From contig BCKZ01000017.1 in the NCBI GenBank assembly GCA_001600815.1, positions 473,970 to 537,969 on the forward strand: a stretch of 64,000 nt of DNA. Reading direction: 5' to 3'. A program made the position numbers and the translations under genes. The stretch comes from Alloascoidea hylecoeti. Lineage: Eukaryota. A model generated the notes under the pieces. It had not been told where the DNA came from. It worked only from the letters and a program-made list of their open reading frames with translations, and searched no databases. Below are positions 1 to 64,000 of the stretch, piece after piece (position 1 is the first letter of the stretch; the number at the start of each line of letters is the position of its first letter).

Positions 1-909
1 AATTTGAATTTGAATTTGAAACTTTTCCAGATGTTGAAGTTAACATTGAAGCCTTGGATTTTGTTTCAATAGGACCCAATGATGATGATGATAATGATAA
101 TAATGATAATGATGATGATGATGATGATGATGATGTTGTTGTCATTGAACTAGATTTTGAAATTTCAATTGTGTTTTGGAATATGTATTACCATTTATGT
201 TATAATTTAATTCTGAAGTGTTAAAATTATTATTTATAGTTGTTTTAAAATTAAAAGGATTAATAGTACTAGTTATAGTTACTGGTATATCCAATTTATG
301 TTCCTTTTCATTACTATTATTATTGTTAATATTGTTAGTATTACTTACATGTTTATGTTTATCATCATTGTTGATATTTTTATCCTTGACTCCATAAAAT
401 AGCTTTCTTTTAGATGGTGCGTTTATTGAAGTAGGGGTTGTTGATTTGGATTGATGTTGAATTTAAATTTAAATTTGGATTGTTTATTAAAAAACGATGA
501 TTGATCTTGTATTTCACCTTGTATTTGTAATTGATTAAAAATTATATCAATATGTTGTTGTTAAGTATGATTATCATAATTGATAATTTTTAAAGTTTTG
601 ATTCAAAAAATATATATTTTTAGTTCATCCTAATCTCAATGGTCTTTTATTAACAATTAAAACAGGAATCATCATTAATAGACATCAACAATAAAAAGAC
701 CAGCTATCATCACAGTTACGTGTTGAAGGATTCATGGGGAGACACAACCCGAGGTGAAAACACACAAACTTACGGGATCTAGCTTGCAGATTTAATACTT
801 TTGAGATCAACATGTTATAATCACTATTGGAACTAAGAACAGAAAAGAGTTGTAGTTGTAGATATTCAAGAAAGTTTTTCATCTTTGGATACGTTATTGA
901 TTGCAACAT
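1..909 (-). pseudogene. Degraded coding-like sequence running off the left edge (Ser/Asn-rich), product unknown
   Basis: 74-aa ORF 685-909, then coding-like minus-strand frames with stops and frameshifts (e.g. STTPTSINAPSKRKLFYGVKDKNINNDDKHK...SSSSSSLGPIETKSKASMLTSTSGKVSNSNS). Confidence 0.3.
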
Positions 910-2364
910 GGTCTAAATTAAATAGAATAACTGTGTAATGAGAATAACTGTGTAATGAGAATTTTGGATTATAATGATAAAATCTAATTTATATTTAGTA
1001 CTTTTCTTTGTGTAAAAAGACTACTATATCAATATAATATGGCAAAGATTGTAATGAAAGAAGTTAATCTTTTAAGTTAATTGTTTTGATTCTTAGTTAT
1101 ATGAAGCCTATTATTATACCCGTTACGAGCCTTTACAGGTATAATTTTTTTCAAAAAAGAGATTTGTGTGAGTTTAAACTCTTCTTTATAGATTAAGGTA
1201 ATTTCTTCAGTATATATATTTGCAAATAAAGGAGGTTTATAAGTATAATATGAAGCGGCTGAAATCTAGTCGCTTGAAAAGTATAGTATTTTAATAGTGA
1301 GATACTCCTGTTCTTGTAGCTTAAACAAGCAATTAAAGAAATATTTTATATCCAGATTTAATAGAATTCTTCCATATATTGATATATTAGACGAATCAGT
1401 TCATTAAGATGATAAACTCGACACATTATGAACTAAAATAACCTATTATTATAATGCCGATGGTTTAGAATTGAATCTACTTTGATAAGATAATATATGT
1501 AGTCGAAATAAATCTTGTTCTCGTCGAAACATGAAGAAAATCCTCTTATTATATAGATAGATAATTAACCATTTAACTATGCATGATTATCTAAGAACAG
1601 GAAAGAGGTGCTACTAATATAGAGCTGGTAGCCATATGTATAACACCTATGGTTTGTATATTAAATTGTTAATATTTTTAATTAATCCAGTCATAATAGG
1701 ATAGTTAATAATCATAATTATAATAATTATTTATAAATAGTAAAATTTTGAATTCTATTTCCAACTTTATTACCTTTTGAAAAAAAAGAACTTGATAACC
1801 AAAGAAGGTTTAGTAAATGGCGCTAGAATAACTAATATTGGTAAATATTGTTCGATATAATAAATTGTTCCTGATTTGGTCCATTTTGGAGATTTGACTA
1901 TTATTCCACGAATTATGGAATTGGTTGAAGATGCAGAAATGGCGCTGCAGCTGATGAAGCTCCCTATATTAAATATTCTGATACTTCTACAAATTTAAAT
2001 GAACAAATATTCTATTGAAAAATGGTATATTATTAACATTTGACATAAATACTGATGTGTGGTTTTCCACCCAAGAATTGGTAGAATTGATCTTCAATGG
2101 TCAGTAGATGTCTTTCTTTTGAGACTCACTTTCCATTCATCACCACTATCTTTTACGGTACTTGCTCCTTGTTAATTAGTGAAAATAACTCTAGAGGGCT
2201 AGGGACGGTCGGCAATAATGTATATTCTAGACAAGTTCCTACACATCATGATCATGATTCATGATTCAATTGGATTGGTTACAAATATTTAGGCTATATA
2301 TTGCTCAGTTTTATAATGCTATTGACATGAACAATAAAGTAAAATTACTGTCTCAATTATTAAC

Positions 2365-5085
2365 TTATTTCTTTTTAATACTAAATTTGAAACCTGCTTT
2401 CTTCATAGGTTTTTCTAATGACTCACTAGGTTGTAGATTTATAGATGACGTGTTTTGTTCAGTTACTAGATTCATAGATCTCTTTGTCATATGGGTTTCT
2501 TCATCCTTTTTGTATGAGGTTATCAAATTCTTGTAGTACTTCATATCATCGGACGAGATTGGATCACCATCGAAATCTCCCCAAAGTGGTATATTTCTAT
2601 CATATAAAGTGTTTTTAGACCTCTGTGTTTTATCGTCTACTAATTGTTGATCCTCAACCTTAGTACTGATATCTATCACGTCGCCATTAAACAATCTTCT
2701 CATGTCTCTAATCCCTCCATTAGTGTTAGTCTTAGAATTAAGCATGAACATATTCCAATTTTCCCAAACATCAAGAAGTGAATTTACTTGTCTTTTGAAA
2801 TTCTCAGCTCTTAACCGACCCCCTTCTTTTGATAGTAAAACATAAAACTTATGCAGTTGTTCAAAAGTATATGGAAGTCTTTCCTCGAATAAATTGTTAT
2901 ATATCCATGGTGTTATAGTTACTAGTTTATTGCCACTACCAGAATTAGGATCTATAGATTGAGAAGAAGTCGAACAATAGTAACTATAAGTGAATTTATT
3001 CTGTTGATCATTACTTGAAACAATATCATTTAAGGAAGATAAAATATCATTTATAGCCCATAACCTTGCTATTTTTAGTCGTGATATTTTATTTAGATCC
3101 ATTTCTTCATCTTCTGACATTGTTTCATCCTTATCTTTTTTTGGTTTCAAGATATCTTCAAAATCTAATAATTCAATGGATTGACATATTATATCTACAA
3201 TCTCACTTGCATACCTGAAATTTTCCATAGCAAATGCCATGACTCTCGCAATAGATCCACGCCTATATGATATAAACCGTAACAAAACCTTTAGATGTAT
3301 CAGATTCCATTTATCAAGATAAGTTATAGGTGAGGCATCATACGGTTTAGTATGTGGCTCCGTATTGTCAATTAGCTCCTCTTGCCAATTGTAACTGCTT
3401 TGAGAAACGGAATCTTGCTTTACTAGAGCAAGTTGTTGATCAAGTGTAGAAGCGGGACGAGGAAATCTGAGTACTAGTGGTAATCTTATAGATGAAACTT
3501 CCATATTTTTAAAAAGAACCGTGCTATATTGAATTCTCTGTTTTTGATAAATACTAATAGGTTCATATAGTGATAAAATATCCGATGAAGATTTTTCATA
3601 ATTGGGCCATTCATCAAGTGTGATAAAATCTTTCAAATTATGATAATTCCCATTTTTAACTTCTTGTATTTGTTTATAGCTTCTATAAACAGTAAATAAC
3701 TTCCATCTGTAATATAAATGTAAATTTGAATCCCAATTGAATAAGAATTCAAAATCAGGGTTATCTTTTTCTTTCTCCATAATTATACTTTCAAATATTG
3801 AACCATGTTTTACAACTTTTTCCACCATCATATGAATAAGACGTAAAGTAGTTATTGAAAGGGGATTTCTAATTTGAATCTCAGTTAATATAGGACGAGG
3901 GGGTAGTGGTAAAGTAGGTGAAGTATTGTAATTTTTATTTAAATGGCGCCTTTTGAATGGCGGTAGAGCATTCAACTTTTCTTCTTCTAATATATATTCA
4001 TCCATTTTTTCTTCGTATTTGATGACATCAATCTTATTGAAGAGTTTGACTGCTTTAAAAGGTACATCTGAAGACTCGAAATAGGTGGATTTTGGTTTGA
4101 AATTTGATTGATTGAAATGTTGTACATGAGGTCTAATATTAGTAGAGTATTCTTCTAATTCAGATATTCTTGAGATGTCAATTTTAAGTCTATATCCTTT
4201 TCCAAGATAATATTCAGATAAATTGTCTTTAATATAATCACAATTTCTTCTTCCTATGATTTCCAAAAAGCAGATTGAGCCTAAGAGATTATTCCACAAA
4301 ACATTCGAGTTTACATGATACCAATCTCTCAAAGGAATTAAATGGATTTTGATAATAGCTTTATCAAGTTCGGTTTGATCGTCATTAAATATCTTTTTCA
4401 ATAAAATAGATGTTATCATTTGAGAACTATAATCCGTTGGAATTTGGCTTAATTTAAGAATATAAATATCATCATTGGAAATATCTTTAGGCTTTATAGG
4501 TACAGTTGTATCATTATCAACAACAACTTCTTCAGTGAAAACATCTTTGGTGCTAAGAGAATGAATCTCCTGTGAATTCTTTTCAGAATGATCTGGGGTG
4601 ATCATTTTATCAGGAGAGTGAGACCTAGATCTCAACTTGCGCTCTCTTTCATACTCACTTTCGTAGTCTCTTTCATAATCTCTTTCATAATCTCTTTCAT
4701 AATCTCTTTCCCTGTATGCATTATTATAGTTGTTTCTAGCATCAAAATTTGGAGTATTTATGTCATAGTCATTCCTTCTATAATTATAGGTTCTATTATT
4801 ATTATTATAGCTGCTATTGGAGCTATTATTGTGGTTATTATTATAGTTATTATTGTAGTTATTATTATAGTTATTATTATTATAGTTATTATTGGGACTA
4901 TGCTGAAACTCTCTGTTTGGATATCCTCTTTGTGGACGAGTGTAGTTATTCGGTCCATGTGATTGTGGGTTCGATGTATATCTCCCCCCTGAACTTGATG
5001 GAAAACTGTCGTTATAAGAAGATTCATTAATATTGGGGATCTTTTGCGAAGCTGAGTGCCCTTTGGTGAAATGTCTTGGAGGCAT
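2365..5085 (-). CDS. U2 snRNP-associated SURP/SR140-like protein (RRM-like, SURP/SWAP and CID domains)
   Basis: 906-aa ORF; SURP motif LIHMMVEKVVKHGSIFESIIMEKEKDNPDFEFLF...HLYYRWKLF; CID-like RGSIARVMAFAMEN...KIARLWAINDILS; RLRAENFKRQVNSLLDVWENW; RDYE/RS repeats at N-terminus. Confidence 0.85.
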   Translation of the reverse strand: MPPRHFTKGHSASQKIPNINESSYNDSFPSSSGGRYTSNPQSHGPNNYTRPQRGYPNREFQHSPNNNYNNNNYNNNYNNNYNNNHNNSSNSSYNNNNRTYNYRRNDYDINTPNFDARNNYNNAYRERDYERDYERDYERDYESEYERERKLRSRSHSPDKMITPDHSEKNSQEIHSLSTKDVFTEEVVVDNDTTVPIKPKDISNDDIYILKLSQIPTDYSSQMITSILLKKIFNDDQTELDKAIIKIHLIPLRDWYHVNSNVLWNNLLGSICFLEIIGRRNCDYIKDNLSEYYLGKGYRLKIDISRISELEEYSTNIRPHVQHFNQSNFKPKSTYFESSDVPFKAVKLFNKIDVIKYEEKMDEYILEEEKLNALPPFKRRHLNKNYNTSPTLPLPPRPILTEIQIRNPLSITTLRLIHMMVEKVVKHGSIFESIIMEKEKDNPDFEFLFNWDSNLHLYYRWKLFTVYRSYKQIQEVKNGNYHNLKDFITLDEWPNYEKSSSDILSLYEPISIYQKQRIQYSTVLFKNMEVSSIRLPLVLRFPRPASTLDQQLALVKQDSVSQSSYNWQEELIDNTEPHTKPYDASPITYLDKWNLIHLKVLLRFISYRRGSIARVMAFAMENFRYASEIVDIICQSIELLDFEDILKPKKDKDETMSEDEEMDLNKISRLKIARLWAINDILSSLNDIVSSNDQQNKFTYSYYCSTSSQSIDPNSGSGNKLVTITPWIYNNLFEERLPYTFEQLHKFYVLLSKEGGRLRAENFKRQVNSLLDVWENWNMFMLNSKTNTNGGIRDMRRLFNGDVIDISTKVEDQQLVDDKTQRSKNTLYDRNIPLWGDFDGDPISSDDMKYYKNLITSYKKDEETHMTKRSMNLVTEQNTSSINLQPSESLEKPMKKAGFKFSIKKK

Positions 5086-5184
5086 CTAGCTTCGGGTGTG
5101 TTAAATGTTGAATGTTACCGGTAGATGCTAACTTTATAATTCAAAGTTATTGTTTCAAGTAACCTAATAATAACCTGTCGATAG

Positions 5185-5196
5185 TGAAAATTTTCA
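5185..5196. promoter_or_regulatory. RRPE-like palindrome TGAAAATTTTCA
   Basis: Matches the RRPE consensus about 100 bp upstream of the U2SURP-like ATG. Confidence 0.4.
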
Positions 5197-5365
5197 AAGT
5201 CATTTACATACATTTTCATCATCAATTGAAATAACAGTATCATAATCCATATCATCATCTACATTTAATTTATATAATAAAATATATCTATTGGCATATT
5301 GAATTCGAGTTATATACATAATGATAAATACAATTGCACTAATGTGATGAACTATCAACAAATGA

Positions 5366-6151
5366 TTATTTTTTATCAACAACTTCCTTATCAGCGGCCC
5401 CTCGTACTAATTTGATCGCCTTGTTTGAAGAAATAGTAGGCGATACAATATTTACTGTCCTTTTAACTGCCTTGGAACCTGGAAGATTAATGGAAATATC
5501 GTGCAATCCAATAAAATCAATATGTGGTAATTCAGTCTGAGATGGCGAATGTGCTGGATATTTTATTGTGATATCTTCAGGGTCAATGTTCACAGAAACC
5601 AATTGATCTATCCTTTTAACAATGTCTTTCTTTTCGAGATTTTTAATCAGATAACCGGATAATTTTGCTGCTGTAGAAAATAAAAGTACCCGTGGAAGAC
5701 TATTGAGCATATCCTGTGTGAATGCCGAAGAAGATTTAGTTGGTGAATCGGTTTTGGATATACCTAATTTCAGCTCCCGAAGACTCTGAGAATCATCAAA
5801 ACTATCAAAGAGTTCAATCTTTTGAGATATTTCTTTTACTACGACTTTTTCTTCTTCTTCCACCAGCAATTTTTTCTTTTTAGCCTGTGATTCTGATACT
5901 GAAACAACTGGAATTGGAGCAGGTTGATTTGGTAAAATATAAGCAGCACCATTGTATGGATATAATTTGTTTCTCATAGTTGAAGCTTGTACTTGAATGA
6001 TTTGTCCTCGTACACCGAATCTTTCAAAATCCTTCAGCAACTGAACTGGAATCAGCCTTCGTTTTGTTACAGCAGTCCATCTAACATATTTTGGGGCCTC
6101 TTTAAAACCGTTCTGAGTGCAGCCATTTCTAGCTAATACTAAGAACGACAT
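5366..6151 (-). CDS. MRPL50: Mitochondrial ribosomal protein bL9m
   Basis: L9 N-terminal motif VQLLKDFERFGVRGQIIQVQASTMRNKLYPYNGAAY; likely start MSFLVLARN at 6151 (ORF track extends to 6229). Confidence 0.8.
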   Translation of the reverse strand: MSFLVLARNGCTQNGFKEAPKYVRWTAVTKRRLIPVQLLKDFERFGVRGQIIQVQASTMRNKLYPYNGAAYILPNQPAPIPVVSVSESQAKKKKLLVEEEEKVVVKEISQKIELFDSFDDSQSLRELKLGISKTDSPTKSSSAFTQDMLNSLPRVLLFSTAAKLSGYLIKNLEKKDIVKRIDQLVSVNIDPEDITIKYPAHSPSQTELPHIDFIGLHDISINLPGSKAVKRTVNIVSPTISSNKAIKLVRGAADKEVVDKK

Positions 6152-6255
6152 TACTGAATTTGTTTTAACTGGTGAAAAAGATGAAAAATCGTGTAATTTG
6201 TCGTTCTGATATTTACGCGCGCAAATCATTTGCTGATATAATGATTACATAATAA

Positions 6256-6261
6256 TGACTC
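6256..6261 (+). promoter_or_regulatory. Gcn4-type site TGACTC upstream of THR4
   Basis: ATGACTCT about 85 bp upstream of an amino-acid biosynthesis gene. Confidence 0.5.
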
Positions 6262-6340
6262 TTCTAAAGAAAACGGCCTTTTTCATTGATTTTCATGAAC
6301 TTTTGATCTTCTCCCTCTTTTTTTGATCTTCTCTTCAATA

Positions 6341-7915
6341 ATGACATTTCATACCGAATCACAAAAATACCATTCTACTCGTTCCTCGGGATCCGAAACT
6401 TTGACTTTTGAGGAAGCTGTCATCACTGGTTTAGCAACTGATGGCGGGCTTTTCATCCCAACTGCAGTTCCATCTGCACCAGCTGATTTTCTGGAAACGT
6501 GGAAAGATCTTAGCTTTCAAGAGTTGGCTTTCAATATTTTGAGTCTTTATATTTCAAGATCAGAAATTTCAGAAGATGATCTGAAGTCTTTGATTGAAAG
6601 ATCATACTCAACTTTCCGTGAAAAAGATGTTACTCCTCTAAGAGCACTTGACAAATCTAAAGGTTTATACTTGTTGGAATTATTTCATGGCCCAACTTAT
6701 GCTTTTAAGGACGTTGCCCTTCAATTTGTTGGTAACTTATTTGAGTACTTTCTACAAAGGAAAAATGAAGGTAAGGCTGAAAGTAGCACCAGTAGGGACA
6801 CAATTACTGTTGTTGGTGCTACTTCTGGTGATACTGGAAGTGCTGCCATTTATGGCCTTCGAAATAAAAAAGATGTTTCCGTTTTCATTTTATACCCAAC
6901 AGGTCGTATTTCTCCTATTCAAGAGGCACAAATGACTACTGTTCTAGATAAAAATGTCCATACTCTTTCTGTCAAAGGAACTTTTGATGACTGTCAAGAT
7001 ATTGTCAAACAAGTCTTCGGTGATGTTAACTTTAACGCAAAATATCATATTGGTGCTGTCAATTCTATCAATTGGGCTAGAATTTTAGCTCAAATCACTT
7101 ACTACTTCCATTCATATTTCAACTTGAAAAAGCAAGTACCAACTGGTACAAAAGTCCGTTTTGTTGTTCCAAGTGGTAACTTTGGTGATATATTAGCCGG
7201 TTGGTTTGCTAAAAGAATGGGTCTTCCCATTGATGAATTAATAATCGCAACAAACTCTAATGATATTTTGGATAGGTTCATGAAGACAGGTAGATATGAG
7301 AAGAGTGCTGATGCTTCTGTATCAGCTGAAGTTAAATCAACATTATCTCCAGCTATGGATATCTTAATCTCAAGTAATTTTGAACGATTATTATGGTTTC
7401 TTGTTCGTGAGAATGATGCTTCTTCAAATGCTGAGGCCGGTAAGATTTTGAATCAATGGATGTCTCAACTGAAAACTGTTGGATCAGTCACAGTTCCAGA
7501 ATCAGTCATTTCTGGTGCTAGGAAAGAATTCTCGAGTGAATGTGTTAATGACAAACAGACGCTGGAAACTATTAATAAAATATATACAAGTGACACTACA
7601 AGATATGTCATCGATCCCCATACATCAGTTGGTGTTACTTCTTCTTTACGACGAATTGCTCAAGATGCTGAAAAGGGAACTAAAGACGTTGCATATATCT
7701 CACTTTCGACAGCTCATCCAGCTAAATTTGCTGATGCTGTTAATGATTCTCTTTCTTCTGTTGAGGGTTATTCTTTTGAAGAGAGTGTTCTACCTGATGA
7801 ACTAAAATTATTATCTACAAAGGAAAGGAAAATTAAATTAGTTGAAAAAGCTGACCTTGAGCTTGTTAAATCTGTTATTGTTGAAGAATTAGAAAAAGAA
7901 AAAGAAAGTTTATAA
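6341..7915 (+). CDS. THR4: Threonine synthase
   Basis: GLATDGGLFIP, PLP-lysine motif LELFHGPTYAFKDVAL, VGATSGDTGSAA, NSINWARI, VPSGNFG, STAHPAKF; first ATG at 6341. Confidence 0.97.
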   Translation: MTFHTESQKYHSTRSSGSETLTFEEAVITGLATDGGLFIPTAVPSAPADFLETWKDLSFQELAFNILSLYISRSEISEDDLKSLIERSYSTFREKDVTPLRALDKSKGLYLLELFHGPTYAFKDVALQFVGNLFEYFLQRKNEGKAESSTSRDTITVVGATSGDTGSAAIYGLRNKKDVSVFILYPTGRISPIQEAQMTTVLDKNVHTLSVKGTFDDCQDIVKQVFGDVNFNAKYHIGAVNSINWARILAQITYYFHSYFNLKKQVPTGTKVRFVVPSGNFGDILAGWFAKRMGLPIDELIIATNSNDILDRFMKTGRYEKSADASVSAEVKSTLSPAMDILISSNFERLLWFLVRENDASSNAEAGKILNQWMSQLKTVGSVTVPESVISGARKEFSSECVNDKQTLETINKIYTSDTTRYVIDPHTSVGVTSSLRRIAQDAEKGTKDVAYISLSTAHPAKFADAVNDSLSSVEGYSFEESVLPDELKLLSTKERKIKLVEKADLELVKSVIVEELEKEKESL

Positions 7916-8353
7916 TAACTCCCTTTTTAATAATTCCTTATTTGCATTAGAAAAGTCTATATAGTGTATATGAATTTAAATTTTTAATATCTATTGAATT
8001 TGAATTACCATTTAGACTATGTGATCTTAAATAATATTATTTTAAAATGATAAATTTGTTATTGTTATTAATTCATCATTTCCGTTTAAATTTCTATTTA
8101 AATTTTTATTTAGGTTTCCATTTCCATTTCCATTTATTGAATTATCATTATTTTTAATTGATCTTGTTGTTGATCAACAATTGATGAAATTGATGGGAAT
8201 CTTGTTGTTGATAAATTAAATCCAATTGTATCAATAATTGTTTTTTACATCATCATCATGATCATTTTTAATATTATTATTTGAATCATCACTAAATTTT
8301 CTTTACAAAACTTTCTCTTTCATCATAGATATATGCATTTTTAGTTGTTTTTT

Positions 8354-9022
8354 TCATTTAAATTTACGTTTTTTTTTATTCCGTCCTTCATCGTTTGGTC
8401 TTTGCCGTTTTAATACACCACTATTGGATATACTCTTCAAACTCTGTAGTTTTTGTTTGTCTTCCTTATTCTTATTTCTCCACATATTATCCAAAAAAGT
8501 TTTACTCTTCACTTCTCCGTCGATATCATTTGATTCATTCTCAGAATCTGACGTATCATTTTCTTCCTCTTTTTCTTCTTCTTCTGGATATCCCCATTTC
8601 CTTCTACCAGTGTTAAAGGGTATCTCTTCATGTTTTAATTCATTTATGCTTGAAAATCCAACTGTTGAAACCACCAGCCTAGCTTTACGTCCTATATTTT
8701 TCCTCAGAGTAATTGGCATGCTCCATTCCGACTGATCATGTAATTTTTTGACGGATTCTTCCTCCTCTTGTGCTTTTTCATTCTGCTTTTCACGTCTCAT
8801 AAACTAAATAGAAAAAAAAAATTAGTTAAAGATGAAGGCTCTAGTGAGGATAAACCATTTGCTCTTATAATAACTACATACTTTCATATTTAATACTCTA
8901 CTCGAAAGGCCCACCTTTTCTTTCGATTTAGTTGCCCCTTCTTTTCTCGAAGATTTCGTAGAATGCATTTTTTCTTGTAAAATTCTTTGTCGTTGATATA
9001 TTGTATATCTCAAGGTGCCCAT
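8354..9022 (-). CDS. MPP6: M-phase phosphoprotein 6-like nuclear exosome cofactor, 2 exons (intron 8804-8881)
   Basis: GTATGT donor at 8881, ACTAAT branch, TAG acceptor at 8804; splicing joins LSSRVLNMK to FMRR, the MPP6 N-terminal signature; GRRKWG motif and basic C-terminus; start at 9022 or 8968. Confidence 0.7.
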
Positions 9023-9071
9023 TGAATTATTTTATTTTGAATGAGGTGTGTGGGTGTTTGGTCCATCTATA

Positions 9072-9085
9072 TGAAAAAAAATTTT
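9072..9085. promoter_or_regulatory. RRPE element in the divergent MPP6/PWP2 promoter
   Basis: TGAAAAAAAATTTT between two rRNA-processing genes about 100 bp apart. Confidence 0.55.
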
Positions 9086-9124
9086 AAAAGGTGAATTTAT
9101 TTTTTCATTCATATCAAATTCACA

Positions 9125-12057
9125 ATGAAATCAGATTTTCGTGTATGTTATATTATATTTTAAAAATATATGTATGATTGAAAGTATTAACAATTGGACA
9201 GTTTTCTAATCTGCTTGGAACAGTTTACAGAGAAGGAAATTTAGTCTTTACAAAGGATGGAACGACATTATTAAGTCCAGTAGGAAATCGATTAAGTGTA
9301 TTTGATTTAATAAAGTAAGTATATTTTAAGGAAATTGGATTGAAGAGACACAATATTGAGATTCTAATTTTTTTTATATTTAGCAATAAATCTTTTACTT
9401 TTTCTTATGAACATCGAAAAAATATTAATGTTGTAGCATTAAATCCACAAGGAAATTTATTGTTAACTGTTGATGTAGATGGAAGAGCTATTCTTGTTAA
9501 TTTTATTGCAAAAACAGTAATTCATCATTTTAATTTTAAAGATAGAGTCTCTGATCTTCAATTCTCTCCAGATGGAAAACATTTTGCTGCTGCTGTTGGA
9601 AGATCTGTTCAAGTTTGGAAAACTCCAGAGTTTAGCTACGACAGACAGTTCGCACCTTTTATTCGTCACAGAGTTTATACAGGACATTATGCCGAAATAA
9701 CATCTATCAAATGGTCAAATGATTCTAGATTTTTTTTATCCACATCAAAGGATATGACTACAAGAATTTATTCATTGTCTTCTGAAGAGAGTGGTGCTGC
9801 TTCAACATTATCTGGGCATAAGGATTATGTTATTGGAGCTTTTTTTAGCGCGGATCAAGAAACAATTTATACTATTAGTAAAGATGGTGCATTGTTTCAA
9901 TATAATTATCTTTCAAAAAAGAAGAAGAAAGAAGAAGGTGAAGAGAGTGAGGATGAGGAAGAAGAAGAAGATGTTGATTCAATGAGTTGGAGAATCACAA
10001 ATAGACATTTTTTTCTTAACAACTCTAAAGTTGTTTGTGCAACTTTTCATCCAAAATCTAACTTACTTGTTGTCGGATTTTCAACTGGAATATGGGGTTT
10101 ATATGAACTACCCGAGGTGGTTCAAATACAATCTTTGAGTATCTCCCAAAACTCAATTGATCATGTTTCTATTAACAATTCTGGGGAATGGTTAGCTTTA
10201 GGGTCCTCCAAATTGGGTCAATTATTAGTTTGGGAGTGGCAATCGGAGTCGTATATTTTAAAACAACAAAGTCATTTTGATTCAATGAATGCTTTAGTGT
10301 ATTCGCCAGATGGCTCAACTATAGTAACTGCTGCTGATGATGGTAAGATTAAAGTCTGGGACTCTGTATCTGGATTTTGTCGAATTACTTTTGATGTTCA
10401 TACATCGGGAGTAACTGCCCTCCAATATTCAAAGAAAGGTCAAGTATTATTTTCTGCTTCACTAGATGGAACAGTAAGAGCATGGGATATGTATCGCTAT
10501 AGAAATTTCAGAACATATACCGCCCCAGATACTGTCCAATTCACGTCATTGGCAGTTGATCCGAGTGGTGAAGTGATTTGTGCTGGATCTCTAGATGATT
10601 ATTCAATTTATGTATGGAATGTCCAAAATGCACAATTATTAGATACATTAGCGGGACATGAGGGGCCAATATCTAGTTTAGCATTTGGAAGTGAAGGTGG
10701 AATATTGGCAAGTGGTAGTTGGGATAAAACTGTCCGTCTGTGGAGTATCTTTGGACGAAGTCAATCAACCGAACCTTTACAGATTTACTCTGATGTTCTC
10801 AGTATCGCATTAAGACCAGATTCCAAACAAATAGCAGTTTCTACTTTAGATGGCCAAATTTCTATTTGGGATGTTGAAGACGCTCGTCAAATTGGTAATA
10901 TTGATGGAAGAAAAGATATTCTTGGTGGGCGATATCTTGAAGATCGATTCACAGCTAAAAATTCTCAAAGATCGAAATACTTTTCTACAATAAATTATAG
11001 TTTTGACGGGTTAACTCTAACAGCTGGTGGAAATAGTAACTCAATATGTTTATATGATATTGCTAATGAGGTCCTATTGAAAAGATTTAAAATTTCTGCA
11101 AATATGATGTTAGATGGTACTCTCCAGTTTTTGAATAGCAAAGACATGACAGCAGCTGGTCCATTAGCTCTTATCGACAGAGCGGGTGAAAATTCGGATC
11201 TTGAAGACAGAATTGATCATACATTGCCAGGTGCTACTCGTGGTGATCCATCAGCTAGGAAAACAAGACCTGAAATTCGTACAACCGCAATTCAATTTTC
11301 ACCAACTGCCAATGCTTTCGCTGCTGCTTCTACAGAAGGATTATTGGTTTATTCGGTTGATGATGATATGATTTTTGATCCTTTCGATCTAGATGTTGAC
11401 ATAACACCTGAAAGTACTTTGGAACAGCTTTCAAGAAAAGAGTATTTGGTTGCACTTGTTATGTCATTCAGGTTGAATGAACCACAACTAATTAAACAAA
11501 TTTATCAAGAAATACCGGTTGGTGATATAGATTTAGTTGCTAGAGGTATCCCTGAAGTTTACCTTAATAAATTCCTACAAAATCTTGGTTCTTGGGCTAT
11601 GGAATCTCCTCATATTGAATTCAATCTCCTTTGGATAAAATCTTTAATTTCACACCATGGTAGATATATTGGGATGAATAGACATAAGTTCATGTCTTCT
11701 GTTAGAAGTTGTCAGAGATTCATTCTTAGAATTGGAAAAGAAATTGTTAAAGTCTCAAATGAGAATTCTTTCATGCTCCAATTTCTTTCCACAGGTTCTC
11801 AAAGTGCAGTTATAGGAGGGAGTGAAACAGATGAAAACATGGAAGATGAAGATGAAAATGAAGATGAAAATGAAGATGAAAATGAAGATGAAAATGAAGA
11901 TGAAAATGAAGATGAAAATGAAGATGAGAGTGAAGATGAGGACGATGATGAAGAAGGTTGGATTGGTATTGAATCACGGTCAGGAGCTATACAGAAGACA
12001 AGCTCTGAAAGTGACTCTGATTCTGACGATAGCATGGGTGAGAACGAGAGCGAGTAA
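9125..12057 (+). CDS. PWP2: U3 snoRNP WD40 protein Pwp2/Utp1, 3 exons (9125-9142, 9202-9314, 9384-12057)
   Basis: Spliced N-terminus MKSDFRFSNLLGTVYREGNLVFTKDGTTLLSPVGNR; GTATGT and GTAAGT donors; WD40 repeats; LLVWEWQSESYILKQQ; Utp12-type C-terminal region; acidic tail. Confidence 0.95.
11842..11926 (+). repeat. 12-bp coding minisatellite (GAAGATGAAAAT)n encoding EDEN repeats
   Basis: About 6-7 tandem units in the PWP2 acidic tail. Confidence 0.9.
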
Positions 12058-12188
12058 ACTCGAAGAACATTATAGTCACAGTGTAATCATACTATAAGCA
12101 TAAAAGTGTATTAATATAAATTTTAGTAATTATAAAGAACTCATCTTTCATTTTTTTCATGATCTGTACAGTACTCTGCGTTAATATA

Positions 12189-12374
12189 CACCACCTGCTG
12201 ACCTTATATTCGCATACATTTGAGATACTATTCGCCCACATGTTTTAATGCAAGGTGGCCGAACTTAAGTGAGAAGCTCGTCGAATATTGTTAGATAATA
12301 TGGTCGAATTATTAATTTAAACTGTGGGCGAATAGTATCTCAAATGTATGCGAATATAAGGTCAGCAGGTGGTC
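12189..12374. mobile_element. MITE with perfect 51-bp terminal inverted repeats, TA-flanked (Tc1/mariner type)
   Basis: 12190-12240 is the exact reverse complement of 12323-12373; TA at 12187-88 and 12375-76. Confidence 0.85.
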
Positions 12375-12442
12375 TAAATTGTAGTATGTCTTCGATTTTA
12401 ATTGGAGATGGAAAATTTAAAAAAGTTATTTTTCTCCATCAA

Positions 12443-14216
12443 ATGGATCAACTAAATACGATATATGATATATTATCGTCAGACACGTCAGGCCTCAGCA
12501 TTATCAACACACTTCCGATACTATCCCAAATATTGACTAAGACATCTTCAGATCCCACTACAAGGTAGATGCCCACAATTGATCTTAGCACAAAATATTT
12601 AACTAACATCAGAAAAGGAATATTCTAGGGAAATCATCAGATTGTTGGAGTATAATAACAAAACTTCTTCAAGTTTTAAATAGTAATGATCTACTAGTCG
12701 AAAATAACGAGTCATATCGACCCTTGAGGGGAGTCATATTAGTAGGGCGAAACTTGCTAGCAGGTGGATCTTCATCACAGCAAGAAGCATAGTATGTTTT
12801 TTAAAATGACATTATTTTGAAGAATTACATTAACATTACTTTCTTCTTAATAGTAAGAGCGAAGCAACTTTTCAAGTCCTTGATATTTTACTGAAACTGA
12901 AGCAATGTGAAGTCAATGATTCAAAAGGTAGTATCATATCGTTTAAACTTCATAGACCAATGTTGTAATCTAACAAAACTTGTAGGGCAATTACTTATCA
13001 CAGCGTCCCTTCAATATCTTTCAAATTTTGTTTCTGATAAGAGCCCTTACAAAAAGACAATTGCTACGGAAATAGGACCTCTGTTCACATTTAATACAAT
13101 ATTATCATTACCATGGGACTCACCTACTCTAATAGCATTTCTGACATTAACTAACAATTGTCTAATGGATCCAGATGCTGTGGAAAGCTTACTTCAATCA
13201 AAATACAGTCTAGACGTAATAGTTTCATTATTGAAGAAGTCTGAATCATTGGAAGTGGAATCTCAGGTTGAGGACTATTGTCATTTATTTTTATCGATAA
13301 TAAGCCATATAGTATGTCATAAAAAATTTGGTGATTACCTAAATTCATTTAAACTGTAAGTTTTACAATGTATGTTCGAGTTTTTCTATTCAATCTAACT
13401 AATTCTTATTATATTAGTGATCCTTTGATCACATCCCAACTCTTGAAAGAAATAAACGAGTTTATAACCGTTGGAATCATAGATAATGATAAGATTAAGG
13501 TTGAGAATATTCTTAGATGGCTCTTTCCAATTTTTGAAGTATTTTCGCAAAAATCTAAAGAAGCAATTATGAATAAAAATACTGAATCGGATATATCAAT
13601 ATTGTGGAGCGGGGTGTTACTTATCTTGGACTCTTTTTCAAAACTAATTGATGCTGAAGAAGCTAAAAAACTCTTCCTAAAATTGAATCCAATTCCAGAA
13701 CTCGTTTGTAAGTATTATTCAAGCATCTTTTATTTAGCTTAGATTTAACATTGTTTATTTAGCACTTCTTGGTACTTGTCACAAACATATTGATAGAAGA
13801 ACGTTAAAGACAGAGGCACAACAAGGTACAATAGATGATCCTTCAGATTTCCCATTTGTTAAATCTGCGATTATAGAAATTATAGGAAAATTGACTATTA
13901 ATAATTTCGAAATTCAAGAAGAAGTACGAAAAACTCACGGATTAGAGGTGATTCTCTCAAATTGTATGATTGATGATAATAACCCTTGTAAGTATTTTAA
14001 CTGGAAATATCTAGATATAACTATATTAACATTGATATCATAGTCATAAAAGAGAGATCCATATTGTGTCTTAAATATTTATTGGAAAATAATGCGGAAA
14101 ATCAGGCAGTTATAGCAAATTTAGAAGCGAAAGAAGTAGTTTCTGATTCCGCTCTAAAAGAAGCTGGATACGAAGTTACGTTAGAAAATGGACAAATGAA
14201 ATTGAAACATAATTAG
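12443..14216 (+). CDS. CTR86: Ataxin-10/Ctr86 homologue, multi-exon (about 6 short introns)
   Basis: Spliced C-terminus [56 protein letters not shown] is the ataxin-10 domain; series of GT..CTAAC/TTAAC..AG introns; synteny with THR4/PWP2/YIH1. Confidence 0.85.
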
Positions 14217-14445
14217 CGTTATATATTTTACAAAAACAACAGATTTTACAAACAATACAACATCCAATAATAGAAACAAAACAAACTTCAATATCAATTA
14301 TTGTATCACCACAAATTTCAAATTCAAATATTTTAAATTAATTTAAAGTATGATTTATGATCAGCTCTGAGATCTATTAAAATCTTTGCATTAATTTGTT
14401 CATTATAAATGGCTATGTATAGCATACATTAGTTTACCCTGTGCC

Positions 14446-15485
14446 TCACTTTTTATGTTTTTTTCCTTCTTTTTTGCCCTTGGACGACTCATTATGTGAT
14501 TCGTCTAAGAATCCTGCTTTAACTATGGCATCCCTAGCAGTGGAATTTATGTGTTTAAACCTATATCATGTTAGAATTAATTGAATCAATATAGATTCAA
14601 GGACTTACCTGTCAGGACCAATATGAACACCCCCAAACCATCGCGATACACACACCATAACATTCCATATATCCATTATCTTTCTAAAGTTAGTTTTTAG
14701 ATTTTGTCTACAGCTATTATTATTAATGTTATTATTATAAAACTTACAGATAGTAAATGTAAAAGTCTTCCACCTGCGGCTGTTTCTCCATCATCATCAC
14801 AATCTTGTATTGTAGTTCCATTTGTATTCTTTATACGCCATGCAGTCATATTATGACTAGCCTTTCCAATTTTTCGATCCGACAGTAATTGATACATCTT
14901 AGTTTCTGCTTCTTCAAGAGATGTTACTTTTGCTACATGTGCTATAAAAGTAGATTTTCGATCTGTTACAGGTTCAGACATTATCCACCCTTCAAATGGA
15001 TCAACTGGTTGTGTAGCAGGAATTTTTCTTTCTTTCTTCTTGTAGTCGTAATTATTATGTGATTCTTTTTCATATTTATATTCATATTTGTCTTCTGAAT
15101 CAGAATATTCCTCGATTGTCAAATTTTTTAGGTTTTCTTCAACTTCAGTAGTTGATCCCAAATGATCGCTTTGAGCTGCCTGATCATTAAGAACATTTTC
15201 AATCTCCAAAAGAAAATCAAAAACACATACCTCGCCTGGATGAAAGCATTCATTTAAAACATTAGAAAAGAAAGAGATTGGTAAGTTATAAATGCCAGCA
15301 GTATCTTTTACAGATAATATATTTGGTGGTTTATTTGGATATGTGCTTGGAAACGAAATCTGAAGACTAATTGAAGGATGAGAAGGTAGAGATAACTCTA
15401 TCGTCGAGGACCTAATTCGATTAACGTATTCTGGATATATGGCTTCTATTGAAAGAAACTCATCTTCAAATTCTTCATTAGTCAT
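14446..15485 (-). CDS. YIH1: IMPACT family protein (RWD + UPF0029), 3 exons (introns 14680-14747, 14561-14608)
   Basis: RWD motif FPSTYPNKPP; DRKSTF, ASHNMTAWR, DCDDDGETAAGGRLLHLL; spliced continuation VSRWFGGVHIGPDRFKHIN. Confidence 0.93.
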
Positions 15486-15600
15486 TACGTAGATTTCATC
15501 AAAAAGTTGATCTTTATAATAATTATAACAGTTTAATTACACAAACACACCCATACATTTTATTTATCCATCCTTTCATTTAAGCCTTTTGTAATTTAAA

Positions 15601-15634
15601 GCTCATCTTTCTTGCTCATCTTTCTTGCTCATCG
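15601..15634. promoter_or_regulatory. Three tandem PAC motifs (GCTCATC) in the YIH1/TAH1 divergent promoter
   Basis: GCTCATCTTTCTT-GCTCATCTTTCTT-GCTCATCG. Confidence 0.6.
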
Positions 15635-15837
15635 TTTAGTTTTTTATTCCAATTTAGCCTACTTATAGGCTTTGATATCTTCTGCTATTTTCTTTTCTTT
15701 GCCCTCTATCAATTTACCATATTTTATATAATCTATTTTTTGAAATTTCGAGAAATTACCCGGATAATAACTTTTATATTGTTTGATTTATTGCAAAGTT
15801 TATAATTATAAGATAAAAATACATTTCACTTCTTATA

Positions 15838-16890
15838 ATGGCCGAGCAATTAAAAATAAAAGGTTAGTATGCTTTATCTTAATCTTTGATACATGAGTAT
15901 TAACAGTATATATTTAAATTTAGGAAATGATGCATTTAAAAAGCAAGATTGGAATGGTGCTATAGAATATTACACTAAAGCCATTCAAAAGGATTCAAGT
16001 AATCCTGTTTATTACTCAAATCGAGCCATGACATATCTCAAATTGGACAATTGGGAGAAAACACTTGAAGATGCTAACCTCGGACTTCAGAAAAGTTCAA
16101 AAGGTGCAAAAGTACAAGTTAAATTATATTGGAGGAAAGGTTTAGCCCAGTCATCACTACATGATTATTCTGGAGCCAAGAAAAGTATAGATGAAGCACT
16201 AAAATTGGAACCACATAATGCAGTTATCAAAAAGGATAGAGAGCTACTAGACTGGAAAGAAAAAAAATATAAAGTAAGTATGATTACAGTTTGAAAACAT
16301 ATCTCTGATCTAACCTTTTCCCCCTCCTTAAATAGCGACTACAGAAACAAGATAGAGTGCTAAAAAAAGTCAGCAGTGTGCAGTCTCATAAAAATAAAAC
16401 TAAGATATCAATTCCAGTAAATGTTGTTAATGAACTACCCACTGAATTCAAACTTCTTCTAGAGTGTGATAAACCAGTAACTCAACCAGTTACACAACTT
16501 AATACTCGTCCAAATTACCCCAAAATACCAACGGTATATTTATTATCTCAATTTACACGATGTTCAGAGGCCGAAAAACCATATGCTTATGAATATTTAT
16601 TCGATTTAGAACCCATAAGTTTTAAATTATTATCTTCGAAAGCTGGAATTGATGCTCCTATTATAGATCTTATCTTAAAGGTCGCTATATATCAATATAA
16701 GCGTGTTCCCGAGAGTCAATGGACTGTTAAAATATTAGAGATTTTGGATATTTTAAAAGATTGTCCACGTTTTGATATTTCTAAATTGTTTTATGAACAA
16801 CAATATGCAGTTGAAGTATTTCAATTGCTATCAAAAACAAAACAATATGAAACTGAAAAGCAATCTCTTCAAAAAATATGGTTAGATTAA
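15838..16890 (+). CDS. TAH1: TPR co-chaperone, Tah1/RPAP3-like, 3 exons (15838-15862, 15924-16273, 16336-16890)
   Basis: MAEQLKIKGNDAFKKQDW...YYSNRAMTYLKL carboxylate-clamp TPR; C-terminal ILDILKDCPRFDISKLF resembles RPAP3_C; frames join across canonical introns; divergent from YIH1 as in S. cerevisiae. Confidence 0.75.
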
Positions 16891-17569
16891 ATTGATTCGT
16901 TGCAATCTTATTACTGTAACTTATCTACAAGTTTTGAGCATCCATGAATATCTGCTCATATAGTATTTAAACTTTATAAGAGATTACAATATTTAGATCT
17001 AGAATCTAGATTAAACAAGATACGGTAAGGGTAAGTATTACTAAGTATCAATAATAATCATATCATGATCATACTTTGTGTATAACAAGACTATAGCGTT
17101 AATTATATATTTAAACCCTAGAAGTTTCAATTGACTCAACTGATTTGTTTCATAATTAAGATCAGTTTGTAACGGTGGTACTAGTTTTAGTATATTTAGA
17201 CTTATTATTAACGCAAATGAATTTCAAAATTAGCATTAATATACACATAGTATGTATATTTGCGTTGTGCCGGTATATATTAACTATAGATGTTATATCG
17301 ATGCCATCATGTGTCTACCAAATGCAACTAATGTGTACTACAACAAGGCTAATTTTAATAATATCACCTGCTGTAGAGTTGCACAATATTAAGATTGTAT
17401 ATATATCTTGGTCTTTATATCGCTCTGATAGAGATGGTGCATTGGCTATGGAAAAACGTGTAGCATTATATAATTAATGCCCCATAATGAGTTCATATAT
17501 ACCGCATGTCGTCGCACCACTTAAATATAAGTAAAAGGGTGTGGGTGAACTGGCCACACTATAACTAAG

Positions 17570-17679
17570 TGTTGTGGTTTGGGAGTTTCAGCGCTAATTA
17601 TAAGTGATTAGTAACTAACTCAGCATAGATAATATGAAATATTGTTTAAATTTGACATCTTAACTGATAGATCACTACA
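17570..17679. mobile_element. Short TG...CA element with 5-bp direct flanks (possible deleted solo LTR)
   Basis: Starts TGTTGTGGT, ends ATCACTACA; CTAAG at 17565-69 and 17680-84. Confidence 0.45.
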
Positions 17680-17773
17680 CTAAGTATAATTATATATAGG
17701 TTTGAATTTTAAGTATTATTTTCTATGTAATATATATTCCTGAACTATTTTGACCCAATAGTTACATAATTAA

Positions 17774-19450
17774 CTATAAATAATTTGAATTGGTAATTGA
17801 ATCCTCATCATTTTCATCATCAACAATCCCCGAAGCATTAAAATAACCAAATATACTTAAAAGAGTTAAACTCCACCATGCAATTTCAACACAGCTATGA
17901 TCTTGACTAAAAGCCATTACAAGACCTCCACCAATAGGTCCAATTGATCTCGCTAATGCTGTAGCAACTTGAACAACACCATTAACAGTCCCTAAAGTTT
18001 CTTTTCTTGTAACTGACCTATTTGTTAAACATGATATCTCTGGAAATGCAAGGGAATATAACATAGTTTTCCAAAATACAAGAATAAAAATATAAAAATA
18101 TTGTTTATGATATGATTCATTACCCGATAGTAAAATATAAGGCATTATTAAATATAAAAATGGAAGTTGAAATAATACAACCTTAATAGCTTTTAAAGTA
18201 CCAAATTTTAAATCAACCCATGGTGTTAAAGTTATCATTGTAATTATTCCTACCACTCCATTACATGATAAAATAAAACCAACATCTGCCGAATTAAAAC
18301 CTAAGCCTCCTACTAGTGTAAAAGGGAAGTGCGATCTTAATGTTTTATCATTTGGATCATTTGGGTGTAGGTATGCAACACTGGTTGATAATACAACAGG
18401 TAATAATTCTTCAAAAACAGTTGCACAGAGAGATAATATAGCAGTCTGTATAATCATATGATTTACTGCCGGTGTAAAGATATCTGACCATTTTTCTTTA
18501 TAAGGTATTTTTTGTTTTGTTATTGTGTTTCGTTCTTCATCAATGATGATAATATGTGATGAAGTATCAATGTCAGAACCTTTAGACGTTGAACCATAAT
18601 TGACTTGTCTATTCTTGATTTTAGGTATTAACGTAGTATTATCATCTATATCATCATCACATTCTTCTTCTTCATTATAACTATTATATGTTTTAAACCC
18701 AAGATACTTTTTAATCTTGTCACCAATTTCACAACCAATATCTCTTCTATCATTAGCGCTCTCTAAAGTTTCTTCAAGGAACAAAAAAGCAAAAATTAAT
18801 CCAACCACTATTATCCCCGAAACTATGAAATTAGGTAATGCATAAGGATATTTTTTGAAAAAGACCGAGTCTTTGAATAAAAATGGTACATTTTCAACAG
18901 GATTTGCCAAATAGCCTCCTATCATCGGACCAATAACACATCCGATCTGCCATAAGAAAGGCATCACAGTGAAAGCTAATGGTTGATGTTTTCTTTCAAC
19001 TGCAATTTCTCCAATCATTGTTCTCAAGACTCCAACATTACCGTTAAGTAAACCGGATATACACCTTGCACCAATAGCCATGTAAAGATTTGTCGATAAG
19101 CCCAGTAGAAGCATGCCTAATATAGTACCAAACATACTTGATATAATGATTGGTTTCCGACCATATTTATCTGACATTCGACCCCAATGAATACCAGTTA
19201 AAACTTGACATAAAGCAAAGCATCCAGAAATATAACCAGCATATGTTGCTATTTCTCCTTCATTTTTAGCACAGTTAAAATCCCGTACCATAAAAAACAG
19301 ATATGGAAATATAGATGTGAAAGCGATTGGTTCTGAAAATCGAACTAATGCAATTACAGTTATTTGACCTATTGGGAAACCATCTAATTGACCTTTGAAT
19401 GATAATTTTTTAGTTGTTTTATCTGTGTTGTTTTTTGATTTCGGTATCAT
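17774..19450 (-). CDS. MFS transporter, YCR023C-like (DHA1-related)
   Basis: FKGQLDGFPIGQITVIALVRFSEPIAFTSIFPYLFFMVRDF; motif A WGRMSDKYGRKP; about 12 hydrophobic segments. Confidence 0.9.
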   Translation of the reverse strand: MIPKSKNNTDKTTKKLSFKGQLDGFPIGQITVIALVRFSEPIAFTSIFPYLFFMVRDFNCAKNEGEIATYAGYISGCFALCQVLTGIHWGRMSDKYGRKPIIISSMFGTILGMLLLGLSTNLYMAIGARCISGLLNGNVGVLRTMIGEIAVERKHQPLAFTVMPFLWQIGCVIGPMIGGYLANPVENVPFLFKDSVFFKKYPYALPNFIVSGIIVVGLIFAFLFLEETLESANDRRDIGCEIGDKIKKYLGFKTYNSYNEEEECDDDIDDNTTLIPKIKNRQVNYGSTSKGSDIDTSSHIIIIDEERNTITKQKIPYKEKWSDIFTPAVNHMIIQTAILSLCATVFEELLPVVLSTSVAYLHPNDPNDKTLRSHFPFTLVGGLGFNSADVGFILSCNGVVGIITMITLTPWVDLKFGTLKAIKVVLFQLPFLYLIMPYILLSGNESYHKQYFYIFILVFWKTMLYSLAFPEISCLTNRSVTRKETLGTVNGVVQVATALARSIGPIGGGLVMAFSQDHSCVEIAWWSLTLLSIFGYFNASGIVDDENDEDSITNSNYL

Positions 19451-20199
19451 TTAAATTTAATAATTTATGAATTATCAAATAATTGTTTATTTTAATTATT
19501 CGTATTATAGAGTAGCTATAGGTAATAAATAATTTTTGTTAGATAAGGAATTCGGCACAGGAAAACAAAACCAGAAAGCTTATATTTATAATTAAGAATC
19601 AGAATCCAGGAGATATAACTGGTTTGTTAAAAGTGAAAATGAAAGAGTCTGTCATTACATTTATATATGGTAATTGATGATGACTCCTCAAATTTAAATG
19701 AAAAATTTATCCTGAAAAAGGTTAAATAAATATGCACATAAAATCCTATACCAGGTATAATCAAAATATAAGGTAAAACTTTACACAAACTAACAGCAAA
19801 ATTTAATGATCAAAATAATAAGGGGCTTTGGATTCTAGAGGATTATATATATATATTTATTGTATATTAGACTATAAGTCCACTGTTAAGCTTCTAGATG
19901 AACTATTTAAAATCTAATGTCTCTGGCGGCCCCGTAGCATGAGACGTAACAATAATTAATATTGCATATAAGGTTATATTCATAATATAAGAATCATAAC
20001 CGTGAGGAAATAGCGGTTTTAATGTAATCCGACTCATCTGTAAGGAGATAGCGGTTTTATGATTGATTGTAAATCTGTGTAAAGAGAGAAAGAGAGAGCT
20101 CAGAGAATTACTTAAGCTTACTTTTCGTATTTTACTGGGTTTGTATGGAAGAGCAAAACCCGGGGAAAACTATACAAAACATGCGGGATACACCGTTAA

Positions 20200-21080
20200 T
20201 ATCGGAAGTTCTTATCTATAAAATGTGTGGGATTCAGATCAATTATTTCATACATTGCTAATTCCTCTTTTTTATCATCACCGAGCTCACCAGATTTATC
20301 TTCACTGGATAGCCGCGTGCCAAAGCCTAATGAATGTAAAAGTCCGGCATAAACTCAAGATGAGTATGAGAAAAATTATCATCCACTAATAGTAAATAAT
20401 TTAAAATAGTTTGAATTGAATGATTCATTTTCACGTTCATGGTCAAGTTCTGCCCAGCTAAAAGTACTAGAACCTTTCCCGCACGTATAAACAATATAAA
20501 ACCAATGTGCAACATAGAATCCAATAACCACTTCATTATCATAAAATAGAAGAAAATCAATTTCATCAGTTGAATCATTCTTATAAGGATGAAATCATTT
20601 CTTGGAATAATCAACTTTCTATCCTTGGTAAAGACAAAAGTAGTAATGCCTGCAATTAAAAGTAACTTTTAGATTCTCTTCATTTAATAAATTGATTCCT
20701 TTTTTGGAGGAATTTGGAGGAATAAAATCAATTTCAAAACTATTCAATAAAGCCATGAGAATCTGACTACGTTTCTTCAGCTCATAAAGTTTATATGTTT
20801 TATATCGATCATCACCTAGAAGAAAAACAGATTGAAACATCGAATTTCCCTTTATCAATTTTTCATAAATACCCCCAAACGTTATTGATCCTGTGAAATT
20901 TGATGTTCCTAAACACAATCCAACAATATTAAAATATGTATAATTTTTTTTAATTCTTGTCATTGCCAGAATTTCCGAAAAATATGGTATTTTTTCTTTA
21001 TAATCTGAGTCTTCACCATAAGGATTTGGTGGTGATATCGAGAAATAAGAGTTTCAAGCATTGTTGGGTTGTTCAATCAT
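20200..21080 (-). pseudogene. Orphan 'PPNPYG' family, copy A (in-frame stops)
   Basis: MIEQPNNA*NSYFSISPPNPYGEDSDY...CLGTSNFTGSITFGGIYEKLIKGNS; 50 bp at 21001-21050 identical to 44221-44270; 3' boundary approximate. Confidence 0.75.
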
Positions 21081-21588
21081 AACATTATTATTACCATTTG
21101 TTAAATGATTTTCAAACTTCGTAACAACGCTATCATTGACTACCCCTGCCGTCTGTTTTTGATGTATCAGATGCAGTACAATCATATCCCATACATGAAG
21201 TTGTATTTTCGTCACAAATGCTTTAATTATTTGCAGAGTTGTCTAAAAAAGTATTGTAAGTTGATTGCAAAGTCAGTTACAGGGGTACAAAAGTTGAGGT
21301 GGAGAGCCAATTTCAATAGTAATTGTTGGTAAGTCATATTTCCTTTGATTGTGGAAACATGAAGTATTAGTTATTAAAAGAAATAAACAAAGAGTGCCAA
21401 TCATTCTTTTGATGAATTAATAATATTAATAAAAAAGTGGCAATGATAAATCGTTTCTCAACTAATATTGGCCTCTGCACTTTCTCTTATAGGCATATAG
21501 TTTCTCTTGCTAAGGACTGTATATAATCCAGATCTGCTGTGCCACTCACAATGGTAGAGGGACAACTACAACTGACAATTGCAATATA

Positions 21589-21783
21589 CAGTTATTTCAC
21601 TTAATTTCAGACATTCTGGGTATTAATTATCGGATACTCCCACAAATAATTTTTGGACGGGGTAATACCGACATGACCCGTTAATACATGAAACAAATTC
21701 GGTTGCCAAACGCGTCCAAAAATTAGTTGTGGGAGTGTCCAATAATCAGCACCCAGAATGTCCGAAATTAAGTGGAACCACTA
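21589..21783. mobile_element. MITE with about 71-bp imperfect TIRs starting CAGT, TA-flanked (pogo/Tc1-like)
   Basis: 21589-21659 vs reverse complement of 21713-21783 (CACTTAATTTC.GACATTCTGGGT...ACTCCCACAA.TAATTTTTGGACG); TA on both sides. Confidence 0.8.
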
Positions 21784-22753
21784 TATTTAAGAGCTGTAGC
21801 TATAATTAAAACCTATATCTGATATAAGATAGTCGTCGGAGTATTATTAACTATCTTAAGAACAACTTAAGGGTTTGTAGAGTATTCAGTGGGGGAAACA
21901 TGCCTGATATACTAATGCAATTATAGTGCTAGTTGTTCTACTTATTGGGAAATATTATAAACACTTTATGAAATAATTGTTTTCTGAATACTAATCATCA
22001 AAAGAAAGAATATATATATATATAATTATAACTTGAATGTATGGATATTAAACCTAGGGCTGGTTAGCTATTCTAAGGTATAATTATGCGTGGAGGTGCA
22101 TATGACCATGGTATTTCATCTATTTCTTAAAATTATTAATTAATCAAGAATCAGATCAGAATCAGAATCAAAATCAAAATCCAGTTATGGAAATTTAAAT
22201 ATAAATGGTTTGTCAAAAGGGAAAAAGAAAGAGTTTTTCAATACATTTATAACTTATACGAAAAATGAATATTTCAGTTATTATGGTATAATTACTATAA
22301 TTGGTGTCGATTCTTTAGAATTTCAATGAAATTTTATCCTAAAAAGTTAATTCAAAAATTCAAAAAACAAAACATTATAATTATGTCACATTAATATTAC
22401 ATTACATAATCAACCAGCTGATCAACAAAAAAGCTTATCTTCCGATTACTAAACAAACGACGGTATTTAAACTTTGAAAATACCATACCACTTAATTTGT
22501 GGGCTCAATTCCACTCAAATTCACTTATTACAAATTACAATGACAATTCAAAAGTATTCATCAGAAGAATTATATTATTATTATTATATTATTAAAAATT
22601 AAACAGGTGAAGATACCATAAACACATCATGACATTATGTCCAGTAGAACGATATAACTGAAAAGTTGATTTTTAGATTTTTGAAAAGTTATTAATGATA
22701 AAAAACTTATAACCATACAGTATATTAGTTTATCAGGAAAAATTTGATTTGAT

Positions 22754-22937
22754 TTAAAATTCTTGGAGAGCTCTCTTTCTTTTTTTGAGCTGCTTGCTAA
22801 CCATGAGGGCAAAGATACCAACAGCTAATTGTAAAGTTAGTAAAGAAACACAAATATCAAACTTATGAATATGATTAAAATTACATACCAACAACAAATA
22901 TGATGCAAAAGACTAGAATAACACCTGCTGGCAACAT
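22754..22937 (-). CDS. PMP1: Plasma-membrane H+-ATPase proteolipid, 39 aa; coding intron 22825-22888 and 5'UTR intron 22944-23013
   Basis: Spliced product MLPAGVILVFCIIFVVAVGIFALMVSKQLKKRKRALQEF resembles Pmp1/Pmp2; GTATGT/TACTAAC/TAG intron; TATAAAA at 23072-23078. Confidence 0.9.
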
Positions 22938-23741
22938 TTTAAACTAGATCTGATTGAATAAATAACGGTTAGCGTCGAGATTTCAATGGCACTTTTGAAG
23001 AAAAAACACATACAGATTTGAATGTCGGGAGATCGGGAGATGAAGAAGAAAAAAAGAGACAAGATGCGTCCTTTTATAGCAGTGCAGCAGACATCCGGCG
23101 GGTCGAATGAGCTTGGCTCTGATTCGTCACGCGTTAGCAAGTATGCCAAGAGAAAATCCCGCACAACACAAACAAAACTAAGCTTTTTCTGAGCTGTGGC
23201 TAGCTGCATATCGAGCCTTGTCGCTGCATCTGTGCCTTTGCATAAATGCTTCTTATGATCTTTGCATCTCCAGGTTTTTTTAAGCTTGTTTGTTAAACAA
23301 ATACAAATTTTTATAACTGTTTGAAAAGTGAATATGATTGATTTTGGCTGTTGGAAATAAAATTTAAGCAACCCATACACACACGAAATAATAGAAATAA
23401 TGATAAATGAAGAAAGATCTTGTGAACGTGACCGATTTATCCGTTTTCATTACAACATTAATTAATCAAAGACAACAAATGAATATTAAATTATTAGCTA
23501 GTTAAAGAATAAACCAATTGGATTAATGGATATCGATCCTACGGAGATCATTATAATTATTCAAAAAAGCTAGTAATCTTTAACGATATCGGCCGTTAAC
23601 AATTATTAATATTCTTTTCTATCTCAAATTTCAATATTGTATTTACAATAATTACGTATTTAATTTTTAACAATTTCTTTTTAAATCTAAAGTAAATACA
23701 ATACATATAAATACAAGTTATATTAATATTAATATCGCATT

Positions 23742-24614
23742 TTAATTCTTTGGTGCTTCTTTGAAAGAAATAGCTGCTTCTTCACCCATTGCTGAAATAA
23801 CAGTAATCAATAAATCTTTACCATCATCAAAAGCTGATTGAATAGAATCACCCAATTCACCTTCTGGAACTCTAACATCATCTTTTGTATCACCATCAGA
23901 AGTGAATAAATTTAAATATCCATCATCAATATCCAATAAAGTATATTCAGTTCTTGAAACATTTGGTACCTCCATATTATGAGTAGATGGTGATAAATCT
24001 TCCAATTTCTTTCCAGTGAAAATATCAATTGCAACTAAATGAACTTTAGCATGACCATGCTTACCAGTTTTAGATGTTGACATATCAACAATTTTGCATG
24101 GTCTTTGTTTAATAACAACAAATCCATTTTTACGGAGTGATGAACATTGTAATGGATAAGTAAGGGAGGCTCCTGCTGAGGCTTGTTCGAAATGATGCTA
24201 TTAAAAAACGATTGTAATTGTTAGAAAAATTATTCGTTATATGCATAGAAAAACAAGATGTATCTGTTAAAATTATAATATTGTGTAATCATGAAGCAAA
24301 AAAAGATGGAAACAAAGCAATAACAATAATCAAAGTCAGTTAATAAAGAATAGAAAAAATTGTACAATTATAAAATGAATGAAATAATACAAATAGTTTA
24401 ATTAAAAATGTTCAATGATTAAAGAAATTTTAAATTTCAACCAAAAACAAAATAATTAAAATATCAACCAATCATCCATCCATTTATTTATAATCTTTTT
24501 TCTTATCTCCATGCTGACAAATTATAACTGTATAACCATAATCAAATCAAAATTATATCAATTGCAATTATAAATCAAAAAATTAATTCAAAAACTTACT
24601 TCTTCGTCTGACAT
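23742..24614 (-). CDS. HYP2: Translation factor eIF5A, 2 exons (24600-24614, 23742-24197; 402-nt intron)
   Basis: Hypusine motif [12 protein letters not shown]; exon 1 MSDEE then GTAAGT; exon 2 [25 protein letters not shown]. Confidence 0.97.
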
Positions 24615-24733
24615 GTTTCAAAAAAGGTTCGGTATAAATGGAAAAAAGAAGAAGCAAACCAGCAAAGCAAAAAAAAAAAAACTCTCAACCAAAAGTAAGT
24701 TTCAACTCTATGGGCGTATATTTCAGTATACAA

Positions 24734-25075
24734 TATAGTTAGTCCACTTAATTTCGGCCAATATAGTTCCTAACGATCAGGTATTGTCATAGCTAATATT
24801 CCGCCAAGTTTGCTGCCGGAAGTTGGGCAAACGCAGCAGGAGCTCCATAGAACATCGAAGCCACATACCTGACTGATGGCTCCTTTTCACATGACTAGTC
24901 TAGAATATACGTATAAACCTATAGTTACAAGTCTAGTCCATTCTGAATGATTCATGAAGAAATTATTAGTTCCCTGTACAGTTATTAACCGGCAATAATA
25001 CGGTTGAAAATTAGTTATGGTGATGGCCGATAATTAGTAGTCAACATGGACTAAATCAAGTATTGTAGCGTACAA
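24734..25075. mobile_element. Degenerate copy of the CAGT-type MITE family
   Basis: Left arm TAGTTAGTCCACTTAATTTCGGCC and right arm AAAATTAGTTATGG..CCGATAATTAG..AAATCAAGT resemble the arms of the 21.6-kb element. Confidence 0.45.
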
Positions 25076-25170
25076 TTGAGACTGATATATCAATATTAAT
25101 AAATTAAAAATATATGAACGCATAAAATATACAAATATAAACAAATAACCTTGAATATTTTGGTAATTTG

Positions 25171-25391
25171 TTACTGTTTTGGTTTTGGTGGTGGTTTCCT
25201 AATTGAAGCTAACAATAATAAATCTTCTTCAATTTCATCATCATTAGCCATTGAAGGACCATGATAATGTTTTGTAATTTTTGTTAGTGCAGCAGTTCCA
25301 TTAATATCATCATCCTGACCACTTGATCTACCACCAGAAATAAAACCATTTTTTTTCCTACCATTTTTAATTGATGATGATGATGAATATC

Positions 25392-25451
<60 letters not shown>

Positions 25452-25958
25452 CACTATCATATTGTACTTGTGGATGATCTAATAATTTATCATCAATTTC
25501 TCCCCATAATGATCCTAGATCATCTATTTGAATTGATGATGATTTTAAAGATAATTGGGCTAATGATGATGATGATGATGAATTTTTTAATAAATTTCTT
25601 GATCTTGTTGATCTTTTTTGTGGTGATGAATCACTTTGATTATTATTAGGATTGTTATTGTTAAATGTTGATTTTTTATTATCTGATTGTTCTGATATTT
25701 CTTCAACTTCTCTTAATCTTTTTCTTTTCCTTGATGATTGTGTACCTTCATATTCACTACCACTTGTACCACTATTTCCATCTATTGTATTATAACCTCT
25801 GTTTAATTGAACGCCTTTTGATTCCGAATAAACTTTTTGAAATAATGAATTGTTATGTTCATCATTATTTCTATGTTCATTATCTGTTTCATTTTCAGTT
25901 TCAATCCCATTTTCATTTTCATTTTCATTTTCATTAAAATCATCAATTTCATTATCAC

Positions 25959-26018
<60 letters not shown>

Positions 26019-26765
26019 CATTATTATTATTGTTATTATCATTATCATTATTAAAATTTAATTTTATTTTCCCAGTACCAAAACTTGAAGTTAATAATTC
26101 TGATCTAATTGAACTTATATCAATTAATTTTTTTTTATCATTTGAAAATAATTTAATTTGATGTTGTAATAATGATTTAAAATTTTTTTTTTTATTTTCA
26201 ATTAATTTTTTTTTTAAATTTAAAATTTCATTCATTTTAAAATTAAATTCTTTTAAATATGATGATTTTAAATAATTTCGATATAAATACAATCTTAATA
26301 ATTCTGAGTCTCGATATTCTTCTAAATCTTTAAATTTATCATTAAATTCTGAATCTTGTTTAGTTTCTTTAATGTTTTCAATTTCAATTTCATGTTCATG
26401 TTCATGCTCATTTTCATTTTCTTCAGCATTTTTATCATCATCATCAACATCTTCTTCTTCTACTTCATTTTTATTATCTTTTGAATTTTTCGTTATATTC
26501 ATATCATTAAGATTACTCAAATCAAGTAATGTATCAATTCTATGTTTTAAATTTCTCGATTGAACTTCACAAATTTGAGTTTTACCATTTTCAAAATATG
26601 AATATAATTGTCCTAATTGAACACCTAATTGTGAAACTCTTTTATGTTTACGAGCACCATTTGCTGATGTTATTTCAGCATTTGAATTTTCAATTATTTC
26701 ACTTGTGTTTGTTATACCGTTATAAGTATCATATTGATGTTGCTGTTGTTGATATTGATACTCAT

Positions 26766-26796
<31 letters not shown>

Positions 26797-27363
26797 CTGT
26801 TGTTCTTGTTGCTGTTGTTGTTGTTGTTCTTGTTGCTGTTGGTGATATTGTTGATATTGTTGATATTGTAGTTGTTGTTGATATTGTGATGGTGGTGGTT
26901 GTTGTTGATATTGTAACTGTTGTGCTTGTGGTTGTTGTAGGTATTGCTGTTGATGATAGATGTAAGGATTATTTGGTATCCAATTATGGGCATTCATTAC
27001 ATTAGAAGATGGATTATGTTTCCAATTATTTAAGAAAAAAGCAACACCATTATCAGCTGCTGAAGCATCTAAATCTGGATTGAATTCTTCTTGATCAACA
27101 GCTAATGTTGAAACGAGATTTGCTGCCAGTTGTATAATTATTGGGTCATCATCAATACGATTCTTTCCTTTTGTATTTGGTGATGATTCTATTTTATCAT
27201 TGTCTTTTTCATCTTCTTCATTATCATTTACATATTTTCCTTTTTTGTTATTACCTTTTTTGATGATTGGTGTTGATGAATGATCATTATTGGGGTTATT
27301 ATTGTTATTGTTGTTGGTAACAGTAGGAGGAGGAGTACTATTATCTGTTGACATTTTATCCAT
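25171..27363 (-). CDS. SDS3: Sds3-like subunit of the Rpd3L deacetylase complex, with long poly-Q/poly-N expansions
   Basis: KDLEEYRDSELLRLYLYRNY resembles Sds3 RDLEEERDLELVRLRLFEEY; C-terminal DEIEEDLLLL; (AAT)n and (CAA)n tracts. Confidence 0.7.
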
Positions 27364-28437
27364 TTAACCCAACCACGTGCACATAAACCTGTAAATATAC
27401 AAATATAATAATAAATTTAAAATATACTTGAATGATGATAAATAAAAGATGTTGGAATATATTTTTGAATTATATTGGGGACGTAGAGGTTTATTGGTAT
27501 AAGGTCGGTTGTTAAGAAAAAGAGAAAAAGAAAAAAAGGAAAGAAAAAAAAAGTTTGGTTAAGTTTAAAATCTAAAAGCTAAAATAGTAATTAATTAGGC
27601 GAAAATGGAATATAATTAATGAACGACAAGAAATAATTAATGATGAATTAGGAAATGAATATAATAAAAAATTTAAAATGAAATAACAAAGGGTTTTACT
27701 GTTTAAATAAAAAATTAATGGGAAATAACATTGTTTATTTAACTATTATTATTAATGCATGTTATCTATTGGGTTGTAATGATTAACATTGACATATTTT
27801 TATATCATTTAGTAGAACCAGATCAAAATATATCGAGATATTTATATATTCTTTCAATAATCCCTATAGATATTCTATATTGGACTGCCATCAAGTACAC
27901 AATTAATATTACAGCCGACGTCGATTAAGGTATTCAAGTCAAACAAACAACGCATTAACACAGTTGCAGATATCTAACACATTCTCTAGCTATCATTTGT
28001 CTATAGCTATACCTCATGAAGATATATACCTCATTAATTCTTCCATTTAGTCATAAATATAGAAACAAATTTAAATGATGATGTTTATAAAGATAGACAT
28101 ATCTTAAAATTGTGTTTGGTATTTTTATGCAGGGTGGTTTACAAAAGAGAAATAAACATACATGGACATGCATATCTTACAACTTCCGGTCAACACCAGC
28201 TAATTATCTATAGAGCTATCAATATATTCTTTATATATATAGGTGGATAGAACAGATATAACCGACATGGAAAGACATCTCGAAAGTTTTAGCTAAGAAA
28301 CATTCCATTTGAAATTGTCTTGGAAAATGATGTTCAGATTTTGTTCCGAAACATTACTTGAACAAGTTCCGGAAAACACAAACAGAATATTAAGTTTATG
28401 AACAAATTGGAGATAATCTAATACATCAAACACAAAG

Positions 28438-30417
28438 ATGATAAATATCAAAATTACATTCAATTATATTTATAATTATAACTTCATCCCATTTATTATT
28501 CTATGTTTGATATATACAACTCCAACTATAGCTAATGGTCAAGGAATACTTTCTGATCCGCTCCCTATTCCAAAATCAATAATATGGGGAGATTCTGGGC
28601 CTTTGAATATCGACATTGATAAAATCAGTTTATTAATGAATTGTAGTGATTCAGAAAATGAAGATATTATTAGAAAGGCTTTCGACCGAATAATTAAGAC
28701 TATTGGTGATGAGAAATGGATACCACAAACTGGACCGGTATATAATCATAATGACCGTTATGAATTTAATCAACATCAACAAGGGGATCAAAAACTATTA
28801 TATGATTTATATAATGAATATGGAAATGAGAATGATAATGAATTGGAATTTATAAAGATTAATATATCTAATGATGATGTTGAATTACAACATGGTATTA
28901 ATGAATCATATACAATTAAAATTGAATATAATAATCCATATATTGAAATCAGCGCAAATACAATATGGGGTATACTTAATTCTTTTTCAACATTTGAACA
29001 ACTTATTATATATAATGAAATAACAACAAATTTTTATATTGAACAACCTGTTGAAATTATAGATGAACCTGATTTTTCATATAGAGGTATTATGATTGAT
29101 ACAGCAAGGAATTTTTATTCAATTGATTCATTAAAAAGAACAATTAATATAATGAATTTATGTAAATTAAATGTTTTACATTTACATTTAACTGATACAC
29201 AATCATGGCCAATTTTTATAAATAATTATCCAGCAATGATTAATGATGCTTATTCCTCAGATGAAATTTATTCAAATGATGATATTAAAAATTTAGTTTT
29301 ATATGCAAAAGAAAGAGGTATTAGATTAATTCCTGAATTAGATACACCTGGTCATTCATCATCTGGTTGGAAACAAATTGATCCTGATTTAATTACTTGT
29401 TCTGAAGCTTGGTGGAATGATGTTGCTGTTGAACCAGGTCCAGGACAATTAGAAATATTAAATCCTAATCTTTATAAAATTTTAAAAATTATTTATGATG
29501 AATTAAGTTCATTATTTATTGATGATTTTTTTCATGTTGGATTTGATGAATTAAATATAAATTGTTATAAAATTTATTCAAATTTAACTATTGATTGGTT
29601 TAATGAAAATTCATCAAGAACTTTTAATGATTTAGCTCAATATTGGATTGATAATTCATTACCTATTTTTAATAATACTAAAAATAGAAGATTAATAATG
29701 TGGGAAGATTCAATAACTAATAAAGATTTTTCAGCAATTAATATACCAAAAGATATTATATTACAATCATGGAGTTTTTCTTCATTAAATAACGTTAAAA
29801 AATTAACTTCAATGGGTTATGATGTAATTATATCATCTGCTGATTTTTTATATCTAGATTGTGGTTTTAGTTCATTCTTAACAAATGATCCAAGAATTGA
29901 TGTTATTTCAGATGGTAGTGATGAATTTAATTATGGGAAAGGAGCTGGTGGTTCATGGTGTGGTCCATATAAATCATGGCAAAGATTATATGATTTTGAA
30001 TTTTTAAGTAATTTAACAGATGATGAAAAAGATCATGTTATTGGTGGTAGTGTTGCATTATGGTCTGAACAAAGTGATGGCAATACAATTGATACAAAGT
30101 TATGGCCCAGGGTTGCAGCTTGGGCTGAAAATATTTGGTCAGGGAATAAAGATGTTAATGGTAAGAACAGAGTTACAACAATGACACAAAGGATACTAAA
30201 TTTTAGGGAAAGATTGATTGGGAAAGGAATTGCAGCAGAAGCTTTGGTTCCAAAATATTGTATGAAGAATCCACATGCCTGTGATTTCACTAGAAATCAA
30301 TCTGCCGTTTATCCTAAATATATCTATAGCTCTAGTTCTATTAGTTATACTGTTAGTACTACTGGATACATCTGGTTATATTTATTCATCTGGTTAATTC
30401 TATATATAGTTATGTAA
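28438..30417 (+). CDS. HEX1: Beta-N-acetylhexosaminidase (GH20) with signal peptide and hydrophobic C-terminal tail
   Basis: YRGIMIDTARNF, LHLHLTDTQSWP, PELDTPGH, catalytic HVGFDE, YLDCG, GGSWCGPYKSWQRLY, LWSEQ, LWPR. Confidence 0.95.
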   Translation: MINIKITFNYIYNYNFIPFIILCLIYTTPTIANGQGILSDPLPIPKSIIWGDSGPLNIDIDKISLLMNCSDSENEDIIRKAFDRIIKTIGDEKWIPQTGPVYNHNDRYEFNQHQQGDQKLLYDLYNEYGNENDNELEFIKINISNDDVELQHGINESYTIKIEYNNPYIEISANTIWGILNSFSTFEQLIIYNEITTNFYIEQPVEIIDEPDFSYRGIMIDTARNFYSIDSLKRTINIMNLCKLNVLHLHLTDTQSWPIFINNYPAMINDAYSSDEIYSNDDIKNLVLYAKERGIRLIPELDTPGHSSSGWKQIDPDLITCSEAWWNDVAVEPGPGQLEILNPNLYKILKIIYDELSSLFIDDFFHVGFDELNINCYKIYSNLTIDWFNENSSRTFNDLAQYWIDNSLPIFNNTKNRRLIMWEDSITNKDFSAINIPKDIILQSWSFSSLNNVKKLTSMGYDVIISSADFLYLDCGFSSFLTNDPRIDVISDGSDEFNYGKGAGGSWCGPYKSWQRLYDFEFLSNLTDDEKDHVIGGSVALWSEQSDGNTIDTKLWPRVAAWAENIWSGNKDVNGKNRVTTMTQRILNFRERLIGKGIAAEALVPKYCMKNPHACDFTRNQSAVYPKYIYSSSSISYTVSTTGYIWLYLFIWLILYIVM

Positions 30418-31138
30418 GAATAGGGGCAAGTTATTTATTTATGATTTATGATTAATATTGTTTTAGAGTCTCTTTAAGTTCCAATTACCTAAAAAAATAA
30501 CCTCAGTTGTGACATGCATACGATCGCGAGTGTGGGAATTTAGTTTCTTTAACTAAGCTAAGTATATTATATACTTTGATTTTACTCACATACAAAAAGT
30601 TAGTAATATAAAATTAGGGATAGGATTTATAAAATAAGCGAAACAACATTGGCTATTTAAAACTCAACTTGACACAAAAGGAATAATTACTAGAAGGTTT
30701 AATTCTAGGGTTGCTTCCCACATCAAACGCCTTATACTTGATCCTACATGGTTCATTACATACATGTTTTGATAGTATTTGATACCCTAGGCCTTATTCA
30801 TGCTTCTTTTCCCTACAAACATTTACAATTTACAATAAAGTATAAAAATTAAAAATTCACTTCTTGCTGATAACGGATGTGTCGGATGGACTCGGACCCA
30901 ATGGGTTAAATTGCTACCAGGAACCTTATAGGTTCCTCTAGCCAGCTAAAGATAAATAGTTTCTAGCCGTACTACCTACCTATTAAGTTTAATACATATT
31001 CCTCTTCTTCTCCTAGCAGGTTCATTATCCTATCTGAAACAATAAAAATGATTTAGTATTTTCTGGTATAGGATGCAACACGTCAATTAAAATTTCAAAA
31101 ACATATATCATTATATCATAATTCCTGGGTATTATATA

Positions 31139-31444
31139 TTAGTTTGTATTATTATTTGTATTGTTATTATTTAAAGTATTTGTTGTTCTCATAGATCTTG
31201 TTTCAAGTGATTCTAACTCTTGAATTTCAAAATCATCTTCATCAAGTATAAATTCTCCATCATCTGATTCATAATCTGTATTAAACCATTTTTTTGATTT
31301 TGATTTTGATTTTGATTTTGATTTTGATTTATTTTTATGATTTTTATCTTTTGAATTATTATTTGTATTAACGTCACTATTTGGTAAAGATCCAATTAAC
31401 ATTCTTCTAAACCAACTACCTGATGGTTTAACTTGTGATTTTGA

Positions 31445-31479
<35 letters not shown>

Positions 31480-32905
31480 TGTTATTACTTTTTATTGATT
31501 GAGATGATAATTTTTTAACACCATCATTTGTAATTCGAAGTTTATGCTTTTTTTGTTTAACAAATGGAATATAACGTTTATTATCTTCCCACCATGATCT
31601 ATCTTTTGGTATGATTTTAAATTTATGTAATGGTTTTTGTTTAGTTATTATAGGTCCATTGAATGGTTTAATTTCTTGAATTTCTTCAGATGACAAATTT
31701 TGATCATTATCATTATTCGTTGAAAATGTATCATTTCCTTTTGATAATTGTAATTGAATTTTTTCTTCACGTTCAAGTTTTTCTTGTCGTACTGATTCTA
31801 ATAATTGTTTCATTAATTTATTATCTCTAAAAGCACGATCTCTCATAATAATTCGATCTTCATTTTCCCTTATTAATCCACTAATATTAACAATAATAAC
31901 GAGTAATAAAGGTGGCAAATAACCCATTAATCCAACAAATGGAATACTTGAATGAGTATTAAATGGTAAATAATGAATATTAAATGATCCAATTAATCCG
32001 AATGCAATATACGCAACTTCACATAATAATGCTAACCATATAACTAAAGGTATATTTTTAATTCTTTTAAACCATGATATTTTGACATCTTCAATACCTT
32101 CATCAACCCTTGAAATATTAACTTCTTTAATTCCAGAATAATAATGCATTATAAATATAAGTTGGTTGATCATTTGTATTAATGCGATAATTCCGATGAA
32201 AAATCCAGCTTTCCACCGGGGATTAACAAAATCATAAGCATCATTCTTTTTAACACCGTTCCAACCTCTTGGTATTAATAAGAAGAAACTAATCCAAGCA
32301 AAAGCATAAAAGAATATAGGCATCAAAATATGTAAATAAGTTCTTGTATCACCATAAACATATAAAAAAGGATGAGAATCAAAAACAGTTCTTTCTTGAA
32401 ATGTACCCCATCTTCTTATAAATTCCCAGCAAATAGCCAAAGAAATTGGGAAAGTTATTGTAAAGATAACACTATAACCTACTAAACCAGGACCTTGTAA
32501 ATAATCTCTATCAATATCAATTGAACAAAAACCAGCAATTGTTGCAAAAGCTTGTAATGTAATACACCAATACCATTCTCCTTTCCTACCTATTCTTTTA
32601 AATTGTTTAGTCTGTGGTAAAAAAAGAGTTCCATGTTTTCGTAAGTTAAACATTGATAAAACTATTAATAAAAACATTAAAATAGCCCATGCTAAACCAA
32701 TACCACCCCTTGCTGCTATTGGATAATACGGTATTGAACAACCAGCATAATTCCAAACAGTACCATTTTCGAATATTGTTGGTTGATATTCTCCAAACGA
32801 AAGGTAACAGTTGGAACCATTTGATAATGTACCGTTTGAATAAATTGTGTAGTTGAAACGATCTAGAGTTGTTTGGTTGTAGTCGTAAAATATTGGACCA
32901 TTCAT
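31139..32905 (-). CDS. DUF2434-like fungal multi-pass membrane protein
   Basis: FNYTIYSNGTLSNGSNCYL...NGT...RGGIG...LRKHG, IDIDRDYLQ; several TM segments; first ATG at 32905. Confidence 0.75.
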
Positions 32906-33714
32906 TTTTAGCAATAAATTTAAAAGCTTATGTACTGGTATAATTATAAGTCTTAAGTATTAATGATGTGAATGGAATGAGTATTAGTATTTCAATATAT
33001 TTATATACTTAGCTGAATTAGCTTAATATATAAGCAGATTTATGGTGTACACTTTTATTTAGTTATAAGATTTGGTGATGGAAGGAAAACAAGTAAGAAA
33101 AAATAAATGAGGTTTGATGATTTATAGTTTATAGCAATGAATGCGGAATATTATAATTACCAGCATTATGCTTTATTCCCGACTCTGATTGGAAAAAGCG
33201 ATGACTTCATAATATTGACAACCATGATAAGAACCGTTTTAACAATCGCAAAATGTCCTTACATACAAATCTTGAAAACACTATAATGATTATTTAGAAA
33301 TTGATTTATGGGTATGAATCATATAAAGAACGTTATCTTTTTAATGCGTTAGCTTTTTATGTGTCAAAATCGGTTGTTTCTCATTCCGAGTCCGGGCTTC
33401 GTCTGGAAAATGAGGATCATTGCTAGTAACTGGTATCTTCATCCCTTTAGAAAATTTGGGTGATATACTTACTAGTTATGTTAATAACATCTTTAATGAA
33501 ATGTTTACAATTGAGAAATCAACGAAAGATGAGTAAGAGATAGATAGGATAAATCGTAACAACCGCGAGGGTTTTATAATTAAACATTGTGAGTTCAGAA
33601 AATCATCTCCGCTAAACGACGCCAAATATCCGTAGAATCTTTAAAAAAAACTATCAGATTATTATGTGTCTCACCTAAGATGAGTACCTTTTAAAATATA
33701 GACAATAAACGAAA

Positions 33715-34814
33715 TGGTTTGCCACCAACAACCCTTGATTATAGAAAAGTATCTAAATCATGGAAACAAATAGTTAGATGTATTTGTTGAGATTAATTAA
33801 CTTAATATATATTTAAAGTCTCAGAAGTTTATTTTAAATAACTCAGATAAGATAGAAAAACAACACTACAAGATATTAGAGTTCTTGATATATAAGTAGG
33901 TCTATTAACTTCCTAGAATGGCGGTAAGATGGGCAATCTTTTGAAATAATAATATATTTTATTTAAAAACAAATTATCTATCTATTAAATCAATATTTTA
34001 TAGTTCTATTTAGACTATCATGAAGTCTAAAGATTCAACTAAGTCAGCTGCTTCTGTGGCATCAAAGTGTAAACCACAACAGTATTGATATTAATGATAA
34101 ATATTTGGTTTCTGGTTCAACTGATGGTTCTTGTATAGTTTGGAAATTACCAGATTTTAAACCAATACATCGTTTGACAGCTCCAACACAAATAAATAAT
34201 AATTTATTTATAGATGATGTTGCTCTATACGATGACTATATTGTTTGTTCTGAGCTTATTTACATTACTATTTGGAAATCAAGTCTTGATAATTTTGGAC
34301 ATCAATTACGTATACAGTTTAACTTACAACACAATATAGATGGAAAAGGCCGCATCAACAGTATTCGCATTCATTATGGTATTGTATATAGTTCAGGTTT
34401 GAGGTTTATAAGAGCGTGGAATATTGAAACTGGTCAATTAATCCAAGAATTTAAATATCCCTCTATAAAATGCTTCACAGTTAATTATCAAAACTTATTT
34501 GTTGGTGAATATGGCAAACTAACAGTTCGCGATTTACAAACAAATAAAATAAAAAATATTTCAACTAAGAGCATCGGATTTATGTATAGTTGATAATAAA
34601 CTCATTACAATTTTTTTTAGTTGCGATTCTATTATAAGGATTTGGAATATAGGTGATCGAATGCTAGCATTATTTCAGCTAGAGATTTAAAATATAAAAG
34701 ATCTGTTTTTTGTTATCAATATATGCTGATTCGAAAAGATTGGCTGTTGTAACTTTGGAAGATATTATTGTTTATGAGTTTACTGAAAGGAAGAGGTATT
34801 TAAAACATCAATAA
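33715..34814 (+). pseudogene. F-box/WD40 family copy 1 (internal deletion, LTR insertion, frameshifts)
   Basis: LPPTTL..RKVSKSWK at about 33720; resumes IDINDKYLVSGSTDGSCIVWKLPDFKPIHRL at 34082; collinear with 41501-42757 to the end. Confidence 0.9.
33785..34081. mobile_element. Solo LTR, 297 bp, TGTTG...CAACA, 5-bp TSD GTATT
   Basis: GTATT at 33780-84 and 34082-86; removing it restores the ATGTATTGATATTAATGATAAA seen in sister copies; internal TATATAA. Confidence 0.88.
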
Positions 34815-35445
34815 GTATTAAGTCATTATTACGTATTTGGAGTCCCAACTAGAGTTTACCACGATTTACAGAAACGTTAATGTTTTCGGAGATTAGAAAT
34901 TTATTTTCGTTGATTGTAAAATAAATTTTTAATACGAAAAACTTACGGAAATTATTTACCCGGTCATCCTGATATATACGCCGTCGAGGGTAAACACAGG
35001 ACTGGATTCAAATGTTGAAAATTGTGTAATTTGGTGGATAATTTCTATAGTTATGCCTTTACTATAGATTAAATCAACTATAAAATCTCTGTTATATATT
35101 AAACTTGTGAATTTCAAGCTTGCCAATAGATTGCTCATAAAACTAATCCAAACTATAGTTCCCCTATAATTCTTCTAATATAGGCCTATATGCTCTTTGA
35201 AATCTATTCCTAATACCCATTGTTGTGATATCGTTGTCAGCATTATTAACATCAGTTTCAAGAATATTGTTCAAATAATGGCAATTTACTGCTGTTAGAT
35301 CCAAATTTAAAGCGGGAAAGTTTTTACGGTAAGAATAGTCACATGCTTACATCAGGTGATCTACGGAAATAACGTTTACTGAAACGTGTACGGACGACTC
35401 AATCGTGGTAAGCCAATTGATTATGTGCAATTAGCTGCGATCGCT

Positions 35446-35962
35446 GAGCAGAACCCTTTGGCGAGTAATAATCCGAGCAGGTTATATCATAGAATTATAA
35501 CAGTCTTAAATACTTCTAATTGTCAAAGTCTGGCTTCCGCGAACGCTTTCGAGCACAAAACTTTAGGCGATCTGGTGAAAATTAGTCAGAATTGGGAGCA
35601 AGGTTTTCATTACGAGGCTGCACAGTGCACACGATCATTTACGACGTAGGATGAGATTTACGTAAAGGGGGATATTGTGAGCACGGTAGTAGCCGTGCAT
35701 CGCTTAAAGTTTTGTGCTCGAAAGCGTTCGCGGAAGCCAGACTTTGGGGGGGCGAGCAACTCGCTTGACCGTTTCGTAGAGTAGTCAGTGCTCGCCTTCT
35801 TGTAACTCATACATTCTTCCTTTTTGAAAGTTTTAAATGTTCGTCTTCAGCTCGCGAGAATACTTAAATATTTGGCCCTTCTTAACAATTAGAAGTATTT
35901 AAGACTGTTATAATTCTATGATATAACCTGCTCGGATTATTACTCGCCAAAGGGTTCTGCTC
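35446..35962. repeat. Long interrupted foldback (78-bp perfect + 48-bp near-perfect inverted repeats)
   Basis: 35446-35523 = revcomp 35885-35962; 35524-35571 = revcomp 35699-35746 (1 mismatch). Confidence 0.92.
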
Positions 35963-36161
35963 CGCCTCGCATGCTATGCGCGGCGTACTGGCCGTTATAA
36001 AACTTATATTTTTTTTTCACCCTGATAACTCCGATCGTGAAAAAAAATTATTATCTTGACTGCTTTATTCTCTGATAACACGTACGTCCGTTACTATAAA
36101 AAATCGGACTTCCACACCACCCTTTCTTTTTTTTTTTCCGTTTCGAAAATCACAAGAAAAA

Positions 36162-37460
36162 ATGGCAACAGCTATCTCTACTGGTGTCGCTTCTGGTACA
36201 CAAACCTTCCCAAATTCCAACCTCGATGGTGAAAAAAGCACTGGTGCTTTGAGATCGGGTCAGTCTCCTGCTGCTGGTACTGTTCATCTTGATACTTATG
36301 GTAATGAATTCGTTGTTCCTGATTTCACAATTAAAGACATTCTTTCTGCAATTCCTGCAAAATGTTATAAACGTTCCGCAATAAGGTCTTTAGGCTACGT
36401 TGCAAGAGACCTTTTTTGTATTACTGGACTTGGCCTTTTAGCCATCTATAACATTCCAAAGGTCCCATTTGTTTCTGTTCGTATTGCCCTTTGGACTATT
36501 TATACTATCATTCAAGGTTTACAAGGTACAGGTATTTGGATTCTTGCCCATGAGTGTGGTCATAGTGCTTTTTCTGATTATCCAATATTGAACGATACAG
36601 TTGGTTGGATATTACATTCATCATTACTTGTTCCTTATTTTTCCTGGAAGTATAGTCATAGTAGACATCATAAGTCAACTGGTCATATGACAAGAGATAT
36701 GGCTTTTGTCCCTAAAACAAGAGAAGAGTTTTTAAAATCTCGTCATGCAAGTAAAATTGAAGAAATTACTGCTGAGACTCCAATAGTCACTTTATTTTGG
36801 TTATTGGCTCAACAATTAGTCGGTTGGATATTGTATTTATTTACCGACGTTACAAGTGGTAAAAAATATCCTAATGTTCCCAAATGGAAGATTAATCATT
36901 TTGTTCCATCGTCACCACTTTATTTTGAAGGAGAATATTGGAATATTGTTTTATCAGATATTGGTGTGTTAATTACAGGATTTATAGTTTATAAAGGTTT
37001 TGGAGCTTTTGGAACTGCTAATATGATGATTCATTATGTTTTACCATGGTTTGGAGTTCATCATTGGTTAATGTTTATCACCTATTTACAACATACTGAT
37101 CCAACAATGTCACACTATGAATCAGAAGTTTGGAATTTTGCTATTGGAGCAGCTGCAACAATCGATAGAGATTTTGGATTCATTGGTAAACACATGTTCC
37201 ATGATATCATTGAAACCCATGTTTTACATCATTACGTATCACGTATACCTTTTTATAATGGTCGTGAAGGAACAAAAGAAATTAAAAAAGTAATGGGTAA
37301 ACATTATAAATATAGTGGTGAAAATATGCTTGTTAGTTTATATAAAACTGCAAGAAGTTGTCAATTCGTTGAACCTGATGGAAGTGGTAATGGTGGTAAT
37401 CATGTTTTGATGTTTAGAAACACTAATAATATCGGTGTTAAACCATTGCCAAGTAAATAA
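36162..37460 (+). CDS. FAD2: Delta-12 (omega-6) fatty acid desaturase
   Basis: His boxes HECGH, HSRHH, HVLHH; PDFTIKDILSAIP; ITYLQHTDP; AAATIDR. Confidence 0.93.
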   Translation: MATAISTGVASGTQTFPNSNLDGEKSTGALRSGQSPAAGTVHLDTYGNEFVVPDFTIKDILSAIPAKCYKRSAIRSLGYVARDLFCITGLGLLAIYNIPKVPFVSVRIALWTIYTIIQGLQGTGIWILAHECGHSAFSDYPILNDTVGWILHSSLLVPYFSWKYSHSRHHKSTGHMTRDMAFVPKTREEFLKSRHASKIEEITAETPIVTLFWLLAQQLVGWILYLFTDVTSGKKYPNVPKWKINHFVPSSPLYFEGEYWNIVLSDIGVLITGFIVYKGFGAFGTANMMIHYVLPWFGVHHWLMFITYLQHTDPTMSHYESEVWNFAIGAAATIDRDFGFIGKHMFHDIIETHVLHHYVSRIPFYNGREGTKEIKKVMGKHYKYSGENMLVSLYKTARSCQFVEPDGSGNGGNHVLMFRNTNNIGVKPLPSK

Positions 37461-38578
37461 TCAGTCAATCATATTCTTTGGTTCATGGTTGGGAAGTACA
37501 TGTGCCGCTGTGGCTGAGAATCTGTTGGGAATCCAAATTTTAAAGAAGTTCAAATATTAAATATTAAATTTTCAATAATTACAATATGATAATCTTCTGG
37601 ACATGGTTGCAGGTGTAATTTTATATGTAACTCACTATGTGCATATGCATATAACTTATAGTACAGCTTTTCCACTCTGATTTTTCGCCCCATGCTTGAC
37701 CCTTTTTCGTCACTTATGTATGTTTAATTTCGACCTTTTGAAATTTAATTATTAGTTTCTCAGGTGATCATTTTTTCGTTCTATGGAGTTATTATACTTT
37801 GCCATATTCTTGACACATCTCGTCACAATATTCGACATTACGTAGAGCTATTAGTTCGCCATTTTGATTTTTAATATTTCGTCATTTCGAAAACGATTAG
37901 TTTGCCATTTTATGTCATGCAACACACAGAAGCGCTTGAATGAACGATTTTGAGAAGTTAGTTTTTAAATTGTAAAATGTTGCTATTTAAATTTAAGACT
38001 ACGTAATCGATGGTGAAAATTTTGACTTATTATAAATGGGTGGTTTATATTTCAGTAGAGTTTTCTTATGACTCACAAAATACTTATGTTATACGGTAGT
38101 ATTGGTATTTAAGTATCATGGCATGGGCTAAAAGTATAAAGGGTAGTCGTACCCCATTGTATAGAGTGGTTGGGGATCCTAGTACGTACCCCAAAACTAA
38201 CCGAGGGGTACTCGCTTATGATGTTAAGGTTGACAACACTAGATACTAGATTTGAAAAGTCATTTTATATAGTCATAGAATCGCTGGTATCTACGGAACA
38301 CTATGCACTATTTTTGGAATGGTTTGGGATTTTGTGGAGTATTTGTGGTTGGGCATAAAATCTTTCTTTTATTGTTGGAGGAGTCTAAAAATAAAATCCC
38401 ACGCTCCAGGAGTAAATTTCATACACCTTTTCGTGTTAGAATTATTTTGTTCACAATCCTATTTAAATGATGTCCCTTTCTCGAACCTCTGTTGCGATTG
38501 GAAAAAGTTATACTAGTGCGTATACTATTATTGATAACCACGAATACGTAAACAACAAACCATTTTACTGATTGTAAC

Positions 38579-39157
38579 ATGTCCTTCAACTAAACAAAAG
38601 TCTTGAGTCAATTAATATTGTTTCCGATCTACCTGTTGAAATATCTGGAATAATATTCTCAGATTTACCACCAACAACTTTACTCAGTTGTAGAAGAGTT
38701 TCTAAATCATGGAAAAATAGAATTGATAATGATGATATATGGAAATCAAAGTTTCAAGATCAAAAATCTTGGAAATACTATAATGATGATTCAGAACCTG
38801 ATTCATGGTATAAAACACGATATCATTTAGAATTAAATTGGAAAAATGATACATTTAAAAGTTATAATATTGGTGCTTCTGGCAGAACACACTGTGTTAG
38901 GTTTTTTAAAAATTGGATTTTAATTGGTTCAAAATATAGTCAATAAAAATCTTAGATAATGAAATTTATCAATGTTTAAAAGTATTAGGTGAGCCAAGTC
39001 CTGAGATTTCAAAAGAAGATTTATCAAGAAGGGAAATATTGGAATTAACAAAAAAATATTAATAACAAATTTCATTTGAGTTGTGTTACATGTATTGATA
39101 TTAATGATAAATATTTGGTTTCTGGTTCATATGATGGTTCTTGTATAATTTGGAAAT
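38579..39157 (+). pseudogene. F-box/WD40 family copy 2 (5' half, frameshifted, truncated at retroelement debris)
   Basis: 125/126 nt identical to the intact copy across the F-box (38668-38793 vs 41591-41716); ends at SGSYDGSCIIWK. Confidence 0.92.
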
Positions 39158-41170
39158 AGATCTCAACATATATACCGTAAGAGTTCGCAAACGGCACGAA
39201 TTACCATGCCCGCACGCCCAAAAGTATTACATTTCGATCACGAATTTCAAAACCAACAACCAATATAAATGATTAAAAATAGTAGTACTAAAATATTCTT
39301 AATCTAATAATTCAGATAATATATTTTTGATATTTTCTTGTGAATCTTGTTGCGGTTTGAGCATTCTTCTACGATTTAACACGTTGAACTCATTAGCTCC
39401 AATCTTCCGAAACACATTGTTCTTTGCTGTCTCCAGATAATTGTGTGTAATTAATACCTTTACCTCTCAGATGTCTAAGTTTCACTATGTATAATTTTCA
39501 AGGGATCTTCAAACACTGTGGTGGAAATATGAACTAATATATTTTCCTGCATTCCCTTGAAGTGATCTGTCCAAGTGTAGATATCTCAAAAACACCTTAA
39601 TCGATTAAGTTACCTCATGGAGCATACATCCTGTTTCATTTGTATTCCAATTGATCCAGTGAGCTCGCACGATTATATTACAACTCAGGATGTCGATTTG
39701 CAAAGGCATAGAACCATTTTTTATATTTACAATATCACTTAAAATTATCAAATATTATCAGGATCCTCCATTTAAGACTGAGAACTCGATTTGTTGATCA
39801 TGAATCTGTTAACGAATTTTGCATATTAAATTTGAAGGTGTAGAACCAGTTGTTGATTAAAGTTGAGCTTTTTCTGACACCACTTTGAAAAATACTCTTC
39901 CTTTTAGATACATGTAAGGCCTTATAGTATTTTTATACCATAGAATGATCTTTAGAATTTTGCGAAGCATGATCTTACGTTTTGTAATTCTAGTATGCGA
40001 CCTGAGTAAACATGCATATGCATATGACTTCTCAAATGCTGAAATAGGAAGAATGTTTAATATTAATCCATATTTCTTCCGGCATTTGATAATTGAAGGG
40101 TGGCATTAGATTTCCATTCTTCTTTTTTATTCCCATAAAATAAAATTATTGGCTGGGAGTTGTTCAAAATTGTTTTGAAATCTTTATAATTAAATATTTG
40201 CTCCAATAATACTGGCAGTGTCAAGATTTTAAATTGTCTATTGAGATAATTGGCATTTAATTGTGTTTTATCAGTTTGTAATGAAATGTCTGGTCTGTTA
40301 AATGTTACAATTTTGAATTTTACGTTGTTAGGTATATCCTGAAGATCTGTTTCCCCCATGGATACTAAGATTTTCCTAACTGTATAATGCTAAACCTAAA
40401 CAATCAGCAAATATCGTCAATAAAGAATATAAGCCAAGCTTTAAATTGATTTTTGATTCAGGCGCTTCGAATATAATTCTTAACCAGCGTGAGCATTTTA
40501 TTCAATTTGAGGATTTATCAAATAATATTATTAAGGACACAGTTACTATTGCTGATGGAAGTGAAAAAGAAATAGAAGGAAAAAGGAATGATTGAATTAA
40601 AGCTTGGAGATGATGTTTATAATTTACCAGCTTTATTTGTGCCTTCTATTCCATATAATTTTTTTAGTACAGCTACAATAAAAGATAAAGTCTTTTAAAT
40701 TGGACAAGGCATGATAACCATGCTTTCTCAAGAATCATTTGATGGTATCCAATAGCTACAGAGTTTAACAACGCTTATACTTTGAAGAATACTCTACGAA
40801 TGATCACACCAAGTAATCAACTATTGCAGTCCATTCTAATGAGCCACATGTACCCGCCAATAATATGGATACTACAGATTTAGCTCATGATTCTATCACC
40901 CACGATGATGCCATCACTCAAGTTAATTCTACAACTACTTCTTTTGGTCATAATACAAACATCCCAGTTCATGATATTGATAATCATCATAAATTGCAAC
41001 CATCTCTAGTTAACCACATTGACGACTTACATCCCACAACTTTAGATATTAATGATTCTACAACACATACAAATAGGATGGAAATTTCAGATTCGAATAC
41101 ATTATATAATTATAGATTTTTTAATTGTGATAGTGCAGATTATAATAGACAACCTCACTACTGTTGATGA
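39158..41170. mobile_element. Degraded Ty1/copia retrotransposon remnant
   Basis: + strand protease KLIFDSGASNII...VTIADGSEKEIEGK / LPALFVPSIPYNFFS (about 40440-40680); integrase-like LISSNLPKH near 39390; low-complexity linker-like ORF 40865-41167; boundaries approximate. Confidence 0.75.
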
Positions 41171-41196
41171 TATTTTTGTTGTAACAATGATTTGAA

Positions 41197-41333
41197 TTTC
41201 GCAGTACTGGAACTCAATAATAAGTTGTAGGGGTGACTGGCATATTCGTTATGTGGCTTCCACTTATTTCGCCATGCACATACTCACATGCGGTCACCCC
41301 AGCAACTAATTATTGGGATCCAATATGCCGAAA
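41197..41333. repeat. Imperfect 46-bp inverted repeat (MITE-like) upstream of the intact F-box gene
   Basis: 41197-41243 TTTCGCAGTACTGGAACTCAATAATAAGTTGTAGGGGTGACTGGCAT vs revcomp of 41288-41333. Confidence 0.7.
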
Positions 41334-41500
41334 ATACACTTATGCATACAAACGATAAGAAATATTCCATCCAATATTACTAATTCGGATCATTTTCTTC
41401 ATACACTTATTTAAATGACCCTCCTCGAACTGTTGTTCCTATAGGAGAAGCAGGTATAAATAACAACCACGAACACACCAATCTTTTTAACAGTCTCAGC

Positions 41501-42757
41501 ATGTCGTTACACAAAGATCTGGAGACTACTACTATCAATTTGGTTTCTTATCTCCCCAATGAAATATCTGAAATAATATTCTCGGATTTGCCACCAACAA
41601 CTTTACTCAGTTGTAGAAGAGTTTCTAAATCATGGAAAAATAGAATTGATAATGATGATATATGGAAATCAAAGTTTCAAGATCAAAAATCTTGGAAATA
41701 TTATAATGATGATTCAAAAATCGATTCATGGTACGAATTATACAAAGAACGTCATCTTTTAGAATTAAATTGGAAAAATGATAAATTTAAAAAGAATAAG
41801 TTGATTGGTCACGATAACGATATATTTTGTGTTAAATTTTATAAGGATTGGATTTTAACTGGTTCAAAAGATTGTGCCATAAGAATTTGGGATAATGAAA
41901 CTTATAAATATTTAAAGGTATTGGGTAAGCCAAATCCTGGTATTTTAAAAGAAAAATTTCCAAGAAGGGAGGCATTGGAATTAACAAAAGATATTGACAT
42001 CAAATTTCATTTGGATAGTGTTACATGTATCGATATTAACGATAGATATTTGGTTTCTGGATCATCTGATGGTTCTTGTATAGTTTGGAAGTTACCAGAT
42101 TTTAAACCAATACATCGTTTGACAATACCAACACAAGTAATTAATTATCTAATTATAAACGGCGTCGCTTTATACAATGATTATATTGTATGTTCTGAAG
42201 TTAGGTATATTAGTATTTGGAAATCAAGTCTTGATAATTTTGAACATCAACCACAGTTTAATTTACAACACAATTTAAAGGTACCAGGTTTTGTTAGGAG
42301 TATTTGCGTTCATAACGGTATTATATATAGTTTAGAATCTAGCGTTGTAAGAAGTAGTAATATTGAAACTGGTCAAATAATCCAAGAATTTCGATATCAA
42401 TATATAAGATCCTTTACAATAAATAATCACTACTTGTTCATCGGTGAGCACGACAAACTAACAGTTCGGAATTTACAAACAGATGAAATAACAAAGATCT
42501 CAGATCAATTAACACCTGATTTATGTATAATTAATGATAAACTCGTTACAATTGATATCGATTATACTATTAGGATTTGGAACATTGGTGATCAAAAATT
42601 TATAAAAGAATATAAAAATCTAAAATATAAAAGATCTCTATTTTCTTTTCTAAAAATTTGTGCTGATACGAAAAGAATAGTAGTAGTTACTTTGGAAGAT
42701 ATTGCTATTTATGATTTTACTGAAAAATTAAGAAAAAAATACTTAAAACATTTATAA
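41501..42757 (+). CDS. F-box/WD40 protein (beta-TrCP/Cdc4-like architecture), intact family copy 3
   Basis: F-box LPNEISEIIFSDLPPTTLLSCRRVSKSWK; WD repeats GHDNDIFCVKF..LTGSKDCAIRIWD and HLDSVTCIDINDRYLVSGSSDGSCIVWK; intronless, 418 aa. Confidence 0.92.
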   Translation: MSLHKDLETTTINLVSYLPNEISEIIFSDLPPTTLLSCRRVSKSWKNRIDNDDIWKSKFQDQKSWKYYNDDSKIDSWYELYKERHLLELNWKNDKFKKNKLIGHDNDIFCVKFYKDWILTGSKDCAIRIWDNETYKYLKVLGKPNPGILKEKFPRREALELTKDIDIKFHLDSVTCIDINDRYLVSGSSDGSCIVWKLPDFKPIHRLTIPTQVINYLIINGVALYNDYIVCSEVRYISIWKSSLDNFEHQPQFNLQHNLKVPGFVRSICVHNGIIYSLESSVVRSSNIETGQIIQEFRYQYIRSFTINNHYLFIGEHDKLTVRNLQTDEITKISDQLTPDLCIINDKLVTIDIDYTIRIWNIGDQKFIKEYKNLKYKRSLFSFLKICADTKRIVVVTLEDIAIYDFTEKLRKKYLKHL

Positions 42758-43589
42758 TAATTTAATCTTATATCCATATTTGAAAATAAATCTCAATCAA
42801 GAACTATCCGAAGTAGAATTCAGACTTCTAAGAGGACAGGAACTAAATTCATATAATCATCTGGAGATAACGTATTGCGGAATAGTAGAGATAGCCTTCT
42901 TATTATCGTCGCTCATTTCTTCTTTATTGAAATTATACTTAATAATTAATTATTACAACGTAATAATTTATTCTTGTATATTGTTCTAAACTAGCAATAT
43001 GTATGTGAAATCTCGGGGGAAGAGTGAACAAATGAAAATGATATCATAACTATAAATCCCTAACCCCTTTTTTTTTTCATATTTCTAATATAATATAGCA
43101 AAGGGAGATTTTTTGTTTTACAAAATTAAATATCGAAGCATATATTACGAGAATTGTAAGATTAACCCCAGTTTATCATACTTGCTGCTAGATTTGCAAT
43201 TTGTCGTTGCCTAAAATACAAGAAATTGGTATAAATAGGCATGACACTAAAGCTCCAACAACAACAACCATAAGAACAAAATTCATCCTTATTTTTATAT
43301 GTATACGGACATGAGTCCCAAAACATCTGCTCAGGGTAGGATATACATGGGCTTACAGTCAAGATTAAGCGTGAACGTTTTTTTCGAGTCACTCCAAATA
43401 GCAAAGGAAATAACCTACTACTGAATACTCCACGTTACCTTAAAATGTTTTTAAGATTGTGCTTACCGTTTCATAAGCTCTATGGATTCCATTAGTTTAT
43501 ATGAAATGGCATCTTAAGTTTATTTTGTGTTAGAGCTCTTAACGTCATAAAGGGTTCCTACGAGGGCTTTGGCGTGGTTCCCTCAAAAT

Positions 43590-44300
43590 AGTGAAATATA
43601 AGTTTAATATTAATTTAGATTTGGTTTTAAATCTTTCTACACAGAATCTTCCTATTCAATTAGAGAGGTTAGAAATATTACAGGAACCAAAGGTGAAAGT
43701 GTTGTTAACAATCTCAAGTATTGGTGTTCCTATGACAATCTTAACGTTTTGATGATTAAATCTTTTGAGAAAGTCACAGAGAGAATCAATATTCTTTTAC
43801 CACAAAAATGTGGTCTTTTGAAGAGCAACATCTGATATTATCGTCTCTACATAATCAGTTCATTCTCATAAAGAGGAAGAAGATCATCAATCTCATCGGT
43901 CGAAGCAATTGGTAACAAATATTTGTATCATGGAATGAAATCAATTTCAAAACTATCCAATAAAGTCGAGAGAAGTGTACTTCGCGGTTTCAGCCCGTAA
44001 AGTTTAGATGCTGTGTCATACATTGAGTACCGATCATCGGGTTGAAAACAAACAGATTGAAAATTTGAAACAGAATTTCCCTTTATTAATTTTTCAAAAA
44101 TATCACCAAACGTTATTGGTCCAGTTAAATTTTGTGTGCCTAAACACATTAATATTTGTATCATTTTTTCTAAATTTTGTCTTTTCTAGGGTTTCCGAAA
44201 AATTTGGTACTATTTTATGATAATCTGAGTCTTCACCATAAGGATTTGGTGGTGATATCGAGAAATAAGAATTTGAAGCATTTTTCGATTGTTCAATCAT
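43590..44300 (-). pseudogene. Orphan 'PPNPYG' family, copy B (frameshifted)
   Basis: MIEQSKNASNSYFSISPPNPYGEDSDY / CLGTQNLTGPITFGDIFEKLIKGNS...LLDSFEIDFIP*...STDEIDDLL; homologous to 20.2-21.1 kb; 3' boundary approximate. Confidence 0.75.
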
Positions 44301-45396
44301 AATATTAATATTTCTATTTGTTAAATGAATTCCAAACCTCGTAATGATCTTATCATTAATGTATCAATGTGACAAATAAAGCTATTTAAGCTTTAATGAA
44401 TGACATATGTCATAGTACACAAAATTGACAGGTAAGATTAAGAGCAGTTCTTGAAGTACTTCTGTCACAAGTAACGAGAAGTTAACTTGGCCAGTGGCAT
44501 AGAATAAACTTTGAATGATATAAATCTTTAGGACTTTACTGAAACATAAAGGAAGATATGTTTAAAACATTTATGATTTAATCTTATATTGAAATTTGAA
44601 ATTAAATATTAAGTTAAATAACACCCCTCTATAACTACATGTACACAGAAGTAACAGAAGTAAAGAATAGTATTATATTAATATTAATATTAATATTAAT
44701 CTGTAGCTAGTATATCGAAAGATACAATTTCCAAATACAAAGTATAACTATGTATTCAATTATAATTAACAATTGTTTATATTTAACTTATACTATAAAG
44801 TGGCAATGTCATCTTATATAAAATTAAATTATATGCTGATTTAAGAAAAGTCGGGGGAATAAAAAATATCAGTAAATCAGTAGTAGTAATACATAAATGC
44901 AAAGGAATGGACATCATCAGTAAGTGAAATTTTAAACAACAAAAAAATTTAGGTTCAAGAAATTAAATATCATACTCGCTGAGTGTATCCACAACTCTGC
45001 ATATGGCTCCTCGCCCTTACTGACCTTTTCTACTTCACTCACGCTGTAGATAGTTTCTTACGAAGATACAGTCATTTCACTTAATTTCGACTATGTGGTG
45101 GAGTAAATATCAACAAGCCACCTGATACACTTGATATTAGACCATACGATATACTGAAGTTCGGCACTCTGATTAATAGATATCGACCTTTTTATGTAGT
45201 AAGTATTCGCGCACGAAATATACATTCAATTGTAAACTAATTAATTGGGCATGTGATAGACCAATTGACTTGAAAGTTCAAGATTTAACATATAAAACAC
45301 AAACTCACAATAATGTCTCTATAGTCGAAAACTCAATAATCAGTAACTCAATAATCAGTAACTCAACTATATTCCTTTATCATTTATATCCATAAC

Positions 45397-46130
45397 ATGA
45401 GAAGTTCAATTATTATGTTTTTAAAAAAGCTATTCATACGCTTGATTTTTCATATAAATTCTCGGTTTTTATATTATGTCAAGGAAAAGCTAGACAAGGT
45501 TCAATGGTGTTCAGTTTTATCAATTGATGGTTCAGAAATTGGATATTTTAGAACTCCAAATGATTTAAGTTCATCATTTGATATGTCTTTTGTAATATCA
45601 AATCATCATATATTTTGTGTTACTCCTCAGATAATTTGTAATCAAAATAAATATGAAGAATTATTACGTATGAGGAATAATATTAAATGTTTCAAGTATG
45701 AAGAAGAAGTTGAAAATTATGATTATCATGAAAAACGTTTCCCATTTTGGAAAAAGGCTTATCAAACAGATTCTCCATCATACTCAGAAAGAGATAAAAT
45801 TGACAATTGTTTATATAAATTATTATGTGATAATTGTGATGATTTAACAAGTGGATCATTACTTTAATACCCGGTAAATCAGCAGATATCATACATTTAA
45901 TCGGAGATGGTAATGATTATATTGGTCTCTCCTCGAATGATCGATACATTATGTTTCATTATTCTAATAATTTTACAATAATTATGGATGGAGACTCCCA
46001 AGAATGTAGTATTTGCGAATTAGATAAATTAGTTTCCTCAAAACCCCTAAATAAAACAATTAAGAAAGACTTAATATTTGTTCCAATTCCCCAATACATT
46101 CATCTAAACAATTTTCGAATATACATGTAG
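45397..46130 (+). pseudogene. Orphan gene, frameshifted near 45860
   Basis: 156-aa ORF continues in another frame (LIPGKSADIIHLIGDGNDYIGLSSNDRYIMFHYSNN...IHLNNFRIYM*). Confidence 0.5.
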
Positions 46131-46421
46131 CACCAACTTGTGACACATTACCAAAATTTCCTAGCGCACGCTAAATAAGGTTTTTTATATTTACTAATTA
46201 ATTACCATATCAAAATATAGGTATACAAGTTGAAATCCACTGTTTCAAAATCATTTGGTACATCAGGGACAGTATTAAATCCCCAATTTAAGATTCCATA
46301 TAATGTTACAACTAATGTTAATGGACTAATTTTATGATCTAATTAAACTTATAAGGTACAATAATATTAATATAATATTACAAAAAGTAAATCAACAACT
46401 CAAAATAATAAATCTAAAAAA

Positions 46422-47100
46422 ATGGCCATTTTATCCCTTTTGTTTTATATCAAATATTGGAATTGCACATTTTTTACCATTATAAGCTACAATTTATAAT
46501 AGGTTTTTTGAAGGTCACTTTTACTATTAAATACTCCATTAACAATTGAACATTGTCCAAAATTAGAATTAGAATTAAAAGATTTATTAATTATTGAAAA
46601 ATTATACATATTCAAATTTAAATGATTGGAAAGTTTGTAGGGGATGGGACCTTATTGAACAATTTAATTTATGGTTTTTTAACTGGGTCTTTATCACAAA
46701 CTGATGGGATTGAAATTAAACCAATAATTTTTACAAATATTAAAACTGAAGAAGAAATTATGATTGTTCATTTAGGAGGAGAATTGGTTGGCTTTCCATT
46801 TCTGGCTCATGCAGGTATTTACAACTACATGAAACTTTAATCCATAGTTCGTTATTAGATAATGATAATGACACCTACCTACCTTGAAAAAACAAATATG
46901 AAAGAATTAAAACCAAAAGCTTTGGGATTATCCTCAAGCTATCAGTTTCCCATTCGCACAACCCGGTCTGATGTTGTTGGAAGGAGAGTAAAATCTGTTG
47001 ATGTACAAGACGTTATTGTCACAGGGGACGTCGAGATCGTCCATGGTAGGAAGATTGTAATTTGAATAGGGAGGTTTGCCAAAAAGAGACAGCCTATTTT
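46422..47100 (+). pseudogene. Fmp10-like hotdog-fold thioesterase pseudogene
   Basis: IMIVHLGGELVGFPFLAHAGI, then LSSSYQFP...VIVTGDVEIVHGRKIVI in a different frame. Confidence 0.55.
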
Positions 47101-47219
47101 TTTTACCCCATTTATCCGGCCTATTTTCTGAAGCTGATAAGAATACAAAAATTTAAATAAACTCAAATTTCGATGTCGAAATCACGGCTGTAAGCGGTTG
47201 TTACAAGTTTATAATTATA

Positions 47220-47226
47220 TGAGTCA
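47220..47226. promoter_or_regulatory. Perfect Gcn4/AP-1 site TGAGTCA
   Basis: ATGAGTCA about 90 bp upstream of the aminotransferase ATG. Confidence 0.65.
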
Positions 47227-47315
47227 GTTTCGAAAAACCATCATTTTTAGTTGGTATAAATTTCACCTATAATCCTCTGGATCTCTATTTTTTTTTTCCA
47301 TTCTTTAGATCAATT

Positions 47316-48437
47316 ATGTCTGCTCCTCTCGACGCTTCAAAGCTCAAAATCACAAAGTCAACCTTTCAGAAACCATGTCCTCCCAAAGATCAATTGACTT
47401 TTGGTAAGGACTTCACTAGTCATATGCTTTCAATTGAATGGGATATCAATTCTGGTTGGGCTGATCCTGAAATCAAACCATACGGCCCATTATCTTTAGA
47501 TCCCGCCGCATGTGTTTTCCAATATGGATTTGAATTGTTTGAAGGTATGAAAGCCTATAGAGATAAAGATAATAATATTCGTCTCTTTAGACCTTCTAAG
47601 AACATGTCAAGAATGAATAAATCTGCTGAAAGTATTTGTTTACCAAATTTTAATGGTGATGAACTTATTGAATTGATAGGTAAATTAATTGATTTGGATA
47701 AAGATTTTGTCCCTGAAGGTCGTGGTTATTCTTTATATATAAGACCGACTCTTATTGGAACCACTTCTAAACTTGGCGTTGGTGCTCCTGATAAAGCATT
47801 ACTCTACGTTATCTGTTTTCGAGCTGGGCCTTATTATAAAACTGCTTTAAAATTAGAAGCTACGGATTACGCTGTTAGAGCATGGCCAGGAGGTGTTGGT
47901 GATAAAAAACTTGGTGGTAATTATTCCCCTTGTATCAAACCACAATTAGAAGCTTCTTCAAGAGGTTATCAACAAAACTTATGGTTATTTGGACCTAAAC
48001 ATTACATCACTGAAGCTGGTATAATGAACTTCTTTGTTGTTATTGCTGATGAATCAGGTAAAAAAGAATTAATTACTGCTCCTTTGGATGGAACCATTTT
48101 GGAGGGTGTTACAAGAGACTCTGTAATTACTTTAGCAAAAGAAAGATTAGATCCTAAAATTTGGACTATTTCTGAGAGATATTGCACTATTGGTGAACTT
48201 ATAGAAGCTTCCAAAAAAGGTTTACTCGTTGAAGCATTTTGTGCTGGAACCGGTGCTATAATTAGTCCAATTGAAGCAATTGGATGGCATGGTAAAGATA
48301 TTGAAGTTCCTTTACAACCTGGTAAACACATTGGTGAATTGACTGAAAAAGTTGCTGAGTGGATTTATAAAATACAATACGGTGAAGAATCAAGTGAATG
48401 GAGTGTTGTTGTTTCTTCTTCTTCTTTGAATTTATAA
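47316..48437 (+). CDS. Branched-chain amino acid aminotransferase, cytosolic type (BAT1/BAT2 family)
   Basis: MSAPLDASKLKIT, FEGMKAY, YIRPTLIG, RAWPGGVGDKKLGGNY, ILEGVTRDS; no mitochondrial leader. Confidence 0.93.
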   Translation: MSAPLDASKLKITKSTFQKPCPPKDQLTFGKDFTSHMLSIEWDINSGWADPEIKPYGPLSLDPAACVFQYGFELFEGMKAYRDKDNNIRLFRPSKNMSRMNKSAESICLPNFNGDELIELIGKLIDLDKDFVPEGRGYSLYIRPTLIGTTSKLGVGAPDKALLYVICFRAGPYYKTALKLEATDYAVRAWPGGVGDKKLGGNYSPCIKPQLEASSRGYQQNLWLFGPKHYITEAGIMNFFVVIADESGKKELITAPLDGTILEGVTRDSVITLAKERLDPKIWTISERYCTIGELIEASKKGLLVEAFCAGTGAIISPIEAIGWHGKDIEVPLQPGKHIGELTEKVAEWIYKIQYGEESSEWSVVVSSSSLNL

Positions 48438-48581
48438 TACATTAGCTAGTATAATATTATAGTACTCAAAAGTTACATAATACAAATACAAATATAAATA
48501 TTTATCGATTATTTGCTACCTTATGATGTTCTTTTTTCTGTTAACATTTTATTGTTAAATTTCAAATCTTCAGATATCTAA

Positions 48582-49226
48582 TTAAAGGGCAAAGATTGCA
48601 AGTGCAATTGCTCCAATTAATGAAGAGGTTGATCTTCCTAAGTAAGAAGCACCATTGACAGGGGTGACGGCAGGGATTGATGAAGGTGAATTTGGTGTAG
48701 CAGTGGTTGAGGTAGAAGACGAAGCAGAGGCAGAACTATCGGCGGAGGATAAATAAGCTCGCTTTTCAATAGTTAAAGGAATACAACCAGGTTCGGCTTC
48801 ACCAGGTGTTTCATAGTAAATAATTTGATAGATTTGCTTAGAGTAATTATAAGGATCATTAGTGTTTTTGCATGCGTAAAATACATTTGAAGAACCATTA
48901 ATGTTTAAAATATCGTTCTCAAAGGTGCAAGAGGTTGTCTCATCAAAACCGGGAGTATTTACAAGCTGATTGACTTCAATTTTGAGGGTAACAGGCCCAC
49001 CAGCGATCCTTTCAGCATGAATATAACCAGTAGAAGAATTATATTGAAGGGGTTCAGCACCAGAGCCTAAAAAGTAGTAATTAACTGCTGCACCTTCATG
49101 GGTTGAATAGAGACCTTTTCCAGCAATGGAAGAGTCTTCAGATTTGGCCCACAACCCAATATCAAATATTTCAGCGGAAGTAATTGCTGAGAATGACAAA
49201 ATAGAAGCAATTGTAGAGAATTTCAT
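48582..49226 (-). CDS. GPI-anchored cell wall protein, Rhd3/Pga29-31-like
   Basis: Signal peptide; HEGAAVNYYFLG and FYACKNTNDPYNYS motifs; Ser/Thr stalk; omega site NGA plus hydrophobic tail. Confidence 0.85.
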   Translation of the reverse strand: MKFSTIASILSFSAITSAEIFDIGLWAKSEDSSIAGKGLYSTHEGAAVNYYFLGSGAEPLQYNSSTGYIHAERIAGGPVTLKIEVNQLVNTPGFDETTSCTFENDILNINGSSNVFYACKNTNDPYNYSKQIYQIIYYETPGEAEPGCIPLTIEKRAYLSSADSSASASSSTSTTATPNSPSSIPAVTPVNGASYLGRSTSSLIGAIALAIFAL

Positions 49227-51223
49227 CGTAAAATCTAAAATAGGTATATCAACTTAGAGTAAGGATAAAAACTATGATGAATAATTAAAAAGGGATATAT
49301 CATTGTTATTTATATAAGAAAAACAATTTATGAGTGATATATAATGAATATATATAAATTATTTTTAGAATATTTTTGAAAACCTTTATAATCTAACTTT
49401 ATATTTTTGAACACAATTGCAAACTTTATGGTTGAGTTTAAATTCTATCTATGTGGCCATTCGACTCCACTCGAGTGTTAATATTTATGTTTCTGAGTTT
49501 AATAGAAAACCTTAATCCAATTACATTATCGAGTAGCAAGAGTATACTTGATTAATTTTTCTGTTTGCAGCAACAAAGTATTAATGAAGTATTAATAAAC
49601 GATGTCATGACACTGATTATAATCCATCAAATGAAATAGAAAGACAGGCATAAGATAGACTCTTTTCATTGTAACCATTTAAATTTATATATGTAACTAT
49701 AACTTAGTCTTCTACAGGAAAGAAGATAGATGCTTGAATAAAATAAAAAACTTTAACTCAATTATCACTTTGTTAGTAAATACCAAGTTTGAGAGCAAGT
49801 TATCGATATCGAGAGCGATACCTGGAAAGTGACTGGATTGTAGGTTTGTGTGTGTATTTTTTAAAAATTTAAAAATTATGACATATATTTAACAATCGTG
49901 TTGCATTATCTTGTTAATAATTTAGTAATAGATATATGTATACCCGGTATATTTACAACTAAATACAAAATATATGGTTATTTAATTAATTATTAATAAA
50001 TGGTTGCTTATAATTAAGCTTAATCGTTTACAATATATTTTATTAAAAAGAGAACGAATTTCCAGTTGAATTGTTTTAGTCTTAAATAACAATTTCAACT
50101 AGTTAATTTCATATATTTTATATAAAAATGGTACAGGTTATAATTATTTATAATTGAATTATAAAAGTGTATAATTAGTTATAATATTGCTTTAAACCCA
50201 CAACAGTGTACTTGTGATTAGGAATAAGCCATCAGGTACTTCTTTCTTAATTATCAATTAATATTTTAGAGCATATATATTCAACGAACATAATTCTTGT
50301 TCCATGACATTATATTAAATATCTTGGAGTACAATGAAAACCTCAGAAGGATTATATGGCATCATGTATTAATACTAATAAAATAATACTAATGATTAAA
50401 AAAAATTTATCATTTGGCAATTATTGAGATGACAACGCTGTTGAAAGACCAAATAAAGTCAACCTAGAAATTCAGGATATATTACTATTAATTTAATTAA
50501 AAGAAAAGCTATTCAACCTGTTCCCAATGATGTTGGAGTGTGTCTGGTATGATAATTACGTAGAAAACTAAAAGGAAAATCATGTAGAATTGGTAATAAA
50601 GGAATCTAATGTGTAGCATTCTAAACTAATGATGAGAAATGAATATAAATGGCATGTATTAATGCTTTTCATACATTCTTAATGACATTCAATATAAAGA
50701 TTCATTTTTCACTTTTATTCTTTTCAAATAACGATCATTAATTTCACATTTGTGTGTGTTATATAAGGTGAGATACTTTTTCAGTATGGACCTTTTGCAA
50801 TGGAAAATTAAACAAAGGAAGTGCTAAGTTAAGTAAGTAACTGATACCTATGATATTGTATGTTGAGGAAATGTAATGGAGTGATTTTTTCATCTTTTCT
50901 GAAATGTATGGTTCATTAATGATGTGAAAGAATAAATATAATTGTATATATTAGCTGCTTGAATTAGAGTAAAAATGATAATTTAAACTTAAATAAGAAT
51001 CTAGTAAATGAATATATTTTGTGATTGCCATAGCTATAATAAGGTGATAATGAATTATATAAATGAAACCAACCAAATTAAGCAACAATATAATAAAATA
51101 TATATATATATATATAAAAACATTTAACAACTAAATAAATTAAAAAACCCATACAAAAACAAAAACAAAAACAAAAACAATCGTAAAGTAATACTTTTCT
51201 AAAATTTTCTATATTTTTTTTAA

Positions 51224-52555
51224 TCAATTATCATTAAGACTTCTCCAACCATCCCTAACCAATTTCCATTTAATTTCATCATTACTAGTATTCCCATTAT
51301 TATCATTTTTATTTTTGCTGCTATTTTTATTAAATTTTTTAATTTGATCATTTTCATCATCTTCAATAATTATATATTTTTCCCATTTTTGTTGATTTTT
51401 CCAAACTATTGTAACTGAATCTTCAGAAGTCCAACCCAATGTACCAAAATCATTATCAATTATTGAAGAATTTCCTCCTGAATTTCCTGTTGCTGATGGT
51501 GAATCAACTCTAATTGAACAAAAAGACCAAGTTGATGAGAAATAACGAGGTAATAAAGGTACATTATTTAATAAATGATGTTTATTATGAGATGATCCCA
51601 TACCCATTTCATTATCATTTGAATCATTACTATCAATTGTTAAATCAATGTTGTAAATATGTAAGGTTTTTTTATCACTTAGGACTGCAAGCCTTGTACC
51701 TAAGGGGCTGAAACTCATTGAATAAATATCAGCACGGTCAAGACCTCTTCTGAATTCATAAAGTAAAGAAGTTGATGATGTTGAATGAATACGGATTATT
51801 GTACCGGTTTCACTTGCACTTGCGATCATTGTACCTGATCGGTTTAGGGCAAGGCAACGGATTGTTGATTTATGGGCGCGGATTATTGAAATTAGGTTAC
51901 GTTCTTGACCTTCTGGGCTTATGTCAACAAGTTGGATTTGACCTTCAGATATTGATGGAAATGCTAAAATATGAGAAGATTTAATTTTGGTAGAAGTTGG
52001 TGGATTTGAAGAAGTTGTTAAATTTGAAGTTAATGATGATGGAGAAATTGAAGAATTTAATCCATAACTTAAAGCGACAATTCCATATTTATTTTGAAAA
52101 GTTTCATAACTTATAATTAAAGATGGTGGGATTGAAAAGGTATAAATAAATATTTTATTTTTTAAAATAATAATTATTTTTGTACGAGATAATAAAACAT
52201 TTAAAATTGGAGAAAAAAATTCTAAATTTAACGAATCTTGCTTTTTTAAATCATCCCATATGATTAGTTTATTTTCAGGATACTGTGGGTTGCGTCCGCC
52301 TCCAACTAATGCTAAGTAGTTTGTACGATATAACATTGTGATTATTCCAATACCTCCTTTTGTTGTTGGTGAGGTCGACGATGAGGTTGGGGATCTGAAT
52401 TCTCTTTTCACTTTTAAATCAGGCGGGTCGGAGTTGTAGACCCGGAAGCCGTTTTCGGTTCCAAGGGCAAAGCACTGCTGGTCTTGGTTGAAGGAAACAC
52501 AAAGGATTCTGTTTTCATTGTTGATGGAGTCCGGAATGGGGCTGCGTGTGATCAT
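51224..52555 (-). CDS. HSV2: PROPPIN WD40 phosphoinositide-binding protein (Atg18 family)
   Basis: True start MITRSPI at 52555; SFNQDQQCF..GFRVYN.DP, MLYRTNYLALVGGG, ASASETGTIIRI, FRRG, SDKKTLHI. Confidence 0.88.
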   Translation of the reverse strand: MITRSPIPDSINNENRILCVSFNQDQQCFALGTENGFRVYNSDPPDLKVKREFRSPTSSSTSPTTKGGIGIITMLYRTNYLALVGGGRNPQYPENKLIIWDDLKKQDSLNLEFFSPILNVLLSRTKIIIILKNKIFIYTFSIPPSLIISYETFQNKYGIVALSYGLNSSISPSSLTSNLTTSSNPPTSTKIKSSHILAFPSISEGQIQLVDISPEGQERNLISIIRAHKSTIRCLALNRSGTMIASASETGTIIRIHSTSSTSLLYEFRRGLDRADIYSMSFSPLGTRLAVLSDKKTLHIYNIDLTIDSNDSNDNEMGMGSSHNKHHLLNNVPLLPRYFSSTWSFCSIRVDSPSATGNSGGNSSIIDNDFGTLGWTSEDSVTIVWKNQQKWEKYIIIEDDENDQIKKFNKNSSKNKNDNNGNTSNDEIKWKLVRDGWRSLNDN

Positions 52556-52672
52556 TGTGGACAAGCACGGTAATGGAGCAGCGACACATAGGAGGCAGGG
52601 AGGCACTGTTACCCGGATCCGCACTAACACTGGTGAGTTTGTAGGAAACACACTCTCCAAGTAATCAGACAG

Positions 52673-54751
52673 ATGGCTGGGAACAACGGAATCCAGTGGC
52701 TGGCGAGTCTCCAGCAGCACACGGCACGGCCCCGGCTGGCCCAGCCCCACACCAACTTTGGGGTGCTGGGTGCCCCTCCTCCACCCCAGCCCGGGCCCCA
52801 GCACACTTCCTTCAACGCACAGGCCACCATGGCACACGTGCCCTCCGTGCCCTCTCTGGTCCCCCAACAACACGTGGGGCACCCCCTCGTCCACCCCCAA
52901 CCACACGTGGGGCACGTGCCGCAGGATGACTTCTTCCTGTACCCTCAACAGCTCACAAAACAAGAAGTTTCCGTCTACACAAGGTGGTTCAATGATATTC
53001 AAATAACCAGGGCCAATAGTGTTTCATTCCAAGAAACTCTTAATTTTATGCTAAATTTCAATTTAACTTCTGAAATGATTTCAAAAATTAAAAAAATTTG
53101 GCCTCCTAGTATTTCGATTCTATCAATTGGTCAATTTTATGCATTATTAAGAATAATTGCTCATGTTATTGATAATTATAACGAAAATAATGACATTTCC
53201 AAGGATCTAATATTTCAAATTCCTAAAATTCCAAATCCAAAATCGATTATTGCAAAAAATAAGTATGAAGAACCTATTGCTGAACCCATTGTTGATGATA
53301 CTATTGGTAATCCATTTAGAAATTTATTTTCTAAAAAGCAATCACATCATGAACACGAAGAAGAAATACAAGAAAATGGTAATGGTAATGGTAATGGTAA
53401 TGGGAATACTTCATTAGATATAGATATGTTTCAAAAAATCCTATTAACTGGTGATTCACCAAATGGTAAACATAAATTATCAAACGATAAGCATAACAAA
53501 AGAAAAAGAAAAAGAGTTACATTTGATTCATCAATCCCAAATAATGATACAAATGAGAATAATAATGTTAATGTTAGTGTTAATGAATCTGGAATTATTG
53601 ATTTTTCATTACCAATGAATCAATTATTAGGTAAAGTTCCTCCACAAAGAGGTATATTAACCCCACCAACTGTTAGTTTTAACTCAAATTCAAATGTACC
53701 TAAAATATCTTTTGGTAATAATGAAGATGATGAAGAATTAAAAGATATGGAAGATTCAATAAATCATTTTAAAAATGTTAATATTGATAGTGTTTTATAT
53801 CATGGAGTTTCATCAAATATTCCATCAAATTTTTTTATTAATGATAATCCATCTCCATCATTATCTCCATCACCTTCTCCTTCTCCTGATTTGAATTTAT
53901 CTAATCAAGTAACTGGTTCATCGTTAACTAATCAAACTACTGGTTCATCATTTAATAATTTTAATTTAAATTCTGGTTTAAGTATTTCAAATCCAAGAGT
54001 TTCACCATCTCCATCATTAAGTTCAATAAATAACGGATTAGGAATTCAACCACCACCACCTAGGAAATCAATATCTCAATCCGAATCATTATTATCATTA
54101 CAAACTTTAGGTTCTAACTCTAACTCTAACTCTACTTTTAATTCTAATTCTAACTCTAATTCTAATTCTAATTCATTTCCAAAACCTCCCCCACCTCCAT
54201 CACGGCATCGATGTCAAAATCAAACTTCAACGTCAACATCAACTTCAACATTTCAAAATAATGGAAGTGGGAATGGAGTTGGTTTAAGGGTACCTCCTCC
54301 TCCACCACCATCAAGATCAAGAAATCGTGGACGTACGAATTCATTACAACAAGTTCCAAATCGAGTTCCTAATCCATTTCCAAATTTCAATCAAAATCCT
54401 AATCCTACTCAAAATCAAAGTCAAAATCAGAGTCAAAATCAGAGTCAAAATCAGAGTCGAAATCAAAATCAAAACTTAAATGTAAGTAATATATGGAACC
54501 AATCAGTTATCCAATCACAATCGATGAATCCATATAATTATTCATATTCTAAATCAGATACAAATTTAAATTTAAATCAACAACAACAACAACAACAACA
54601 ACAATTTACAAATGGAATTGAAAATGGAAATGGATCATCATCAATAATGAATAATAATGAAATTACTGCATCTTCTGATATACTTGATGATTTAAAAGCA
54701 TTACAAGCAGAAGTTGATAGAATAAATCAAATAACTAATGGAAATTATTAA
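52673..54751 (+). CDS. SCD5: Scd5-like endocytosis/PP1-targeting protein
   Basis: QLTKQEVSVYTRWFNDI...LSIGQFYALLRIIAH; RVxF motif KRVTF; NPF motifs; Pro-rich tracts; C-terminal DILDDLKALQAEVDRI. Confidence 0.75.
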   Translation: MAGNNGIQWLASLQQHTARPRLAQPHTNFGVLGAPPPPQPGPQHTSFNAQATMAHVPSVPSLVPQQHVGHPLVHPQPHVGHVPQDDFFLYPQQLTKQEVSVYTRWFNDIQITRANSVSFQETLNFMLNFNLTSEMISKIKKIWPPSISILSIGQFYALLRIIAHVIDNYNENNDISKDLIFQIPKIPNPKSIIAKNKYEEPIAEPIVDDTIGNPFRNLFSKKQSHHEHEEEIQENGNGNGNGNGNTSLDIDMFQKILLTGDSPNGKHKLSNDKHNKRKRKRVTFDSSIPNNDTNENNNVNVSVNESGIIDFSLPMNQLLGKVPPQRGILTPPTVSFNSNSNVPKISFGNNEDDEELKDMEDSINHFKNVNIDSVLYHGVSSNIPSNFFINDNPSPSLSPSPSPSPDLNLSNQVTGSSLTNQTTGSSFNNFNLNSGLSISNPRVSPSPSLSSINNGLGIQPPPPRKSISQSESLLSLQTLGSNSNSNSTFNSNSNSNSNSNSFPKPPPPPSRHRCQNQTSTSTSTSTFQNNGSGNGVGLRVPPPPPPSRSRNRGRTNSLQQVPNRVPNPFPNFNQNPNPTQNQSQNQSQNQSQNQSRNQNQNLNVSNIWNQSVIQSQSMNPYNYSYSKSDTNLNLNQQQQQQQQQFTNGIENGNGSSSIMNNNEITASSDILDDLKALQAEVDRINQITNGNY

Positions 54752-55980
54752 ACTTTGCCATTATATTAAGATTGGTAACGTTATTTTTAGATGCTTAGAT
54801 GGTTTAGATTCTTAAGTGGGGTTGATGGTTACGTTTGATGTATATGGTTTGACGGTTGTATTTATAATTCATATAGTTATGTTACAGATTATATATTCAT
54901 GTTAATATTTTATATTTATATTTATTTTATAGTTTATTAAATAAAATTAGTTTTCATTAGATTGCTCTCTTTCTAGATTATCAAAACATTTTAGGTAATT
55001 GAAACTGAAATTGAAATTAAAAATGGGACATCTTATATCAAAATAATCAAAAAGGTAAAAAAAAAAAAAAATATGTAAGATTATAATCGTAGAATATGAA
55101 TGATAATTCAGAAAGATAAAATAAAATAAAATAAAATAAGACAAGGTTTTCCTTTTCAAAATTTCTCAGATATATACAGCCCTCTTAAATAAAAGATTTG
55201 CACAATACAAAATACCTGGGCGTGAACATTGAGTAATCCATATTAAACACCCTATAAGACTCGTTGATCTTCAGTAGTATCAGATTCAACTTATTTGTCA
55301 ATTACTTTCAATGTTGTAATTCATGATAATCTTTTGCCATACTTTTAAATACTAATACTCCTGGTTTTGTTTAACTAAGGCTTACTTTTCTTTCATTCCG
55401 GTAACATGAGATTAAAAATCAATGTTAAGGAGAAAGATCTGTGCTTGTTAAATTTTAAGTTCAGGTTGGTTAATAGTATTAAGCAAATTTTCTGATTTTA
55501 TAATTACATTCCTTTGTTTATCACCAATTACTTAATTAGCACTTCAGGTATTACCCGGCTCTATCCTAAATGAAGATTACACAAGTATAGAATTATCAAT
55601 TAAAGAGGAAGAAGAGAGTTGAAAAATGAAAATCTCACAAGATTATTGTATAAACATGATTATATGAAGATGATTTTTGTTTTATAGTTGTTGGAAATAT
55701 GTAAATAAGTATCCATATTTATATTATAGGAATCTATTTAACTATCTACAGCATACGTCAATTTTTAGGCTTAAAGGTTATAATGTTATTACACTATTAT
55801 TAATACTGTAAAATACTTGTTAATTTTATAAATTATATAGTTTACTAGTTATAGTAGTATATTATAAAACTTCAATTGAAATCTCTTTAATCTCAGCGTT
55901 TAACTAATATTCATGTTCATTTAAATTAAAAAAGATTGATATATATATATATATATATATATATATTTCCCTTGATTGCT

Positions 55981-57124
55981 TAGTAAAATCAAAAATAAAG
56001 ATTTCATTCTTAGTAAAAACAGCTATTCTTTTCGAATCAGCACAAATTGAAAACGGATCTAATTTTTTTGAATCTTTTTTTTTTTTGATATCCTATAAAT
56101 TTTTGATCATCTATATTATAAATCCAAATAATGAAATTATAACTAATAGCAATCATTTTATTATCAACTATACATAGATCTGATGTTGGTTGATCTAAAA
56201 TATCTATTATTTTAATTTTTTGTAAATCTCGAATTGTTATTTTGTTATATGTACTAGTAAATAAATATTGTTCATTTACTGTGATGCGTGTTGTAGAATT
56301 CGAAAACGAATCATAGTTAAATTCTTGGATTATTTGACCAGTTTCAATGTTTTTCGTCCTCACAATATTATCTTCTGAACTATATATTTTATTCACATTC
56401 TGAATGGTGTTGTAAATCAAATTGTAGTTGATCTAAATTATCAATACTTGATTTCCAAAAATAAATACAAGAAATCTCAAAACATACAATATAATCCTTG
56501 TATGAAGCAACATGATTTACAAATAAATGAGAATAGTTTTGTGATGCTACCATTAAACGATGTGTTGCTTGAAAATCTGGTAATTCCAAATTATACATAT
56601 GAACCAGAAACCAAATATTTATCATTAATATCAATACAAATAACACCACCCAAATGAAATTTAATATCAATATTTTTTGTTAATTCTAATATTTCTCTTC
56701 TTGATAAATTTTCTTTTAAAATCTTAGGATTCGATTTACCTAATATTTTTAAACATTTATATGTTTCATTATTCCAAACTTTAATTGTACCATCTTTTGA
56801 ACCAGTCAACACCCAATTTTTAAAAATTTGTATATCCATCATTTTTCCAATTTGATTTTAAAATGGAACGTTTTTTATATAATTCATACCATGAATTAGT
56901 TTCTAAATCATCATTATAATATTTCCAAGATTTTTGTTGAAATTTTGGTTTCTATAAATCATCACTATCAATTCTTTGTTTCCATAATTTCGAAACTCTT
57001 CTACAACTAATTAAAGTTATTGGCAAATCTGAAAATATCCTTTCAGATATTCATCAGGGAGATAAGAAACAAAACTATTATTAGTCTCAATATTTCTCTG
57101 TAAGGAGATGCTGGTAAAGAACAT
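55981..57124 (-). pseudogene. F-box/WD40 family copy 4 (multiple frameshifts)
   Basis: Fragments WVLTGSKDGTIKVWNNETYKCLKILGKSNPKILKENLSRREILELTKNIDIKFHL, KNIETGQIIQEF, DQPTSDLCIVDNK collinear with the intact copy. Confidence 0.9.
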
Positions 57125-57930
57125 GCTGAAAATGTTAGAATGGTTATTGCGTTCGCGGTTTGTACCTACGTACCAGATCAACAGTTTGAGGAAAGGTAAT
57201 CATTTAAGTGGGCATTGTGGAGATCAGCCTTATAATTTGGAAAGTCTCGTCTGCATCCTCCCTGCGCTAGTTTTTCTAATTATAGATCTTGATAGTAGCT
57301 TTGATAGCAATAATGAGTAGGAATTTGTTTCTATTAATAAAAGCTATTGTTGCAGATAAGATTGAAATAAACGTGATACTCAGTTAAGTTCAATATTTAT
57401 CTACTAAAACATCACAGCGTGTGAAGAAAATAATCTCAAAAGGAGTTGTTTCTGGACATCTAGTAAGCTTGCAATATGGTGGCAATATCCCTTAAATAAC
57501 TTCATAATATGAGGGCTCATTTTAGATGTTTGTCGCAATGTTACATATTCGATTATTTAAGTAAGTCTTATTGCTATTAATCACACTTAAAATGTAAATA
57601 TATAAAAATAATCATTAGTAACTTTAGAAAGACCAATATATCTGCCATTCGTAATCATAACAAGTTTGAAGAATTCACATTGCTACTCGAATGATACTTC
57701 GAAAAGATAGTATCCAAAAATGGTTTTGTAATTGTTTTGGCTTACTCCTAAATAAAAATAATAGTTGATGATCTTTTCAAAGTAGGAATATATAACATCA
57801 AAAGCCATATTGCAATTACAGAGCACATAATACCAACTCATGCATTACTTGTGATATATTTAGTTTTCAATATTTTTGTAATTACTATTTTTAGGAAGAT
57901 GATACCTTTGTGTGCCATTTATCAATTTCC

Positions 57931-59130
57931 TTAAAAATAGAGTGGATTGGTTGCAAATCCAAAATGTTCAGTACTAATTTTATTTTTCACAGTTATATTC
58001 TTATGTTGGTGTAGCCATTTATATCTNATATAGAGTGGATTATGAACTGGTACTCCACTATATGAACTATCACCGTACTTTGCTGTGCAATTTATATAAT
58101 CATCNACAGTCTCGTTGGTTTGTAACATTGTAGTAGAATTTAAACCAATTATTCGAGTATCATGTGTGCCACAACTGAAAAGGTAAAAATCTGCAATATC
58201 CATTTCGCTATTCGTGTGAGTAAATGAACTATGATCAGTAGCGCTGAATAGTTTTGGGCCTGTTAGTAAATCTAACCATGGAACTCCATTCACCTTACTA
58301 TCTTCAAAATCTATAAAAGTAGTTGTATTTTCAATTGTAACCTCAAGAAAATGAATCATTTCTGTTGTCATTATTCCATCTTCTATAGTACCATTTATTA
58401 GACCAACAAATGCACTCTTTACCCAGTCATCTTCTTGACCACCAAAATCAAATGATGTTGTTTGGTGCCAATGATAAATTGATAATTTATATTATAATAC
58501 TTTTTAATGGATCATAGATGTCTATAGTAAAATACTCCTTATCTATTAATAACTGTCGTAATATGCTGTGTTCAGAAGTGCGATAATTAATAAAACCTTC
58601 CTCTTCTTCTCTATCCTTGATTATATTTGACAATCTTGAAGTATATGACCCATTAGGGATCGATACGAATGGTACAGGGACGTAATCAAGTTCTATTTCA
58701 CTAGCTCTAAATATAGTTGAAAACCCACCTGTGTTAATTAATGAATGGTTTTCATGGTAAAATGCTGCTTCATTTAACGGTGGGAGAGGATGGAGGGGAT
58801 CAAATTCAAGATCATAAAGAGATATACTTTGATTATTAAACTCTTCTTCTATTTTGAGTTGTTTCGCCATTTCAGCAGAGTATAGCCCCATCATAATATC
58901 CTCACTACTAAGCAATTCATTTACTCTACTTGGTCGTCCATTAGGATGCAAAGGATGCTCATCATAAAAATGAGCCCATGCGTACATCTGATTTGTGAAT
59001 TGAGCATTGATAAGTGAATCACCAGTTTCATTAACATAAAGCCTTGTACCATACTCTTCTGATTCTGGATTTGGTAAGATCAGCACAGGATTAGTTCCAT
59101 AAAGAATGGGAATACTAAGAAAAATCTAGA
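57931..59130 (-). pseudogene. Large orphan gene, frameshifted near 58487 (or assembly error)
   Basis: Two contiguous ORFs (199 aa and 146 aa plus linking YHWHQTTSFDFGGQEDDWVKSAFVGLING); two N bases show locally uncertain assembly. Confidence 0.5.
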
Positions 59131-62100
59131 TGTTTCCAAACCTAATATGTATAATAAGATCGTAAAGATCCTTTCAAATGTTCCCAAAGCTATTGAATAT
59201 GATTTCCATTTATTCTGAACTGAGATAGTAGCTCTTATTTAATTTTCAGTCTGCTCTACATCAGCACTATTGTTATCAACATCTTTTCCATTGACATTGG
59301 CTGTGTTAGGAGAATTACCCATCCCCCATTTGTTCAATTTTTAGTTCTCCCGCTTTTTGATAATAACCATTAGTTAGAGCTTTGATCTTTATGAAGCCCC
59401 GACTCAATATCGTTAAATTTCTCATCTCCTCTTCTAAATATTTTCTTAAATTGAAGTAGTATTAAATAGTTAGCGTTTTTTTAGCACTAACCATAGATTT
59501 GCAGCATTGATACTGTTTGATACTCGATCAGCGGCTATAAGAAGTATCTGACCGGAAGCATGGCCTACTACAAGCAACAAAATTACCAGTCCAATATGGT
59601 TTAAAATCATTTCTTTTTTGGATCTTGGCCAAAAAAAATTATATTGAGGAAAAAGGAAATCTTTTTAAAACTTCAAACCATTATGCTCCAATATTGCGAA
59701 ATACATTATTTTATATTCACTGCCACAGATCATCCTTTTTCATTATAAAAAAATAGCAGTTGAAGGACGAATTCCTGACTGGTTTCCATATTTATAACGC
59801 ATTGTCCCTTCCGATATATTTCTTCTTGGCAATATATATTGAGCTCTCATATATATTCATGGAAGGTCATGACTTAAAATAGTTATATATAAATAATTAT
59901 ACACAGTCATGTTGTACCAGTATATGGTTCGATTGGACTTGACCAGCTCATGCTAAAAGGAGAGCAGATATGCTTAGTTAGAGGAGGAATAAAGTAAGTA
60001 AGAAGCTAAGAATGAATCCCAAAGAGTATAATCACAGAGATGTTTATAAGCATTGTTAATAATAACAGGAATTCACAAAAAATTATAATATAACAGCTTT
60101 TGCGACAATCTGTGAGCCGATTAGTGCAACCCCCGCTCACTAATATTATGTCTCACTATATGAAGATTATTTCCAGATTATACGGATCTCAAAAAGAATC
60201 TTGAAAACAATATATATTAATTCATGTAATATAATGGTAACTAATCACCAGTCACAATAAATTCGACCAGAAAAGTTTATCAAGAGGAAATTAACTCATA
60301 CTGCTGAGGTGAATCCAGTTATCAAAAGATAACTGACCGCCATACCATTTATGAATACTAATATTAAGACAAGTAACGTAATCCAAAAGGAAACGTCTAA
60401 ATTTGGGGTCATTCATGTGACGAAATATATTGATGCAGAGTATGAACTCAAGAGCACCGTAATAATGAATGTTTAGCTTTACGCAGCAACGAAATCATAA
60501 TTATTTATGTGTCGAATTTAGAGTCTCAAGTATATGAATTAACATATTAAAGCCAAATAGCTGAATAAGGTCTCACCAAGACAAACATTTATTAACTTTC
60601 AATATACTGCAAAGACACACTAGTGACTAAATCTTCCCTCCAGCACGGGTATTTCAAATTTGAAAAGCTTCAATAATAGTTCACAAATTCCTTATCCACA
60701 ACTATTATATCCACCACATGCATGTCAATATATCTTCACTACGGTTATAACATAACGTATTAAGTAGCTTATACCATATATATATATATATATATATTAT
60801 TTGTTTGTATTTCAAGAGAATAAGGGCTTAGCCTAAGCTTTCAATTAGTTTATGCCAATTGAGGGATTTTCTTACCGTTTTCTTCTTAAGAAATTGGTGA
60901 ATGACATTGAATCAGTCTCTATGTGTTATTCATAGCTATAAACCATGTGGAACCGGAGTATAAATGCTTGCACAATTCGCTTACCGAATATATGCAAATG
61001 AACATGTTGAGTCAAGGAGTATATTGTGCAATATTAAGCGATATAGGCATAAGGTTAGTTTATATAATTATAGCAGGTTTATCATGTTCCTATGCAAGTG
61101 TGACATACATGTATACCAGGTCAAATCTAAAGTTGTGCTGTCTACGCACTCCAAAGAATTCCCGAAAAACCTATTCCAAAGCATGAAAATAAGACATGTA
61201 AGAGACATTTTCTGAATGAGAATTTTGAGAAGAACCAAGAAAAAAAAAGATATGGTATAGGGGTGTAAAGATAAAATGGTGATATGGAGTGGTCTCAGTA
61301 GTAAGTACACTTTGGATTCAGTGACGAATGTTTTATCATTATAATTACAAGATCTAGATCCGGACAAATTATTGACAGTCATGTCAAACCTTAGACCCCA
61401 TAACATTTGAAATTTAAGGAAGTGTGGCTATATAGGTCTTGTGGCCCGGCACGATATTTGGAATGGAGGTTGTGCTTCACTCTCTAAAGAGTGGTTGTGG
61501 ATCCTAGTAATGAATTTCTGGTAGAGAGTGACAGCTGTTTATGGCATTAAGGGAGCTAATACTAAATAATAAATTTAAAATTTCCTATTATGTAGACTAG
61601 TAGGATCATTAAAATATAAACTGGAACATTATTCACCATTTCAAGAACAGCTTAAAGTTTTTTAGAGCCCTTTGTATAGATAATTCGATTTTTTAAAGAA
61701 ACTCGCGATCGCTTTCGTGGACTTCGAAGAAGCGAATATCCGGATCTAATAAATGAATTAAGAATTAGTTCATATCAATCTTAATAATATAAAGCATAAC
61801 AGGTTATGACTCCAAAATGGTCGGTAGTTTAGATCAACAGGTTATAATTATTAATCATTTTTAGCAGAAAAAGAGCGCAACTTTAGACTTTTCCAGTTTT
61901 ATGTCTCACTTGCATGAGAATGGCAAACCGGTTGCAACTACTTATATGGGCTTATAACGATTAAAATTGGGCGATGAGCACTATTATATCTGAGTTGTAA
62001 TGTTCATGTGCATATTCTAGATCCATAAGTTATGCTAGGAGTTTCGATATTTCTAAGGTTTTGCAACCTATTACCATAAACTGTGGATTCTGCAACCATT

Positions 62101-63123
62101 TGTGGATTATTGCAGTTTTATAATTAGAGATTATATGATATTTAATACTATTTATAGCCAGAAAATATTTATATAATTGAAATGTTTCACTACATCTACA
62201 GTGATTCTACACCAATTTAAATTTTTATATGGTGACCTTTTACTGTCCTGTGATAGTAGTTACAGTGGGTAAGAGTTTTTGACATCAGTCTGGTCCTCTG
62301 GAGGTCTTTTCAGACTCTGGGTATTCCCAAAGCTACCTAGAGAGTGCAAAAATGGGAAGCAAATAAGTAAGGTTTTCAATGATCCAGCCCCACTTAATCA
62401 ATTGAGTTTTCAGCACCCTTATACACTGTTTTAAACTATAATACATATTTGTATATGTTCCTGGTTAAATACTTGAATAATTATGTATAATCATAAATAA
62501 ATAACATTAAGGTGCATTATTATTCGAGCTCAAGCGAGTTCTTGAGATGATGCTTTAAGCTTGCAATTGACTTTTATTACCATTTTTGTAGCTATATACG
62601 GGGTTCTCCATCTTAAACAAGAAGTAAATTTTCTCATTTAAACTAAATTGTAGTTAACTTGAATCTATTCTAGAACTTTAATATGTGAATTCTTATTTGA
62701 TAATCAAGGGTTTATTAAAATTTCAAAAGGTGAGGACGTTTCATTATATCAATGGAACATTACGTTCCATCACTTATAAATTAACTTATGTAAAAGCTTA
62801 TATAGAGGATAATATTTATATGTAATGTAAGCCATATACATTCTTTCGCTGTGATGGGCTTTGTTCAGGCGAAATATATTTGTTATTTAATGTTTTTGAA
62901 TACAAATTTTCATTTCCCTTGCAATTGTAGATTGATCTATCACCCCTTTTTGTGGGTGTGCTTGTGCTGAGTGCAGAACGTTCCGAGCCTCCAATGGACC
63001 TGAGTCCTGACCGAACAGCTCGACACTATAATCTATTTTAATTATGTGTGTTGTGGAAATAAACCGTTTTGATACAAGGAATCCTTTCTTCGTGCGTCTT
63101 AGCGGGTGAAAGCCAATTACTAT

Positions 63124-63420
63124 TTAAACTTCATTGTAACCTTCAAAAGCATGGATTAAATGTAGATATTCCAGCGTGTTCCCTACTTGTTTTGAGTCAT
63201 TAAAGTATCTACGGTGAAGTTCGGTCACGCTCATAGGCGTACTCCTTTCAAAAAGCATAATGGTTGACGGACAACTCTTGCAGTTTTCCTCTTCGCATAT
63301 TTCATCAAGTTCGTCAATTATATATGGGTAATATCCGAGATTCAAATGTGAATTTTGAAGAATAAGATTGAAAGAAGTTCAACATGGGAAAATTCTGGGC
63401 TCTATTCCATTAGCAATTCT
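63124..63420 (-). other. Short coding-like fragment of unknown origin
   Basis: LGYYPYIIDELDEICEEENCKSCPSTIMLFERSTPMSVTELHRRYF; no ATG start. Confidence 0.25.
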
Positions 63421-64000
63421 TTATCTACCATAAGTTCATTGTTTGCCACAACTCTCTTTGTTACTTTACGGGTAGCGTGACCTACTTTTTACATTTGAGG
63501 ATATATTATGAAGGAGATATCAGGACGGTAATAATTATATGGTCATGGTTCAAATCCTAGTAATCCTAGTATGCATTCTTTATGCATCTCTTGGAGAGGT
63601 TGTGGAACAACATTTAAAATGTTGTATGCTATATAAGATAATGATTGTGGATGCATATGACAATTCAAATGTTGTATATAGTATAATGACGTAAATTTAA
63701 GCTATCTAATACTCTCAACAGACCCCAGGGTCGAATTTTGGTTTTATATACGCGTGCGTATATCTTCATGGTAAAATGGTAAAATAAAAGAAGAGCGTTG
63801 CAGTTATACAGTAAGAATGTTTTATAATATATAATCCTTAAGCTTATTAATCATATAATGATCACGACACATATATTTATAAACTAGATCTTTAGAGTTA
63901 GTGTTAATATATATATGCTTGTAAGTGAATATTTGATTGGGGGGCTTCAATTGCAATTAAAATTTTGGATGATACTGTTGAGAAATGTTTGGTGAAGTTT

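Follow-up and report, generated by a model that had tools for sequence, protein, structure and literature searches.

A lineage-specific F-box/WD40 family in the yeast Alloascoidea hylecoeti: a local cluster with copy turnover, varied top faces and probable Met30-like ancestry

Budding yeasts are reference organisms for SCF ligases and are usually credited with few F-box/WD40 receptors, which change little. Among receptors of this type, beta-TrCP (FBXW1/FBXW11) and Fbw7/Cdc4 grip phosphodegrons with basic residues, and the propellers of Cdc4 and Fbw7 have eight blades. In nematodes and plants, expanded F-box families mostly carry other substrate domains, and in fungal NOD-like receptors hypervariable WD40 propellers form a diversifying recognition surface. 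As far as the available excerpts of the sources extend, the diversity of fungal NLRs is the subject of one study (PMC13449251), and Met30/SconB/Scon2, the SCF receptor of fungal sulphur metabolism, is described as carrying seven WD repeats behind its F-box (PMC3385136). Similarly limited excerpts report that the mouse Fbxw12 cluster on chromosome 9 is made up of 12 adjacent F-box/WD40 genes, with many divergent sites that include substrate-interacting regions (PMC3984280), and that F-box families in wild isolates of C. elegans are highly diverse and under positive selection (PMC8120010).

We analysed a stretch of 64,000 nucleotides (the window) from the unannotated genome of Alloascoidea hylecoeti, a deep-branching and little-studied budding yeast. 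A preliminary description had proposed four F-box/WD40 paralogues here, and tblastn with the intact 418-aa protein located all four (copies A to D), with C alone intact; the two peptides quoted for them, QHNIDGKGRINSIRIHYG and QHNLKVPGFVRSICVHNG, are present in A and C. The tally for the window is one intact copy, three dead copies and two small scraps. The features are as follows:

33267..33321, + strand: F-box/linker-like scrap (self-blastn, 82% over 55 nt against copy B 38764-38817)
33719..33769, + strand: F-box scrap LPPTTL-DYRKVSKSWK, upstream of copy A (tblastn)
34082..34839, + strand: copy A, pseudogene, codons ~177-418 only (blades 2-7 and C-tail), 76% nt identity to C
38579..39157, + strand: copy B, pseudogene, codons 1-197 only (F-box, linker, blade 1 and part of blade 2), 82% nt identity to C
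38668..38777, + strand: gene-conversion tract in B, 110 nt identical to C 41591-41700, the longest exact match
40380..40592, + strand: possible Ty1/copia-type gag-pol scrap (weak; sub-threshold Pfam Pol_BBD)
41501..42757, + strand: copy C, intact 418-aa F-box/WD40 gene (ORF, Pfam)
44508..44607, + strand: fifth remnant, last ~22 codons and 3' flank (blastn against 42689-42791, 78%, E 2e-15)
55950..57124, - strand: copy D, full-length pseudogene, 70.6% nt identity to C over 1295 nt

In the tblastn search, copy A was matched at 34084-34808 on the plus strand (aa 177-417 in three frames, E 2e-69), copy B at 38584-39156 on the plus strand (aa 1-197, E 5e-60) and copy D at 57109-55967 on the minus strand (at least four frames, E 3e-70), while the fifth remnant at 44508-44607 matched aa 397-418 at 64%. 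The scrap at 33719-33769 shows 80% identity over 20 aa to the family protein P0009 (tblastn, E 0.002), and the 312 nt that separate it from position 34082 are unalignable, at about 50% identity. Searching the window with 20 family proteins returned the same four loci, the F-box scrap and one unrelated WD40 gene, which is of the Utp12 type and lies at 9.7-12 kb.

The truncations, indels and stops differ among A, B and D, in agreement with the proposal that the three copies died by different lesions. Copy A aligns only from CDS nt 529 on and carries three frameshifting indels in that part (-2 at 34570, +2 at 34678, -4 at 34718). Copy B keeps an ATG at 38579, and an early frameshift leads to a TAA at codon 5; further indels are found at 38941 (-1) and 39050 (+1), and homology stops abruptly at 39157, after aa 197. 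Seven frameshifting indels and one stop disrupt copy D, in which the original ATG has become ATC and an in-frame ATG is present upstream at 57124. Copies B and C are 100% identical in CDS nt 98-164 and 65-86% identical elsewhere, and their 110-nt stretch without a single difference shows that gene conversion has taken place between the two.

Copy C consists of an F-box (residues 16-60), a helical linker (77-92), a seven-bladed propeller (97-405) and a conserved C-tail. Its assignment as an F-box/WD40 protein holds, with Pfam F-box-like (E 9e-12; 44.9 bits against a cut-off of 24.3) and WD40 both above curated cut-offs and F-box matched at residues 16-60 (E 3e-10); F-box-like, F-box and WD40 were likewise matched in 20 of 20 family members. 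The AF2 model (pLDDT 76.8, pTM 0.75) exceeds pLDDT 80 in most 10-residue blocks of the propeller, whereas the F-box, modelled without a partner, stays below 50. As the C-terminal protein-interaction domain, the propeller matches F-box/WD40 receptors in Foldseek searches, the best being FBXW11 and beta-TrCP with Skp1 (E 9e-25, TM 0.65), followed by Fbw7 and Cdc4. Profile searches of solved structures gave FBXW7 (1e-50), beta-TrCP (1e-33 to 1e-35) and Cdc4 (1e-27). The family thus shares architecture and fold with beta-TrCP and Fbw7/Cdc4, but structural identity to the solved receptors is only 15-18% (Foldseek). Since the F-box begins at residue 16, there is no room in C for an N-terminal dimerisation region. 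The F-box motif and its conservation (pair identity 0.67) suggest that the family binds Skp1.

The family comprises 20 database proteins, of which 19 are 48-59% identical to the intact protein of the window; past the family, identity falls to 26%, and the next relatives reach at most 33%. When 1.84 billion representatives were searched exhaustively with a profile, nothing but clusters and fragments of the family scored above 270 bits, and the best non-family protein reached 248 bits. Of 13 short fragments with high scores, 12 are separate broken copies outside the window; the 13th is copy A, whose longest ORF is P0285 in the protein library. The singletons come from one source and one fragment is an ORF of the window itself, which suggests that the 19 relatives and 12 fragments share its genome; P0012 and P0016 are both listed on contigs 20894 long. 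The claim of an expanded, lineage-specific family is borne out by these 20 proteins and 12 outside broken ORFs, followed by the gap to the next relatives, and that of birth-and-death turnover by the mixture of intact, dead and scrap copies in the window. Many lineage-specific paralogues, dead copies and partial clustering are features of birth-and-death F-box families, and a lineage-specific SCF receptor family that is duplicating, diversifying and decaying is well supported. As far as the excerpts cited above show, it is large and lineage-specific like the nematode and plant families, and a lineage-specific tandem expansion like that of mouse Fbxw12. Compared with the mouse genes, which are mammalian, intron-bearing and 64-98% identical in the excerpt, the yeast family is intronless, older (to judge by the identities to C), partly dispersed and rich in dead copies. 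It also differs from the fungal NLRs, which have no F-box or ubiquitin-ligase link and vary through repeat shuffling within one gene, not whole-gene duplication.

Tree inference placed copies A, B, C and D in one clade (UFboot 98), with dS among them of 0.34-0.46. The family and a Saccharomycotina group that includes Met30p stand together, apart from the remaining F-box/WD40 proteins (UFboot 92); the name Met30p is given by the source for a single protein, and the other 19 proteins looked up carry no family-identifying name. One family member, P0007, is sister to all the others, and the derived clade that excludes it (support 100) contains 19 database proteins and the three dead copies of the window; its stem to the outsiders measures about 1.06-1.46 substitutions per site. 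Copy C lies inside this clade and is therefore no 1:1 orthologue of a conserved F-box gene, in agreement with the preliminary description, and one-to-one orthology with Met30/SconB is ruled out by the same exclusion of P0007 and outsiders. Although Met30p lies in the nearest outside clade, derived members differ from Met30 in number (dozens of copies against a single gene) and in build, being about 420 aa long, without a region ahead of the F-box and with 30 residues inserted after blade 1, before blade 2. The protein labelled FBXW1/11 pairs with a Saitoella protein (support 99), apart from the family, so that the beta-TrCP type is rejected for copy C despite the best structural match. The protein that bears the name FBXW7 also falls outside the clade, with its partner from the yeast side, and this position together with the seven blades counted from the strands of the model rules out the Cdc4/Fbw7 type.

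Variation is unevenly distributed over the propeller. With top and bottom faces set by the strand order of the model and textbook WD40 topology, not by coordinates, entropy within the family is 2.26 bits in top loops (69 columns), 0.83 in bottom loops (49) and 1.16 in strands (159; Mann-Whitney p 5e-15), whereas the order is reversed in 23 outgroup proteins (top loops 1.04, bottom loops 2.13 bits). Pair identities of 0.61-0.75 mark the F-box, the linker, the core of the propeller, its bottom loops and the C-tail as conserved; strands A and D have pair identities of 0.46 and 0.56. Of 37 top-face residues conserved in the outgroup, eight outgroup members checked keep 33-36 and P0007 keeps 30, a likeness to Met30 not shared by the other 19 family members (4-14), copy C among them (10). 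The derived top face holds fewer basic residues than that of the outgroup (11% vs 20%) and more acidic (20% vs 13%) and aromatic ones (11% vs 6%); in its depletion of basic residues it differs from beta-TrCP and Fbw7/Cdc4. Uniform divergence had been named in advance as an observation that would count against the proposal; variation gathers on the substrate-binding face. The earlier impression that the first WD repeats are conserved and downstream segments differ is roughly right, in that blades 5-7 are somewhat more variable, but the actual contrast is between top-face loops and the rest, in every blade.

The window most probably holds a local cluster of a lineage-specific SCF receptor family with Met30-like ancestry, turnover and varied top faces. 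The ancestor would have been a Met30-like fungal F-box/WD40 gene whose binding surface P0007 still bears; the derived lineage may have lost this surface together with the N-terminal extension, and then multiplied through local and dispersed duplication. Copies would swap sequence by gene conversion and often die, while live ones would hold the F-box, linker, propeller core, bottom face and basic C-terminal tail under constraint, with the top-face loops, the presumed substrate-holding site as in WD40 F-box proteins, varying from copy to copy. Beside the anatomy, phylogeny, turnover and inverted conservation pattern observed, we infer that the live paralogues all dock on Skp1-Cul1 and that each brings a substrate of its own to ubiquitination.

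The reading that copies A, B and D are intact genes broken by sequencing or assembly errors has in its favour that two indels of copy B sit in A-runs (A5 and A7) and that the window holds two N; yet the deletions of 44, 32, 10, 5 and 4 nt in copy D, the absence of half the gene from both A and B with abrupt homology edges, the intact long ORFs of neighbouring genes and the fact that the seeming breaks in an Atx10-like gene are introns with GTAAGT sites make this explanation practically untenable. That copy C is a plain orthologue of a Met30-, Cdc4- or beta-TrCP-type gene with few dead local duplicates could be argued from the solved-structure matches and the neighbouring Met30p, but its place inside the derived clade behind a long stem, the few ancestral top-face residues it keeps and its seven blades, against eight in Cdc4 and Fbw7, render this very improbable, and as far as the data reach it is already refuted.

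Nei-Gojobori dN/dS in top-face codons, calculated from window copies of which three are pseudogenes, is 0.76 (C-A), 0.81 (C-D) and 1.17 (A-D), with 0.43-0.79 elsewhere; being near neutral, these values mean that the top face may be under relaxed constraint. They would fit a neutral expansion, in which the ancestral substrate was lost, the top face drifts, and duplication and gene conversion keep a family that is mostly heading to pseudogenes, as would the many dead copies (three of four in the window plus two scraps, and 12 fragments elsewhere). No RNA run contains the gene, a result that is neutral as to expression. We regard a neutral expansion as unlikely, since 18 of the 20 database proteins (counting the one from the window) align over 97% or more of the 418-aa query, the regions outside the top face are conserved, and the dS among the window copies represents time enough for an ORF free of constraint to be disrupted, the fate of A, B and D; moreover, the top-face shift is directional, with basic residues down and acidic and aromatic ones up, and not merely noise. 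Of the description of the family as diversifying, the variability of the top-face loops stands, but top-face dN/dS clearly above 1 was not found among the window copies, three being pseudogenes, whereas the excerpt cited reports positive selection for the nematode families. The same result weighs against a repertoire that degrades foreign or selfish proteins (retroelement, viral, toxin or meiotic-drive) and diversifies in an arms race, a reading we hold to be distinctly doubtful even though the variability of the binding face, the conservation of the part that docks on the ligase and the birth and death of copies resemble other expanded F-box families. It is equally improbable that dozens of minimal F-box/WD40 proteins from one Met30-type receptor form an adaptive, immune-like SCF repertoire, in which variable top faces would recognise changing proteins of this kind (products of retroelements, dsRNA viruses, killer toxins or drive elements) and pass them on to ubiquitination, with conversion and copy turnover supplying variation. 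One possible copia-type scrap does lie between B and C, and its read-through shows FDSGAS, which may resemble an aspartic-protease motif, but the Pol_BBD match (E 3.5e-5, 24.5 bits; 20.8 when read through) is below the cut-off of 27 both ways. Most genes around the cluster are ordinary, conserved and matched by Pfam, which also speaks against an arms race, and six-frame read-through of 42.76-45.3 kb revealed no transposon remains. The setting 'amid transposon debris' of the preliminary description is thus weakly supported, by this single sub-threshold scrap.

A local cluster of a diversifying receptor family, the reading we prefer, would mean that a yeast has a counterpart to the large F-box families with rapid turnover known from plants, nematodes and mice. 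Searches of full-text articles gave no description of such an F-box/WD40 expansion in yeasts, and it appears not to have been described so far. The family contains an unusually clean internal control, as P0007 keeps the ancestral face and its 19 relatives have replaced it while retaining the ligase-docking parts, and thereby offers a compact system for studying how receptors gain substrates and whether they act in defence or conflict. The host is a small organism that may be culturable and whose genes are mostly without introns. Because introns occur elsewhere in the genome, as in the Atx10-like gene, the term 'intronless' used at the outset applies to the F-box/WD40 family and not to the genome as a whole.

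The F-box/WD40 copies in the window number one intact gene (copy C) and three broken paralogues (copies A, B and D), accompanied by smaller scraps. When the protein of copy C was searched against the window, the other three loci of the preliminary description were all recovered where it had placed them (E 1e-60 to 1e-70), and a search with all 20 database proteins of the family, that of copy C included, added only an F-box scrap. Positions and condition are as follows.

33267-33321, further scrap, family-related
33719-33769, plus strand, F-box scrap upstream of copy A, with 312 unalignable nt between the two
34082-34839, plus strand, copy A, alignable from CDS nt 529 on, with three frameshifting indels there
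38579-39157, plus strand, copy B, with the ATG kept, an immediate frame shift and TAA at codon 5
41501-42757, plus strand, copy C, intact ORF of 418 aa, with an F-box at residues 16-60 (E 9e-12) and WD40 repeats, Pfam cut-offs exceeded
44508-44607, fifth remnant, the last 22 codons plus 3' flank
57124-55950, minus strand, copy D, full length, with seven frameshifting indels, one stop and the start codon changed to ATC

Copy B carries two further single-base indels and ends abruptly past residue 197, and the indels of copy D include deletions of 44, 32 and 10 nt. The proposal that three copies had died by different lesions is thus borne out, A, B and D each being broken differently through indels, stops, loss of the start or missing parts. 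Sequencing errors were considered as the source of these lesions and rejected, as the lesions are too large and the long ORFs of adjoining genes are unbroken. That A and B might be a single gene cut in two, as a 66-nt overlap (95% identity) could suggest, was likewise rejected: the overlap is the best-conserved segment in all copies (A and D share a 38-nt exact match there, B and D one of 43 nt, and A and C are 94% identical), and an F-box scrap of its own lies upstream of copy A. Homology breaks off abruptly at the 5' edge of A (34082) and the 3' edge of B (39157), both of which lie inside this same segment, which may be a preferred site of ectopic recombination. Directly at the 3' end of copy D lies a perfect palindrome of 28-32 nt, of TA-repeat type (55938-55969). 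Just past this copy, single N bases occur at 58027 and 58105, within a 146-aa minus-strand ORF (57931-58371) that has no family match.

A word-indexed search returned 19 relatives of C at 48-59% identity, after which identity drops to 26%. All 19 are unnamed singletons from one source, probably the window's own genome; query coverage is at least 97% in 18 of the 20 family proteins, the other two being truncated, and every member matches both F-box models as well as WD40. A profile run exhaustively against 1.84 billion representatives returned first two family clusters, at 655 and 541 bits, together with 13 short proteins scoring highly for their size. Next came unrelated multi-WD40 giants and full-length proteins from outside the family (outsiders); the best full-length outsider reached 248 bits. 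One of the 13 short proteins is the ORF of copy A; none of the remaining 12 exceeds 76% identity to an intact member, and they therefore represent further broken copies. Two members, P0012 and P0016, each lie on a contig of length 20894, which suggests a further family cluster elsewhere. Among metagenome contigs, 261 pattern matches included no relative. At least half of the sampled words were present in four DNA run rows (three studies), one of them labelled as a wood-decay metagenome; no RNA run was listed with these words, a result that is uninformative on transcription either way.

With the pseudogenes entered as read-through translations carrying X at every break, all four window copies fall into a single clade within the family (UFboot 98), and the window cluster therefore arose through local duplication; given the dS of 0.34-0.46 among these copies, the duplications are not recent. 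Within the F-box region, a stretch of 110 nt is exactly the same in copies B and C, which elsewhere are about 80% identical, and this tract marks ectopic gene conversion of a dead with a live copy. At the base of the family, the 517-aa protein P0007 is sister to all other members on a short branch. The nearest proteins beyond the family are encoded by single F-box/WD40 genes in many fungi and reach no more than 33% identity to P0007. The comparison with Cdc4, Met30 and beta-TrCP types proposed at the outset placed the family nearest to a group of budding-yeast proteins, one of them named Met30p at its source, the family and this group splitting from the rest of a 27-sequence tree with support 92 and proteins labelled FBXW7 and FBXW1/11 lying further out. 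Among 20 outsiders looked up, a specific family name was attached to one (Met30p), and one more was described generically as an F-box/WD repeat protein. "Met30-like" is the best available label for the ancestry of the family, and is used here as a label of resemblance, with no claim to proven orthology.

An AlphaFold2 model of C, built on the 20-sequence alignment, shows a seven-bladed propeller at residues 97-405 (pTM 0.75; most 10-residue blocks with pLDDT above 80), with 30 helical residues inserted between blades 1 and 2; the linker forms a long helix (77-92), and the F-box is modelled at low confidence. Foldseek ranked Skp1-bound FBXW11 and beta-TrCP first among solved structures (E 9e-25, TM 0.65), followed by Fbw7 and Cdc4; the profile-to-sequence ranking was FBXW7, beta-TrCP, Cdc4.

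Hotspot positions on the top face have been described (PMC3419727). We sorted the propeller columns into strands, top loops (D-A and B-C, on the substrate-binding side) and bottom loops (A-B and C-D), assigning faces from the strand order of the model and textbook WD40 topology. Divergence among the 20 paralogues is far from uniform: it is concentrated in the top loops, with an entropy of 2.26 bits as opposed to 0.83 in bottom loops and 1.16 in strands (top versus bottom loops, p = 5e-15), and the F-box, linker and C-tail are conserved (pair identity 0.67-0.75). The 23 outside relatives, which are more divergent overall, show the opposite pattern, with conserved top loops (1.04 bits), variable bottom loops (2.13) and strands at 1.44. 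Many of the variable columns are gap-free, so that alignment error does not explain the variation of the top face. The outgroup conserves 37 top-face columns, of which P0007 keeps 30 and the other 19 members, referred to here as derived, keep 4-14. On the derived top face, basic residues are half as frequent as in outsiders, and acidic and aromatic residues are more frequent.

Selection was gauged by Nei-Gojobori dN/dS on the window copies only, three of the four being pseudogenes. Values for C against each dead copy were 0.46-0.58, and 0.90 for A-D. At top-face codons they rose to 0.76-0.81 (C-A and C-D) and 1.17 (A-D), with 0.43-0.79 for the same three pairs in the propeller outside the top face and 0.29-0.33 there for pairs involving B; the 3.24 of C-B rests on 12 shared top-face codons, too few to weigh. 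The binding face evolves faster than the remainder, at an approximately neutral rate. Of the diversification suggested earlier, the faster change of the top face holds; a dN/dS of 0.76-1.17 there in the pairs C-A, C-D and A-D is no demonstration of positive selection. The main rival explanation is that the top face no longer binds anything and simply drifts. Against it speak the long persistence of intact ORFs whose scaffolds are conserved, and the composition of the top face, which has shifted in one direction.

The window copies are best read as members of a family of small SCF substrate receptors that is specific to its lineage. Its anatomy, tree, turnover and inverted conservation pattern are direct observations; Skp1 binding, ligase function and separate substrates for each paralogue are what we infer. 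The ancestor would have been Met30-like, with P0007 representing the ancestral form, and the derived lineage would have multiplied after losing the ancestral binding surface, along with an N-terminal extension. Its members would retain the fold and, presumably, the parts for Skp1-Cul1 docking and vary at substrate-binding sites, with copies that swap sequence and frequently die. A part in defence or genetic conflict, raised in the preliminary description, would be a speculative addition to this reading. In a full-text literature search, supplements aside, no account of expanded F-box/WD40 genes turned up for budding yeasts. The closest described analogue is in mouse, where 12 genes in tandem make up the Fbxw12 cluster (PMC3984280), and F-box expansions under positive selection are reported in nematodes (PMC8120010).

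The preliminary description had set the family amid transposon debris, for which the evidence is weak, amounting to one copia-type Pol_BBD match under the Pfam cut-off (40380-40592, plus strand). This single match reappeared in a Pfam read-through of 39.9-41.2 kb in the three plus-strand frames, and a six-frame read-through of 42.76-45.3 kb gave nothing further. Elsewhere the gaps were covered by a Pfam scan of ORFs no shorter than 55 aa; of the 89 such ORFs in gene-poor stretches, the one just named was the sole Pol_BBD match, the others being blank or ordinary genes. A direct repeat of 430 bp (20719-21137 and 43932-44357, 77% identity by blastn) was rejected as a solo LTR on account of a coding-like minus-strand reading, itself lacking a Pfam match, and has the look of another duplicated gene fragment, adjoining the fifth F-box remnant. 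Its copy at 20 kb sits in a run of minus-strand ORFs in differing frames (20330-21242). Upstream of the desaturase gene lies an interrupted inverted repeat (35432-35976), with arms pairing 35432-35526 with 35976-35882 (95%) and 35524-35571 with 35746-35699 (98%) and an interruption of the right arm by about 136 nt. A foldback or MITE-like element is one possible reading of this repeat, a regulatory hairpin another. Imperfect 200-nt palindromes (73-79%) occur at 12183-12380 and 21586-21786.

The window is low in GC (about 25-36% in 2-kb bins) and otherwise holds ordinary fungal genes, namely threonine synthase, a Utp12-type WD40 protein, an MFS transporter, a GH20 hexosaminidase, a fatty-acid desaturase, a branched-chain aminotransferase and a PROPPIN. 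Threonine synthase is 71% identical to its best named match, with the following matches scattered across many budding-yeast lineages, which makes the host a budding yeast without any closely related named entry among the database sequences. Reassignment of CTG was rejected: compared with the solved yeast enzyme, two of the four Thr4 CTG codons fall on Leu, one on Phe and one on Ser, and the standard code was therefore used for translation. GTAAGT donors indicate introns in some of the genes. A gene with ataxin-10 homology (12901-14213, plus strand) is spread over four ORFs in alternating frames, with GTAAGT donors at no fewer than two junctions; at one of them the donor precedes a TATTAAC branch-like site and TAG. 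The ORF breaks are introns rather than frameshifts. Two long ORFs have no Pfam match: one of 730 aa (25171-27363, minus strand), whose internal repeats cross-match several genes, and one of 692 aa (52673-54751, plus strand), rich in N/Q/S/P repeats (NGNGNG, QNQSQNQS and a poly-Q run).
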